From Candidatus Bathyarchaeota archaeon (GTDB lineage: Archaea > Thermoproteota > Bathyarchaeia > Bathyarchaeales > Bathyarchaeaceae): DNA of 64,000 bases. The notes under the pieces are model-generated. The model had not been told where the DNA came from. It saw nothing but the letters and a program-made list of their open reading frames with translations, and ran no database searches. Positions 1 to 64,000 of the stretch are shown here, piece by piece; position 1 is the first letter of the stretch, and each line of letters opens with the position of its first letter. A program made the position numbers and the translations under genes. The stretch covers positions 1-64,000 of the forward strand of contig CAVOMX010000010.1 of NCBI GenBank assembly GCA_963697165.1, given 5' to 3'.

Positions 1-10
1 TTAGACTATT

Positions 11-2181
<2,171 letters not shown>

Positions 2182-2244
2182 TAGTAGTGAGAGTTAGCTA
2201 ACAACGACAACAGGGTAAACCACCCGGTCCAAATCTATAAGTTT

Positions 2245-2296
2245 AGATTTGAACTCTCTTCGCAGGGGAAAAAATCTCCTGCAAAACTCCCATTTT
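2245..2296. repeat. highly degenerate att-like repeat (R0)
   Basis: GATTTGAACTC...TCCTGCAAAACTCCCATTTT resembles the consensus core and right arm. Confidence 0.45.
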
Positions 2297-2328
2297 ATTA
2301 ATTCTTAAGATATGTCCACTTTAGCAGT

Positions 2329-2391
2329 AGGGATTTTACCGGGGACCAATTGAGATATCACCCGTTTTTATCCCGCAAATTCCCTTTTTTT
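2329..2391. repeat. tRNA-Pro-derived att-like repeat R1
   Basis: GGGATTTTACCGGGGACCAATTGAGATATCACCCG...TCCCGCAAATTCCCTTTTTTT. Confidence 0.85.
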
Positions 2392-2676
2392 ACACATATG
2401 GTAAAAATTTAATCAACAAACCCAAACATAATATGATATAGTAATGTTACAAATAGAAATAAAATAGAAAGTATATTGATTGTCTAAGAAAATGTTATGG
2501 CCTGAGTTATTATTCAGTTTTTTTCTAGGCGATAAGAAAATTTTTCTCTCAAAACTAATTGTTATAGGTCTTATACTGATAATGAGCCGAATAATAGCAT
2601 TAATAATTATCTCCTAACGAAACTCAAGACTTGACAATAAAAAAGAAGGAAAACAGAGAAAGCTAAGCATTATTGA

Positions 2677-2898
2677 TTATGTCTCTTCTTCTCCGATAAC
2701 TTCAGTGCTAGTTGTGATGTAGTTTCCTTCAGGTACCCAGTAGATTGGTTTTTCGTTTCGAAGCAAATCAGCTATATATACTGCGTTTTCTTTTGGAGGG
2801 AACCAGTTTACATTACGCCAGTTTCCATCTACTTTATAATGGAAGATGATCCAGGGGCGCTCATTTTTTCGGTCGTACCGAAGGTACATAGTTTTCAA
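2677..2898 (-). CDS. hypothetical protein (DxLRNEKPI family)
   Basis: 73-aa ORF sharing DLLRNEKPI and the C-terminal E-x-[IV]-GE-x-ET with its upstream neighbour. Confidence 0.65.
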   Translation of the reverse strand: MKTMYLRYDRKNERPWIIFHYKVDGNWRNVNWFPPKENAVYIADLLRNEKPIYWVPEGNYITTSTEVIGEEET

Positions 2899-2943
2899 CC
2901 ATGTAAACCTTGTAAACCATTTTTTATCACCAGAAAATCAGGG

Positions 2944-3252
2944 TTAGGGGGTTTCTCCTTCACCCACGGGCTCTTTTCCCGTTCCGAGGAATCCTCTATT
3001 TGCTGCAAAGTAGACGTTGATTGGTTTTTCATTTCGAAGAACATCAAGCACATTTTCGAACATACTGGATGGAAGATGCATCCTTATGATATCACCCGAA
3101 ACATAGTCGTTTTCGAAAGTCATACCAGAGTCATTGAATCGGATATATGCGACTACTTTGCTGTTGTTGTAGAGACTAATTTGTGCCCTATTTGTTTGAT
3201 ACCCAGTTGGACTTCCGTAGAAGAGAACATGGTATCCTGTTACGTTTACCAT
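2944..3252 (-). CDS. hypothetical protein (DxLRNEKPI family)
   Basis: 102-aa ORF with upstream GGTGA RBS; DVLRNEKPI...EPVGEGET. Confidence 0.75.
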   Translation of the reverse strand: MVNVTGYHVLFYGSPTGYQTNRAQISLYNNSKVVAYIRFNDSGMTFENDYVSGDIIRMHLPSSMFENVLDVLRNEKPINVYFAANRGFLGTGKEPVGEGETP

Positions 3253-3517
3253 TCATTTCACCTTAATACATATATTGTATATTGATTCTTAATAAACATT
3301 ATTGTGTTGTTATTGGTTCTCCATAGATACAACAAGAATTCAAAATGGAAGAACAAAACGAGCGAAAACATACAAGCCACCGAGACGCACACATTCTCTT
3401 GAAACAGTTAGTTCTATTACGACAGAAAAGTTATTTCCAAAACCAAAAATTAACAAACAAACTCATTTTAAAACCATATTTTACTAAATATTTCCAAATT
3501 AGGACTTATTTCAGAAA

Positions 3518-3603
3518 ATAAGCAATTTTGGCGGGGTCGATGGTATTTACATAGGGGGACATATATTGACATCAACCGATTAATTCCAGCAAACTCCTTT
3601 TTT
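3518..3603. repeat. degenerate att-like repeat R2
   Basis: ATAAGCAATTTTGGCGGGGTCGATGGTATTT...GACATCAACCG...TTCCAGCAAACTCCTTTTTT. Confidence 0.8.
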
Positions 3604-3717
3604 AGAAACATTTTAAAAAAAATTCAGGTGTTTCATTTTTTGAAACGGATTTTCCACAATGTCCCTTATATCGAATTTAGACATATATCATAAACAGAAA
3701 ACACTGAGGCAGTAAAA

Positions 3718-3933
3718 ATGAGAAAAATTGTAAGCGTCGCAATATTGCTTTTGATTTTTGCTAGCATGCTTTGTGGAACTGTAGCAGCGGCTAATACTCT
3801 TGGACCAGCACCTTACGCTGGTGATGGCGTGTCAGATGGCAGAGGGTTTGAAGCAGATCATTGGCAGAATGGAGATAGCCCGGGACCAGCCCCAAATTCC
3901 GGCGATTGTGTTCCAGACGGTAGTGGATTTTGA
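3718..3933 (+). CDS. small secreted protein with two GPAPxxGDxxxDGxGF repeats
   Basis: Signal-peptide-like N-terminus; internal repeat GPAPYAGDGVSDGRGF / GPAPNSGDCVPDGSGF. Confidence 0.75.
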   Translation: MRKIVSVAILLLIFASMLCGTVAAANTLGPAPYAGDGVSDGRGFEADHWQNGDSPGPAPNSGDCVPDGSGF

Positions 3934-4018
3934 TTTTAACTAAAAAATCAAACCTACCAATTTTTTTATTTTACGCTTTATTTATTAAAATAACCTCAAT
4001 TTAATCCATATTTATTAA

Positions 4019-4107
4019 AATAAGCGTTTTGGTGTGGTCTAGCGGGATTTGAACCCCGGACCAATGGAGATATCACCACTGAATTTCCCGCAAACTCCCC
4101 CTTTTTT
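4019..4107. repeat. att-like repeat R3
   Basis: TAAGCGTTTTGGTGTGGTCTAGCGGGATTTGAACCCCGGACCAATGGAGATATCACC...TCCCGCAAACTCCCCCTTTTTT. Confidence 0.92.
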
Positions 4108-4261
4108 AATCGTTCTAAAACATGGTATTATATACTCTAAAACAAACAATGAAAGCGATTAAGTTTGAGCAGAAAAAAGAAACAAGTAAATTATTGAAGT
4201 TTTCTTTTTTTGGGAATTAGTTTGATATCAATTGGATTGACAGGATAAGGAGGTGAATCAA

Positions 4262-4480
4262 TTGGCAGTAGCAGCTTATGCAGGATGGGTATTGGAGCGC
4301 ACTAAAAAGGCACTCAAAGAAGCGGGAGCTACTTCTGAAGAGACTGCTAAAACACCCAAAGAACTCAAACTTGATGAAAAGTGGCTGAAAATGAGTGCCA
4401 ATACAATCATACCTTCTGGTGTTGTTGCAACAAAGGACGGAAGATATTATTTAATTAGCAAAAACGAAAAGCAACAATGA
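4262..4480 (+). CDS. small hypothetical protein (copy 1 of a duplicated cassette)
   Basis: AGGAGGTGA RBS before TTG; near-identical copy at 24279..24497. Confidence 0.75.
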   Translation: MAVAAYAGWVLERTKKALKEAGATSEETAKTPKELKLDEKWLKMSANTIIPSGVVATKDGRYYLISKNEKQQ

Positions 4481-4644
4481 CTTGATTACAAGGCATTCTA
4501 TGTTTCTATTATTAAGAAAAGCCTCAGACTATTACCCTAGTCTGACCTCGTCTCTAGCATGGACTGTGACCCGTCGGGTGATATGTCCCTCAAATCCACT
4601 TTTTTCATTGTAAAACTCTATTTGAGATATTGTCCATTGTTCCT

Positions 4645-4711
4645 TTTGGTGGGGTCGCAGGGATTTGCACCGGGGACCAGTGGAGACATCACCCGCATTT
4701 TACCTTTTTTT
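4645..4711. repeat. att-like repeat R4 (class B core, truncated right arm)
   Basis: TTTGGTGGGGTCGCAGGGATTTGCACCGGGGACCAGTGGAGACATCACCCG. Confidence 0.9.
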
Positions 4712-4776
4712 GCGCCGCTGAAAATACAGTCTATTTACGAAAAGGGTTTTATGAAACCAAAATCCATGCGTATACT

Positions 4777-4902
4777 ATGTCGTCAACGTACATTGCTCCA
4801 AATTGTCCTTGTCCTGAGAAAGAGTGCAAACGTCACGGAAAATGCGAAGAATGCGTCAAGCATCACAACGAGAAAGGCGAGGAGCCCTATTGTGCAAGAT
4901 AA
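4777..4902 (+). CDS. 41-aa Cys/His-rich putative metal-binding microprotein
   Basis: CPCPEKECKRHGKCEECVKHH...PYC pattern from ATG at 4777. Confidence 0.6.
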   Translation: MSSTYIAPNCPCPEKECKRHGKCEECVKHHNEKGEEPYCAR

Positions 4903-5035
4903 CCGCCTTAATAATCATTTATTTTCAGTTTTGCTGAGTGTAGCCATAGCGACAGCGCAAGTGAAATCACCCACAAGTCACGCGCGCGCAGGTAAGTAAG
5001 CCTAAATTGAGATATCTCTAGTGAAAGCTTGATAC

Positions 5036-5070
5036 TTCACCCGCTAAAATCCCGCAAAATCCCCTTTTTT
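5036..5070. repeat. half repeat R5 (right arm only)
   Basis: TTCACCCGCTAAAATCCCGCAAAATCCCCTTTTTT with no tRNA part. Confidence 0.8.
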
Positions 5071-5196
5071 AACATGCAATTTTAGCCACAATAAATGAAA
5101 ATCATGCTGAGAGTTATTTCTTGAAATGTGCCTTAAAGGATATAATCTAATTAGTCTAATGAGATATTATTGCATATTGGTTATAGGAGTCGGATA

Positions 5197-7710
5197 GTGT
5201 TGAAAGCTCCACCAGAAAAGTTAGGTTCCTTTTATTTGGGGGCACAATATGACCTTAAAAAAAGTCAGATTACTGAAAACGTGGTTAATTATGATGCAAG
5301 GGATTTGACCACTCATGCAGTCTGTTTTGGAATGACAGGCAGCGGAAAGACTGGCTTATGTGTTTGTCTTTTGGAGGAAGCTGCTTTAGACAAGGTTCCT
5401 GCTATCATTATTGACCCGAAAGGAGACATCACTAATCTGATGCTACAATTTCCCAATCTTCAGCCACTAGACTTCAAACCGTGGATTAATCCAGATGACG
5501 CAAGAAGGAAAGGAAAAACAGTAGAAGAATATGCCCAATATACTGCTGAACTTTGGCGTAACGGGCTAGGTGACTGGGGAATAGATTCCACTAGGATTAA
5601 GGCTCTGCAAGATTCTGCTGATTTTGTTATATTTACTCCTGGCTCTGATGCTGGAATTCCAGTTAGTTTACTTAGCAGCCTTGCTGCCCCCAAGTTAAGT
5701 TTTGATGACAATTCTGAGATTATTAGAGAACAAATAACGGGAACAGTAGCGGCTTTGTTGGAATTGGCGGGTGTAAATGCTGATCCTGTTAGAAGTCGTG
5801 AAGCAATTTTGTTGGCTACCATTTTTGAGTATTTCTGGGAAAAAAAGCAAGATTTAGATTTGGCTATATTGATTTCTTCTATTCAAAAGCCTCCAGTTCG
5901 TAAACTTGGAGTTTTTGATGTGGATACTTTTTATCCTGAAAAAGATCGTTTTGAGTTAGCGATGGCTTTTAACAGTTTGATTGCTTCGCCCAATTTCCAA
6001 AGTTGGCTTAAAGGTGAATCATTAGATATTGACAGGCTACTTTATGATGATAAGGGAAAACCTAGGCATTGTATTTTTTATCTTGCCCATCTTTCTGAAC
6101 GGGAAAGAATGCTCTTTGTTACTTTGATTTTAGAGAAAGTGTTAATTTGGGTAAGAGGTCAGACGGGCACTACTAGTTTGAGGGCTTTGTTGTATTTTGA
6201 TGAGGTTTTTGGGTTCATGCCACCAGTTGCTGAACCTCCATCTAAAAGACCATTAATTACTCTTTTGAAGCAGGCTAGAGCCTTTGGTTTGGGTTGTATT
6301 TTGGTTACCCAAAATCCTGTTGACATTGATTATAAGGGGTTAACTAACACGGGTACTTGGTTTATTGGTAAGCTTCAAACAGAAAGGGACAAAAAAAGGG
6401 TCCTTGATGGGTTACAAGGAGTTGTCTCCCAGACAGGGATAGACACTAAAGACTATAGTGATTTGATAAGCAGTCTTTCTAGCAGAGTTTTCTTGTACCA
6501 TAACGTTCATGAAAACGAGCCAGTTGTGTTTTACACACGTTGGGCTATGAGCTATCTCAGAGGCCCTATGACTAGACCTCAAATAAGGCAACTGATGATT
6601 AATCAGAAAGAGTTAACGAGCAGTTCTAAAACTACCGATTTTGAGCCACACCTGAAAGTAAAGTCGTCTGGTGTCATAGAAGAAGAAGGACTGTTTAGAA
6701 ATCCACCCACTCTTTCTCCAGAAATTCCTCAGGTTTTTCTCCCGTTGGAGGTGAGCGAAAATAAAGCAAAACAGTCTTTAATTCAAAAATTTGGTGTGAA
6801 CGTTTATGTCGAAAAGGTTCAACTTCGTTACAGACCTGCAATTTTTGGCAGTGGAACTGTGCGTTTCCTTGATCGTAAACAATCTATCGATGAACAGATC
6901 GAAAAAAATTTAATCATTGAAGATTTGGAGAAGACTTCCTTTGTTGATTGGAAAACTGCCAAGGAATCACAGCTGGGACATAATGATTTATTGAACACTA
7001 AAGATCAGGTTTCTGACAAAGATGCATTTTTTGAATTGATTCCAGAGCTTGCCAACAGTCCAACAGAATTTAAAAAGTTAAACAAGGACCTAAACGATTT
7101 TCTTTATTATAATAGTGTCTTGAAACTGAAAAAGAACAATGATTTAGATGTTATTCAACACCCAGAAGAGTCAGACAGAGATTTTCAGATTCGTCTTTTG
7201 CAGCGGTCCCGGGAAGAGAGAGATGCCGAAGTTGATAAGTTGAAAGGAAAATATGCTAAGAAGTTGGATAAGCTTGAGGATAAGCTCAGTAAGTTAGAGT
7301 TTGATTTGGCTGATGACGAAGCGGAGTATAAAGCAAGAAAGCGTGAGGAATTTGTTGGAGCTGGAGAATCAGTTTTGAGTATTTTTATGGGAAGTAGACG
7401 AACAACTACGGCTACTACCATTGCAAGAAGACGTCGCATGACATCAAAGGCCAAAAGGGAGTTTGATGAAACAAAAGAAGATATTACAAGAGCCAAAAAA
7501 GACATTACAGAGTTAGAAGCAGAACTAAAGAAAGCAGTTGACCAAATTTTGGAAAAATACGAGAAAGTAGCAGAAGATTTGAGTGTAAATGAGCTTAAAC
7601 CCAAAAAGACTGATATTAGAATTAATTTAGTTGCTTTAGCATGGAAACCCTATTGGATAGTAGACTATAAAGAAAGGGGTTTATTGAAAAGAACTGCCGT
7701 AGAAGCATAA
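5197..7710 (+). CDS. HerA/FtsK-superfamily (DUF87-like) ATPase with C-terminal coiled coil
   Basis: Walker A GMTGSGKT, IIIDPKGD, Walker B LYFDEVFG, ARAFG and VTQNP motifs. Confidence 0.85.
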   Translation: MLKAPPEKLGSFYLGAQYDLKKSQITENVVNYDARDLTTHAVCFGMTGSGKTGLCVCLLEEAALDKVPAIIIDPKGDITNLMLQFPNLQPLDFKPWINPDDARRKGKTVEEYAQYTAELWRNGLGDWGIDSTRIKALQDSADFVIFTPGSDAGIPVSLLSSLAAPKLSFDDNSEIIREQITGTVAALLELAGVNADPVRSREAILLATIFEYFWEKKQDLDLAILISSIQKPPVRKLGVFDVDTFYPEKDRFELAMAFNSLIASPNFQSWLKGESLDIDRLLYDDKGKPRHCIFYLAHLSERERMLFVTLILEKVLIWVRGQTGTTSLRALLYFDEVFGFMPPVAEPPSKRPLITLLKQARAFGLGCILVTQNPVDIDYKGLTNTGTWFIGKLQTERDKKRVLDGLQGVVSQTGIDTKDYSDLISSLSSRVFLYHNVHENEPVVFYTRWAMSYLRGPMTRPQIRQLMINQKELTSSSKTTDFEPHLKVKSSGVIEEEGLFRNPPTLSPEIPQVFLPLEVSENKAKQSLIQKFGVNVYVEKVQLRYRPAIFGSGTVRFLDRKQSIDEQIEKNLIIEDLEKTSFVDWKTAKESQLGHNDLLNTKDQVSDKDAFFELIPELANSPTEFKKLNKDLNDFLYYNSVLKLKKNNDLDVIQHPEESDRDFQIRLLQRSREERDAEVDKLKGKYAKKLDKLEDKLSKLEFDLADDEAEYKARKREEFVGAGESVLSIFMGSRRTTTATTIARRRRMTSKAKREFDETKEDITRAKKDITELEAELKKAVDQILEKYEKVAEDLSVNELKPKKTDIRINLVALAWKPYWIVDYKERGLLKRTAVEA

Positions 7711-7790
7711 AAATCAATTGCAAATATAAATCAAAAGCTATTTCAAGATTTATTTAAACAAATAATCATATTTTAGCCTTTATTTAATAA

Positions 7791-7878
7791 AATAAGCTGT
7801 TCGGTAGGGTCGATGGGATTTGAACCCCGGACAAATGGAGACATCACCACTATTTATCCCGCACTTCCCTCTTTTTTT
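7791..7878. repeat. att-like repeat R6
   Basis: AATAAGCTGTTCGGTAGGGTCGATGGGATTTGAACCCCGGACAAATGGAGACATCACC...TCCCGCACTTCCCTCTTTTTTT. Confidence 0.9.
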
Positions 7879-7938
7879 AGATAAAATCTATCCTCTATCA
7901 AAATTGAACAAGAAATTCTCAAAATTAGCGAGGGGCAA

Positions 7939-8166
7939 TTATATTTTTTTAGGATTTCTGGCGAATTCTTTGGCTTGGTTTAATTCCTCTTTTGTTGGGT
8001 GTCCTCGTTTTATTAAAGTAAATTTCCCAAAACAGCTAAAGCAATCACCGAGTGTATAACCTTTATTGACTATAATCTCCTTCATAGCCGCAAGTGTGGT
8101 GGTTGCATCTCCTGCACATGTAGAAAAGAAGGCTACTTGGTTATTTGTTGTAGCATCCAAAGTTTC
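7939..8166 (-). pseudogene. 5'-truncated flavodoxin-like gene fragment
   Basis: VAFFSTCAG...CFSCFG...GHPTKEELNQAKEFA is a flavodoxin-type C-terminal half; the 5' part is replaced by half repeat R7. Confidence 0.65.
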
Positions 8167-8201
8167 GACCCGTTTATTATCCCGCAAACTCCCCCTTTTT
8201 T
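8167..8201. repeat. half repeat R7 (right arm only)
   Basis: GACCCGTTTATTATCCCGCAAACTCCCCCTTTTTT. Confidence 0.8.
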
Positions 8202-8225
8202 AACGGATTATTTTTTTATACTCAC

Positions 8226-9077
8226 ATGATCATATCAAATGTTTTGGAGAAAAAGATTGTGTATTGTTCAAAATGTGGAACTAAGCTAGATGAAGGCGCA
8301 AAGTTTTGTTCCAAGTGTGGAACGACAGTTGATTCGAATGTTGAAATACATAGAACAGAATTAAGTCACAAAGCAAAAGGAAAAACTCTTAGCACCACAG
8401 CAATTGTTGCTATCATTATTGTTGTTGTAGTAGTTATAGCGGGGTTATTATCAACAGTACTTTTCCTTAGTGATGGGCATTTATTTGGCGAAGTTGTTGG
8501 TTCAGGAAATTTAGTTACTAAAGAAGAACAGTTCAGCGATTTCACGGGAGTGGATGCTGGGAGTGGATTCAATGTTGAAATTTCCAAGGCTAGTTCTTAT
8601 AGTGTGATTGTCACAACTGATGATAATGTAATGGAACATATTGAAGTATCTAAGTCAGGTGATGCTTTAAAAGTAGGAGTTAAGTGGGGTACAAGCTTAC
8701 GTTCAGCAACTCTAAAAATCCAGATAACAATGCCAGCAATAAACAGAATAGAATTGTCTGGTGGAGCCCAAGGAAAAATTGAAGACTTCATTTCCAGTAA
8801 TCCATTTTCGGTCGAATTGTCTGGAGGTAGCCAATTAACAGGAGAAGGTTCAGCAGGAGAACTTTCAGTTGACGCTTCGGGTGGCACTCAGTTACATTTT
8901 GCAGACTATTCAGTTCAAGATGCCAACATCGAACTTAGTGGAGGAAGCCAAGCAACAATAAATCTTGATGGAACACTTGATGCTGATCTAAGTGGAGGTT
9001 CCCAACTATATTATTATGGCAACGCAACTCCAGGTGAAATTGAAACATCAAGTGGTTCTCAAATACATAAAAAATAA
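8226..9077 (+). CDS. zinc-ribbon + TM + DUF2807/GIN-like beta-helix membrane protein
   Basis: CSKCG..FCSKCG, one TM helix, GSGN motif and repeated xLSGGSQ units; the true start may be slightly downstream. Confidence 0.85.
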   Translation: MIISNVLEKKIVYCSKCGTKLDEGAKFCSKCGTTVDSNVEIHRTELSHKAKGKTLSTTAIVAIIIVVVVVIAGLLSTVLFLSDGHLFGEVVGSGNLVTKEEQFSDFTGVDAGSGFNVEISKASSYSVIVTTDDNVMEHIEVSKSGDALKVGVKWGTSLRSATLKIQITMPAINRIELSGGAQGKIEDFISSNPFSVELSGGSQLTGEGSAGELSVDASGGTQLHFADYSVQDANIELSGGSQATINLDGTLDADLSGGSQLYYYGNATPGEIETSSGSQIHKK

Positions 9078-9089
9078 TCACAAGTTTAT

Positions 9090-9164
9090 TGTGGGATAGC
9101 AGGGATTTGCACAGGGGACCAGTGGAGATATCACCCGACGAAACTCCGCAATTCCCCCTTTTTT
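9090..9164. repeat. att-like repeat R8 (class B core)
   Basis: GTGGGATAGCAGGGATTTGCACAGGGGACCAGTGGAGATATCACCCG...CTCCGCAATTCCCCCTTTTTT. Confidence 0.88.
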
Positions 9165-9372
9165 GATTTGAAGGATTAAACTTAATCTAAAACCCAAACA
9201 TATATTTCTGTTCACGCACACCTTCATCCTTACCCGCCTATTCTTCTCTTACTCTCGTTTATCCCCAACATTTTAGACACATCACTCATATCTCCCACTT
9301 CATTCAAAAAGAAAGAATTTATAATCGAAAACGAGAAGACATTCATAAAAAGAGATTTACTCAGACAATAAA

Positions 9373-9816
9373 TTATTGAGTTCTATTCTGCTTTTGCTCC
9401 ATTGCTTTCTTAGCTAAAACTACTGCGTCTTCCCTTGTTTCGCCAAAAAGTACACCTATATTGTCAGCATCTTCTTTAGTCACTGCTGCACCTCCAATCA
9501 TGATTACAATTTTGTCCTTTAGTCCTTCAAGTTCTACGGCAGAAATTAGCTCTGGAAGATTCTTCTTAGCTTTTGAATACAAAACAGAAACAACAATTAT
9601 GTCAGCATTTGCCTCTTTAGCCTTTGATGCAAAAGTTGTGGCAGAAACCCCCCGTCCAACATCTATAGTTTTAAACTGAGCCAACTTGAGTGATCTTCTG
9701 ACCATATCTTTAGCAGTAGTCATAATATCTGGTTCAAGAGTGCCTATCACAACTGTTCCAATTGGATTAACTGGTTCAGGTGGCTCTTTCTCTCTCATAG
9801 CTTTTAGCCAAGACAT
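9373..9816 (-). CDS. cobalamin-binding-domain (corrinoid protein-like) protein
   Basis: VVIGTLEPDIM, IDVGRGV, ADIIVVS and IMIGGAAVT match the B12-binding Rossmann domain. Confidence 0.75.
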   Translation of the reverse strand: MSWLKAMREKEPPEPVNPIGTVVIGTLEPDIMTTAKDMVRRSLKLAQFKTIDVGRGVSATTFASKAKEANADIIVVSVLYSKAKKNLPELISAVELEGLKDKIVIMIGGAAVTKEDADNIGVLFGETREDAVVLAKKAMEQKQNRTQ

Positions 9817-9929
9817 TTCAAAAATTACTCCTGTTTCGTTATTATTAATAATTAAAGACTCTTTTAATACTGCCGTATTTGCCTGAAACCGTCATCAATA
9901 ATGTGTGCATGATCCTATCTTTTGATGGC

Positions 9930-11580
9930 TCAAGCACCAACACCATTAACATAATCGATAATTGCTTTTAGGTCCTCATCTGGGGTTTTTAAGGGCATTA
10001 CATTGAACATTTCGAGTAGTTTTGGGGTTATAAATACTGGAAGACTCGGTCCTAAGCGAATGTTTTTCACACCCAGGTGGAAAAGAGACAGTAGAATAGC
10101 TACAGCCTTTTGTTCATACCATGAAAGTATAAAGAATAATGGCAATTCATTTATCCCAGTTTCGAAGATTTCTACAAAAGCTTGGGCTATTTTAACAGCT
10201 GAGTATGCATCGTTGCATTGTCCTATATCTAGTAATCTGGGGATGCCGTCAATCTGACCTATGTCTTTGTCAAAGAATCGGAATTTTCCACAAGCCAAAG
10301 TTAGAACGAGAGAGTCGTTAGGGGTTTTCTCAACAAACTCGGTGTAGTAATTTCGTCCTGGTTTAGCACCGTCACATCCGGCTACGAGGAAGAACGAGTT
10401 TACGTGTCCTTTCATTACTGATTCAGTTATGTTTTCTACCAATGAAAGAAAATAGTTTCTGCCAAAACCGACAGTTACTGTTTTGTCATTCTTGTCTTGG
10501 CTAAACCCCGGCATTTCTAATGCTTTTTGTATGACAGGTGAGAAGTCGTCAGATTCTATGTGAGTTACACCTGGCCAGCCAACCGGACCAGAAGTGAATA
10601 TGTTTGCTTTGTATTTGCTCGTAGGTTTCTGAATACAGTTAGTTGTCATCAGAATTGCACCTGGAAAATTCATAAATTCTTTTTGTTGATTTTGCCAAGC
10701 GGTCCCGTAGTGGCCAAAAAAGTGAGGATATTTCTTTAAGTTGGGATAACCGTGAGCTGGAAGCATTTCTCCATGGGTGTAAACATTGATTCCTTTTCCT
10801 GCGCTTTGCTTCAGAACTTTCTCTAAATCTTTCAGATCGTGACCTGAAACTAGGATTGCTTTGCCTTTCTTATGTCCTAATGGAACTTTTGTGGGAACTG
10901 GATGACCGTAGGCTTCTGTGTTTCCAGCGTCCAAGAGTTCCATGGCTCTGATGTTAATTTCGCCACATTTCAGGGCGAGGTCTAAAAAGTCATTGATGCC
11001 CAGCGATTTGTCCAGGGTTGCTGCAAGGCCTTGCTGAATAAACTCAAAAACTTTGTCATCCTTTTTTCCAAGGCGATATGCATGATAAGCGTAGGCTGCG
11101 ACTCCTTTTAACCCGTAAATTAGGAGCCAGTGAAGTCCATTCAACTCAGGATCGATCGAGGGATCAGCCTTCACCCCAACCTGTTTTCCTTGTTGGATCA
11201 GACCTTCCTTCGTCTTTTCGAGGAGTAAATCAACTGGACCATGGAATTCGACATATCCTCCTGCTAATTGCACCTTTTCACGCAGGATCATCACGAAACT
11301 TTGCTGATTTGGCAATATATTCGATTAATGTGTCTGGGTCAAAGTTTACATTAGTTAATGTGGCAAAAGCTGACTCGCATATGAACAGATTTAATTGCTC
11401 ATCTTTGACCCCCACTTTTTTTCCTTCTAAGGCTAACTGAGATAATCCTCTAAGCATGTAGATCAACAAGTCTTGAAGCGCGGCGACCTCAGGATTTTTT
11501 CCACAAACACCAAAAGTTGTGCAGCCTTTTCCCCCAGAAGTTTGCTCACACTGATAACAGAACATTTGATTTCCATTCAC
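9930..11580 (-). CDS. hcp: hybrid cluster protein / hydroxylamine reductase (frameshift ~11280-11315)
   Basis: MFCYQCEQT..GCT..GVCGK, THGEMLPAH, GCDG, LACGKFRF, GQCND and SWYEQKA motifs across two ORFs. Confidence 0.95.
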
Positions 11581-11811
11581 AGGTTTACACCCATCATTTA
11601 GATAACGACCAACGCAAATATCTTTTGTCCCATATTTGTGGAGGGCTCAAACACTGTGAAACTGATTCTTCCCTACAAAATCATGGTTAATCCTTCCGTT
11701 TCTAGTCAGGACAACATTAGTGATTATGATCTTCAAAAGAGAATTTAAGAAATTAATAGTATTTTAAGCATTATTCAATAAAATAGACAATATTTATGCC
11801 TTATTTTTTAA

Positions 11812-11896
11812 AATAGGCTTTTTGGTGTGGTTTCGGGGATTTGCACCGGGGACCAGTGGAGATATCACCCGTTTTTCTCGCATATCCCTCTTTTTT
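11812..11896. repeat. att-like repeat R9 (class B core)
   Basis: AATAGGCTTTTTGGTGTGGTTTCGGGGATTTGCACCGGGGACCAGTGGAGATATCACCCG...TCTCGCATATCCCTCTTTTTT. Confidence 0.9.
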
Positions 11897-12227
11897 CAAT
11901 AGTCAAATTTTAATCCCAAACCCAAACCCCAAACGACCTCGTGGAAAAACTTAGACCGTTTGGAACCGACAACATTGATTCTTATGAAAAAGAAATTATT
12001 GATCATCTTTCAATTTTTGGGTAAGCATTCTTCCGCTCCTGAAGTTAGTGAGATTTTGGATTCTATTGTTGAGGTTTGGACTAGCAAGTTTTATTGAATG
12101 AAACTGTAGCGCGTGCTTGTATTATGTTGAAACTGAACTTGCTAGTGACAACCTAGCTCGCTATCTATGTTGGAAAACACTATTAGTGACTTTTTTACTA
12201 GTTCTGGCTGTTTTAGGTGAACTAATA

Positions 12228-12974
12228 ATGGATCCATGGAAGTATTATGACATCACTCATAAAAGACACCACTTGTGTAATCCATTGAACAGCGAGAAGT
12301 TTGAGCGGCTGTGCCAACTCCTCCGATTGAATCGAGGGGAACGTGTCCTAGACGTAGCCTGTGGAAAAGGAGAGTTTCTCATCAGGCTGGCGGAGCTCTA
12401 TGGTATTACAGGTATAGGCGTAGATATTTCTCCCTACTGCATTCGAGATTGCATGGAAAAGCACCGGAGGCGAGTACCAGACTCGGATATTGAATTTGTG
12501 GAGATGGATGGGGCGGATTATAGGCCTGAAGTTCCTTCTTCCTTTGATGCGGCCCTTTGTATCGGGGCGAGTTGGGTGTACGGTGGTCATCTGGGGACGA
12601 TTCAAGCATTGAAAGGAATGGTGAAGAATGGGGGGCTGATTGTAGTGGGAGAACCTTTCTGGTTGATGGAACCGAGTAAAGAGTACTTGGAGGTAGAAGG
12701 AATCAACAGAGATGATTTTGGTACTCATCGGAACAATGTAAGAGTGGGGGAGAACGAAGGATTAAGCTGCCTTTACACGCTCGTGAGTGATCACGACGAT
12801 TGGGACCACTATGAGACGCTTCAATGGTGGGCTGTTGATGAGTATGTCAGAGCCCATCCCGACGACCCTGATATCCGCGAGCTAGTGAAACGAAAGACGC
12901 GTGAGAAGCATATCTATCTTCAGGGAGGCAGGGAAACTATGGGATGGGCGATATATGTTTTCAGAAAGGATTAG
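12228..12974 (+). CDS. class I SAM-dependent methyltransferase
   Basis: VLDVACGKG, GVDIS and FDAALCIGA motifs; ATG at 12228 follows a GGTGA RBS. Confidence 0.9.
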   Translation: MDPWKYYDITHKRHHLCNPLNSEKFERLCQLLRLNRGERVLDVACGKGEFLIRLAELYGITGIGVDISPYCIRDCMEKHRRRVPDSDIEFVEMDGADYRPEVPSSFDAALCIGASWVYGGHLGTIQALKGMVKNGGLIVVGEPFWLMEPSKEYLEVEGINRDDFGTHRNNVRVGENEGLSCLYTLVSDHDDWDHYETLQWWAVDEYVRAHPDDPDIRELVKRKTREKHIYLQGGRETMGWAIYVFRKD

Positions 12975-13208
12975 CATTCAATACCCCCTGCACTGTACCA
13001 AAAGTTGGTCCAGGACCAATTTCCCATAAGGGAAAATATGATGAAAGCCCATCGTATCTTTTTGAGTTCATTTTGATTCGCCCAATCGTGAAACATGTCT
13101 ACTGACTTCTTGAATTTTAAGTTAAATTTTAACGCCAAATACCCAACCAATAAATCTATTTTATTCTTTATTTAGCAAAATAGCATTAATTTAGGCTTTA
13201 TTTAGCGA

Positions 13209-13304
13209 AATAAGCGTTTTTGGTTGGGTCACGAGGATTTGAACCCAAGACCAGTGGAGATATCTCCCGACCCACAAAAAAATCCCGCAAACTCCCCCTT
13301 TTTT
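13209..13304. repeat. att-like repeat R10
   Basis: AATAAGCGTTTTTGGTTGGGTCACGAGGATTTGAACCCAAGACCAGTGGAGATATCTCCCG...AAATCCCGCAAACTCCCCCTTTTTT. Confidence 0.92.
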
Positions 13305-13339
13305 AAGGGCAAAATTTAACTCCAAATCCCAAACAGCAC

Positions 13340-14899
13340 TCAGCTACTCTTTACTCCAATATGCACTTCCGTTTGTGATTCTGACACATTAGATAGAGCA
13401 ATGACTTCGATGTTCCATATCATGTTTTGACTTGGATACAAGTAAAAGAGATCATCATCAGTCAACCAATAAGTTTGGTCATCAATGAAACTTTTTGTAA
13501 TATTATGGCTGGTCTGATCTAAGAAATTAAGTATTATTGTAACGTTCACTTCTTCATTTGCACTTAAGTTTTCAATCTCTATGAAAGCATCAAAGCTGCC
13601 GATTGTAGCAGGATTTCTGCTTATATTCACAAACTCACCAAATTTTAGATTTCTATATTCTTTGAATACCGAGGGATCACCGTAGATCCATTTATAGTCT
13701 AGATTCTTGATTCTAGCGTCAAAGTCTCCAAGAAAGCTTGTACCCTCATGCGAAAATCCTATCGAATCCTCTCCAAGATAGATTCCGTAGATTGTACCAT
13801 TCCCAAAACTTTCAAAGACTACTCCACTTAGGATAGAATCTGACATTACGCCCTCCAAGTGTAGACCTGTCTGATTTTGAGTGTTGTTTGCATGCATCCA
13901 AATTCTCATATTGGTCCATTGACTACTAGAAACTTCAGCATTTTTCTCAACCATTATAGCAACTGAATTGTCATCGTAGAGATTGAAATAACAACGATCA
14001 AGTGCCGTATTCTCATAGGATCCTGTGGCATTTCCTGTGGGTTCCTTAAAAGTTAGACCTGTCCGACAGTTTTCCCAATAACAATTCTCAAATTTTGTAG
14101 CTTCACTCCACGTATAAGTGTTTGAAACCTCAATAGCTGATTCGCAGTCTTCAAAGACCATTTTCTCAAATGTAGCCCTGAAGGCGTCTTCAAGATTTAT
14201 AGTTCCATTACGTATAACAAAGTTTCTGATTTGATTGTTACTGTTATTTGAGTAATGATCTGACACAAAAGATATGGCATAACCATTGAGATTGATAACT
14301 GATCCTTGACCATCTAAGATCATGTTAGATTTGCTTTCAAATATTACCTCTGAATCAAGATCGTAACTTCCCATTGCAAATATTACTATCTTACCATTAT
14401 CACGAACATGCTGGAGTGCCTCAGAAAACTTTGTCGTCTTTAAAACTTCTTTGCCTGTTATGCCAGACTTGACAATGGTCATGTTACCTCTAGAAAACAA
14501 AAGGAAATCATATTCCTCTTGCAGTAAACTTTGTTGTTGATCCTCAAGAATATCGGTCCTAGTTTTCAAAATCTGAGTAGTCTCAGCTAAATCTCCGTAT
14601 TTGTTTTCAAGCAAAGAAAAGTTATTGGCCAAATCAGAGGTTACCCTTTCAAGCAAAGAAATGTTCTCAACCAAATCAGAGTTTGTGATTTCAAGCAAAG
14701 AAATGTTCTTAGCTAAATCTGCGTTTGCCCTTTCAAGCAAAGAAATGTTCTCAACCAAATCAGAGTTTGTGATTTCAAGCAAAGAAAGCTCTTGGGTCGT
14801 ATCTTCTTTTACCTCAAGGATGATACTATAATTATATAACCCAACTAAAAGTGCAACCGTAATGAAGATCCCAAATATTAGAAAAACTATTTTATTCAT
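13340..14899 (-). CDS. membrane-anchored extracellular protein: coiled-coil repeats + putative beta-helix (pectin-lyase-like) domain
   Basis: N-terminal TM, 14-aa LLExxxxDLxxNxS repeats, Asn/Ile-rich beta-helix-like region. Confidence 0.75.
   Translation of the reverse strand: MNKIVFLIFGIFITVALLVGLYNYSIILEVKEDTTQELSLLEITNSDLVENISLLERANADLAKNISLLEITNSDLVENISLLERVTSDLANNFSLLENKYGDLAETTQILKTRTDILEDQQQSLLQEEYDFLLFSRGNMTIVKSGITGKEVLKTTKFSEALQHVRDNGKIVIFAMGSYDLDSEVIFESKSNMILDGQGSVINLNGYAISFVSDHYSNNSNNQIRNFVIRNGTINLEDAFRATFEKMVFEDCESAIEVSNTYTWSEATKFENCYWENCRTGLTFKEPTGNATGSYENTALDRCYFNLYDDNSVAIMVEKNAEVSSSQWTNMRIWMHANNTQNQTGLHLEGVMSDSILSGVVFESFGNGTIYGIYLGEDSIGFSHEGTSFLGDFDARIKNLDYKWIYGDPSVFKEYRNLKFGEFVNISRNPATIGSFDAFIEIENLSANEEVNVTIILNFLDQTSHNITKSFIDDQTYWLTDDDLFYLYPSQNMIWNIEVIALSNVSESQTEVHIGVKSS
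14606..14788. repeat. 42-bp intragenic tandem repeat (~4 units)
   Basis: TTCAAGCAAAGAAA recurs every 42 bp. Confidence 0.85.
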
Positions 14900-15178
14900 T
14901 TTCACTCCCCCGAGCCAATTTGTGGACTTTTGCATATTATCCTTTTCCAAATTCAAGAATTGATAAAATGGTTACGTATGCAATACGTTAAAGGAGTTTC
15001 CATTGTCAGTATTACCCCAAAAAAAGAGAAACCGTCTCCAATGTGTGTTTATGAGCTTAGTTAACAGAATTGGTTTGGATTTAGGATTAAACTTATCCCA
15101 AGCCTGAACTAATATTAAAATTAGATATAATTCTGAGGTTAGGAATACACCCCAGCCACAATTAATATCCCCAAGACC

Positions 15179-15237
15179 TTGAACCCCAGACCAGTGGTGA
15201 CATCACCCGTTAAAATCCCGCAAATCCTCCTTTTTTT
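15179..15237. repeat. att-like repeat R11 (left-truncated)
   Basis: TTGAACCCCAGACCAGTGGTGACATCACCCGTTAAAATCCCGCAAATCCTCCTTTTTTT. Confidence 0.88.
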
Positions 15238-15278
15238 CATGGCCATAAAAAAATTTGATTTTTGAAAAAATGAACAGG

Positions 15279-15590
15279 TTATAGTGGAAGATTTTCGAAT
15301 ACCGTTTTCATGTTTTTTAAATATTCGTTGAAAGCAACGCGGCCTTTTTTTGTTAGTTTAAGTGCTGTGTGGGGTTTTCGCTCAATAAATTCTTTCACAA
15401 TCTCCACATAGCCTACTTCTTCGAGTTTACTTAAATGAGCTGATAAATTACCAGGAGTCATCTGAAGTTGATGTTGAAGAAAGAGGAAGTCTGCGCTTTC
15501 AACCACATAGAGCTGAGACATAATCATGAGTCTAGTCGGTTCATGGATCAATCGATCAATGTTCTTTAAATCAAATGGACTTTTTGACAA
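15279..15590 (-). CDS. winged-helix transcriptional regulator (HTH_34/MarR-like)
   Basis: DRLIHEPTRLMIM...TPGNLSAHLSKLEE.GYV...LTKKGR. Confidence 0.9.
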   Translation of the reverse strand: MSKSPFDLKNIDRLIHEPTRLMIMSQLYVVESADFLFLQHQLQMTPGNLSAHLSKLEEVGYVEIVKEFIERKPHTALKLTKKGRVAFNEYLKNMKTVFENLPL

Positions 15591-15594
15591 TTAT

Positions 15595-16216
15595 CTAATC
15601 GCCTCTAGAGAGGGGATATTTTTGTAAAAATTGTCTTAGAAGCACAAAACCATAAATTACAATAGCAAATCCTATGGTTAATAGGAAATATTCGAATTGA
15701 ATAGCCATGAAATGACCAACTAAAAACATCACTAGAGTTACTAGTCCATACAACATAGAGTCGCTTGAGACCCATTGTATAGGCGAAGAGACTTGATATA
15801 AGGACTGCACTAATACCAATAATGATCATGCTGTTTGAAATAATCAGATCCATTACAGCTATTGCCCAACTCTGACCCATAGAACCTCCCAGACCGAATA
15901 CCATAAACACTCCCAAGCCAGCTACCGTTAGTCCTAAGAAGACGGCCATTAACTTATTTGCACTTCTTAAACCAAATTTTACATAACCAATTCTGGGTAT
16001 AGTAATTCTTCTTTTAAATGAAATCCAAATAGGCACCATGATGCTTGGAAAAATTGCTGGAATAATAAACCATGTGCTAAACTCTGTAACAGTGTGAAGG
16101 AGAATGCCTGCCCCAAACAATAGAATGTAAAATCCTACAAATATGTCAATCAAACCGTCTTGATGATAAGACATGTAAGTATTTTTTTCGATTTCCCTCA
16201 AATTTGGTTTTTTCAT
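15595..16216 (-). CDS. multi-pass membrane protein (frameshift near 15750)
   Basis: YHQDGLIDI and ITIPRIGYVKF; hydrophobic; paralog at 21868..22484. Confidence 0.75.
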
Positions 16217-16250
16217 AACGCATCACCAATATAACATAAACTATTTTCTA

Positions 16251-16276
16251 ATATAAAAAGCTTTGCAATACAAAGT
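16251..16276 (-). promoter_or_regulatory. TATA box plus palindromic operator CTTTG-N5-CAAAG
   Basis: TTTTTATAT (minus strand) next to CTTTGCAATACAAAG; conserved at 22517-22541. Confidence 0.65.
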
Positions 16277-16408
16277 AATTTACATCAAGATAGGAAATGA
16301 TGAGCGCGTTAAGTTTTCGAAGTTAAATTGATCGCTAAATAAATTAGAGTCTAGGACCAAAGAAAATTAGTATGCGAGTAGAAAATAGTAATCATTATCG
16401 TTCCAAAA

Positions 16409-16470
16409 ATTTGAACTCAGGAACCTTTGAGAGTTTCACCAAGTAAAATTCCGCAGTTCCTCATTTTTTT
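16409..16470. repeat. degenerate att-like repeat R12
   Basis: ATTTGAACTCAGGAACC...TTTCACC...AAAATTCCGCAGTTCCTCATTTTTTT. Confidence 0.65.
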
Positions 16471-16571
16471 AAAGTTTAAAATTTTGATTCCCAACCAAAC
16501 CCCAACCGAACATTGTTTATTTTACACCCTATTAGCTCAAATAATCTTGATTAAAGCTTTATTTCTTAAAA

Positions 16572-16656
16572 GAAGCGTTTTGGTGGGGTCGCGGGGATTT
16601 GAACCCCGGACCATTGGAGACATCACCCGTCGATTTCCCGCAACTTCCCTTTTTTT
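16572..16656. repeat. att-like repeat R13 (38-nt perfect match to the tRNA-Pro 3' end and trailer)
   Basis: 16575-16612 is identical to 25800-25837, followed by ATTGGAGACATCACCCG...TCCCGCAACTTCCCTTTTTTT. Confidence 0.95.
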
Positions 16657-16736
16657 ATTGCATTCCCACATGACACCAGTTCCGATTTACTGTTGAGGCA
16701 AAATATTATGAACCCTATACATACTTAGTCTTAGAC

Positions 16737-17667
16737 ATGAAAATGAAAGCGATTGTATACGAAAAATATGGGCCACCAGAAGTTCTTCACTTCAAAGATG
16801 TGGAAAAACCCACTCCCAAAGACAATGAAATTCTAGTAAAAGTATATGCGACAACAGTACATAGAGGCGATTCTAGAATGCGAAGTTTCAGTGTTCCTCG
16901 TGGAATGTGGCTCATGGCACGAATAGCTCTTGGTATCAGAGGACCAAGAAAAAAAATACTAGGGATGGAATTAGCTGGGGAAATTGAAGCAATTGGTAAG
17001 GATGTAAAACGGTTTAAGAAAGGTGATAAAGTCTTTGCATCTACCGGTTTTGGTGGTGCCTATGCCGAGTACACCTGTCTGCCCGAGAACGGATTTGTGA
17101 CAATAAAACCATCCAACATGACCTATGAGCAAGCTGCTGCAGGAATTCCAACCGGGGGAGATATGGCATTGACATTTATTAGAAAAGGAAATATCCAAAG
17201 TGGACAAAAAGTCCTAATCTATGGCGCTTCCGGAAGTGTAGGTACTTTTGCGGTCCAGCTTGCCAAATATTTTGGAGCAGAAGTTACTGGAGTTTGTAGT
17301 AACTTCAAATTTAGAATTAGTGAAGTCTTTGGGGGCAGATACGGCAATTGATTACACTAAAGAGGATTTTACGGAAGGAGGAGAGTTTTATGACGTCATT
17401 TTTGATGCCGTTGGAAAAATCTCGAAATCACAGGGGAAGAAAGCATTAACTCCGAACGGGACATTTATGTCAGTTCATGATAAAAGAGGAGATCAAAAGG
17501 TCGAAGATTTAGTTTTTCTCAAAGAACTTGCTGAGGCGGGGAAGATTAAACCAGTTATAGATAGAACTTATCCATGGGAACAAATTGTCGAGGCTCACAC
17601 TTATGTTGACACATGGCGTAAGAAAGGACATATAGTTATAACTGTAGCCAATACTAACAAGACTTAA
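16737..17667 (+). CDS. NAD(P)-dependent MDR-family alcohol dehydrogenase/quinone oxidoreductase (frameshift ~17300)
   Basis: [23 protein letters not shown] and KPVIDRTY motifs across two ORFs. Confidence 0.9.
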
Positions 17668-17707
17668 CAAAGCGTTTTATTCGTCACCAATATGCCGGTC
17701 AATTATT

Positions 17708-18709
17708 GTGAAAGCAATTATATGGACAAAATATGGGTCACCAGAAGTTCTTCAACTCAAAGAAGTAGAAAAACCAGTTCCCAAAGACAATGAAGTGTTG
17801 ATTAGAATAGAAGCGACTACAGTAACTTCAGGGGATTGCGAACAGCGAAGTCTCAAATTGCCATTCTGGCACAGGCTCCCCATGCGAGCATACGTGGGTC
17901 TCAGAAAACCAAAAAGAATAACCATAATGGGAATGGAATTAGCTGGAGAAATTGAAGAAATAGGTAAAAATGTGAAACAGTGTATTGAAAGTGACCAGGT
18001 TTTTGCGGCTACCGGTTTTATCGGTATGGGTACTTACGCGGAGTACATATGTCTGCCAGAAGAACCAGAAGAAGGGGCACTGGTAATAAAACCAACCAAT
18101 ATGACCTATGAGGAAGCCGCAACAGTCCCTGTTGGGGGCCTTGAAGCATTGAGTTTTCTAAGAAAAGGAAATGTCAAAAGCGGACAAACAGTTTTGATTA
18201 ATGGAGCTGGTGGAACGATAGGTCCTTTCGCAATCCAGCTCGCTAAACACTTTGGAGCTGAAGTAACCGCAGTAGATAGCACCACGAAATTGGGCATGTT
18301 GAGTTCCATTGGCGCAGACCAGGTTATTGATTACACTCAAGAAGATTTCACTAAAAGTGGTGCGACCTATGATTTTATTCTGGACTTGGTAGGCAAAAGC
18401 TCTTTTTCAGGCAAGATTAGGTCATTAAATCAAAATGGATGTTATCTTATTTCAAATCCTACACTCAAACAGATGATTCGAGGGCGATGGACTTCATTGA
18501 CAAACAGCAGGAAGATGATATTCGGGGCAGCAACCCCAAAAACTAAAGACTTGATTTTCCTCAAAGAGCTTATTGAAGCGGGAAAGATAAAACCGGTCAT
18601 AGATAGAACATATCCATTAGAACAAGCCGCTGAGGCTCACAGGTATGTCGAAACCGGGCAAAAAAAGGGCCAAGTAGTTATTACTGTGGTGCACAGGAAC
18701 AAAATCTAA
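17708..18709 (+). CDS. NAD(P)-dependent MDR-family alcohol dehydrogenase/quinone oxidoreductase
   Basis: Paralog of the upstream gene; GAGGTIG nucleotide-binding motif. Confidence 0.92.
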   Translation: MKAIIWTKYGSPEVLQLKEVEKPVPKDNEVLIRIEATTVTSGDCEQRSLKLPFWHRLPMRAYVGLRKPKRITIMGMELAGEIEEIGKNVKQCIESDQVFAATGFIGMGTYAEYICLPEEPEEGALVIKPTNMTYEEAATVPVGGLEALSFLRKGNVKSGQTVLINGAGGTIGPFAIQLAKHFGAEVTAVDSTTKLGMLSSIGADQVIDYTQEDFTKSGATYDFILDLVGKSSFSGKIRSLNQNGCYLISNPTLKQMIRGRWTSLTNSRKMIFGAATPKTKDLIFLKELIEAGKIKPVIDRTYPLEQAAEAHRYVETGQKKGQVVITVVHRNKI

Positions 18710-18816
18710 AGAAGCGCTGCAAATAACTTTTGAATTGTAATCCTAAATTTAAACCAAAAAACATATTTTACGCTTTATTTACCAAAATATCCACAATTAA
18801 GGCTTCATTATTTAAA

Positions 18817-18903
18817 ATAAGCAGTTTGGTGGGGTCGCGGGGATTTGGACACAGGACCAGTGGTGACATCACCCGCTAAAATCCCGCAAACTCCCCCTTT
18901 TTT
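18817..18903. repeat. att-like repeat R14
   Basis: ATAAGCAGTTTGGTGGGGTCGCGGGGATTTGGACACAGGACCAGTGGTGACATCACCCGCTAAAATCCCGCAAACTCCCCCTTTTTT. Confidence 0.95.
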
Positions 18904-19108
18904 CAAAGGTAAAATTTTAACACCCAAACCCAAATGAACGGTAGTATTGACAAAATAATATTACCGCAATTCTAAACTAGAATAATTTTCCAGTTTGTAT
19001 ATAGCCCATTATCCATACCACGAAAAATATGGCAGAAATTGCCAACACTAATAACATATTCCATTTTCTTTCCACTTGACACACCTCCTTTTTCTGAAAT
19101 ACTTGCTA

Positions 19109-20767
19109 TTATTCTATTCTATCTAACTTTCTAATTCCAATATAAAGTAGAAAAATTCCTACTAATGTAAAAACAATGGTTAACAAGAGATGGTCAAATA
19201 CTCCAGCAGTAAAAGTGTCTATGTTTGCAAGAATTTTTTCAAAACTCAGACCTGCTCTAGATAGACCAATCTCAAATCCTATGGTTGCAAAAAAGATTAT
19301 CATCAGGTTTATTATGATTCCCATGTTGCGTTCTCGTGATTCTTCAGCAAAGATTGGGTTAATAATAGCTAGACCTAGAACTACAGCAACTAAAGCTAAA
19401 GCTCTTAGCGCACCCCAAACTACATTGATTAACAAGATTTCTAACCCAATTTGAGGAATTAGGATTGTTGAGACAGCAATCACCACTATAACGATTGGAA
19501 CTGCCACCAACCAAGCTTGCAAGAGCCTAGCCTTTACAAACTTCCAAATTCCAGACGGTGATTTTTTAAATATGAAGAGCGTGTCTTTTCCTCTGCTTAC
19601 TGTCCCAACAACAAAAGCAGTAAGAAAAGGGATCGCCATCGTGCTTAGGAACATCAATTGATCTAAGGGTTCTGAAGAAGAATCTGAAATGAATACCCGT
19701 ATTAAAACGACCAAACCCACAGCATAGATAATCCATGATAAGTTTTCAAGTCTTCTACTGTAATCCTTGAATATAGAAGACAATACAGTTCCAAATGACT
19801 TGCCACCTCCCACAAATCTAATTGTTTTGTAGAAGAAACCATCAGGCTTTGCCGTAGAAGATGTAAAGTTAGAGGTATCAAGGCTATAGGCGCGATTGGC
19901 TACTTTTGTGCCCGCCCATAGGGATGCTGTGAAGAATATTAGGAGTCCTCCAAATAGGGTCAAAGTCTGAAAGCCAACAGCCCCAATATCACCTGGATTA
20001 GAGGCAAAACCAACAAAAATCTCTGCGCTCCAAGAACTAGGCAATACACTAAGTGCTGTTCTAACCATTTGACTCGTTCCCGGATTGGCTAAAGCTTCAG
20101 GCAGTCCGCCTCCAATAATCGCGTACAACACCGCAATCATGGGTAGAACGATGATTACTGCAAGAGCTCTTCCAAGATCCTTTCCTCGAGCGATTTTTCC
20201 AAGCTTTGTTCCTAGGACTGCAGCAACAACAACGCCTATCCAAAAAGCAGAAAGAAACGTTATAACAAAAACTGCGATCATTATTGCAATCTGAGCCATA
20301 TCCAATCCAAGTGGAGTAAGAAAAGCTGTGAAAGTACCAGTGAGTACTGCGATGGCGATGGCATAGAAAGGCATTTTGCCCAGAAATTCGCCAAGAAGCA
20401 CGTCACTCGGCTTTACGGGAGCAGCCAAGAAAATCTCTATTTGGGCTGTTTGCAGTTCTCTCAATGTATCGCTAATTGGAAATAATATCATAAAGAAAAA
20501 GAACATGAAAAGCATAATCTGCACTAAGGGAACTGCAGCTTGGGTTATTATGAACACAAGAAAATCATCGATAAATGGGTTTACAATTGCAGGAGCAATA
20601 ATCCCAACATAAACTGCTAGTAATCCAATAGCTAAGTAGAGGAAGTAGGGTCTGATTCTCCGTATGGCACTTGTGCTAATTCGGTATTGATTCCTTGCAA
20701 CCACGAGCCACTTAGGGGATACCACTCTTCTGTTCCCTCCATGCCAATAGCTCCTTCTCTTCCACAC
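19109..20767 (-). CDS. putative ABC exporter permease (multi-pass membrane protein)
   Basis: Many TM segments, downstream of an ABC ATPase; the true start is probably ~40 nt downstream of the ORF start. Confidence 0.75.
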   Translation of the reverse strand: MWKRRSYWHGGNRRVVSPKWLVVARNQYRISTSAIRRIRPYFLYLAIGLLAVYVGIIAPAIVNPFIDDFLVFIITQAAVPLVQIMLFMFFFFMILFPISDTLRELQTAQIEIFLAAPVKPSDVLLGEFLGKMPFYAIAIAVLTGTFTAFLTPLGLDMAQIAIMIAVFVITFLSAFWIGVVVAAVLGTKLGKIARGKDLGRALAVIIVLPMIAVLYAIIGGGLPEALANPGTSQMVRTALSVLPSSWSAEIFVGFASNPGDIGAVGFQTLTLFGGLLIFFTASLWAGTKVANRAYSLDTSNFTSSTAKPDGFFYKTIRFVGGGKSFGTVLSSIFKDYSRRLENLSWIIYAVGLVVLIRVFISDSSSEPLDQLMFLSTMAIPFLTAFVVGTVSRGKDTLFIFKKSPSGIWKFVKARLLQAWLVAVPIVIVVIAVSTILIPQIGLEILLINVVWGALRALALVAVVLGLAIINPIFAEESRERNMGIIINLMIIFFATIGFEIGLSRAGLSFEKILANIDTFTAGVFDHLLLTIVFTLVGIFLLYIGIRKLDRIE

Positions 20768-21516
20768 CTCCAGTTATAGCAATGAAAGCCTCTTCCAACG
20801 TCTTTGTTTTTGTTTTAGCAATGATTTCATTTACTGTACCTATAGCGATAAGTTTGCCTTGAATAATTATCCCTATGCGGTCACACAACTCCTCTACAAC
20901 AGGGAGAATGTGGCTGCAAATGAAGATAGTTTTTCCTGCAGTTTCGGCCAACTTCTTTATTAGATCTTTCACCATAAGCGCAGCACGCGGATCTAGCATG
21001 GATGTAGGCTCGTCAAAGAATAGAATGGGTGGGTCGTGAATCAGAGCTGATGCGATTAGGATTTTCTGTTTCATTCCTCGGCTGTAACCTTCAAGCAGAT
21101 AGTCCCTTCTCTTGTATAGGCCAAACAGCTTCAGTAAATCTTCTATTCTTTCGTTTAGAATATCTGTTGGGACATCGTAAAGGGCTCCCATAAACTCCAA
21201 AAACTCATGGGCACTAAGTTTATCGATATAATCCAGGAGACTCAGCAAGTAAGCCTGTGACTCGTTTTACTTCCGTTTCTTTCTTGATGATGTCATAACC
21301 ATTTACTGTGGCTGTACCGCTGTTGGGTTTTATGATACAATTTAATAAACGGACGGTTGTTGTTTTACCAGCTCCATTTGGTCCAAGTAGACCAAAGGTT
21401 TCACCCTCATATATTTCGAGATTCAGCTCATTTACAGCTTTTATCTCTTTTCCCTTACCATAAAACTTAGATAGCTTATCTGTGCGAATTATGACTTTCT
21501 TTGATTTGTTATTCAA
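20712..21516 (-). CDS. ABC transporter ATP-binding protein (frameshift ~21225)
   Basis: GPNGAGKTT, YSRGMKQK, LFFDEPT and CSH motifs across two ORFs. Confidence 0.92.
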
Positions 21517-21542
21517 TTTTCTATTTCCCTCAAGAACATTGA

Positions 21543-21866
21543 TTATTTTGGTAGACCACTAAAGACTTGCTTTAATTTTTGTTGATATTCGTTAAAAGAA
21601 TTGCGTCCTTTTTTTGTTAATTTCAGTGCTGTGTGGGGTTTTCGTTCAATGAACTCTTTTACTATTTCCACATAACCAGCTTTTTCTAGCTTGCTTAAAT
21701 GGGCTGATAGATTACCGGGGGTCATTTGAAGTTGGTGTTGAAGGAATAGGAAGTCTGCACTTTCAACAACATAGAGTTGGGTCATAATCATCAATCTAGT
21801 AGGTTCATGTATAACTCGGTCAATGTTCTTCAGGTTAGATGGATTCTTGGACATTGATTTTGTCAC
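21543..21866 (-). CDS. winged-helix transcriptional regulator (HTH_34/MarR-like)
   Basis: Close paralog of 15279..15590. Confidence 0.9.
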   Translation of the reverse strand: MTKSMSKNPSNLKNIDRVIHEPTRLMIMTQLYVVESADFLFLQHQLQMTPGNLSAHLSKLEKAGYVEIVKEFIERKPHTALKLTKKGRNSFNEYQQKLKQVFSGLPK

Positions 21867-21867
21867 C

Positions 21868-22484
21868 TTAGGGTAGTGGATATTTTCGTATGAATTGTCA
21901 TCAAAAGCACAAAGCCACTGATAATTATTACAAATCCTATGGTTAATAAGAAGTATTCAAATGGAATCGCTATGAAATGACCTGTAAAAAAAGCACAAAT
22001 ATTAACAGTCCATATCCATAAAGTCGCTTGAGACCCATAGTGTATGCGAATAGACTCGATATAGTTACCGCTCCAATGCCAATGATTATCATGCTATTTG
22101 AAATAAAGAAATCCCTTAATGTTAATGCCCATCCTTCACCCATGGATGCTCCCAAACCAAACACCATAAATGCTCCCAAGCCTGCTACCATTAATCCTAG
22201 AAATATTGCCATCATTTTGTTTGCGCCTCTAACTCCAAATTTTACATAACCAATTCTTGGCATTGTTATTCTCTTCTTTGCCGAAATCCAAATAGGTATC
22301 ATAATTGCAGGAAAAATTGCTGGAATTAATAAACCACGTGCTAAAGTCGGTCATAGTACAGTAGTAAAATACCTATCCCAAACAATAGAACATAAATGCC
22401 GACAAAAATGTCGAGTAACCCGTCTTGATGATATGACATGTAAGTCTTTTTCTCGATTTCCCTCAAACTAGTTTTTTTAGTCAT
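21868..22484 (-). CDS. multi-pass membrane protein (frameshifted), paralog of 15595..16216
   Basis: MTKKTSLREIEKKTYMSYHQDGL start at 22484; ITMPRIGYVKF. Confidence 0.7.
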
Positions 22485-22516
22485 TTAATCACCAAATACT
22501 ATAAACTACATCTAAC

Positions 22517-22541
22517 TATAAAAGACTTTGCATTACAAAGT
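22517..22541 (-). promoter_or_regulatory. TATA box plus perfect palindrome ACTTTG-N5-CAAAGT
   Basis: ACTTTGCATTACAAAGT at 22525-22541 beside TTTTATAG (minus strand). Confidence 0.65.
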
Positions 22542-22688
22542 AATTTATAACAATAATTTTTGTGCTCGTGTGTGGAATGGCTGTGAATTTAACGGTAAAA
22601 AGCTCCACATATAGAAATTGTGATGATTTTATTTCTAGAAACATGAACATATATTCGGTTGAGTCTCTTTCTATTGGTGGTTAAAATT

Positions 22689-23033
22689 ATGGTGGATGAA
22701 GATAAGGAACTGCCAGAATTAAAGGCGCTGTACGATGAGCTTTGGAGTGACGGAAGAACCATGATTAAAGATATGAACAGAAGCATCTATGTATATCTCT
22801 TCGCGGGTTTCATAACGTTGGTTTTCTCGGTTATAATTATTGGAACAGCAATCTCTGATTGGAACAAAATACTCTCAGGAAGCGCAACCAGTCTTACCTA
22901 TTTCTACGCCATAATGGAGACACCTGGCGCAGTGTTTTATGTTGCATTTGGTGTTTTCTTGCTTTATTGGTACATTAAGCTCAAAAATCGATATTCTCGA
23001 TTAATCAGATTGGAAAAAACTATCAAGGAATAA
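22689..23033 (+). CDS. small two-TM membrane protein
   Basis: ELWSDGRTMIKDM resembles ELLIDSKTLIKDL of 23683..24027. Confidence 0.7.
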   Translation: MVDEDKELPELKALYDELWSDGRTMIKDMNRSIYVYLFAGFITLVFSVIIIGTAISDWNKILSGSATSLTYFYAIMETPGAVFYVAFGVFLLYWYIKLKNRYSRLIRLEKTIKE

Positions 23034-23038
23034 TTAAG

Positions 23039-23278
23039 ATGTGTCCAAGGATAACCCCTTCTCCTTCAAAAGCTGCGAAAAGGTTGAAAGAATACTTGGA
23101 CATATTTGACGTAGGATACGCTAAACGGGGTAAAACGCTTAGGTATGACATATACAGAAGGGCAGGAACACAATGGCAAACAGACCGAATGATAGAATAT
23201 CTTGAAAAAAATGGTTTGATTAAAGGGAGACAAAACAGAAGGTTACCACAAAACGGAGAAAGGCGAGATATGGCATGA
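23039..23278 (+). CDS. small basic winged-helix-like protein (possible 3' frameshift)
   Basis: RYDIYRRAG...MIEYLEKNGLI; similar layout to 23381..23671. Confidence 0.55.
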   Translation: MCPRITPSPSKAAKRLKEYLDIFDVGYAKRGKTLRYDIYRRAGTQWQTDRMIEYLEKNGLIKGRQNRRLPQNGERRDMA

Positions 23279-23380
23279 TATCTTGAAAAAACACAGCGAT
23301 CTTGTTGGTGTACTGACAAAGGAATTGAGCGGAGATCGTAAAAAACGCTTGTAAAAAACTGTAGCTAGTGCACGTGCATT

Positions 23381-23671
23381 CTATCTTCTCAGTCTTCTTC
23401 CACTTAAACTGGCGAATAATTTGATGAGGTTTCCGCTCTTCAGCAGTTTATGAAAAAGTTCGCCTCGTTCTGTCTTGATATAGTAGTAGCGTCTACCCTC
23501 TCGGCGTTCAACGATGATTTTTTCTTTAATAAAGAACTCGGTTATCCATATCCTGAACTGCGTTTCGTTCCCAAGAACTTTAACTAAATCCCATTTCGTG
23601 GCTTGTTCCCTTTCTTTGATACAATCCAGAATATCTAAGGCTATAGAATTAGGGGATCTACGGGAAGCCAC
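23381..23671 (-). CDS. small winged-helix DNA-binding protein
   Basis: RRSPNSIALDIL...TKWDL...YYYIKTERG, typical of archaeal wHTH proteins. Confidence 0.7.
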   Translation of the reverse strand: MASRRSPNSIALDILDCIKEREQATKWDLVKVLGNETQFRIWITEFFIKEKIIVERREGRRYYYIKTERGELFHKLLKSGNLIKLFASLSGRRLRR

Positions 23672-23682
23672 TTTTAACGCTC

Positions 23683-24027
23683 CTACGCAGCTATCTGTTC
23701 CTGAAGAGATTTGAGGCGTGCGTACCCTTTTCTCAGTTTGTACCATTTTCGGACCTGTATGGCTGCATTGAAAGACGTTACGGAGAGGATAATGAATCCA
23801 GCGGCGATGTATTTTATTTCTTCAGCACGAATGCCCCTGTCGAAACCTATGACTAGAGCCGCCAATCCAATTCCGATTAGGACTAGCGCTGAGATCGCAA
23901 TGTAGTTGATGCCTTCTGAGAGATCCTTGATGAGGGTCTTTGAGTCAATCAGCAATTCTTCAAAGATGGCGTTCCACTTGATGAGCTTCTCGTCAACACC
24001 TGGTTCGCTAGAATCTTTATTATCCAT
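23683..24027 (-). CDS. small two-TM membrane protein
   Basis: Paralog of 22689..23033; upstream GAGG RBS-like sequence. Confidence 0.7.
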   Translation of the reverse strand: MDNKDSSEPGVDEKLIKWNAIFEELLIDSKTLIKDLSEGINYIAISALVLIGIGLAALVIGFDRGIRAEEIKYIAAGFIILSVTSFNAAIQVRKWYKLRKGYARLKSLQEQIAA

Positions 24028-24278
24028 GTCTATTCACTACATCCTCTAAAAGCGCTTTCTGATGCTTTAAGATTTGTTCTGAAACTAATGTCCTCATTAA
24101 TTCCAGTATGTACAAGGAATTTTTGGGGTTAAAATTTACCTCCAAACCCAATAAATGAACGGTTCCAACTTCTAGAACACCTTGGTCTATTAAATAGAAT
24201 TAAATCTCTTAAATATTGTGTACTACAACTGATAAAATGCTGAGAAATTGGATTGACAGGATAAGGAGGTGATAATAA

Positions 24279-24497
24279 TTGGCAGTAGCAGCTTATGCAG
24301 GATGGGTATTGGAGCGCACTAAAAAAGCACTCAAAGAAGCGGGAGCTACTTCTGAAGAGACTGCTAAAAAACCCAGAGAACTCAAACTTGATGAAAAGTG
24401 GCTGAAAATGAGTGCCAATACAATCATACCTTCTGGTGTTGTTGCAACAAAGGATAGAAGATATTATTTAATATGCAGAAACGAAAAGCAACAATGA
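24279..24497 (+). CDS. small hypothetical protein (copy 2 of a duplicated cassette)
   Basis: Near-identical to 4262..4480. Confidence 0.75.
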   Translation: MAVAAYAGWVLERTKKALKEAGATSEETAKKPRELKLDEKWLKMSANTIIPSGVVATKDRRYYLICRNEKQQ

Positions 24498-24679
24498 CTT
24501 GATTACAAGGCATTCTATGTTTCTATTATTAAGAAAAGCCTCAGACTATTACCCTAATCTGACCTCGTCTCTAGCATGGACTGTGACCCGTCATGTGATA
24601 TGTCCCTCAAATCCCCTTTTTCCATAATAGTTATTGTTTCTTATTTTTGAAAATCAAAATAATTGTTCCGTGTTCCGCG

Positions 24680-24757
24680 TGGTGGGGTCGCGGGGATTTG
24701 CACCGGGGACAATTGGTGACATCACCCGTTTATTTTCCCGCAAATTCCTCCTTTTTT
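24680..24757. repeat. att-like repeat R15 (class B core)
   Basis: TGGTGGGGTCGCGGGGATTTGCACCGGGGACAATTGGTGACATCACCCG...TCCCGCAAATTCCTCCTTTTTT. Confidence 0.93.
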
Positions 24758-24801
24758 GAGCATTAAATCCTAAAACCCTGAACCAAAAATTGTCAGATTT
24801 T

Positions 24802-25662
24802 TTAAAAATTGGAGAAGATTCCTAGTATCACAGGAATATCTGTTCCTGCATGAAATAAAATTGAACCTATCAGACTATCTGTTTTTTGTATTACTGCTCC
24901 GAATGCTAAACCGAGCAAAAATACAATGAAAAGGAATAATATCATTACTGGTGAATAGGTCTCACCTATATGAGCTAAGGCAAATATCATCGATTGTAAA
25001 AGGTTAGATGGATCAACTCCCAATAATGTCTCATATTTTTTCAGGAAAAACCCCCTAAACTGAATTTCCTCCTTAATTCCATTCGAAAACACAAAAACCA
25101 AAATCCATGGTAACCAAGCAATTAGCTTGTTAAATGTCAAGTTTTTTCCTTCGTAGAGTAATGTAGACGTCCAGACTGATGTTGCTAGGAAGAATAGAAA
25201 AAGTATTATTCCAATTGTCAACCCCAGTTTGAGTTTGCCTTTTCTTAAGTATATTGAAGCTAAATCTTTCTTCGTAACCTTAGTTAATAATACAATTGGA
25301 ATTATTACAATTAATGAGCTGAGAACCTTAAATAGAATAGTTAAATCCATCCGAGAAGGAGAAATCCAATATAATAATGACTGATTCGAATACAGAAAAT
25401 ACTCAAATATAGTAACAATAGAAGAAATAAAGAACGCAAAGATCAAAGGTAAGAATTTAGCAAGATAGGTTTTTCTGCGAATTAAAAGAGCACTTGTGAA
25501 GAAAATTATACAGACTGCAATTCTATATATTAATTTAATTGGGTCAGGAAGAAGTAGAGGAATAGTGAAAATGGAAATTCCGCAAGTAAGAAAAAATGCA
25601 AACAATGTTGATCTTCTAAATTTCTTATCAGTTTCCATTTTACTCAAAGTGTTGTTTCTCAT
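24802..25662 (-). CDS. CPBP (CAAX/Abi) family intramembrane metalloprotease
   Basis: EEIQFRG, FALAH and HAGTD motifs; multiple TMs. Confidence 0.9.
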   Translation of the reverse strand: MRNNTLSKMETDKKFRRSTLFAFFLTCGISIFTIPLLLPDPIKLIYRIAVCIIFFTSALLIRRKTYLAKFLPLIFAFFISSIVTIFEYFLYSNQSLLYWISPSRMDLTILFKVLSSLIVIIPIVLLTKVTKKDLASIYLRKGKLKLGLTIGIILFLFFLATSVWTSTLLYEGKNLTFNKLIAWLPWILVFVFSNGIKEEIQFRGFFLKKYETLLGVDPSNLLQSMIFALAHIGETYSPVMILFLFIVFLLGLAFGAVIQKTDSLIGSILFHAGTDIPVILGIFSNF

Positions 25663-25790
25663 TTAGAAAATATAACTTTTATAATTACGCGCTTTGCGTA
25701 GGTGGATTAGATATTAACATTAAATAATAAATAGCGGTTACTCAATTTGGATCCTATCAGCTTAAATAATCCTGATTTGAGCTTTGTTTG

Positions 25791-26264
25791 TTAAAATAGG
25801 CGTTTTGGTGGGGTCGCGGGGATTTGAACCCCGGACCTCGCGCGCCCCGGGCGCGAATCTTGGACCATGCTAGACCACGACCCCCCAGGAACAGATCCCG
25901 ACCCTAAATACGAGATCTCCCTTTTACGGAAGATTCTTCCACCGTCATCATATTCGCCGGTGACGTATTCTAAGCCGAGTTCGATCAGTTCGGTTGCTTC
26001 TTTTACGTTCACTGCAACCTTACTGATGAATCTTTCTTCCTGAGGCACATCTACGAGCTGAATATATTTTAGTGTTGTCTTAATGCTCCGATGACCAAGC
26101 AAATGCTGAACATATAGGATGTCTTTGGTTCTAGCGTACTCTGTGGTGGCCTTCCAGTGCCTAATCGTATGAAAGTGAATCATTAGGATCCTTGGGTTTC
26201 CCAGCTTGTGAGCAATCTTCTTTCTCCTCTTCTTCATTGTGATCCCATGGAAACCGCCAACCAT
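25791..26264 (-). pseudogene. tyrosine recombinase/integrase, C-terminal catalytic fragment whose ORF reads through tRNA-Pro
   Basis: HFHTIRHW (HxxR), LLGH and the catalytic Tyr in TTLKY; N-terminal domains absent. Confidence 0.85.
25806..25884 (-). tRNA. tRNA-Pro(GGG), CCA encoded; anchor site of the array
   Basis: Cloverleaf GGGGTCG/CGACCCC-A-CCA; anticodon stem CGCGC/GCGCG with loop CCGGGGC; T-arm CGGGG-TTCAAAT-CCCCG. Confidence 0.92.
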
Positions 26265-26369
26265 AACGCTCCTTCTAATGCAAATACAGGCTATGAGCTG
26301 CTAAACCCAAAACGAAACTAGCCAAGCAACCAACAACAAAATTAATCAAATCAATCAAAAAATATCCAC

Positions 26370-26744
26370 CTAACCAAAAGCAAACGCCTCTAACTCTAGT
26401 TTTTTCATTTCAATCGTAGCATACACACTAAGAGCAACAGCCCACCAAACATCATCATGCGTCCCATAAGGATGACTAAAACAAATAGCACCATTCCTAC
26501 GCAACTCAAAACGTTCAACATTCATTTCACTACAAAGGTCTCCACGATACGGCCGTTCCCAAGTCAAAAACGGATAAAAAAACCGCTGAGCCATCATCCT
26601 CTCCTTTAGTAAGCTAGCCATCTCGCTTTTCCTAGAAGTTTTGAAAGTAACTCCTTCGACGTTGTTGATTCCAGCCTCCTCCATATCACTAATTATAGAG
26701 GGTCCTTCCCTTGTGTTGCGCGCGCGTATCACTTGTTCCTGCAT
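26370..26744 (-). pseudogene. putative terminase large-subunit C-terminal (nuclease) fragment
   Basis: GVTF..SRKSEM and HPYGTHDDVWWAVAL resemble terminase RNaseH-like C-termini; ATPase part missing. Confidence 0.6.
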
Positions 26745-27066
26745 TAACTGGCTGCCACACTCAATGAGACACCTTAGAAGAGCTTATGAGCAACACAAAA
26801 GAAGCCATCAGCCTATACATAAAAACATTAGAAAAAGCGGAAAAACAGTAGGGATAACAAGAAACAGCGTAGTGACACTCTTTAGCAAAAGCACCAAACC
26901 AGAATTCATCAAATACATAACCGAAGATCTCACAGAATTGATAGACTGGTCTAACTAGACATCGAGTTTTTGTGAGAAATATAAAATAGAGAACCTGTGG
27001 TTCATCAACAAATATATTTATAATAAACTGTAATCTAAGATAATATTGGAATTATGGTGACTTTTT

Positions 27067-28461
27067 ATGGATGAAAAAATACTACGGACTGTACAAAACC
27101 ATGCATTTGAACGGTTGACTTATGCCCAGCGAGAGACAACCAACCTGCATATTGACGTGCATGTCTACAAAACTGGTGAGGTAATCGGCCCCCAATTTCA
27201 GAAGATCAAAGCATTAAAGCCAAGCATATTGATCTTTGCAGACGATGAACCGATGGCTAACTTCGGACACACTTGCCGTTACTTTATGTATGATAGCAAG
27301 ACTGGCGACTTCTTGCATGAAAAGGCGGCGCGTTTTCCCCCAGTAGCCAAAGCGAATCAAGCGATGACTTTGAAAGCATACCATGAGCCGGTGAGACTGG
27401 TAGAAAATCCAAACCTGTTTAAGCCTTATTTCCCAGCCTGGCGCTGCCCCATCATCATACCTAAAGGCACACGGTACGCCATCCTATTCTCGGGGATGTC
27501 AAACAAGCGACACCTAAACGACATGGAGTTCCTCTACCGAACACTCATTGATATCTACGCCTTTAACCCAGCACACATCTACGTTCTCAACTATGACGGC
27601 TCCTTAAACACCCAAAACGGAGTACAGACAATCTGGCCTGGTGACGGCACACCCTACCGCATCTCAGTGACCGGCGCAGGCAACAGTGCAGGCTTCGAGG
27701 CAGCAATCAATGACTTGAAAGGAAAAATTAAACCACTGGACACACTACTGATTCACTGCAACAACCATGGAGACTCAGACACACCAGACGGAGGGATCAC
27801 CTGGGTGCCTAACACAGCCTTCCTATGCACCTACCCCAGTTGGGGAAAATATTACCACACTGACTTTTCCAACAAACTCGCAGAATTGCCCAAGTTCCGA
27901 CATCTAATCGTAATGCTGGAACAATGCCACTCCGGCGGGTTCAACGCCTCAATAATAGCCAATAGCCCAGCTGATGCGACCAGCGTAGCCTCGGCAGCAA
28001 CAGAATTCAAAAACTCATACGTATCCGCAGACGGCAACTGGGACCCATTTGCTCGAGACTGGATTGCAGCCCAGAACGGCCATACTCCATTCGGCGGCTC
28101 CCTTTCATACAATCCTGACACAGACAGCAATGGCAAGATCCAAGCCAACGAAGCATTCCAGTACGCTTACACCGTGCGGGACCTGCGCGACACACCTAAT
28201 TACAGCGAGAGCTCTGCAGCAGGTGGAGACATCGCCTTGGGCCAAGAATACCTAGTTTGGTGGTGGTGGTGCAGAATCTGGTACGCAGAACTCCTACCTT
28301 ACATAAAGAAGCTACCGCCTCCAGAGTACTATATGCGGCTAAACAAGATTCAACCAGAACTGGCTAGAATGACGGCAGATCTTGATAAGACATCGGAAGC
28401 GCTGCGGAAGAAGACTGAGGCGCGCGTTAAAGCACTGGTGAAGAAAACCTTCAAGATGTAA
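27067..28461 (+). CDS. clan CD cysteine peptidase (C13 legumain/caspase-like) with N-terminal extension
   Basis: YAILFSG, His-Gly in CNNHGD and catalytic Cys in EQCHSGGF. Confidence 0.8.
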   Translation: MDEKILRTVQNHAFERLTYAQRETTNLHIDVHVYKTGEVIGPQFQKIKALKPSILIFADDEPMANFGHTCRYFMYDSKTGDFLHEKAARFPPVAKANQAMTLKAYHEPVRLVENPNLFKPYFPAWRCPIIIPKGTRYAILFSGMSNKRHLNDMEFLYRTLIDIYAFNPAHIYVLNYDGSLNTQNGVQTIWPGDGTPYRISVTGAGNSAGFEAAINDLKGKIKPLDTLLIHCNNHGDSDTPDGGITWVPNTAFLCTYPSWGKYYHTDFSNKLAELPKFRHLIVMLEQCHSGGFNASIIANSPADATSVASAATEFKNSYVSADGNWDPFARDWIAAQNGHTPFGGSLSYNPDTDSNGKIQANEAFQYAYTVRDLRDTPNYSESSAAGGDIALGQEYLVWWWWCRIWYAELLPYIKKLPPPEYYMRLNKIQPELARMTADLDKTSEALRKKTEARVKALVKKTFKM

Positions 28462-28676
28462 TTAATCAACCACAACTCATTTCACGGTATATATCCATTG
28501 GACACATGATTAATTAAAGGCAGTTTCAAGCAAGAAATTGCATTTGCATAGCCTAAGCTTTAGATAAAATGAAACCCACCAAAAAGGTTGATTTTTAGAT
28601 TAATTGCAGCCAATAAATAGGTTCAGTAGGAATAGATTTATGTCTTGTGTGCTGATTCTAGAGATCGAGGAAGGAA

Positions 28677-29090
28677 ATGCCCCTATCATTTAACGATTTT
28701 ATCGAGCTACTACTTTCACAAATGACAGACCAAGAACAACAAGAAGGCATAGCCTATGTCGCTGAGGAGTTACTACAAGCGGGTTCAAAAACCCAATTCA
28801 ACAAGATTACCCTCAAGATTTCAACAGACTCGTATTTGGGGTTTATAGACCGGGAACCCCAAGCAAATTGGGGACACTCAGCTAGGTATGTAGTAGTCGA
28901 TCAGAAGAGCGGAAAAATCTCTTCACTTGAAACTCGATTCCCTCCTTTCAAAAGCAACAGTGACATCTCTTGGCGTTCCATCTACAAAGCGCCGGGTGTA
29001 CCCGACATATTTGCGAACATCCAAGATAAGGGACAAGCGCTTTCCACAGTATCATTCTCTTTAACTGCAACTACTTGCTTTAAAATCTGA
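28677..29090 (+). CDS. stand-alone homolog of the peptidase N-terminal domain
   Basis: FIDREPQANWGHSARY...RFPP versus FADDEPMANFGHTCRY...RFPP in 27067..28461. Confidence 0.7.
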   Translation: MPLSFNDFIELLLSQMTDQEQQEGIAYVAEELLQAGSKTQFNKITLKISTDSYLGFIDREPQANWGHSARYVVVDQKSGKISSLETRFPPFKSNSDISWRSIYKAPGVPDIFANIQDKGQALSTVSFSLTATTCFKI

Positions 29091-29780
29091 AGCAACTGAC
29101 TTACATCACTTCTCAGATCCTTAACCTGACTCGATAATCCCAAAATCTGTCGTTCTAATTTTTGCACTCGCTCAGGCATTAAAATACTCAACAGCTGCAT
29201 CTCTGCTTAAATGATCGATCTCACCCTCTAACTCTCCGGGACTATGATCCATTTTACGTTTTGGAGTAGAGATTGTAAAGTATCTACTAAGTAGTTTAGC
29301 TATGGGATCGTCAATCGCCAATTCGTAACCTTTTCCAACTTACTTGTACCTCACCTAACAAAACACTATACTTACTCATCAAAGCATGGGCAACCCGATC
29401 ACCCAAATTCTTTGCTAAACCAAACAACTCACCAGGATCCTTATCATACAACCATTCCACATGAAATATCCAATTACGAGAAGTCTTACGAACACTAACA
29501 CCATGAACCAAACCAAGCAAAGCAGTCCAATTCACCATCTCAACTCTCCTAAAATCATCAGCATGATAGAATCCCTCCCTGACAATCGAAAATAAAACCT
29601 GACACTTATGCAAGCGAAATACACTATTACTATAGACAACTCTCTCAACTTTGCTCTTAAATTGACCCCAAAACTTGACGAAAAACCGAAACAGGCAATA
29701 CCACACTTCTGAGACACCAAAACCAAAAAGATTCCACAAAAAACCAATACATTCCTCAAGCAAATATGTGTCATCTGGCT
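28982..29780 (-). pseudogene. fragmented hypothetical gene, probable mobile-element remnant
   Basis: Discontinuous minus-strand ORFs (29311..29850, 28982..29200) between the peptidase pair and rpl14e. Confidence 0.35.
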
Positions 29781-29840
29781 TCAAAAATATGAGTAAAGTA
29801 TAAACATGTGTACTCCCAGTCAAAGTGAAGAGGGTTAAAG

Positions 29841-30125
29841 TTGCCTGCAATTGAAGTAGGAAGAATCTGCGTCAAAATAGTAGGGCGAGAAGCAGGAAAA
29901 AAATGCATAATCGTAGACGTTGTAGACAAGAACTTTGCGCTAATCACAGGTCCTAAAGCTGTCTCTGGAATAAAACGGAGACGATCTAACATTAATCATC
30001 TAGAGCCAACCAACGAAAAAATCGAGATAAAACGAGGCGCAACCGACGAAGAAATCAGCGAAGTACTAAAGACATCAGGTAAATTAGAAGAAATAGCAAA
30101 AACAGTAAATCCCGCCCTATCCTAA
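29841..30125 (+). CDS. rpl14e: 50S ribosomal protein L14e
   Basis: IEVGRICVKIVGREAGKKCIIVD...ITGPK...RRRSNINHLEPT. Confidence 0.95.
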   Translation: MPAIEVGRICVKIVGREAGKKCIIVDVVDKNFALITGPKAVSGIKRRRSNINHLEPTNEKIEIKRGATDEEISEVLKTSGKLEEIAKTVNPALS

Positions 30126-30152
30126 CTCTTTTTTCCATTCTGGAGAAATATT

Positions 30153-31175
30153 ATGGGAAGAATCAACCAACCGTGGGAAATCAAGCGCAGCTTGGTAGTT
30201 AAAGCTGAGGAAGAAACTAATCCTCGCTTCGGTCACAAGCCTGAAGAGAGACCAATCAAAGATTACATGCGATTTGGAATAATTAACGTAGACAAACCTG
30301 CTGGACCATCAAGCCACGAGGTTACAGCATGGCTTAAAAGAATCCTCAGTCTTGAAAGAGCCGGTCACGGCGGGACCCTTGAGGCTTAATCTGGCCGGGG
30401 AAATCCCAAAGTCACTGGTATTCTACCTAATGCCTTAGACGATGCTACAAAGGTAATTCAGGCGCTACTACTAGCAGGTAAAGAATACGTTTGCGTAATG
30501 AAGCTTCATTCTGAAGTTCCAGAAGACAAAGTGACAAAAGTTTTAGACGAATTCCAAGGACCGCTATATCAGCGACCACCTGTAAGATCAGCGGTTAAAC
30601 GACAGCTCAGAACAAGAACAATCTACTACATAGACTTCATGGAGATGAACGAACGAAATGTTCTCTTCAGGGTCGGATGCGAGGCGGGAACATACATACG
30701 CAAACTCTGTTATGACGTCGGTGAGGTTCTGGGATGCGGCGCTCACATGCAAGAGCTACGCAGAACAAGAGCTGGACCATTCATAGAAGACGAAAGCCTA
30801 GTCACGTTACATGACATATCTTATTTGTATAGCCAGTGGGAAGAAACCAAAGACGAAAGCATACTTAGAAAATTTGTTTCACCAATGGAAAAAGCACTAT
30901 ATATGCTGCCAAAAATCCATGTACGAGACTCTGCAGTAGACGCTCTATGCCATGGAGCACATCTGACAGCACCAGGAGTGCTATCAATAGATTCTGAAAT
31001 CAAAATCGGCGACACAGTAGCGATTTTAACCCAGAAAGGGGAAGCAGTAGCACTGTCAAAAGCGTTTGTTTCCTCAGATAAGATACTAAAGATGGATCAT
31101 GGTTTTGTTGCAAAGACTCAACGGGTGATGATGCCACGCGGAATCTATCCAAAAAAGTGGCACAGCACCAAATAA
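30153..31175 (+). CDS. cbf5: H/ACA RNA-guided pseudouridine synthase Cbf5, two exons (30153-30381, 30403-31175)
   Basis: DKPAGPSSHEV, GHGGTL[D]PKVTG after intron removal, GTYIRKL and a PUA domain. Confidence 0.95.
30382..30402 (+). other. 21-nt bulge-helix-bulge mRNA intron in the cbf5 catalytic Asp codon
   Basis: GGGA/TCCC outer helix, CCCT/GGGG central helix, TGA and AAA bulges, GGC/GCC inner helix; contains an in-frame TAA. Confidence 0.9.
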
Positions 31176-31230
31176 AAACAGATTTTTTCGAAAAGACTAA
31201 AAAACCCGTTGATTGCTATTCTACAGTTGT

Positions 31231-31372
31231 GCCGAGGTGTCCTAGAGCAACTTGCGGGAAATCTGGTAGGGAGCAGATTCCAAAAATGGAAGTTTATGCC
31301 TGGAATTTCTCCGACTACGGTCAGCCTGTGATCCATTGGGTCGCGAGGGTTCAAATCCCTCCCTCGGCGCCA
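31231..31372 (+). tRNA. tRNA-Ser(GGA) with three introns (31246-31261, 31277-31297, 31306-31322)
   Basis: Removing the three segments gives an 88-nt cloverleaf: GCCGAGG/CCTCGGC-G-CCA, CAGGC-CTGGAAA-GCCTG, long variable arm. Confidence 0.88.
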
Positions 31373-31394
31373 CAATAACTAATTATTATACTGT

Positions 31395-32966
31395 CTATCC
31401 GAGGCTTTTTCTTAGTCTTGCAGCTTCTTCGAGATAGTCTTTAGCTCCCTCGTCGTCCCGTTCCATGTAAGCGATAAGAAAATTGCTTACCGTATTCTCA
31501 TACTTTCTGTGTCCAAGGGTTCTTGGTCCAAACTTGATGCCGAGGTCTTCCTGAGCCACTTTAATGTCTAGTAATAGACGTGTTAAGGCTGACCTTAGGC
31601 GCTCTTCTTCCATTTCTGCTCTTTTTGCCACCGCCTTGTACATGTCCATAAGCATGTTGAGGTTCTGCCAAGACAAGTATCCCGCAACGGCATTGAGATC
31701 AGATTTCATGTTCACATAATACCGGTTCAACACTTTCCACTCATCTTCGGTTAACTCATTTAATGCTTCCAAGCCAATGAACTCAGCGGGTATACCCAAC
31801 GAGTACAGTGCTGCAGCAAAAGTTATCGCCCTTGGAAGAGCAATTCCATCCACATTCCTGCTGTAACCAAAGAGCCCTATGTGCAGTTTTCTTGCTCTTC
31901 GTTTAGGAATATACGACACCACACTAGTCACTAAAGGAGCCAAATCCTCCACCACCATCTGATACTTCAACTTGAATTTCTCAAGTATTCCAAGCAAAAG
32001 TTTCTCTTCAGCAGCTTCAATGCATATTCGGTTCGCCATAGGGAAGCTTCTCGTTAAGAACAGCAACAACATGTTTGACATCCTCAACAGGAAAATCATA
32101 CTTCAAACCAGACTGTATGCTTGCAGTGTAAACTCCTTTATACTCATTGAGAAAGCTATCCAAGTTACTTGGGGACAGGTGACCCCTGAAAGGCATAGAC
32201 CCCACACCAATAATTGGGTAAATAGGTACGCCTTTACGTTTCTCTACTGACTTTAGCTTTGATAATGCAATCTTCGAAAGAATGTCGCGCACACAAGACC
32301 GTAGTTTAGTGCTGGGTCTGATCGTGCTATGAAAACTCGAACATAACTGGGCTTGACAGCATCTATGTATGGTTCAACTATCTGGTCTATCTTCAAGAGG
32401 CTATCCATGTCCTCAATCAATGGAATCAATTCGATGCTGCTTGGTTTGAATGAACCAACCCAATCTTTAACTTTCACAGAACAATCCAATTCAATGTCTT
32501 CGACTCCAACAACTGCCTTCTTATAATAGTTAAACAGGCAGAGAAGCTCCTTACTGTCAGTTGTGAACGGAAGTATAACCTCAAAGATCGGCGTGACCCC
32601 AGTTTTATAGAATGCGGAAGCCACATCATAGCTGACGGCAATGTTTTGAAGGGTTTCAACCACAATTTTTCGTTCAGCAATCTCAACTCGAGGATTAGGA
32701 ATACGGTATGTGAGAAAAACGTCTTTTCCAATCACATTTTCTTTGAAGTAGTCTCCGTGTGCAGTCAACAATTTTCTTATAACACGAATGTCTGTGTCCT
32801 TTCCCTCAGAGTCCCACATGACCTCTTGGCAACCAAGCTCATTGAAGGCAAAGTATGCTTCATAAACTTCAGCATCGCCCTCAATCACTTTATCTTTATG
32901 CCACAAAGGAGCACAAGCATTGTCAGGGTGCTGAGTAGACATAGTACGTGGTATCTTCCGCATCAT
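31395..32966 (-). CDS. ppcA: archaeal-type phosphoenolpyruvate carboxylase (two frameshifts)
   Basis: IPRTMSTQHPDNA, RSDPALNYG, PFRGHL and LPRAITF across three ORFs. Confidence 0.93.
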
Positions 32967-33233
32967 GATTCACACTTCGTTTATTAAATGGGAAGTTAAA
33001 AGCCGTTCCTCATGTTCCTAGAGACGCAACAAAGCATAAAAAATGTGGAGATCAGAAAATTTGGTGATTACTCTACGTTTTAATTCTAAAACTCTGGGAA
33101 GAAGTGTACCTAAATAGTCCAGCAGTTAAGAAGAAACTGGCGTATATTCAAACGACCACGTGCTTTCGCTTTTGTTGGGATAGCCTTTTCTATCAGATCA
33201 CATTATGGATGAAAACATTGGAGAACGTTTACG

Positions 33234-34295
33234 ATGAACGTTGGAATAGTCGGTTGTGGATTCATTTCTGGAATACACGTCAACGCGTGGAGAGACAACG
33301 GACTTTCCGTGACTGCCGCTTGTGACTTGAACGAAAAAATTGCCAAACAATTCACCAAAGACTGGAAAATTCCATCACACTACACTAGCTTCTCTGAGAT
33401 GCTAAAAAATGAAGACTTGTTTGCTATTTCAATCTGCGTTCCACCCAGATTTCATGCGAACATAGCTATTGAAGCTTTGGAGTCGGGTTGCAACATAGTT
33501 GTTGAAAAACCGTTCACCATAAACACTGAAGAAGCAAAAAAGCTACTTGATGCTCTTCAAAACTCATCTGGAAAAATGACGATAATACATAGCCAACTGT
33601 TTGAGCACTCAATTTTTCATGCAATGAACAAAGTAAAGGCAGGAGAAATAGGGCAAGTCATAGGCATGGACGTTGCCATTTTACACAGCCCTGACGAAAC
33701 AATGGCAGGAGACAAAAACCATTGGTGTCATAAACTAGCAGGAGGCAGATTCGGAGAAAACTTGCCACATCCAATATATCTTCTCCAAGCTTTTCTAGGA
33801 AAACTGGAAATAAAATCCGTATTAACTGACAAACTGGGTCCTAACCCGTGGATGCATATTGATGAATTGCGGGTAATTTTAGAAGCTGAAAAAAACAAGT
33901 TTGGAACCATTCACATCAGTTTTAACGCTCCAGGACACGACCGAACCGTCGTTAACGCAAACATCTACGGAACTGGCGGCACAATTCAGGCTGATATTTA
34001 TCCTGTAAGTAGCCTACTTGTTTCGAAACCGGGACGTGGAATACTGCATTTTGGTAATGTGTCCCAACAAGCCACAATATGGGGCGCATATTTGAAGAAC
34101 ATCATAACCAAACGAAAAGGACCACGAAACTATAGTGTTTCTCATGAACGAATCATCAAATCATTTTTGGATAGCATCTCAGGCAACGGAAAACCTCTAG
34201 TCACCCCTGAAATGGGATACGAAAACGTTCAAGTTGTTGAACAAATCTGCAAACAAATAGATGTTATAACACAAAAAGAAATAACAACACAATAG
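33234..34295 (+). CDS. Gfo/Idh/MocA-family oxidoreductase
   Basis: GIVGCGFI and VEKP motifs. Confidence 0.9.
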   Translation: MNVGIVGCGFISGIHVNAWRDNGLSVTAACDLNEKIAKQFTKDWKIPSHYTSFSEMLKNEDLFAISICVPPRFHANIAIEALESGCNIVVEKPFTINTEEAKKLLDALQNSSGKMTIIHSQLFEHSIFHAMNKVKAGEIGQVIGMDVAILHSPDETMAGDKNHWCHKLAGGRFGENLPHPIYLLQAFLGKLEIKSVLTDKLGPNPWMHIDELRVILEAEKNKFGTIHISFNAPGHDRTVVNANIYGTGGTIQADIYPVSSLLVSKPGRGILHFGNVSQQATIWGAYLKNIITKRKGPRNYSVSHERIIKSFLDSISGNGKPLVTPEMGYENVQVVEQICKQIDVITQKEITTQ

Positions 34296-34395
34296 AATGG
34301 ACTACAGATGTTTTCCTGCCGCCAAGACACTCTTTTCTGGATACATCCACAGTTTAACACTAAATTTTATTTTCCAGTGTTCACGTCATAAGAGA

Positions 34396-34530
34396 CTACT
34401 GTAAATGCGGATTTCGAAGCACATGCTTAACAGTCTTTTCTGTTTCCACATGCACTAACCGATGTTTTTTGCCGCAGATGCTACACGACAAAACCTGCCC
34501 AGTATCCACTTCTTTCTTAGATGCCTTCAC
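34396..34530 (-). CDS. 44-aa putative zinc-binding microprotein
   Basis: Manual translation MKASKKEVDTGQVLSCSICGKKHRLVH...; CxxC plus His residues. Confidence 0.4.
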   Translation of the reverse strand: MKASKKEVDTGQVLSCSICGKKHRLVHVETEKTVKHVLRNPHLQ

Positions 34531-34568
34531 TTTCAGTGAAGCCTGTCTCCTTCTCTTTCAGTTTCTCT

Positions 34569-35087
34569 TCAGGCGAAAGACTCAGAAAGCCCCCATGCCC
34601 GTTCAATTACAAAAAGAGTCACAATCTTCTTTTCGTTTTCTCGCTTACTCAAAGTGACCAAATTCTTACCGGGAGCTTTCTTCCCAGTCGCCTCCTCATA
34701 GGACGTGATTTCATAGTTCTCCCTGATAACTAGCGGAACCTCTTCGATACCCGAAACAACATTTCGCCTAAGCCTGTCATTCTCATCTAGATATGTTAAG
34801 GAAATGACATCATAAAGCATCTCTCCAATCTTGCTTTGTTGAAAAAGCATGGTGCTTCCTTCCAACTGCGAAAAACGAACACCAGCTGGACACTTTACAG
34901 CTTTAACCATAATCTTCCCATTTTCTGCGTCTTTACACAACTTGAAAAGCCATTCACCCGTGAGAAAGTCTTTAACAACATAAAAACTCACTTCACCGCT
35001 CCGCAATTGACGCAAACTCATGTCATACCAAACATCATTCGATCTTGTTTCAATTTGCCTAACCTTAATGTACTTTAGAAAATTCAA
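34569..35087 (-). CDS. hypothetical protein
   Basis: 172-aa ORF with an upstream GGTG-rich RBS-like region. Confidence 0.65.
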   Translation of the reverse strand: MNFLKYIKVRQIETRSNDVWYDMSLRQLRSGEVSFYVVKDFLTGEWLFKLCKDAENGKIMVKAVKCPAGVRFSQLEGSTMLFQQSKIGEMLYDVISLTYLDENDRLRRNVVSGIEEVPLVIRENYEITSYEEATGKKAPGKNLVTLSKRENEKKIVTLFVIERAWGLSESFA

Positions 35088-35177
35088 ACACCAACACCAC
35101 CTACATACCTTTTTATGTCAAGTTTAAGATTTTCGGGGAGTCGTGCATATGTTATAAAAAAGGCTTACGCTATACCA

Positions 35178-35228
35178 AAAAAACAAAAAAAGGAAAAGGG
35201 GGATATTTTACCCCTATTTTAGTAGGGG
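35178..35228 (-). terminator. hairpin plus T-tract downstream of the surface-protein gene
   Basis: CCCCTA-N6-TAGGGG hairpin followed (minus strand) by T-rich runs. Confidence 0.45.
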
Positions 35229-35230
35229 AT

Positions 35231-37849
35231 TTATCCGGCTATTTTTCGCTGTATGATATAGACTGCGGCTATTGCTGCTGCTGCTGCTATCAAAGACAAC
35301 ACAACGGCTACAATCACCAAAGTGTTGACTCCTCCGATAGTATCAGATAGGTCGCTTACTGCACTATCTACTGCGGCATCGACATCTGCTGGAGTTGCGG
35401 TTGCATCGATAGCGGTGTTTGCGTTGTTTAGAGCATCATTTAGAGTATTCAGTTTTGTTTCAAGTGCAGCAATGTCTGCGTTTACTGCGGCAACATCTGC
35501 TTTTACAGCTGCTACATCTGAGTCGGTTGCGGCGTTAGCTACTGCGGCCTGAAGAGCAGTTAGCTTTGTTTCAAGTGAAGCAAGGTCAGTGCTTAGACTG
35601 GATACAGCTGAACTTACTGCGGCTACCTCTGTTGTGGTTGCGGAAGTTGCGCTAAGAGAGTCTAATTGAGTTTGGAGGTCATCAATGATATTTCCAAGGT
35701 TGTTAACAGCGGTGTATAATGTACTTACTTGTGATTGCACAGATGATGTGTCGCCTTCTACAGAGTTTAGTTTATCGTCAAGAGCATCTATTGCAGCCAT
35801 GATGTCTTCCAGAGTGACTTCTGCAGGAAGAACTGTGAAGCTGGTTGTTCGAGCAACTGCTGGACCAGTGTTACCTGGCACCGTCGTTTAGACCCGTTTT
35901 TAGCTAGTGTAACGTTATAGCTTCCTACTTGTGCCTGTGCGTCAGATAGCCATACAGTCACTTGCCACCTGCCAGTTGATGTGTGAACCGGATTAACAGT
36001 GATATGCTGAAAAGGTGTCTGGCGCAGTTAGGGTTACTGTAGAAGTTCCAGTAATCACTGGAGTTCCAGTTGGGTAAGTGGCGTCAAAGAAGATTCGAAC
36101 GTATTCTCCTGGACTGTAACTATCGTCATTTGTTGAATCGATGTAATGGTTACGGCAACTGCGAGTAAATCGAAATTATTTGTAGTTACGTTTGCTGTTG
36201 GTCCCATATTGGTAGTTGTAATGTCTTTACGTTGTTTCTCTTACCCAAAGTGTAATGATTTGTAAAGTGTTATTAAATGGACTATTCCCGTTGAATTGTC
36301 CAATGTTGGTACGTTGAGTTAAGTTAGATGCACCAAGTGTCACGTTTGCGACGTTCGTGGCATTTCGGTATACTCTAACTGTTACGGAGCCAAGGTCTGC
36401 GGCAGTGAAGAATGTGTTGTCTGGGTAGGTAATATTGATTTTTGCCATTGCAGTTGAAGTTCGTGTGTAATTTATTGCTGGTTGCTGTGTTACTTTCACA
36501 GTAAGAGTGGCGGGAGTTACTGCGAAAGTAGTTGTTGAAACAGCTGCGGTTGGACCTGTGTTGCCATTTGTGTCCAATAGATCTTATAGCTAATGTGAAT
36601 TTGTATCCGTTTCCAAGGACTGCGTTTCTTGGAATTTTCCAAGATATTCTCCAGGTTCCGTTGCACTGTTATAATTCGCTGCGGTTATGGAATTACGGTT
36701 CCAACCATTGTGTTGTTGCTACTAAACACTAACTGTTATGGAACTGAACTGTGTAGTATTTGTGTAAAATGTGGTATCTGGATATTGAATTGTGAAAGAT
36801 GCAGTAGCAGTATTGGTTCTCTGGTAAGCAGCTGCAGGCTGAGCAGTTATAATGACTGTTAAGGCTGCTGAACCTACCTCGAAAGTGTGCATCGATGCAA
36901 CAGCTTTGTTAGTTCCTGTAGCTTTGCTGCTTCAATAGTGTATGTTCCCATTGTTGCATTCCAAGGAATTAGCCACGAACCAGCGAACTATTCCTGTAGT
37001 AGTAACATTTTGGTTTAGCCATGATTTAACGACTGTTCCTGATGGATTCTTGATAGTTATGCTAACATTTTGGTTAATTGCCCATCCGGCAGTTTGGACA
37101 TTAACTGTTTCAAACCGTCCATAGGACAACTTGTCTGTTAGACCTACCGTGAAAGCTAGTTGAAGCGGCGTTAGTAATTGCACCAGGAAGAGTTCTATTA
37201 GCTACAACTGTGTATGTTCCAGTCAAGTTAGTGCTTGCACCTGCAGAGAAATCTGTAGGATAAGTTCTTAACAACAGAACCAGAACCTAACTCCATCTGT
37301 TGAAAGGAGAAATTAGCAGAAGTATACATCGTTCCAGCAGGATTTACTATTCCCACAGTAAAGTTGTTTAGTGTGACTTGCTGCTGTTCCTCCAGTTACA
37401 GTTATGTTAACTGCAACAGTGTTGCCTTCTAGGTTGTGTGATGTCGCTGTTATTGTTCGTTTAGTAATAACTGCGAATGATACTGACTGTGCACTCAGTG
37501 TTTGCTCATCACGGAGAACCACTAAGTGTCCATTTCCAGCATCGCTACCCAAACAAGGAGGAACTGTAAATGTGTCATTCACTGCATATGAGTTGGCTGG
37601 AGCATTGCCTGATTTAATAGCTCCGTCATCAAGAGCATTGCCGTTATCATCAGTATCGAAAAAGATACTGTATGATCCACCTTGGGTATCAATTGTGCCA
37701 ATTACACGGACTACTGTTCCAACATTTCCTGAAACAGGAGTAATTCCGGTAAGAGTCGTTGCACTTACAGGTAGTGTTGGTACGATTGCGATTAGCATTG
37801 TTGTCATTATGATTGCTACTAAAATTTTTGATATTGTTTTGTTATGCAT
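35231..37849 (-). CDS. large S-layer-like surface glycoprotein with C-terminal coiled coil and TM anchor (multiple frameshifts)
   Basis: Signal peptide MHNKTISK...; Thr/Val/Asn-rich Ig-like segments in several ORFs; Ala/Ser coiled coil and C-terminal TM + RK. Confidence 0.7.
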
Positions 37850-37964
37850 TTTTATTTCCTCTATATTTAACATATCTTCAGTCATCAGATACTTCATATA
37901 TACTTTATGTTCACACTCTAAAAATTAGAGACAGATTTGTGCACAAAGTGCAGGAGGAATGTGC

Positions 37965-38552
37965 TTATGTGCACAACGTAAATTCTACAAGAATTAGGCC
38001 TTTCATGAACTCGTTATTCAAGATTTTGTAGGCCATTCCGTCTAGAGCGCCCGAAATAAACTTGAGAAGCATTTCAGTTCCCTCTTTTGTCAAAGATGTT
38101 GATGTGCATCTGAGCTTAAGTTTGCCATCAATCTTTTTAACATTGACTTCATTCAGGTCCCATCTTGCCGCCTGTAGAAGATCAGCTAAGGCTTGAACTG
38201 GATTTTCAAATTTTTCTGTGATATATTTTCCGTACCACTTTCCGCTCTCAAACCACGTATCCAAAAGCTGATCTTTATCAGTGGCGTAAACCTTGTGTAT
38301 CAGGAAATCGAAAACAGTCAATGGCATAAAGATGGCGCCCGACGCTTTTTGTGATTGAAGAATTTCAAAATAATGAACCATTCCATTTAGGTTTTGACCT
38401 GACTGAAAGACCTTCACAGCTTGTTGTAAAGCTTCTTCAATGTATCCATTGAGTGTTTTGCCGTCTTTGCTCGATGCATCCATGAGTCCCTTTAGAAGTG
38501 CCTCAGGAATAGGAATCAGTCGTTTACCTTTACTTTGCCCTCCAGACATCAA
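37965..38552 (-). CDS. hypothetical protein (RHH-like N-terminus, V4R-like C-terminus)
   Basis: Paralog of 38549..39151 (WxESGxW, WxxxE); the domain calls are inference. Confidence 0.65.
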   Translation of the reverse strand: MMSGGQSKGKRLIPIPEALLKGLMDASSKDGKTLNGYIEEALQQAVKVFQSGQNLNGMVHYFEILQSQKASGAIFMPLTVFDFLIHKVYATDKDQLLDTWFESGKWYGKYITEKFENPVQALADLLQAARWDLNEVNVKKIDGKLKLRCTSTSLTKEGTEMLLKFISGALDGMAYKILNNEFMKGLILVEFTLCT

Positions 38553-39151
38553 CTTTTTCTCCTTTGAGCTTTAATCCTAATGGTTCCTCGCGTAACATCT
38601 CTATTGAATCTTGCGTAGCCGAAAGTTTTCAGGGCACTTTCAAGAAACGCCGCCAACAAGAAGGTATAGGATTCAGAAAACTTTGGGCTGATTATTCTAA
38701 TTGTCACTTCGTCTTTTTCGGTCTCAACATCTAATTCAGAAGCATTCCAAGTGAAAGCCTCCAAGTCACACTTAAAAGCTAAAAACGGGTCCCTAACCCC
38801 ACTTGAGATATAGCGTTTTGCTAGCCATTCTCCAGACTCGACCCAACAGTCCAATGCCCTGCGTTTTGCCTTTTCACATGTGATATCTACCATTTCATAC
38901 CACAGGTTCTCTAAACCGAGAATGAAACCGGCTTCTTTGGCGGCTTTTAGTAGTCCACGTTCTTCAATTAGACCTCGAAGGTTTACGCCCAGTTCTTCAG
39001 CTTGGAGAGTTAGCTGCAAAATTTCGTTTATGAAAGCATAAAAGCTGAAGCCTCTTTTTTTAGCAACTTCACTCGCGCGTTCGATTAGGTCTTCACGAGC
39101 CGCGAATGTTTTTCTTCGAAGTTTGGGCATTCTCAATTCTCCAATATGCAA
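38549..39151 (-). CDS. hypothetical protein (RHH-like N-terminus, V4R-like C-terminus)
   Basis: Stop overlaps the start of the downstream paralog; WVESGEW. Confidence 0.65.
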   Translation of the reverse strand: MHIGELRMPKLRRKTFAAREDLIERASEVAKKRGFSFYAFINEILQLTLQAEELGVNLRGLIEERGLLKAAKEAGFILGLENLWYEMVDITCEKAKRRALDCWVESGEWLAKRYISSGVRDPFLAFKCDLEAFTWNASELDVETEKDEVTIRIISPKFSESYTFLLAAFLESALKTFGYARFNRDVTRGTIRIKAQRRKS

Positions 39152-39389
39152 TCAAAGTATTAACGTGTATAAGGCAATAGTGCCTTAAATCCCTTTTAAC
39201 TTCTGTCCTGAAACAGGCGTTTTACTATTATGTTTGGAGCTTTCATTTTTATATTTATGCTGTAATCTGAGGTTTCTCAAATCTTTTTCACAATATTCAA
39301 CTTATTGATTCAACAAAATACTAATTATGAAGCAAGAATCCAAAGTTTATTACTTTTTTCTGGAGATTAAGCTTTACTTTCAAGTCTGT

Positions 39390-41472
39390 TCATTGCCGCG
39401 AAAGTTTCTGGTGTTTAATCCAGAAGTTTGATATAGCGTCTCCACAATCCATTGGACTCTTCAGTATCTTCATCTCCTTCTGGTAATAACTTGGAAGCAA
39501 CTGCTTGATGTTTGGACGGGTAACTCGTTCATCCAACATCACTATGCATCCCTTGTCTTTGGCTGATCGATGGACGCGTCCACAAGCTTGAATCAAACGG
39601 AATATGGCTGGCGTCAAGTAAGCGTAGTCTCTTCCGCGCCCCGGAAATTGGTAATCAAAGTAGTCTATCAGCGCCTTCTGATACACGTTCCATGTTGCGT
39701 AGGGCAATCCCACGGTTACTACGCAGGTTAGGATGTTGTCTGGGTAATCCATGCCTTCGCTGAATTTTCCGCCCATGACCCCAAATAATGCGTTATTATT
39801 TGAACGCATTAGTTTGTCCATTACGTCGCTTTGTCTGGTTTTGCGTTCTTCAATAATCATTGTTCTGTCGGTTTCGACGTTCGAGAGGACGGTGTTCATC
39901 AGGTTATAGCTGGTGAAAAAGACGCCCATGTTGCCTTTATTGGTCATGGATATTGCTTCAATGTAGTCTTTCCATCTTTTCAGCATTTGGTCGGTTCTCT
40001 GCTCATACCTTGATGAGACATCACTGGCAGCTAATATTAACCTGTTTTCGGGAGGAAATGGAGAATCGAACTCTTTGAGATGGACATCTTGCTTGTTACG
40101 AAATATCAAGTCCCTGTAGACTTTTGGAGGTGAAAGGAAGCCACTCATGACTATGCTTCCTTTAGCCTGCCGAAGAACTGGGTCGGTTATTTCTCTGCCG
40201 TCTAGGCTTTTTACTTCTAGGTAAATTCTGTCTCCCCAATCTTTCTCGAGCAAGTGAACATATTTTTCTCCAACTCTCTGGAAGAAGTTCTCTACGAAGT
40301 CGCCTACACGGTGGGTGTAGCTGAAGATTTTGTCGTAACCTTGTTCTTGGCGTGTCTCTCTTACGTGTTCGCCGTATTCGTGGAGGGCTTCTGCGACTTT
40401 TTCGCTGGATGTTCCGCTCCATTCACGGAATTTTGTGGCGATGTCTTGGGGATCCAGCAGTTTAAGTTTTGAAGTTCCTAAACCTTTCTGGATATATCGA
40501 AAAATGTCGTCGTCTAACACGTTGAGGTAGCCTTGAATGTCCTCCAAGTTTTTGTGTTCAAATTTTTCTGTTTCTTTGATGGCATTTTCGATTGTGTTTT
40601 GTGTCATACGGTCAGAAAGGAGTTCGCGGGCGAAGCTTGGTATGTTGTGGGCTTCATCTACTATAAGATAAACGTGGGACAGGTCTACTCCCCAGCTTTT
40701 CAGCAGGGCGTTTCTGACTTTTGGGTTGAATGTGTAATGGTATGTTCCGAGGAAAATTTTTACTTTGCTAAGAATCCGCTTTAATGCCTCGTATGCACAG
40801 AAGCCATGCTTAGCCATCCGTAGTGTAGTCTCTTGTGGGTCAAGTATTTTTCGGGCACAGTCCAAAGCAAGGGTTTCGGCTTGCTTCGTTTTCATGTTCA
40901 TGTTCCAGTAGTATTCGCAGAAAGGTTTAGTTCCGGATTCGCAGTTTTCTTTAAGACGTTTGCATTCCTCGAGAAAGTCAAAATATGAGCCTGCCCGTTT
41001 TTTTTGTAGCGGGCACATGTCCTGTTTGCTGAAGAATGATACTGTCAGAGGGCTCTGTTTTAGTCCCCTTAATTCTTTGAGGAAGATGTGCAGTTGGCTT
41101 CTTGTTCTGAAGCTGATTAGGAGCTTGTTTTCGCCCAGCATAGGCAAGAGACTGAGAAGCGCGGCTAGAGATTTTCCTATTCCGCAGGGGGCGCTGCCCA
41201 CGAAAACTTCGTTGTTTTCTAGAGCTTTGGTTGCTTCTTTGATAAACTCTACTTGTCCTTTGCGTACTTCGTAGCCTCTGGGGAGCCACTGGTTATCTGA
41301 GGGCTTGTTTTCTGTTACAGTTGTTGCTGTGGGGATGCGTCTGTTGGGATTGGCAGGAGGTTACGGTTCTGGAGGTTAGGTATGTTCCGCAGTCTCGGCA
41401 GAAATGGCTCTGGCTAAACTCTTCAGCGGAATGTCTTTTTCTGCATTTTCGGCAAACGTAGATTCTGGTCAA
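39390..41472 (-). CDS. XPD/Rad3-family Fe-S DNA helicase with N-terminal zinc ribbon (frameshift ~41350)
   Basis: RKGQ Q-motif, APCGIGKS, Fe-S cysteines, DEAHN, GKFSEGMD and QACGRVHR; upstream CRKC..CRDC from TTG at 41472. Confidence 0.88.
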
Positions 41473-41650
41473 CTTTCTCCCCTATCATACCCGATGCCAG
41501 TAAAATATGCTTTGCTAACATTTTCGGCTTCGCGGAGAATAACCAGCCAAATGAATTTGGCTTTTTGCTTTGTTTCACTGAAGGGATAGCGCTGTGTCAC
41601 CGCAATCGATAAAAGAGTTTGGAACTTTATTTTTGTTGGGGTTGGATGTT

Positions 41651-41968
41651 TTGTCTTATTGTGTGAAGTGTGGAGCAAAATTGGCTGAGGATTCCAAGTT
41701 CTGCTCTTTCTGTGGCGCCGCGGTTGCCAAGGTGACCACTGAGGAATATTCTGTTGCGTCGGACAATCTAATCGAACGCGTAAAAGAGCTGCTTCATGAA
41801 GGAAACGTTACAAGGATAATTGTGAAGAACGAAAAGGGCGATGTTCTACTTGAGATACCCGCCACTGTCGGAGTTATCGGTATTGTTCTTGTTCCTTGGC
41901 TTGCAGCATTGGGCGCAATAGCCGCCTTAGCCACAAACTGCAGAATAGTTGTAGAAAAAAGAGAGTAA
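41651..41968 (+). CDS. zinc-ribbon + DUF4342 protein
   Basis: CVKCG..CSFCG then VKELLHEGNVTRIIVK..LLEIP. Confidence 0.85.
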   Translation: MSYCVKCGAKLAEDSKFCSFCGAAVAKVTTEEYSVASDNLIERVKELLHEGNVTRIIVKNEKGDVLLEIPATVGVIGIVLVPWLAALGAIAALATNCRIVVEKRE

Positions 41969-42060
41969 ACGGGTATTCTAGGGTAGTTCAAGAAGTAATT
42001 TTTATTTAACCAAAGGTGGTTAAGACATATCTAATTCTGTCTAGAAGTTGAATATTAATT

Positions 42061-43257
42061 ATGAAGTTTAACAAAAGAAGTAAAGGGCTTTCTCCAATAT
42101 TTGTAATTGTATTAACTGTTTTCATAGACATAACTGGTTTCGGAATTATTATTCCACTTTTACCATTCTATGCAAATGAATTTCAAGCTGGTCCTACAGC
42201 ACTTGGGGTTTTGATAGCTTCTTTCGCTATTATGCAATTCTTCTTTTCACCGCTATTAGGAAAAGCATCAGATAAAATGGGAAGAAAACCGATATTACTT
42301 ATTTCGCTTCTAATCTCTTTTATTAGCTTTACAATATTTTCTTTTGCCAACTCATATCTTATGCTACTTTTCTCCCGAATAATAGCGGGTATCGCTACAG
42401 AAAGAGCGGTAGCACAAGCTTACATTGCAGATGTAACCGACCATAAAACAAGGACAAAAGAGATGGGAAAAATTGGTGCAGCTTTAGGTGCAGGTTTTAT
42501 CATAGGTCCAGCCATGGGCGGAATCCTTAGCACCTATGGGTTTTCTATTCCTGGATATGCAGCCATGATTCTAACTTTAATAAACATTGTATTTGTAATT
42601 TCTTTCCTTCCAGAACCTCAAAGAATCAAAGAAAAAACGATAGAAAATATAAGTAAAAGTTCAGGATATTTGCGGGGGTTACGTGATTCTTTAAGAAAAC
42701 CTCTCTTGGGTCCCACGCTTCTAATTCTTTTCATTGTTACTTTAGCTTTTAGTACAATACCCGTCATTGTCCCATTACTGAGTATAGATTTCTTCAACTT
42801 CAATTCTCTTGAATTATCTTATGTTTTCATTTATATTGGATTGATTCAAATCGTAATGCAAGGTTTCTTGATAAACCCACTTTCCAAAAGATTTGGCGAA
42901 GAAAAGCTAATTGCATTAGGTCCAATATTGATGGCGGCAGGGACTCTTCTAATGCCAATTTTTCAAAACGTGGCAATTTTCTTTTTTGCAAATGCTTTAT
43001 TAGCTGCAGGTTTTGGAATAATAAACACATCTATTCCAGCTTTTCTATCAAAAAGAATTTCTCTTGATGAACAAGGAAGCATATTAGGAATAGCAGGTTC
43101 TGTTGCGAGTATTGCAAATATTCCAGGACCATTAATAATTGGCTTAATTTACGATGTTGCTGGTTCATTTGTCCCCTTTTTAATTAGTGCAGTTATGTTA
43201 GCCGCAGCTTTTTTAATAGGTTGTAGAGTTTACAGTTCTTGCAAGTTCTTCAAGTAG
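42061..43257 (+). CDS. MFS transporter (TetA/DHA1-like)
   Basis: GKASDKMGRKP motif A, GFIIGPAMGG motif C, many TMs. Confidence 0.92.
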   Translation: MKFNKRSKGLSPIFVIVLTVFIDITGFGIIIPLLPFYANEFQAGPTALGVLIASFAIMQFFFSPLLGKASDKMGRKPILLISLLISFISFTIFSFANSYLMLLFSRIIAGIATERAVAQAYIADVTDHKTRTKEMGKIGAALGAGFIIGPAMGGILSTYGFSIPGYAAMILTLINIVFVISFLPEPQRIKEKTIENISKSSGYLRGLRDSLRKPLLGPTLLILFIVTLAFSTIPVIVPLLSIDFFNFNSLELSYVFIYIGLIQIVMQGFLINPLSKRFGEEKLIALGPILMAAGTLLMPIFQNVAIFFFANALLAAGFGIINTSIPAFLSKRISLDEQGSILGIAGSVASIANIPGPLIIGLIYDVAGSFVPFLISAVMLAAAFLIGCRVYSSCKFFK

Positions 43258-43350
43258 ACTATATTTCACACTTGAACGACTTTGGCAGTTCTTTTGGAAG
43301 GTTTTGAGCAACCAAAATAGAGTTATAGCATATACACCATAAATGATTTT

Positions 43351-43866
43351 ATGGTTAAAGAGGCAAAATATCGCCTAATCAAAAAATTGGATAACGTAGA
43401 AATTAGACTCTATACAAACTTGATTATCGCTGAAGTTGACGGTTACGGGGATGGAGGCTTTAATCTTCTTTTCAACTATATTTCGGGAAATAACACAACA
43501 CAAACCAATTTAGAAATGACTTCACCGGTAATATCAAAAAACATCGAAATGACTGCACCGGTTCTATCAGAAAAAGACTCGATAGCATTTGTAATGCCTG
43601 AAGAATACACACTCGAAAATACGCCAAAACCGAATGATGAACGAATCAAAATCCAACAAATACCAGAAAGATATGTAGCTGCATTACGATTTACCGGCCG
43701 TTGGACAACCTCAAATTTCACAAAAAAATCAAAACAACTATTGACAGAACTGCAAACATCAAACATAAAAACAAAAGGAAATATTTTCACAATGCGTTAC
43801 AGTGGACCTCTAACACCATGGTTCCTACGTAGAAACGAAGTAGCAACAGAAATCGATTTCAAATAG
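43351..43866 (+). CDS. SOUL-family heme-binding protein
   Basis: FNLLFNYISGNN, IEMTAPV, FVMP and RRNEV. Confidence 0.9.
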   Translation: MVKEAKYRLIKKLDNVEIRLYTNLIIAEVDGYGDGGFNLLFNYISGNNTTQTNLEMTSPVISKNIEMTAPVLSEKDSIAFVMPEEYTLENTPKPNDERIKIQQIPERYVAALRFTGRWTTSNFTKKSKQLLTELQTSNIKTKGNIFTMRYSGPLTPWFLRRNEVATEIDFK

Positions 43867-43908
43867 AAACTTTACAATCCACGAACATTAAAATTAATTA
43901 TTCCACAA

Positions 43909-44895
43909 TTATTTCCAGTAGTCTTTTCCGTCACAGTAGCTGGTCATTAAATCAATATCAATAAGTTCTTTTGGATAAGGCTCAAAGAAAGTTTGACTCA
44001 ACAAATAATCATCTTTGAACCTTAAAAGCCATGAATTGAAAATTCCCATAAGTACACTTAAAGGAATAACGCCTGCTTTATAATCATCCAATGATTTCAA
44101 GAAAAACTCTTTTTCTTCTCCAGAAAGACTTTTTGAAAAATAACCCATACTATTCATTAAAACATTAATTTGAGAACCACACCTAGGAGCACGTTTTAAA
44201 GCTAGTAATAGATGTTTTTCATAATCCATAATCAAGTTGACTATACTGTATTGATCTCTTTTCGCAACTATTCTTCCAAGAAGTCTCATTTCTTTTTCAT
44301 TAAAAGCCTTAAGCAACAACTTGTTTTCTGAATGAAACTTTAGAATTTCTTTGGCTGATTTTGACTTTTTAACTTCTCTGAAGTTAGCTAAGGCGTAAAG
44401 TTTCGTAAGGAAATTGCTCTTGATGTTTGGATTTCTAAGTCTGCCTTCATCTTCTACTGCTAAATGAGAAAATCTTTCTAAAACAGCTTTTCCTAAAAAT
44501 CCTGGACCTTTCCCCTTTATTGCATCACCTGGATTTGGACCAGAATATCTTCTTGCATCCTTTAATGCGCTCGTTGGTGATCGTCCTTTTAATATGAAGC
44601 CATCCACATCAGGTAGAGATTCTAAAAAGGAAGTTACAAAGTTCTCCATTTTTTCAGTGAAATCTAATCCCGTTTTCGGTTGAATAAGCTTCATTTCTTC
44701 TTCTTTCATAACTATCCGTAATGCCTCTCTGGGTGTTCCTAAGCCTATCTCAACTTCAGGACATACAGGTATTAAGTTGACATGTGGAATTAGCTGTTTA
44801 ACAAAATCACTAGCAATCTTCAACCCATTATATCGACACGGATCAATTTCAATACATCTACTAAGAACAACTGTCGGAGTAACAAAATTTCTCAT
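43909..44895 (-). CDS. DUF523/DUF1722 (YbbK-YbgA) protein
   Basis: CRYNG, VCPEVEIGLGTPRE, EDEGRL and FFEPYP. Confidence 0.9.
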   Translation of the reverse strand: MRNFVTPTVVLSRCIEIDPCRYNGLKIASDFVKQLIPHVNLIPVCPEVEIGLGTPREALRIVMKEEEMKLIQPKTGLDFTEKMENFVTSFLESLPDVDGFILKGRSPTSALKDARRYSGPNPGDAIKGKGPGFLGKAVLERFSHLAVEDEGRLRNPNIKSNFLTKLYALANFREVKKSKSAKEILKFHSENKLLLKAFNEKEMRLLGRIVAKRDQYSIVNLIMDYEKHLLLALKRAPRCGSQINVLMNSMGYFSKSLSGEEKEFFLKSLDDYKAGVIPLSVLMGIFNSWLLRFKDDYLLSQTFFEPYPKELIDIDLMTSYCDGKDYWK

Positions 44896-45015
44896 AACAA
44901 AATCAACTTTAAACAGTATTATATTGCATTATAAAAACGCAACAAATCAATTAAACAATTTTGTGATCAAAGCTTGTTACAAAAAAAGGGAATATAATGA
45001 TTTTTGATGGTATTG

Positions 45016-45189
45016 TCATTCCTTGTTTGGCATTAATGCAATAAACACGGCAACTATACCGATAACAATTTTTAGGACTGCATGCCAATCAGGTTCCGTT
45101 CCCATATCAGATACGCCCGGCAGACCCGCGATTCCCATCACAACCATTATTGCTCCAACAATAATCAAAGTCCACTTGCAATAATTCAA
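45016..45189 (-). CDS. 57-aa small membrane protein
   Basis: Manual translation MNYCKWTLIIVGAIMVVMGIAG...; GGGGGTGA RBS; two hydrophobic segments. Confidence 0.55.
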   Translation of the reverse strand: MNYCKWTLIIVGAIMVVMGIAGLPGVSDMGTEPDWHAVLKIVIGIVAVFIALMPNKE

Positions 45190-45341
45190 AATTTCACCCC
45201 CTTAAACTGTGATTAATTATTTATGTATAATTCAACATTTATAATATCTTCCATATATTTCAAATTACAGGGGAAGGTTTAATTGAATAGTCTCCCATTT
45301 ATTAAATTCTGAAAAAGCGTTTTTGGGGGAGGTGGAATATT

Positions 45342-45440
45342 TTGAAATGTGGACTTTGTGGAAAAGAAGTCGATAAACAGCCAATGATAACAGCTGAAGG
45401 CAAATGTTCAGTCTGTGGTGCAAAACTAAAACCAGCTTAG
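45342..45440 (+). CDS. 32-aa zinc-ribbon microprotein
   Basis: MKCGLCGKEVDKQPMITAEGKCSVCGAKLKPA; strong GGAGGTG RBS. Confidence 0.65.
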   Translation: MKCGLCGKEVDKQPMITAEGKCSVCGAKLKPA

Positions 45441-45569
45441 ATCTACCTACGGGGAAGTAAATGTGAAATTTACACTTTTATTTCCCTTTTTTTAAAAAAA
45501 AGTAAGGTTGATGAGACGGCAGAAACCTTATTTCTTTTGAAACTAAACATTTAAAGTACTTTCAACAAT

Positions 45570-46034
45570 TCACCTTTTTAGTTCAGATAATTTCTCTTTA
45601 ACTTCTTCAACATGACCTTTGACACGAACTTTTGTCCATTCGTTCTCTATATATCCTTTAGGATTTATAATGAACGTGCTTCTTACTACACCCATATACT
45701 CTTTACCATACATTTTCTTCAACTGCCAAACCTTGTATTTTTCTAGAACTTCGTGTTCAGGGTCGCTTAGAATAGTGAAGTTTAGATCGTGTCTTTTGTA
45801 AAAATTTTGATGGTTCTTCACCGAATCTGGGCTTACCCCTACGACAACTGCCCCCAAATCCTCGAGACTTTTCACATTCTCGGTAAAACTTTCCGCTTCT
45901 AGAGTGCAACTTTTGGAATTATCTTTTGGATAGAAGTAGAGAACAACCCAGTTATTTCTATAATCTTTCAAACAAATCTTTTCACCATTTTGGTCAAGCA
46001 AACAAAAGTCAGGTGCTTTGCTTTTCTTTTCCAA
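45570..46034 (-). CDS. bcp: peroxiredoxin Bcp/PrxQ
   Basis: VLYFYPKDNSKSCTLEA, GVSPDS and RSTFII. Confidence 0.9.
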   Translation of the reverse strand: MEKKSKAPDFCLLDQNGEKICLKDYRNNWVVLYFYPKDNSKSCTLEAESFTENVKSLEDLGAVVVGVSPDSVKNHQNFYKRHDLNFTILSDPEHEVLEKYKVWQLKKMYGKEYMGVVRSTFIINPKGYIENEWTKVRVKGHVEEVKEKLSELKR

Positions 46035-46053
46035 AATTTCATCTCCCAGAATT

Positions 46054-46560
46054 TCACCATTTTTCATAATGCACTAACTCATCAATGCTTTTCCTATTAG
46101 TAATAGAACCTTTCTTCTCAGCTGGATACCCTAAAGGCGTCATTGCTACAACACTAGCTTCAGGTTTAATTCCCAAAATCTCTTTGATTTTCTCTTCGTT
46201 AAATGCGACTATCCAACAGGTTCCCAAACCTTCTGAACAAGCTTGCAAAGATATATGAGTCATTGCAACTGCTGCGTCAGCTTTCCAATATTCTTCACCA
46301 TCATCCCTAACCCAAGCCTCTTCTGGAAACGCACAAACCACAATAATTATTGGTGTGTCCCATTTCTGATTGCAAGCAGAACTAATTTTATGTATATTCT
46401 CATGGTCAGCTGTTACCACAAACGCATATGGTTGCCGATTCATTGCTGAAGGCGAAAGTCGAGCAGCCTCCAATACTTTCATAAGCTTTTCTTTTTCAAC
46501 AACTCTTTGTTGATATTTTCGAATGCTTCTTCTATTCTTTATTGCTTCATAAACTTCCAA
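46054..46560 (-). CDS. nitroreductase-family protein
   Basis: RRSIRKY, SPSAMNRQP, GLGTCWI and LGYP. Confidence 0.92.
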   Translation of the reverse strand: MEVYEAIKNRRSIRKYQQRVVEKEKLMKVLEAARLSPSAMNRQPYAFVVTADHENIHKISSACNQKWDTPIIIVVCAFPEEAWVRDDGEEYWKADAAVAMTHISLQACSEGLGTCWIVAFNEEKIKEILGIKPEASVVAMTPLGYPAEKKGSITNRKSIDELVHYEKW

Positions 46561-46642
46561 ATAGAAATCCCCCAACAAATCATTGATCTTGTGAAATAAA
46601 AAACTGTCGAGTAAAAAAAGGGGGGATTTATTTTGGGGTTTA

Positions 46643-47467
46643 TTAGAACGGTGCAAATATTCCTATAAATACTAGCCAGGCTAAGATTGATTTTGCGGCA
46701 AAGCTTAGAATGATATAGAATCGTTCTCCATACAGATAGTCTTTCCAACGACTAACGCCTTTGTATTGTAGTACCATATTAAGGGCAAAGATGTTGAAGA
46801 CTATGAAGTATATGAATAGAATCATGTAAACAAAGGTGGGTATATCTGCGTTTATTGATAAAAGCGATCCAATGAAGTATGCGTAGAGGACGACCCATGG
46901 GACCCCACCGGAAATTGTTCCAAATATGAAGGATGACCAGTTTGTTTTTTCGGTTTTTTGGTTTATCAGTTCCATTAAGTATCCGAACATTATCATCATT
47001 GCGTTTAATACGAAGATCATTGTCAAAGACCAGAAATCCCATACGCCCAAAAAGAGGGCGATTAGCACGATCATTATCGAGCTAGAGAATGCATATTCGT
47101 ACCATCGGTAAGGGTTCATTCCTTTTTTCAGATTCTCGTTATACTGTTTATTCTTAATGAATGCAATAGCGAAATGAGCTAATGCAGAAATTAGTGGGAA
47201 TGATGCTACAATGATTCCTAAGTATCCTATGGTGAACAACACCTGTGGGTCAGGGGTCACGTCTATTTGAAATGGTGGGCCTTCAATTATTGTAAATTTT
47301 GTGTAGAAGGTATAAAGACTACGTTCCCATTCGAGTTGAGTTCCTAGAACAAGCATTAATATTCCTTGTATTAGATGTAGCACAAAAGCAGCTGCATTGA
47401 AGCGTTTCAGATATTTGAAGGAAATCGGTGATTTTGCAATAATTTCTTGTCTTTCTTTAAAATTCAT
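46643..47467 (-). CDS. heR: heliorhodopsin
   Basis: HLIQ, NPYRWYEYAFSSSIM, and helix-7 YIILSFAAKSILAW with the retinal-binding Lys in SxxxK. Confidence 0.93.
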   Translation of the reverse strand: MNFKERQEIIAKSPISFKYLKRFNAAAFVLHLIQGILMLVLGTQLEWERSLYTFYTKFTIIEGPPFQIDVTPDPQVLFTIGYLGIIVASFPLISALAHFAIAFIKNKQYNENLKKGMNPYRWYEYAFSSSIMIVLIALFLGVWDFWSLTMIFVLNAMMIMFGYLMELINQKTEKTNWSSFIFGTISGGVPWVVLYAYFIGSLLSINADIPTFVYMILFIYFIVFNIFALNMVLQYKGVSRWKDYLYGERFYIILSFAAKSILAWLVFIGIFAPF

Positions 47468-47639
47468 AAAATATTGTTTTATCTTAATTAGTATATATGA
47501 TTTTAGCAAGGTTTTCGAGTGTTTAATCGTCTATAATTTTATATTTAAAAATCTTGAGATGGTCCCTTGTAAGAAAAAAGCTGTTTTCAACAATGAAGTA
47601 TTATTAGTCTACTAATAATTGTGATGTTGGATTGTTTGT

Positions 47640-47960
47640 TTAGATTAGTCTTTCTAAGGTTAACCACTTTTTTGTGGAATCAACCAAGTTTTTGCAGTCG
47701 TTCTGTGTGAAATCGTACTCGTCGGTTTCTGGCGGGTATTGCTTGAGTTTATAGGAGTATGTTTTAAGCAAACCCATATTATACTTGAGAAGTTCCAAAT
47801 CGTGAAGGGAATCTGACTTCTTTTTCTCTTTGTTGATTATTTCTAGAATTTCTGTGGCAAAAGACTCCATAGTATTGGTGTCCAGTGTCTCCAGTTTTTC
47901 TCTATTTTTGATATAAATGGTGGCAACTTTTTTCTTAAATTCGGCTGATATCGTGGTCAC
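47640..47960 (-). CDS. hypothetical protein
   Basis: 106-aa ORF with a GGAGG RBS. Confidence 0.6.
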   Translation of the reverse strand: MTTISAEFKKKVATIYIKNREKLETLDTNTMESFATEILEIINKEKKKSDSLHDLELLKYNMGLLKTYSYKLKQYPPETDEYDFTQNDCKNLVDSTKKWLTLERLI

Positions 47961-48065
47961 TTAAAAAAACCTCCAGTAATTCAATCTAAATTTACGTTGA
48001 AGTTTCTTATATTATGTTGCATTCGCAAACATTGCATTTTCTATAACATTTTGAATTTTAGGTAT

Positions 48066-48449
48066 TTATCTCATACTTTGCAGGACAGCAAACGGGTTGC
48101 CTTCAGGGTCAATGGCTAACGCAATCCAGCCTACGCCCGGAACTTCCTGTTTTTGTCGAGTAATTGTTCCGCCTAGGGTTTTGATGTTCTGGATGGACTC
48201 GTCAATGTTTTCAACAAGGATATAATTGACTGGTTTAATCTCAGGCTGTTCTTTTTTGTACATTCCGGCATTCACTCCGGGTCTAAGGAGCATACCTTGT
48301 TCGTTAACAGGAACAGTTTCGATCATCCAGTAGTCGATGGGTCCAGGGGCGCGGTAGATTTTCCAGTTGAAAAGTTTTGAATAGAAGGTTTTCAGTTTCT
48401 CTAAGTCTGTTGCGGGAATATCAAAATGTACAATCGAATTGTCTACCAT
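48066..48449 (-). CDS. VOC (glyoxalase/bleomycin-resistance) family protein
   Basis: IVHFDIP..FYSKLFNW...DPEGN. Confidence 0.9.
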   Translation of the reverse strand: MVDNSIVHFDIPATDLEKLKTFYSKLFNWKIYRAPGPIDYWMIETVPVNEQGMLLRPGVNAGMYKKEQPEIKPVNYILVENIDESIQNIKTLGGTITRQKQEVPGVGWIALAIDPEGNPFAVLQSMR

Positions 48450-48640
48450 ATTTTTTCACGTATAAGAATCGGTTGCGAAAAAATAAAAGTTTTTAGAAGC
48501 CCTCAACGTGATTCGCTATTGTTTGTTTCAAAAAGCGGAAGGTTAATTTCTTCCCTTTTGTGTTTATGTCGCAATAATCTCTTTAATAGAGGAAGAGTTG
48601 TCTCCTAATTCCTGAGTAAAATAGAGGCGCCAAATAGAGA

Positions 48641-50686
48641 ATGCTGATTAGAGAAGTTATCTTGGAAAACTTCATGTCCTATGAATATGCGAGGATACCC
48701 TTCAAGAAGGGTGTCAACGTAGCCTGCGGTCCAAACGGCTCAGGCAAATCCTCTATTCTTATAGGAATCTCCGTGGCTCTTGGTCAATCATATACTGAAC
48801 GCTCCAAACGATTAAGCGATCTAATCAGATACGGAAAAGACGAGGCGCGAGTAACCCTTGTATTAGACAATTCGCCACGAGATGGACGAAGACCAGTTTC
48901 CAGAATAAAAAAGGATCAAATCTTTTTAACAAGAAACTTGAGGCGAGATGGAAAATATTGGTTCGAACTAGAAAACACAGCCGCAAACAAGGTTGAGGTG
49001 AACCGTCTACTTGCCAAGTTCGAAGTTGACCCAGAAAACATGCTTATCATCATGCACCAGAACATGGTTAACCAATTCAGCGTGCTCTCTGCTCAAGAAA
49101 AACTAAGAATGGTCGAGGCAGCAGTTGGCTTCGAGTCATACAGAGAAAATGTTTTGAAGGCTCAAAAGAAACTAAGTCGCATCCTAAGCCAAGGAGATTC
49201 AGTTGGGAAACTTCTTGAGTCAGCCCAGCAGACCCTCACGTACTGGCGAGAACAGTATGACCGTTACCAAAACAAGAAGCAGCTGATAATTAAAAAGAGG
49301 TTTCTTGAACGGGAACTAGCATGGGCTGAGGTGCTGAAACGAGAAAATTCTGTCGCCAAACTAAAAGAACAGAACCTAGAAAGCCAAAACAGAGTCACAA
49401 AAATCGAAACCGAAACCGAAACAACAAACGAGCAACTATCTGAGCTGCAAAGCAGATTGAAGCAGTCTAGGTCTTCATGGAGGAGCCTCTGGGAAGACCG
49501 ACTGTCGCTGGAGCGTGAACTAGCTAAACTTGAGTTAACCGCCCAGACAGCAGACCAAGCCCTGAAAGAGACAGCGTCATGGACAACCAATCACCGCGAT
49601 GATATGGAGAAGGTTTTGGGCAACATTGAATCTCTTGAGTTTGTGATAGGGGAAAAAACAAACCCTATAGATCTTAGACCACAACTCAATGAAATAAGGG
49701 CAAATTATGATGCTTTGGACGATTCGTGGATACAACGTTTCAGCCTGAGAAATGCTGGTTTGAAAAAGTCTTTTGAAGCATCTAATGAGCAACTCCAGAA
49801 AGTAGGTCTGCAGAACTTGGATATCAAAGAGAAGACGGATTCTCTCTATCTTGAAACCGAAAACATAACCAACGACATTATTGACCGCAAGATCAGCCTA
49901 GCCCTCCTAAAGTACCAGAGGGAACATTACGCAAAAGTTTTGAAGCGTTTAGATAAGGAGCTAGGGCAAGCCCTACTTGATTTTAACGAATACGTGAAGC
50001 AGGCAGAAAAGGCTGGGCAAAGAATTGTGCCCATGAAAACTACAATTGAGATTCTAGAGGAGCTTCGGGTAACTGATGGTCATCTCGCCGCGTTAGCGGA
50101 CGTTTCCGAGGACATAGAACGGATGTATGAGTCCTACTCGAAACTGTATTTGGAGCTCAAAGAGAAAGCCCGCTTGGTTGCAGAAAACCGCGAAAAAACC
50201 CTAGAAGAAGTGAATACGAGAAGCGACACATGGCGAAAAATGATTCACAATCTTCTGGACCAAGTTAACGTCAAATACCGTAAGATTCTCTCGGAAGCCT
50301 ACGCGGTTGGAGAAGTTAAGCTAGCAAATGAACAGGACATTGAAGAAGCTGGCCTCGAAATACTTGTGGGATTCAAGGGAGGAAAACCTGTTCCCCTTAA
50401 CGCTTATACGCAAAGTGGGGGAGAAAGAAGCACCGCAACCATAACTTTTCTTCTTGCATTGCAACAGCATGTTCATTCCCCGTTCAGAGCCGTTGACGAA
50501 TATGACGTTCACATGGACCCAAAAAACAGGGAAATCATTGCAAGTCTTCTTGTCTCCTCAGTCAAAGGCTTAGACTCCCAATACTTGGCGATTACACCCA
50601 GCCAGCTTACATTCACGGGGAAGGATGTTCACCTGATAACTGTGCAGAATGTTGAAGGAGCCTCGCTCATCAAAGAGGTGACTTAA
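48641..50686 (+). CDS. short SMC-family ATPase, Smc5/6-like
   Basis: LENFMSY, GPNGSGKSS, central coiled coil, QSGGERS and PFRAVDEYDVHMD. Confidence 0.88.
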   Translation: MLIREVILENFMSYEYARIPFKKGVNVACGPNGSGKSSILIGISVALGQSYTERSKRLSDLIRYGKDEARVTLVLDNSPRDGRRPVSRIKKDQIFLTRNLRRDGKYWFELENTAANKVEVNRLLAKFEVDPENMLIIMHQNMVNQFSVLSAQEKLRMVEAAVGFESYRENVLKAQKKLSRILSQGDSVGKLLESAQQTLTYWREQYDRYQNKKQLIIKKRFLERELAWAEVLKRENSVAKLKEQNLESQNRVTKIETETETTNEQLSELQSRLKQSRSSWRSLWEDRLSLERELAKLELTAQTADQALKETASWTTNHRDDMEKVLGNIESLEFVIGEKTNPIDLRPQLNEIRANYDALDDSWIQRFSLRNAGLKKSFEASNEQLQKVGLQNLDIKEKTDSLYLETENITNDIIDRKISLALLKYQREHYAKVLKRLDKELGQALLDFNEYVKQAEKAGQRIVPMKTTIEILEELRVTDGHLAALADVSEDIERMYESYSKLYLELKEKARLVAENREKTLEEVNTRSDTWRKMIHNLLDQVNVKYRKILSEAYAVGEVKLANEQDIEEAGLEILVGFKGGKPVPLNAYTQSGGERSTATITFLLALQQHVHSPFRAVDEYDVHMDPKNREIIASLLVSSVKGLDSQYLAITPSQLTFTGKDVHLITVQNVEGASLIKEVT

Positions 50687-51496
50687 GTGTCCAACAAAGA
50701 AAAGAAACTGAATAGTGAACGGATTCAGCGCGTAATCGCATTATGCAAATCCGTTGAAGAACGGGGAGTAGACCCGTTCGCTGTGGACGTGGACGATATC
50801 ATAGCAACGCTTCAAAAGTATTTTCCCGAGTGGGAATCGCCAGAAGAACTGTCAATGGACGCAGAAGCGGTTCAATGCCTCGCGTCAGTAATACAAAATC
50901 AGGGAGACTGGGTGAAATACAGGTCAACCTCTCTCTACACTGACCCGTTCCTGCTTGAAGAAAAAATCCAGAGACTAGACAAAGAAGAGCTTGCCGCAGT
51001 TTTTACGCAGGTTTGGAATCCAGTCATCGAAATGGAGCAACTATCCCCATCCACTATCTCTGAAGCCCTGAAATACTGGAATGACCTTGCTCCAATAGAT
51101 GAGAGGTGGCAAAGAAATGGTCCCATGCAGGTTGAGACTGGAGCCACTACACGGGAAGAACTGGTCAAGCTGAAAATTTTAGCAGAAAAAACATTCAGGG
51201 AAGAACTGGAAACCTTCTGGGAGGAACTGAAACAGAAGATAGGTGTTAATGAGAAGATTCTTTACTGGAACTTTGTTGGCGCCGACACGTACCAAGAAAC
51301 TTTGGATAGAGCATACATGACTAGTTTTCTGGTAACTTATGGTTATGCAACGTTGGAGTTGCATCCGTTAGAAGAGGAGGTTTTCATTATGTCCTTTACA
51401 GAAGTTCGGTCAGAATTGGCTGAGGCGCGGATGGTTTCTGTTCCCATCTCGATAAGCCATGAAGAATGGTTACAATGGAAGGAGACTGGAAAATGA
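50687..51496 (+). CDS. putative kleisin (ScpA-like)
   Basis: DPFAVDVDDII at the N-terminus resembles the ScpA DPWxIDI motif; starts immediately after the SMC stop. Confidence 0.6.
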   Translation: MSNKEKKLNSERIQRVIALCKSVEERGVDPFAVDVDDIIATLQKYFPEWESPEELSMDAEAVQCLASVIQNQGDWVKYRSTSLYTDPFLLEEKIQRLDKEELAAVFTQVWNPVIEMEQLSPSTISEALKYWNDLAPIDERWQRNGPMQVETGATTREELVKLKILAEKTFREELETFWEELKQKIGVNEKILYWNFVGADTYQETLDRAYMTSFLVTYGYATLELHPLEEEVFIMSFTEVRSELAEARMVSVPISISHEEWLQWKETGK

Positions 51497-52044
51497 CACG
51501 GAAAGCTTACTATGCACAAAAAATCAAGAAGGCAACCCAGCTACTTTTCTATAAACGTCATATGAAGCCGGGAGTGAAAGGCTGGGAACTAAAGAATGCG
51601 TTAGGTTCAGATTATCCTAAAATTCTCAAAGTTTTGGATGACCATCTCGAGAAGCTGGACCTGCAGGTGAAGACAATCTTTGAGGGAGAAACGCCATCTG
51701 GAGAGCCGACAATTGAAGAATTGAACAGGGCTCGTTTCTATGTTACTGTTAGAGGCGGTTTTTCTGCTAAGGATGCCAAGATGATGGGCTGGAGAATCGA
51801 TGATATTGCGGGTTTGGCTACATCTATCTCCCATATTATCTCGAAGAAGGGAAAAGCGTCACGAGACGAAGTAGAAGACTTGCTTCGAAGTAAGCTTCCT
51901 GGATGGAGAGTCGAAATGAACATGAACCGTTACATCAAGTCAGGATACTTGGCTGAGGATGAGCACAATCAGCTTTACTTGGATTGGAGAACACGAGCAG
52001 AAGTCGACCAGAAAGCGCTTGTTGAACTGCTTCTACTAAAATAA
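51493..52044 (+). CDS. putative kite (ScpB/Nse-like tandem winged-helix) protein
   Basis: Overlaps the kleisin-like gene; wHTH-like C-terminus (YIKSGYL...LYLDWRT). Confidence 0.5.
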   Translation: MTRKAYYAQKIKKATQLLFYKRHMKPGVKGWELKNALGSDYPKILKVLDDHLEKLDLQVKTIFEGETPSGEPTIEELNRARFYVTVRGGFSAKDAKMMGWRIDDIAGLATSISHIISKKGKASRDEVEDLLRSKLPGWRVEMNMNRYIKSGYLAEDEHNQLYLDWRTRAEVDQKALVELLLLK

Positions 52045-52139
52045 TTAACTTCTTGCAATCAAATTTGGTTACTGGGTTTGTGAAATATTATCAAGTTCTC
52101 TTTTTCTAACTGCAAGAAACATTAATTTTGCTCTACGGT

Positions 52140-52301
52140 CTACCTGTATCGGAGTCGTATCCAGAAGTACTGCATGCCAAATCCTACAGCTGCAAGAAGC
52201 AATGCTCTTCTGTAATCTCCTGTTACCACGAGAAATAGGACTCCTATTAGACAGATGATTAGTGGAGAATATTTCTTAAAGAGACCTTGAAGCTCGTCCA
52301 T
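52140..52301 (-). CDS. small membrane protein
   Basis: Manual translation MDELQGLFKKYSPLIICLIGVLFLVV...; two hydrophobic stretches. Confidence 0.45.
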   Translation of the reverse strand: MDELQGLFKKYSPLIICLIGVLFLVVTGDYRRALLLAAVGFGMQYFWIRLRYR

Positions 52302-52424
52302 GTCCAAAGCGGTATCATCCTAGTATTTACACGATTTAGGCGTGTGGGTATTTTACTGTTCCTGCTTTGGTTCTGTTCTGATTGTTGTTTAGTCTAAAAT
52401 GTTCAAACTGAAACTTATATAAGC

Positions 52425-53124
<700 letters not shown>

Positions 53125-53288
53125 TAAACTAGATTTTTGTTAATCAATCATAAGGCTTTTATGTATTAATCATAAAAAATGAATTGGGCATTATAGAGGG
53201 AGAAGAGTTTGGAAGTTTTTCCCGTCGGGTATTTATAATACGGTTTTTGTCAAGTTCTTGAAGAGAGAGGAGTTAAGGAGTAAATAAT

Positions 53289-54149
53289 ATGCAAAGACGC
53301 GAATGCAAACTTGCCATAGCTATACCCGTTTCAGTAATTTCGGACATTCCTCATATTCGAGAAAAAACGTTGGAGATAGGTTTGATTGGTAGAGCAGCAG
53401 CCATTTTTCGCGTCAATGAAATCATCGTGTTTTCAGACAATGCAGGCGCGCCTAACCAAAAACGGGACAGAGGTATGATTGCCGCCCTCCTGGCATATAT
53501 GGAGACGCCCCAATACCTAAGAAAACGGCTCTTCAAACTAAAACCTGAACTAAAATATGCAGGTATTCTCCCGCCACTACGAACTCCCCATCATCCCCTA
53601 GAACGAAGAGCAGAAAAACTCAAAAATGGAGAACACCGCGAAGGCGTAACAATAGCCGTTAATCAAAAGGGGTCTCTTGTGGATATAGGCGTCGAACATG
53701 CACTCTTAATTCCAGATAAGAAATTGCCTCTAAACAAGAGGGTTACAGTAACAATAATACAAGTTGGAAAACACCAACGATTAACCCTAGCCAACCGTGA
53801 AGATGTCAAAGATTACTGGGGCTACATCGTAACGACCTCAAAAGGTTCCTTTGGACAAACAACTAAATCGCGGAAATACGATTTGGTGATTGCCACATCT
53901 AAGATAGGAGTTCCTCTACAACAAGTCACGGATGAACTGTCTGAACGATGGCAAAAAGCCAGGAATATTCTGGTGGCTTTTGGTGCACCCTCTCGGGGAC
54001 TACAAGAGATTGTTGCACAGGAAAACCTTAGCTTAGACAAGCTCGCAGACTATACAATTAACACTATTCCCAATCAGGGAACCGAGACAGTTAGAACCGA
54101 AGAAGCAATCTATGCATCTCTAGCTCTGCTGAACACAATGGGTAACTAA
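53289..54149 (+). CDS. SPOUT-class RNA methyltransferase (DUF171/MTH1-like)
   Basis: YMETPQYLRK, GILPPLRTPHH and PNQGTETVRTEEA. Confidence 0.9.
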   Translation: MQRRECKLAIAIPVSVISDIPHIREKTLEIGLIGRAAAIFRVNEIIVFSDNAGAPNQKRDRGMIAALLAYMETPQYLRKRLFKLKPELKYAGILPPLRTPHHPLERRAEKLKNGEHREGVTIAVNQKGSLVDIGVEHALLIPDKKLPLNKRVTVTIIQVGKHQRLTLANREDVKDYWGYIVTTSKGSFGQTTKSRKYDLVIATSKIGVPLQQVTDELSERWQKARNILVAFGAPSRGLQEIVAQENLSLDKLADYTINTIPNQGTETVRTEEAIYASLALLNTMGN

Positions 54150-54325
54150 AAAAGGGAAATGTTGATCGTTTAACTGCAGCAGTTTAAAAGAAACACAGCG
54201 TTTTAGGAACAGCACAAAAAAAATTATTATGTTACTTTAAAGTTTGAAATAAATTTAAATACATAAAAGAGGGAACGTTGTTACAATTCAGTTAATACGT
54301 CAAAACTGAAAAGGTTGAGTGTTTA

Positions 54326-54841
54326 TTGAGTTGTCCAAACTGTGGTAAAGAGATTCTTGATGAAGATTCCCCGTTTTGTCCCAATTGTGGAAAATCCCTT
54401 GCATCTGATGCTGATGGTATACAAAACGCATTTGAGGTGCAACAGAAAAGCACGGATTTGGTGCTTGCGGCAGCCATTTTAACAATAGTTGCAGCCGCCT
54501 TTTCGGCTGGCCTGGGATACATTGGAGTTTACCAATACACCTCTTTAGTTGCTTACTACGATTCCTCAATATTGACTGGGTTCTTGATTTTGGCTGCAGT
54601 TGGTTTGACTGTTTCTGCGTTTGCCATATTTGGAGGAATATTCATGCTGAAGCGGAAGTACATTAAAGTTTCAGTCTTAGGGGTTGCTCTCCTGCTGGTT
54701 TCAGTGGTTGCCAATTACGTGACTCTTCAACATTATAACTATGGTTTCTCGGACATCATAGTTATGTCTGAAATAGCGATACTCATACTCTCGGTCTTAA
54801 GCGGAGTCTTTGTTGCTACATCAAAGGCTGAATTCGCTTAA
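54326..54841 (+). CDS. zinc-ribbon membrane protein
   Basis: CPNCG..FCPNCG plus about four TMs. Confidence 0.8.
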   Translation: MSCPNCGKEILDEDSPFCPNCGKSLASDADGIQNAFEVQQKSTDLVLAAAILTIVAAAFSAGLGYIGVYQYTSLVAYYDSSILTGFLILAAVGLTVSAFAIFGGIFMLKRKYIKVSVLGVALLLVSVVANYVTLQHYNYGFSDIIVMSEIAILILSVLSGVFVATSKAEFA

Positions 54842-54993
54842 GCTAAAATCCTTTTTTTCTTTTTGAATTATCACCTCTTTAGACGAAACGACAACATAAT
54901 TAAAAATGGACTTGGTTTTTCCCAAGTTAAAAAAATTAGAAAATTTACCCATTGAACGTTGCTTAATACATCAATTTCAACAGGAAATGGGTG

Positions 54994-55230
54994 TTAATGC
55001 TTCTTGTTTCTGATTATTTCCTTGCATTTGTCTGCGAACTCGCACCAATCTAAACAAGACGCATCCTTTTCTTGTCTGATAACTTCTTTGCCGCATATGT
55101 CACAGACTCCACTATTCTCGTCGCTCCAAACCTCGACGCTTCCGGCGCAGTTTGGGCACTGAATATATTCTGGTTTAGGGCGAAGAAACTTTTTGATGCC
55201 CGGACACGATTCAGAGTTAGAACCTTCCAA
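54994..55230 (-). CDS. small Cys-rich metal-binding protein
   Basis: CPG..CPNC..EVWSDE..CDICG..SCLDWC..ADKC. Confidence 0.7.
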   Translation of the reverse strand: MEGSNSESCPGIKKFLRPKPEYIQCPNCAGSVEVWSDENSGVCDICGKEVIRQEKDASCLDWCEFADKCKEIIRNKKH

Positions 55231-55250
55231 TTTGTTTTCATCTCCAATGT

Positions 55251-55967
55251 TTAACCTTGCGATATTATTTCTCCCGTTATGCTGATTGTTTGTTGCTTCA
55301 AAGGAATTATCTTTCCAGAAAGCTCTAGAGCCTCTTTGACAATACGATTTAAACCAAAGCAGCACGGAACCTCCATGTTGACTATTGTAATACTGTGTAT
55401 GTTGGAAATTCGAAATATTTCAGCCAACTTGTTTCGGTAAAGAGTTGCATCATCAAGTTTAGGGCATCCAATAGCGAGAACTCTGCCTTTCAGCATTTCC
55501 TCATGAAAATCTGCGTACGCAAAAGGCACACAATCAGCAGCTATCAACAAATCAGCGTTTTCGAAAAAGGGTGCATTAGGTGGCAAAAGTTTTAGTTGGT
55601 ATGGCCAGTTAGAGATTCTGGACACCGTTTTTGCAGTTGTTGTTTCTGCGGGTTCGTTTTCGAGTTGCATCGCTTTCACTGATGGGCACATCATGGGAGT
55701 GGGACATGCAGAAGGGTCTGCTTTGGTTCTTTTTACGTTTTCTTCTGCTGCTTTTTCGTCGAATTCTTCTGCTTCTCTCTGTATTACGGTTATGGCGTTT
55801 TGGGGGCATTTGCCCAAGCAGGCTCCAAGGCCGTCACAGTATATGTCTTTAACTAGTCTGGCTTTTCCGTCAATTATCTGGATGGCTCCTTCGGCGCAGG
55901 AGGGTATGCATATTCCGCAGCCGTTACATTTCTTTTCATCAATTTTGACGATGTTTCGTAATACCAT
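55251..55967 (-). CDS. 4Fe-4S dicluster-domain protein
   Basis: CNGCGICIPSC, CDGLGACLGKCP, NWPYQL, GCPKLD and MEVPCC. Confidence 0.9.
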   Translation of the reverse strand: MVLRNIVKIDEKKCNGCGICIPSCAEGAIQIIDGKARLVKDIYCDGLGACLGKCPQNAITVIQREAEEFDEKAAEENVKRTKADPSACPTPMMCPSVKAMQLENEPAETTTAKTVSRISNWPYQLKLLPPNAPFFENADLLIAADCVPFAYADFHEEMLKGRVLAIGCPKLDDATLYRNKLAEIFRISNIHSITIVNMEVPCCFGLNRIVKEALELSGKIIPLKQQTISITGEIISQG

Positions 55968-55985
55968 CTGTTTTCATTCCTTTTT

Positions 55986-56228
55986 CTAATTGTAAATAAA
56001 ATACCACGGTTCTCTTGCTAGTTCATATGGTGTAAAGTGCATATTTGGTTTCTGTTCTTGTTTTTGTGTTATGAACACTGATTGGCTTTTTTCGAGGCGG
56101 TTTATTACTTCTTTAAAATCTATCTCGTTGACTTCGATTGATTCAATGTTTTGGTTTTTGTTATTTTTCAGGAAGAACAACTGAAAAGGGTTTTCTTTTT
56201 TCTTGTTTTCAATAATGCTTTTCATCAT
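55986..56228 (-). CDS. hypothetical protein
   Basis: ORF on the same strand upstream of the Fe-S gene; start uncertain. Confidence 0.45.
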   Translation of the reverse strand: MMKSIIENKKKENPFQLFFLKNNKNQNIESIEVNEIDFKEVINRLEKSQSVFITQKQEQKPNMHFTPYELAREPWYFIYN

Positions 56229-56412
56229 TTTTTTGTTCTCCTTTTTGTGTGGTTTTTCTATTGTGTTGAGATAAATTTCATATGAATATATATTCATATG
56301 TGTTTTATAAGGATTATGGCACACCAAAAACAAAAACGCGTCATCAACCTCTACAAAAAATTTATAACAGCGTTATAACAAGATTATATCACAACAAAAG
56401 TTGGAGATTTTT

Positions 56413-56832
56413 ATGCCAGACAAAAAGAAACTTGCAATAATCGTTCACAGCGGCACCATAGACAAACTCCTCTGCGCCTTCACACTTGGCTCCACCGCAG
56501 CATCCATGGACATAGAGACACATCTATACTTCACGTTCTGGGGACTCAACATGCTCAAGAAGGGAGCCATGGAAAAAGCAGGACTCCCAGCAACCTACAA
56601 GCAACACGAAGAAATGCTGAAAACAAAACTGAAAGAGATGAACTACCCCACACCCTATGAGATGCTTAAACGGATGAAGGCCACAGGAAACGTCAAAATC
56701 TATGCATGCAGCCCCACGATGGAGATGTTCGGGGTAACAAAGGACACACTAATTCCTGAAGTAGATAAAATCGCAGGTGCAGCAGCCTTCCTAGACATAG
56801 CCGCAGACGCGGACATAAGCCTCCTAATCTAA
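56413..56832 (+). CDS. DsrE/DsrF/DrsH-like family protein
   Basis: LYFTFWGL, IYACSPTM and AGAAAFL. Confidence 0.88.
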   Translation: MPDKKKLAIIVHSGTIDKLLCAFTLGSTAASMDIETHLYFTFWGLNMLKKGAMEKAGLPATYKQHEEMLKTKLKEMNYPTPYEMLKRMKATGNVKIYACSPTMEMFGVTKDTLIPEVDKIAGAAAFLDIAADADISLLI

Positions 56833-56989
56833 AAAAGCCCCAAAGAAGCACACCTCACCCCCTTTTTTTGCTTTAAACCATTAACGCCGACCACAAGAAA
56901 ACAGCCAGAAACGATTTAAACTATTTAGCCACAAAGATCCTCTATATTATAGCAAGTTTTGTTGCAAAAAGGTCAACGAGGCTATTTTC

Positions 56990-58711
56990 ATGACAAAAAC
57001 CAAAGTTTCATGGCTACAATGGTGCGAAGAATCATTTAGAAAGGCACAAGACATTGATAAGCCAATTCTTTTAGGCATCAGCGCTGTTTGGTGCCACTGG
57101 TGCCACGTCATGGACCAGACCACATATTCTGACAACGAAGTTGCACGACTCATCGAAGACAGGTTTGTGCCCATAAGGGTGGATCGAGACCAGCGACCTG
57201 ACATAGATAAAAGATACAACATGGGAGGCTGGCCCAGCACCGCTTTTCTGACCCCAGACGGCGAGGTTCTAACTGGCGGTACATACATTCCCCCGCAGCA
57301 GATGGCGGCTTTACTTGAGCAGGTAAGTCTTCATTACCAGAAAAACAAAGTTAGTCTGAAAACCAGAATAAAGTTAACAGAAAAAGAGACACAAAAATCT
57401 TCACAAGCATATAGTCTGGACCGTGAGGATTTCCAGTCAGTTATTGATGGCTTGACGCTTGGAATTGCTTCACGGTTTGACTCTCTCCATGGAGGTTTTG
57501 GTGATGCGCCCAAGTTTCCTCACACTGGGGCATTGAGGTTGGCGCTACTGCAGCACCACCTGAAGGGTCATAAAGCAGCATTAAACATCGTGAAGAAAAC
57601 GTTGACTGCGATGGGGTCTGGCGGCATCTACGATAGTGTAGAGGGCGGCTTCTTTCGTTATTCGACCACCCGTGACTGGAGTGTACCCCACTACGAGAAG
57701 ATGTGTGAAGATAACGCTAAACTTCTCGTCAACTACTTAGAAGCGTATCAGGTTACAGGAGAGAAACATTTCAGGGACACCGCCAAGGGAATATTGACGT
57801 ATATTAACGCTAAACTTAGTGACCAAGAAAATGGTGGATTTTTTGGTAGCCAAGACGCTGATGAAGTTTATTACAAGCTAAGTCTAGCCGAACGGCAGAA
57901 TAGAACTCCGCCTAGAATAGACAGGACATTATTTGTTAACTGGAATGCCATGATGGTTTCGGCTTATCTACTGGCTGCATTGGCTCTTGAGGAACCATCA
58001 TGTCAGGAGTTTGCTCTGCGGACGGTTGTCATGTTATTGGAAAAGGCATTCAGTCCCAATAAAGGAATGAAGCATTACATAATTGAGGACGAGAGTCATC
58101 TTTCAGGTCTTATCGCCGATCAGGCGTACATGAGCCAATGCTTGATCGACAGTTACCAGATGACCTCAGATAGAACGTTTCTAAAGAAGGCAGAGAACCT
58201 TGCAGAATTCATGTTAGACAACCTGTGGGACAACAATGGAGGCTTCTATGACAAGCCAAAGGAGAATTATGCTTTTGGGGCTTTGAAGCTCCTGGACAAG
58301 CCCCTTGACGAAAACAGCGTAGCAGCCGAGGCATTCTTGAGGCTTTATCACTTAACAGGTAAACAGAATTACCTGCAAGTCGCAGAGAAAACGTTGGAGC
58401 ATTTTGCTTCAACCTATCAGCAATACGGTATTATGGCAGCTGATTATGGCGTATCTGTTGAGCAGTTTCTTCATCCAATGCATGTGCAAATAGTTGGTTC
58501 CAGAAAAGACGATGCGACAAATAATTTGCGAGTTGAGAGCCTTAGAGCATATAATCCTCTGAAGATCGTGGAAATGTTAGACCCTGTTCTAGACGCTGAC
58601 AGATTGAAGGTTCTTGGGTACCCAGTTGCAGATTTGCCCATGGCATACGTCTGCTTTGAGGGAAAATGTACTTCGGTTAAGAATCCAAAAGAACTTTCAG
58701 AAAAGATTTGA
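56990..58711 (+). CDS. YyaL/SSP411-like thioredoxin-domain (DUF255) protein
   Basis: WCHWCHVM, GGWPST, APKFP and PHYEKM. Confidence 0.92.
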   Translation: MTKTKVSWLQWCEESFRKAQDIDKPILLGISAVWCHWCHVMDQTTYSDNEVARLIEDRFVPIRVDRDQRPDIDKRYNMGGWPSTAFLTPDGEVLTGGTYIPPQQMAALLEQVSLHYQKNKVSLKTRIKLTEKETQKSSQAYSLDREDFQSVIDGLTLGIASRFDSLHGGFGDAPKFPHTGALRLALLQHHLKGHKAALNIVKKTLTAMGSGGIYDSVEGGFFRYSTTRDWSVPHYEKMCEDNAKLLVNYLEAYQVTGEKHFRDTAKGILTYINAKLSDQENGGFFGSQDADEVYYKLSLAERQNRTPPRIDRTLFVNWNAMMVSAYLLAALALEEPSCQEFALRTVVMLLEKAFSPNKGMKHYIIEDESHLSGLIADQAYMSQCLIDSYQMTSDRTFLKKAENLAEFMLDNLWDNNGGFYDKPKENYAFGALKLLDKPLDENSVAAEAFLRLYHLTGKQNYLQVAEKTLEHFASTYQQYGIMAADYGVSVEQFLHPMHVQIVGSRKDDATNNLRVESLRAYNPLKIVEMLDPVLDADRLKVLGYPVADLPMAYVCFEGKCTSVKNPKELSEKI

Positions 58712-58721
58712 GGACAATACA

Positions 58722-59384
58722 GTGGAACAAAAAACGAACGATCCAGAACTTGACGCCAAGACCCGGGTCATGAAAATTATTGGGTTGCTAGAAAAGGAGT
58801 ACCCAGACGCAAAAACTTCTCTAGATTACAAGAATCCTCTTGAGATTGTGGTAGCCACTATCCTTTCTGCCCAATGCACAGACAAAAGAGTCAACATTGT
58901 CACGAAATCTCTCTTCAAAAAATACAGAACCGCAACAGATTACGCCAACTCCGATTTAGGGGAGCTAGAGGAGGATGTTCGGTCTACTGGATTCTACAGA
59001 AACAAAGCCAAGAACATAAAGAATACTGGGCGGATGCTGGTTGAAAAATATGATTCGCAGGTTCCCCAGACGATGAGTGAGCTACTTGAGTTGCCTGGTG
59101 TTGCCCGAAAAACAGCTAATATTGTTTTATCTAACGCTTACGGAGTTATCGTAGGAATAGCTGTAGATACCCATGTTCGTAGACTATCCAAAAGGCTCGG
59201 GTTGACAGAGAATACGAATCCAGACAAGATCGAAACAGACCTCATGCAAATAGTTCCGAAAACTCAATGGAAGAGAATCACAGACTTGCTGATATTTCAT
59301 GGAAGAAACTTTTGCACAGCAAGAAAACCAAAATGTGGCATTTGTGTTTTGAACAAGATTTGCCCCTCAGCATTCAAAGCCTAG
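58722..59384 (+). CDS. nth: endonuclease III
   Basis: LSAQCTD, HhH LPGVARKTAN, VDTHV and the C-x6-C-x2-C-x5-C Fe-S motif. Confidence 0.95.
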   Translation: MEQKTNDPELDAKTRVMKIIGLLEKEYPDAKTSLDYKNPLEIVVATILSAQCTDKRVNIVTKSLFKKYRTATDYANSDLGELEEDVRSTGFYRNKAKNIKNTGRMLVEKYDSQVPQTMSELLELPGVARKTANIVLSNAYGVIVGIAVDTHVRRLSKRLGLTENTNPDKIETDLMQIVPKTQWKRITDLLIFHGRNFCTARKPKCGICVLNKICPSAFKA

Positions 59385-59628
59385 AAAACAAAACTGAAAG
59401 AGACAGGAAAAGAGAGCTTCTTTATGTTTCCTAGTTTTTCAGAAAAAAGCTAGTTTTGGAAGATTAACTACCGTAAAAAATTATCTTCGGCATTAAATTG
59501 CGTTTTAGCCGGAATTCTATTTTTCTTCGAAGTTAATCGTTGAAAAAGAATTTTTAACCCAAGCAGACGTTGATATACATAACAAATCTTTAATAAAATT
59601 AGATATATACAAGTTTTGAGGATTCAAT

Positions 59629-60179
59629 TTGACTGAAATAAAAGCTCCAAATTGGCTTCGTGCTTTTGATGTTATTTTTGGTTTAATTTCAGTAGTTTTG
59701 TCTGTTATGGTTTTAGCTTTTCAAGAACTTACTATTTTAACTTTGATATTTATTCTATCTTTTGTTTTGTTGTTTTTGGGCATTGCTAGGGTTTTTGGAG
59801 GAATATTCGCTATATATCTTACAGGTAAAATTCGTGCATTAAACGTTGGAATCGGTTTAGTAGCCATAGTTATGGCAATATTGGCGCTAGTTTATCCCAA
59901 TCTGACAATTCAATTCCTGATTTACATCATATCCTTTGCTCTACTTCTAAATGGAGTTGCTAGATTTGTAATCGGGGGTTTTGCAAAAGCGTTCCCAAAA
60001 TGGGTAAGAGGATTCTTCATTGTCATTGGTCTTCTAACCATAGGGTTGTCTATTGTTGTCTTTGTGTACCAGAGTTGGGTTTTCTTGCTTTGATATTAAT
60101 GCTTTCAATCACATTCATGATCAATGGATTAGCTAGAATTCTTCAGGGAATAATTGGCACAACAGAAGAAGAATGGTAA
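59629..60179 (+). CDS. HdeD/DUF308-like membrane protein (frameshift ~60070)
   Basis: Repeated TM hairpins with GIAR/GVAR/GLAR motifs. Confidence 0.7.
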
Positions 60180-60276
60180 CTTGTAGCTCGACTAACTGTG
60201 TTGGAAACTAGATCTAGTTTAGATTCAATTTGTGCTTTTTATAAAAACTGATCACAACTTTTTGGAATATAATTTG

Positions 60277-61212
60277 TTAGAAAGAAAGGTGTGTTAGAAT
60301 TAGCACGATTATTACAGTAATTATTAGAATGGGTAATATTTTTAGAGCCTTTTGGTTGAATTTTGTTGCCTCTTCTATTCTCTTTTTATCTACAAGTCGC
60401 ATGATATAGACGGATACAGAAAGGTTGTATAGAAAAAGCACGTAGATGCCAATCATCATTCTGTCAGCAAATGTCAGATAGCCAGTTGGAGGAATCCCAT
60501 TTACAAGAGAGAGATGGAATGCTGTGGCAGAAAGCAGTGTTGTAACTCCTAAACCGATACGTTGGGCAAAATTGTTTGGCGATATAAAGAAAGCAAGCAA
60601 AGCAATGGTAGTTATTACAGAAATTGGTAAAACACTCTTAACAAAAGCTGAAACTATAGGTCGTTCTAAGATTAGTTTAGAATTAAAACGTGAATATGAT
60701 TCAGCTCCATAAGAATGCTCATCAATTATGGTATCGAAGTTTACTATATTCCATCCCGTGACAGTAGCTTCCGGGTCAATTGTCGCACTTTCTGAAACAT
60801 AGAGTAGTTGGGATGAATTAAGTGCCTTATGATCTAAGTGAATGGATAAATCCTGATTTTCAAAGGGATAATGTGTGAAATCAAAAGTTTTAATGAAATC
60901 GCCTCTAACCCTGTATTCTAAATAGCCTTCATCCGGTTCCGCAGCTATTTCGTATTTTGTTGGTGCACCGTTGATAAATTCAAACTCTTTAATGTCCATC
61001 AAGCTTATCTGAGAAGGGTCAAAATTGAACCATAAATAGAAATCTAATTTAAAGCTACTCGCAGCTAAATCCACTTTTTCAACATTAACTAACCAAATCC
61101 CCACCTCAACTTCCGTGGCAGTTTCTGCTTTCACCTTTCCAATTTGTGGAAGAGAAACAAGTATAACAGAAAATAAAAAGAAAAATAGGATAGTTGATGC
61201 AAGCTTTTTCAT
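60277..61212 (-). CDS. pentameric ligand-gated ion channel homolog (GLIC/ELIC-like)
   Basis: Signal peptide, FKLDFYLWF, Pro-loop FTHYPFENQ, GW, four TMs with M2 RIGLGVTTLLS and PPTGYLT. Confidence 0.85.
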   Translation of the reverse strand: MKKLASTILFFFLFSVILVSLPQIGKVKAETATEVEVGIWLVNVEKVDLAASSFKLDFYLWFNFDPSQISLMDIKEFEFINGAPTKYEIAAEPDEGYLEYRVRGDFIKTFDFTHYPFENQDLSIHLDHKALNSSQLLYVSESATIDPEATVTGWNIVNFDTIIDEHSYGAESYSRFNSKLILERPIVSAFVKSVLPISVITTIALLAFFISPNNFAQRIGLGVTTLLSATAFHLSLVNGIPPTGYLTFADRMMIGIYVLFLYNLSVSVYIMRLVDKKRIEEATKFNQKALKILPILIITVIIVLILTHLSF

Positions 61213-61240
61213 GGCATTCCCACTATCCGGATTTTTTGAT

Positions 61241-61931
61241 TTATAGCTTTCGTCTATACAATATTCCAATGATTGCCACTGAAACCAACAATATCAATAA
61301 TAGCGACCAAGATGGAAATTCTGGGATTGGTTCAACCTCGAAGATGTTGGTGTCAATAATGGTGTATGAGTTAGTATAGGTTACTGCTGATTCAATTATG
61401 TTTATTTTCATTTCAAATTCTATGTTCATTCCAGAAGCCTTATCGTATATGTAAGCGAATGTGGTATCCTGACCTGCGTAGGAGTAAGTGAAATTGAGGA
61501 TGTTGACGCTTCGACTGGTACCTAGAATCGTTCTGGTTTCTGTTTTGTTGATTGTATCAGTCGCTGCTACGTTGAGTATTTTGTCGCCTTGGTTCAGGTT
61601 TGCTGCTATGATGTATCTTTGCCACATATTAAATCCCCCCTCTTCAATATTACATATGATCTCAGAGGATGGAAGAGCAGTTCCATTCATGTATGCTCCA
61701 GTTGTACGCAGAGTAACTTCCTTTCCAGAAACTCTAATTACCTCCATCATACTCCAGTCCGGGCTGAATTACTGATTCTGCTGGAGTTGTCACCAAGTAA
61801 TCGCCGTATTTGATCCATTGTCCCACTGAAACACCAGGATTATATTCCACAGCAAATACGGGAGCAACGAAAGCTACAGTTAGGAGAATGCAAACTAAAG
61901 GAAATGCAATTTTTAATCTCAAGTTCTTCAT
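61241..61931 (-). CDS. secreted protein with PEF-CTERM-like sorting signal (frameshift ~61750)
   Basis: Signal peptide in 61734..61931; C-terminal IPEFP + TM + RRK. Confidence 0.75.
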
Positions 61932-62719
61932 TTTCTAGTATTCCCTCCTGTTCCTGCTCTATTACCTTTAGACTTTTTACCGAACTGAAATCCGCCCTGA
62001 CCACTTTTTTGGTCAGCTATCGATCTGGCGGTGTTTTCTACTCGTTGGTGAAGTAATTCCCATAGCCAATCAGTGAATTCTCGCAGGTTCTTGGTTTGTA
62101 TCCAAACTTCTCCAGGTCCATAGATTTCGGTAACTAATCCTTCTCCGCCTAATATTGTAGATTTTAATCCACCGAACTTCTTGACATCATATTTGCATGT
62201 ATCGTCGAAGGCTACTAAGTGATAGTTATCTACAACCAAAGATTCTCCACTCTTGAGGCTATGATGATCCATAGCTCCAAAAGCGTTCACGAACATTTGC
62301 CCTTCTCCAGAAATCTTAAGCATAAACAGGCTTTGACCAAAAAGACCCTTCTTGAATCCTTGCCATTCGGTATCTAAGTGAACATCCTTTGTTGAAGCTA
62401 CATAAGAAGACTTTTGGAGAATGAGGCCTTTTCCAGCTTTTACCTCGAAGGGTTGTATATCTCCCACAGGTGCTGGAACAAATCCGACCTTACCTGAGCT
62501 CTTCTCTGCAATATATTCATTAACAAAGAATGATTCTGAACCCAACAGAGTTGTTTTTATGGTTTTCCATATGCTCTTCTCCTCCCTCTTCCTTGTCTTG
62601 ACGTTGATATGAGGAGTCATGTAAACCATTGCGCCAGCTTCTGCTACAATAATCTCATTAGACTCTAAACTAACATCTAATAGCGAGTATGCAGGACTGT
62701 ATTTAATTTCATATTTCAT
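61928..62719 (-). CDS. AIM24/TIGR00266-family protein
   Basis: AEAGAMVYM, ESFFVNEY, VVDNYHLVAF and GGEGLV..GPG.V.IQT. Confidence 0.9.
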   Translation of the reverse strand: MKYEIKYSPAYSLLDVSLESNEIIVAEAGAMVYMTPHINVKTRKREEKSIWKTIKTTLLGSESFFVNEYIAEKSSGKVGFVPAPVGDIQPFEVKAGKGLILQKSSYVASTKDVHLDTEWQGFKKGLFGQSLFMLKISGEGQMFVNAFGAMDHHSLKSGESLVVDNYHLVAFDDTCKYDVKKFGGLKSTILGGEGLVTEIYGPGEVWIQTKNLREFTDWLWELLHQRVENTARSIADQKSGQGGFQFGKKSKGNRAGTGGNTRK

Positions 62720-62859
62720 TTTATTTTTAACTCCTACTTTATGCTGCTCTTGCAGCAAAATTCATGTACCTAAAAGCAGCTTATAACCCGCGCTCACGAT
62801 AAGTGAGTGCCATTTTGCCAAAAAAACAAACAAAACTTGAACAAAAAAATTATCATTAT

Positions 62860-63138
62860 CTAGCTGTAGCTGAGCCCCATGTGTTTCATGAAATCAAGAA
62901 CTGCTTCATACTCTTTTATGTACTGTTTACCCTTTTCCGTTAATCTTAGTGGGGGTTCATCAACAATCAAACCTAGTTTCTTAAGTTCAGTTAAGTAAAC
63001 TTTTAGGCGATCAAAAGGAACATTTGTTTTCAATTGAACACGAGTGAGGACAACCTTTTCGGCTCTAGCTTCCCCATAAAGAATAGTCAGCAGATCTCCG
63101 TAGATCTTTAATTTATCTCTGCGCGGAAGCCTCCTCAT
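62860..63138 (-). CDS. archaeal winged-helix DNA-binding protein
   Basis: RRDKLKIYGDLL...YLTELKKLGLI...LTEKG. Confidence 0.8.
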   Translation of the reverse strand: MRRLPRRDKLKIYGDLLTILYGEARAEKVVLTRVQLKTNVPFDRLKVYLTELKKLGLIVDEPPLRLTEKGKQYIKEYEAVLDFMKHMGLSYS

Positions 63139-63820
63139 TCCAAATCCCTTCTTTTGGGAACGCTTGCTTTGAACCAAAGAATGTCTGATAGACTACAAAT
63201 ACAAAAACCAATAAACCTGCTATTCGAAGAATGTGCGCTCCCACATTTGCTACAAAGACTGTCTCAAGGGACCAAATCAGAGAGGAGTACTGACCAAAAG
63301 CAAGCAACAGATAACTTAGAGGAATCCAAAACGTCTTAGAATCAGGTTTTGATAAATGCCTTCTCAAGGTATGCACAAAAATGTATGACAGGCAAAGTAT
63401 GTTGAAGAGTTTGAAGTATTCATCTACAGTCTTGTAGCTAGGTAATTCTAACATTGGGGGTTCGAAAACAATTAAGTATGAAATAACAGCAACGAAAATT
63501 AATCCAGCGTAAGTAATATTCCACCTTATGTTTTTGTGTTTTGAAGATTTGGAAAAAAAGTATGTTATAGCAAGAAATGCGAATGCGTAGGCTTGAGTGA
63601 CAAGCTGAAGCCACTTGATTTCTTCAACAAAAAGAAAAGACTCGAAGTAATAAGCGAATCCCATGAATATGTATGATAATCCTAAGAAAGCAAAACCTAA
63701 TGGTAATCCAAGGTAACGAGCTTCATGTGTAACCCGATAAGGTCTTATCATATATTTTAGTAAGGCTAAGCAAAGTGTTGCAGAAATAATTTCAGCTAGG
63801 ATCAAAGCAGCATTTTCCAT
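63113..63820 (-). CDS. multi-pass (~7 TM) membrane protein, putative sensor
   Basis: About seven hydrophobic segments; overlaps the downstream wHTH gene. Confidence 0.7.
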   Translation of the reverse strand: MENAALILAEIISATLCLALLKYMIRPYRVTHEARYLGLPLGFAFLGLSYIFMGFAYYFESFLFVEEIKWLQLVTQAYAFAFLAITYFFSKSSKHKNIRWNITYAGLIFVAVISYLIVFEPPMLELPSYKTVDEYFKLFNILCLSYIFVHTLRRHLSKPDSKTFWIPLSYLLLAFGQYSSLIWSLETVFVANVGAHILRIAGLLVFVFVVYQTFFGSKQAFPKEGIWNEEASAQR

Positions 63821-64000
63821 ACTCCTCACTCTATTTTAATTTCTTTATCTTTCTTTCTATAAACCTGAACTCACGTATCGTGAGTGTTTTTTAAATAATC
63901 GTCCTCGAGCATCAGACTATGCATCTAGTTTGAAATAAAATGGAGTTGAAAAAAATGAAAATATTAAACAAAATCGCCATCATCCTGACAGCCCTTGTTG

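What the first reader, a model, noticed from the sequence alone, without database searches (positions are those of the whole stretch)
2245..26264. Integron-like gene-cassette array built on a tRNA-Pro gene
Seen: about 16 co-oriented repeats (starts ~2245, 2329, 3518, 4019, 4645, 5036, 7791, 8167, 9090, 11812, 13209, 15179, 16409, 16572, 18817, 24680). The + strand consensus is AATAAGCGTTTTGGTGGGGTCGCGGGGATTTGAACCCCGGACC-AGTGG(A/T)GAYATCACCCG-N~6-AAATCCCGCAAACTCCCCCTTTTTT. The left part is the reverse complement of the tRNA-Pro 3' end plus trailer (16575-16612 equals 25800-25837). All copies lie on the 3' side of the intact tRNA and separate unrelated 0.1-6 kb units that carry no integrase. Known: tyrosine integrases that enter tRNA genes regenerate the tRNA and displace a 3' fragment. 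Inference: circular non-autonomous cassettes integrated one after another at the tRNA, which acts like attI, with the newest (CPBP protease) next to it. This would be an archaeal integron analogue without IntI or attC. I do not recall it being described, but cannot search.
Basis: partly seen in the sequence, partly recalled or inferred. Interest (0 to 1): 0.92.

Follow-up and report, generated by a model that had tools for sequence, protein, structure and literature searches.

The report
Integrase-less cassette stack behind tRNA-Pro
Behind a proline tRNA gene of a sediment archaeon (Bathyarchaeia) lies a row of about fifteen small gene units, each ending in the same elaborate docking site that also ends integrase-carrying mobile elements in relatives, so the tRNA acts as a gene-collecting site, much like an integron in effect but built from different parts.

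Summary
A profile finds 15 co-oriented repeats at 2299-24781. The 16th, at about 2245, is only a degenerate copy seen by eye. All lie on the 3' side of tRNA-Pro(GGG) at 25806-25884(-). No integrase lies between them.

Each repeat is a composite att-type junction with three parts:
- a trailer-like arm carrying a 19-nt motif, often twice and 30 nt apart;
- a copy of the tRNA's last 32 nt;
- a conserved "module": a 12-bp palindrome, CCCGC boxes and a T-run.

The module is not private to this array. It has 53 copies in this genome and occurs in 35 of 151 Bathyarchaeia genomes. In relatives it forms the far end of integrase-bearing elements.

Units are shared with other species at 85-98% identity, against about 75-79% for core genes, and in a different order.

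Best reading: serial site-specific accretion of non-autonomous elements, moved in trans by a XerA-like zinc-ribbon integrase. This works like an integron but is not one: there is no IntI and no attC fold. Tandem accretion at tRNA genes is known; this dense cassette form was not found in print.

Earlier notes of this scan describe the same kind of array in other Bathyarchaeia genomes.

The parts
25806..25884 (-). Intact tRNA-Pro(GGG), the anchor (attB/attL). Its last 32 nt, at 25807-25837 on the + strand, are the part copied in the repeats.
   Evidence: ARAGORN; exact 31-nt match at 16582 and 25807.
25753..25805 (+). Trailer of the tRNA, which serves as the P' arm of the newest unit. It holds one copy of the 19-nt arm motif at 25781-25799.
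   Evidence: 89% identical to 16528-16612 over 85 nt; motif hit. A similar trailer is present in G024 and G003, which have no array or only a small one.
24657..24781 (+). Repeat R15: core variant GCACCGGGGAC plus module. It lacks the trailer-like arm.
   Evidence: nhmmer E 7e-26; module E 5e-15.
18772..18931 (+). Repeat R14, the most complete copy: two arm motifs (18772, 18802), the tRNA 3' copy, the palindrome, the CCCGC boxes, the T-run and a TATA-like box.
   Evidence: nhmmer E 9e-35; alignment A4.
16553..16659 (+). Repeat R13. It holds an exact 38-nt copy of the tRNA end plus trailer (16575-16612).
16378..16499 (+). Repeat R12, a degenerate copy. Only about 50 nt separate it from R13, so this is a unit with no cargo.
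   Evidence: nhmmer E 2e-13; sequence.
15171..15259 (+). Repeat R11: part of the core plus the module. Its left flank is of another class, shared with C25:170247 and C24:144651.
13165..13326 (+). Repeat R10: two arm motifs (13165, 13195), a diverged tRNA-like core and a long-form module.
11768..11924 (+). Repeat R9: two arm motifs, a core and a module.
9070..9195 (+). Repeat R8: core plus module.
8161..8223 (+). Repeat R7: module only.
7747..7894 (+). Repeat R6: two arm motifs, a core and a module.
5009..5090 (+). Repeat R5: module only. The homologous unit in G019 has a full repeat at this position.
4630..4733 (+). Repeat R4: core variant plus a short-form module. It is part of the duplicated piece 4230-4695.
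3975..4121 (+). Repeat R3: two arm motifs, a core and a module.
3500..3618 (+). Repeat R2, a degenerate copy.
   Evidence: nhmmer E 3e-18.
2245..2423 (+). Repeats R0 and R1. R0 (about 2245-2298) is a degenerate copy with a tRNA-Ile-like T-loop, seen by eye only. R1 (2299-2423) is found by the profile. The whole piece 2200-2364 is 90% identical to C24:142135-142299.
16660..18771 (+). Unit U13: two zinc-type alcohol dehydrogenase paralogues. The first is split here (16737-17351 and 17248-17667); the second is 17708-18709. Together with its flanking repeats it is 97.7% identical to G019:C10.
   Evidence: Pfam; blastn of L038 4172-6514 against window 16561-18903; the first ADH is intact (309 aa) in G019.
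5091..7746 (+). Unit U5: an 846-aa protein with a HerA/DUF87-like P-loop (5170-7710). Shared with G019:C13 at 85%, where its neighbours are different.
9196..11767 (-). Unit U8: a B12-binding domain protein (9373-9816) and a hybrid-cluster protein that is split here (9930-11315 and 11278-11580).
   Evidence: Pfam. 88-90% identical to G019:C22, where the gene is intact at 554 aa.
11925..13164 (+). Unit U9: a SAM-dependent methyltransferase (12117-12974).
   Evidence: Pfam. 95-97% identical to G006:C5 and G008:C68, where no repeats flank it.
18932..24656 (-). Unit U14: an ABC-2 permease (19109-20767), a split ABC ATPase (20712-21248 and 21220-21516), an ArsR-type HTH_34 regulator (21543-21866), small ORFs, and a second copy of the 75-aa ORF (24279-24497, on the + strand).
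   Evidence: Pfam. 88% identical to G022:C40, with further partial matches.
24782..25752 (-). Unit U15, next to the tRNA: a CPBP/Rce1-like protease (24802-25662).
   Evidence: Pfam. No match in the 24 other genomes of the genus at E<=1e-40.
25905..26246 (-). C-terminal remnant (HxxR...Y) of a tyrosine integrase, directly upstream of the tRNA on the same strand. It is 82% identical in protein to the full 409-aa integrase at the same place in G003.
26370..26744 (-). C-terminal remnant of a terminase large subunit like that of the G019 integrase-bearing element. This DNA piece is repeated in the genome (C9:3573-4078, C8:52844-53194).
   Evidence: BLASTP 30% identity, E 1e-7 against L070:9652-10932.

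Best explanation
The stretch 2245-25805 is a genomic island built by repeated site-specific integration (accretion) of small, integrase-less elements at the 3' end of tRNA-Pro(GGG).

Each element has the form module - cargo - trailer-like arm. Integration into the regenerated tRNA pushes older units outward, so every internal junction reads: arm of the older unit, then a 32-nt tRNA 3' copy (the crossover region), then the module of the newer unit. That is a full attP-like site.

The module and arm are the recognition arms of a Bathyarchaeia-wide family of tyrosine integrases. These are XerA-like, with an N-terminal zinc ribbon and a C-terminus ending ...FRKRK. In autonomous elements of about 10 kb (integrase, primase-helicase, terminase) the integrase sits at one end next to the target and the module at the other.

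The cassettes are therefore most likely moved in trans by such an integrase, like cis-mobilizable elements or satellites, and they are exchanged between species.

Shown:
- the anatomy, orientation and position of the repeats;
- the module at the end of integrase-bearing elements;
- cross-species sharing and reshuffling of units.

Inferred:
- catalysis in trans;
- crossover inside the tRNA-derived core;
- order of units equals age;
- the vehicle of transfer between cells.
For: 1. Anatomy. There are 15 co-oriented sites on the 3' side of the tRNA. The arm motif gives 13 hits against 1.66 expected, all on the + strand, with five pairs exactly 30 nt apart. The tRNA 3' copy and the module are conserved.

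2. The module belongs to integrase-bearing elements.
- In G019:C11, tRNA-Pro(GGG) is followed by a convergent 435-aa integrase, a primase/D5-like protein, a methylase-like protein and a terminase. At 10.7 kb comes a partial tRNA core plus the module, followed by chromosomal genes (MFS transporter, heliorhodopsin).
- In G000:C6, an integrase lies upstream of an ftr-like gene. The gene's first 120 nt or so recur 5 kb away, directly abutting a module.

3. The integrase's 3' end lies within 60 nt of a tRNA in 9 of 30 integrase loci fetched: 7 convergent and 2 co-directional.

4. The geometry is the same elsewhere. Module clusters lie antisense on the 3' side of tRNA-Ile in G000:C24, of tRNA-Asp and tRNA-Ile in G024, and of tRNA-Pro in G001 (7 copies) and G005 (2 copies). 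G024's tRNA-Pro has none.

5. Units are mobile.
- U13 with both flanking sites is 97.7% identical over 2345 nt to G019:C10, while long syntenic core matches to G019 are 75-79%.
- In the flanking sites, identity falls from unit level to family level across the core.
- A piece that lies distal to U13 here (4084-4235) lies proximal to it in G019.
- U5, U8, U9, U3, U4 and U14 are shared patchily at 85-98%.

6. Co-occurrence. 25 of 35 module-positive genomes also hold the integrase family, against 30 of 116 module-negative ones. This is my own count from the tables, and kin are not independent.
Against: - No full-length integrase of the family lies next to this tRNA in this genome. Only a C-terminal remnant does. 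The two full copies (C20, C25) are not linked to tRNA-Pro.
- Three cargo genes are frameshifted here but intact in G019 where checked (2 of 2 checked). Three sites are truncated. This fits a decaying stack as well as an active one.
- U9 and part of its upstream region occur in G006, G008 and G024 without any repeat. In G011 the U8 block stands inverted relative to its repeat. So genes also enter or leave by other routes.
- The trailer-like arm of the array sites is not that of the G019 integrase-bearing element, so the cognate helper is not identified.
- Breakpoints of homology fall in the most conserved part of the repeat, which homologous recombination would also produce.
- No circular form or empty site was shown.
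- The genome is a MAG: 81% complete, 2.9% contamination.
Confidence: 0.62

Rival explanations
1. Graveyard of once-autonomous elements. Each unit arrived as a full integrase-bearing element and later lost its integrase and most genes by deletion. The int-less units were never mobile themselves.
For: - Truncated integrase genes of the family are very common. Many hits in the genus cover only the last 100-190 residues. A remnant integrase and a remnant terminase lie beside this tRNA.
- Three cargo genes are frameshifted and three sites are truncated.
Against: - None of the 15 units holds any integrase trace in a six-frame search.
- U13 is integrase-less in two species at 97.7% identity, with complete sites on both sides.
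- Units are as short as about 50-500 nt and still keep full sites.
- The arrays on contigs G019:C13 and C10 have no integrase hits either.
Confidence: 0.2
2. Homologous recombination island. The repeats are old att scars that now serve only as patches of homology, and units are swapped by ordinary recombination after DNA uptake, without any site-specific enzyme.
For: - Homology breakpoints lie in the best conserved 17-40 nt of the repeats.
- The review PMC8371274 (passage read) proposes module exchange by homologous recombination between tandem integrated elements.
Against: - The repeats are only 75-90% alike over about 150 nt, which is a poor substrate.
- The site keeps an elaborate phased architecture in most copies.
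- The module is conserved across 27 of 79 genera sampled, which implies selection for a protein-binding function.
Confidence: 0.08
3. Dispersed non-coding repeat (MITE-like, or a promoter-terminator module) that multiplies on its own and merely punctuates genes.
For: - 38 of 53 module copies lie outside this array, on 13 other contigs, and both orientations occur within contigs.
- The module ends in a T-run followed by a TATA-like box.
Against: - Copies are clustered behind tRNA genes in one orientation.
- The flank of each copy is a fragment of a target (tRNA 3' ends, a tRNA 5' part, the start of an ftr-like gene), not a duplicated insertion site.
- No terminal inverted repeats bracket the unit in 3 of 3 copies tested.
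Confidence: 0.05
4. Assembly chimera: similar repeats caused contigs from different strains to be joined into an artificial array.
For: - The genome is a short-read MAG.
- No Logan contig listed spans a whole unit with both junctions. Many alternative joints between repeats are seen in 4 runs.
Against: - The longest exact identity between copies is 38 nt.
- The same kind of array occurs in records titled as complete chromosomes (G024, one contig) and in a single-cell genome (G019).
Confidence: 0.03

Closest known systems
Tandem (accreted) integrative elements at tRNA genes, and integrase-less cis-mobilizable elements (CIMEs) of streptococcal ICEs. The CIME concept is recalled. Tandem integration in archaea is stated in PMC6563490 and PMC8371274 (passages read).
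   Same: - The same tRNA site is reused by a tyrosine recombinase.
- Internal att sites separate the units.
- Units without their own integrase are bounded by the att sites of a family that also has autonomous members.
   Different: - There are about 15 units in 23.5 kb, most holding one or two genes or none.
- Every junction is a full composite site of roughly 105-160 bp.
- The site arm is conserved across a whole archaeal class.
- No conjugative partner is evident. The autonomous relatives carry a primase and a terminase.
Tycheposons and tRNA-linked genomic islands of Prochlorococcus (bioRxiv 10.1101/2020.12.28.424599; passages read).
   Same: - Islands are seeded at tRNA genes.
- New arrivals push older elements further in.
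- Partial tRNAs and fragmented integrases are scattered through the island.
- Cargo genes are adaptive, and some elements are satellite-like with a primase or terminase.
   Different: - This is a different domain of life, and the integrase here is XerA-like with a zinc ribbon. No direct comparison with tycheposon integrases was made.
- Here most units have no integrase at all, yet keep complete two-armed sites.
Integrons, including those reported in archaeal MAGs (PMC9668308; passages read).
   Same: - A fixed capture point is followed by a co-oriented row of sites that separate small, unrelated, swappable gene units.
- An integrase gene (a remnant here, full-length in G003) lies on the other side of the capture point.
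   Different: - There is no IntI: the integron-integrase model scores 67-79 bits against a cut-off of 265.
- The sites have no attC-like single-strand fold.
- The capture point is a tRNA gene.
- The cargo stands in both orientations.
SSV-type and pTN3-type archaeal integrases that target tRNA genes (PMC7253208 and PMC5495485, search listing only; review PMC8371274, passages read).
   Same: Archaeal tyrosine integrases that use tRNA genes, with remnants accumulating in chromosomes.
   Different: - The integrase gene here is not split by integration. Full-length genes lie intact beside the tRNA.
- The att site lies downstream of the integrase gene.

Membership tests
Integron | An IntI-type integrase (tyrosine recombinase with the IntI-specific extra domain) next to attI. 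| tested here: not met
   The only integrase trace in the window is a C-terminal remnant. Full relatives score 66.8 and 79.4 bits on TIGR02249 (cut-off 265) and are nearest to XerA, below its cut-off.
Integron | attC sites: imperfect palindromes that fold as single strands. | tested here: not met
   Single-strand DNA folds of 4 repeats on both strands give z from -0.2 to -2.0, with no common hairpin. RNAalifold of 34 modules gives no structure on either strand.
Integron | A co-oriented array of sites separating small unrelated cassettes, whose content varies between relatives. | tested here: met
   15 of 15 sites are on the + strand. Content and order differ in G001, G005, G019 and G024.
Integron | Cassettes mostly promoterless and in one orientation. 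| tested here: not met
   By ORF orientation, 8 units read on the + strand and 5 on the - strand. Promoters were not tested.
Tandem accretion / CIME-like non-autonomous integrative elements | Units bounded by att sites of the same type as those of integrase-bearing elements. | tested here: met
   The module ends integrase-bearing elements in G019:C11 and G000:C6.
Tandem accretion / CIME-like non-autonomous integrative elements | No recombinase gene inside the units. | tested here: met
Tandem accretion / CIME-like non-autonomous integrative elements | Excision and integration by a helper's integrase in trans. | not testable with these tools
   Only indirect evidence: unit-level cross-species identity and co-occurrence of module and integrase family.
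MITE | Terminal inverted repeats and target-site duplications. | tested here: not met
   No inverted repeat brackets the unit in 3 of 3 copies. The flanks are target fragments. Target-site duplications at solo copies were not examined.
SSV-type (self-splitting) integrase elements | attP inside the integrase ORF, so that integration splits the gene. | tested here: not met
   Full-length integrase genes stand intact 20-60 nt from the tRNA in 7 of the 9 tRNA-adjacent loci. The other two, L057 and L061, hold fragments.

The most novel reading that the evidence does not exclude
Bathyarchaeia possess a class-wide gene-capture system that does the work of an integron with unrelated parts. Minimal cassettes consist of one gene or a few, plus a composite site of roughly 105-160 bp made of a phased arm, a tRNA-end mimic and a palindrome module. 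They are captured one after another at tRNA 3' ends, and exchanged between species, by a XerA-like zinc-ribbon integrase. That integrase is supplied in trans by small primase-terminase elements.
Probability: 0.35. Interest if true: 0.85.

Novelty: new variant of a known kind. Interest (0 to 1): 0.62.

Why it matters
Bathyarchaeia are among the most abundant sediment archaea, and little is known about how they exchange genes.

If these arrays are active, tRNA genes in this class act as collection points for single-gene accessory modules. The cargo here includes dehydrogenases, a hybrid-cluster protein, a methyltransferase, transporters and regulators. These modules pass between species at much higher identity than the core genome.

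That would be an archaeal route to integron-like plasticity. It would also supply a defined recombination site and a candidate integrase for building genetic tools in a group that has none.

Even if the array is only a decaying stack, the conserved module is a practical marker for mobile DNA in Bathyarchaeia genomes.

Tried and rejected
- Rfam at gathering thresholds found nothing in the window, not even the tRNA.
- A structured-RNA reading of the module is rejected. There is no consensus structure on either strand and no significant single-strand folds.
- I considered that the trailer-like arm is a relic of the integrase's 3' coding end. The 3' flanks of 7 integrase genes do not resemble it, and the arm resembles the tRNA's trailer even in G024, which has no array.
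- I considered the 12-bp palindrome as the crossover point, because homology between shared units starts or ends there. It cannot be told apart from crossover in the adjacent tRNA-derived core. The native tRNA has no palindrome, so I keep the core.
- An exact 33-nt search for the tRNA's 5' part in the loci fetched by then found nothing.
- The module pattern has 0 matches in viral contigs.
- Reads: Logan contigs of 4 runs laid on 6201-26200 show joints from one repeat to another. Examples are 16628 to 18877 in X1, 16627 to 18881 in X2, 18873 to 24734 in X1 and 25836 to 8168 in X4. The contigs are short and admitted at 90% likeness, so these may be other copies of the repeat family rather than empty sites. 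No verdict.
- Direct repeats of the tRNA upstream of the full integrase in G003 were not found among the 20 of 28 repeat families listed.

Full report
**What is there**

The window is contig C10 (bases 1-64000) of a 1.99-Mb, 25-contig genome that is 81% complete. Earlier notes of this scan call the organism a Bathyarchaeia MAG. Public records that hold the same repeat are titled Bathyarchaeota, Bathyarchaeia or Bathyarchaeum in 21 of 26 loci.

ARAGORN finds one tRNA, tRNA-Pro(GGG) at 25806-25884 on the minus strand. It places those 15 copies between 2299 and 24778, all on the plus strand, and also hits the tRNA's own 3' end. Tools that are independent of that profile give the same families and find them far above chance. 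The copy at about 2245 is only a decayed look-alike seen by eye. Pfam on 39 ORFs and a six-frame search find no integrase between the repeats.

**Anatomy of the repeat**

Read on the plus strand, a full copy has four parts.
- A trailer-like arm. It carries a 19-nt motif with 13 hits against 1.66 expected, all on the plus strand. In five copies the motif occurs twice, exactly 30 nt apart, and one copy lies in the tRNA's own trailer.
- The reverse complement of the tRNA's last 32 nt.
- A "module": a 12-bp palindrome of the form GGWGAYATCWCC, one or two CCCGC boxes, and a C-rich run ending in T6-7.
- Often a TATA-like box followed by CCCAAACCC.

Twelve of the 15 copies align from the arm or acceptor part onward. 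Three hold only part of the core or the module. The module has no consensus RNA structure on either strand. Four repeats folded as single-stranded DNA on both strands are no more stable than shuffles in any consistent way. I therefore read the site as a protein-binding DNA site.

**The module is not private to this array**

A module-only profile finds 53 copies at E<=1e-3 in this genome: 15 in the array and 38 on 13 other contigs. Both orientations occur within contigs.

What stands to the left of the module differs between copies. It can be the 3' end of another tRNA, a tRNA 5' part in sense orientation, or the start of a protein gene. The clusters keep one geometry. They lie on the 3' side of a tRNA gene, antisense to it. 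This holds behind tRNA-Ile on C24 of this genome, and behind tRNA-Asp and tRNA-Ile in the one-contig genome G024. Behind tRNA-Pro(GGG), G001 has 7 copies, G005 has 2 and G024 has none.

A sequence-only model finds the module in 35 of 151 genomes of the class, covering 27 of 79 genera. The exact pattern was not found in the viral contig collection.

**Link to an integrase**

The genome holds a family of tyrosine recombinases with an N-terminal zinc ribbon and a C-terminus ending ...GFEYV...FRKRK. It has two full copies and several C-terminal fragments. The family is nearest to XerA but below the curated cut-offs, and it is far below the integron-integrase cut-off.

One fragment lies directly upstream of tRNA-Pro in the window, at 25905-26246. 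In G003 a full 409-aa gene stands at the same place. Among 30 integrase loci fetched from the genus, the gene's 3' end lies within about 60 nt of a tRNA in nine: seven convergent and two co-directional.

Two elements show how the integrase and the module belong together.
- In G019:C11, tRNA-Pro(GGG) is followed by a convergent 435-aa integrase, a primase/D5-type protein, a methylase-like protein, a terminase large subunit and a small winged-helix protein. At 10.7 kb there is a partial tRNA core joined to a module. Ordinary chromosomal genes follow.
- In contig C6 of this genome, a decayed integrase gene lies just upstream of an ftr-like gene. The first 120 nt or so of that gene recur 5 kb away and run directly into a module.

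So the element reads: module, genes, integrase, mimic of the target. In the circular form the module would lie just beyond the integrase gene and the target mimic. In other words, the module is one arm of attP.

The ORF at 26370-26744 is the C-terminal remnant of such a terminase. A decayed element of this kind therefore also lies on the other side of the tRNA.

**Are the units mobile?**

The unit with two alcohol dehydrogenase genes, together with both flanking sites (16561-18903), is 97.7% identical over 2345 nt to a contig of G019. G019's public record is titled a single-cell genome. Long syntenic core-gene matches between the two genomes are 75-79% identical. A few pieces of 0.6-0.9 kb reach 87-89%.

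In the left site, identity rises from family level in the arm (about 74%) through the core (about 88%) to unit level from the palindrome onward. In the right site it falls from 91% in the arm to 85% in the core and about 70% in the rest of the module, and then vanishes. This is what serial integration predicts for a unit of the form module - cargo - arm, with crossover in the tRNA-derived core.

Unit order is not conserved. A piece that lies 12 kb further from the tRNA than this unit here (4084-4235) lies on its tRNA-proximal side in G019.

Other units are shared patchily across the 24 other genomes of the genus:
- the HerA-like unit at 85% in G019:C13, with different neighbours;
- the B12/hybrid-cluster unit at 88-90%;
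- the methyltransferase at 95-97%;
- a 75-aa ORF at 95-98%;
- the ABC transporter block at 88%.

A relative of the unit at 3626-4110 sits in the tRNA-Asp array of G024, still followed by a tRNA-Pro-like core.

**What speaks against an active system**

- No full integrase stands at this tRNA in this genome.
- Three cargo genes are frameshifted here. The two that I checked are intact in G019.
- Three sites are truncated.
- The methyltransferase gene and its upstream region occur in three other genomes without any repeat. In G011 the hybrid-cluster block is inverted relative to its repeat.
- The array's trailer-like arm differs from the arm of the G019 integrase-bearing element, so the helper is not pinned down.
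- Logan contigs of four sediment runs show repeat-to-repeat joints that could be empty sites, but they could equally be other members of the repeat family.

**Comparison with what is known**

Reuse of one tRNA site to give tandem arrays is stated for archaea in PMC6563490 and PMC8371274 (passages read). The tycheposon preprint (passages read) describes tRNA-seeded islands in which new elements push older ones inward and leave partial tRNAs and integrase fragments. Integrase-less att-flanked elements (CIMEs) are known from streptococci (recalled, not read here). Archaeal integrons as published rest on IntI and attC (PMC9668308, passages read). Neither feature is met here.

Four full-text searches found no description of this module, or of dense integrase-less cassette rows, in Bathyarchaeia. 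Supplements were not looked at.

Earlier AI notes of this scan report the same kind of array behind other tRNAs in other Bathyarchaeia genomes. One of them calls the enzyme unknown. These are leads, not independent evidence. The link between module and integrase shown here bears on that open point.

**Verdict**

The "array built on a tRNA gene" reading is right. The integron comparison holds for effect but not for membership. The kind of process, accretion of non-autonomous integrative elements at a tRNA, is known, while this compact, class-wide cassette form appears to be undescribed.

Noticed in passing
window 42061-43257 and 46643-47509; L070 11563-12762 and 13064-13933: In G019, the MFS transporter and heliorhodopsin genes lie just beyond the element on the 3' side of tRNA-Pro. 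In this genome their homologues (88% and 79% protein identity) lie 16-21 kb away on the 5' side of the tRNA. This suggests an inversion with one end at the tRNA/att locus.
   Followed up: partly
window 67-2181: A catalase-peroxidase (KatG-type) gene with 54% G+C stands at the outer edge of the array, which has 36-41% G+C. It is probably foreign. The contig starts here, so the array may go on beyond it.
   Followed up: no
window 4253-4480 and 24279-24497: A 75-aa ORF with no family match is duplicated within the array and is 95-98% identical in DNA to copies in three other species. In G018 it lies about 100 nt from a tRNA-Leu. It is far more conserved than core genes and could be a small DNA-binding or excision factor.
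   Followed up: partly
window 4535-4615: Inside that duplicated piece lies a second kind of site: a tRNA 5'-part-like stretch in sense orientation followed by a module-like palindrome and T-run. It resembles C6:61012-61095. This is the junction expected for elements entering the 5' side of a tRNA.
   Followed up: no
window 14581-14790: Four or more tandem 42-nt repeats lie inside the 538-aa ORF 13340-14956(-). The ORF has no family match, and no relative in the genus at E<=1e-40.
   Followed up: no
window 26213-26718: The terminase-remnant piece recurs at 79-86% identity on C9 and C8 of this genome and in G003, G005, G008 and G014.
   Followed up: partly
window repeats at 4630, 9070, 11796, 24657 versus 4008, 7775, 16553: Two core variants differ by a hexamer that is the reverse complement of itself in place (CCCCGG versus CCGGGG), next to a T-loop change (GAA versus GCA). 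I have no explanation.
   Followed up: no
G000:C6:57418-63190: An element is integrated into the 5' end of an ftr-like (formyltransferase) gene and supplies a replacement N-terminus. Within 2 kb it holds six module copies in both orientations, around small ORFs that include a universal-stress-protein-like gene.
   Followed up: partly
genus-wide: Very many hits of the integrase family cover only the last 100-190 residues, several of them directly beside tRNA genes. I do not know why C-terminal stumps survive so often.
   Followed up: no
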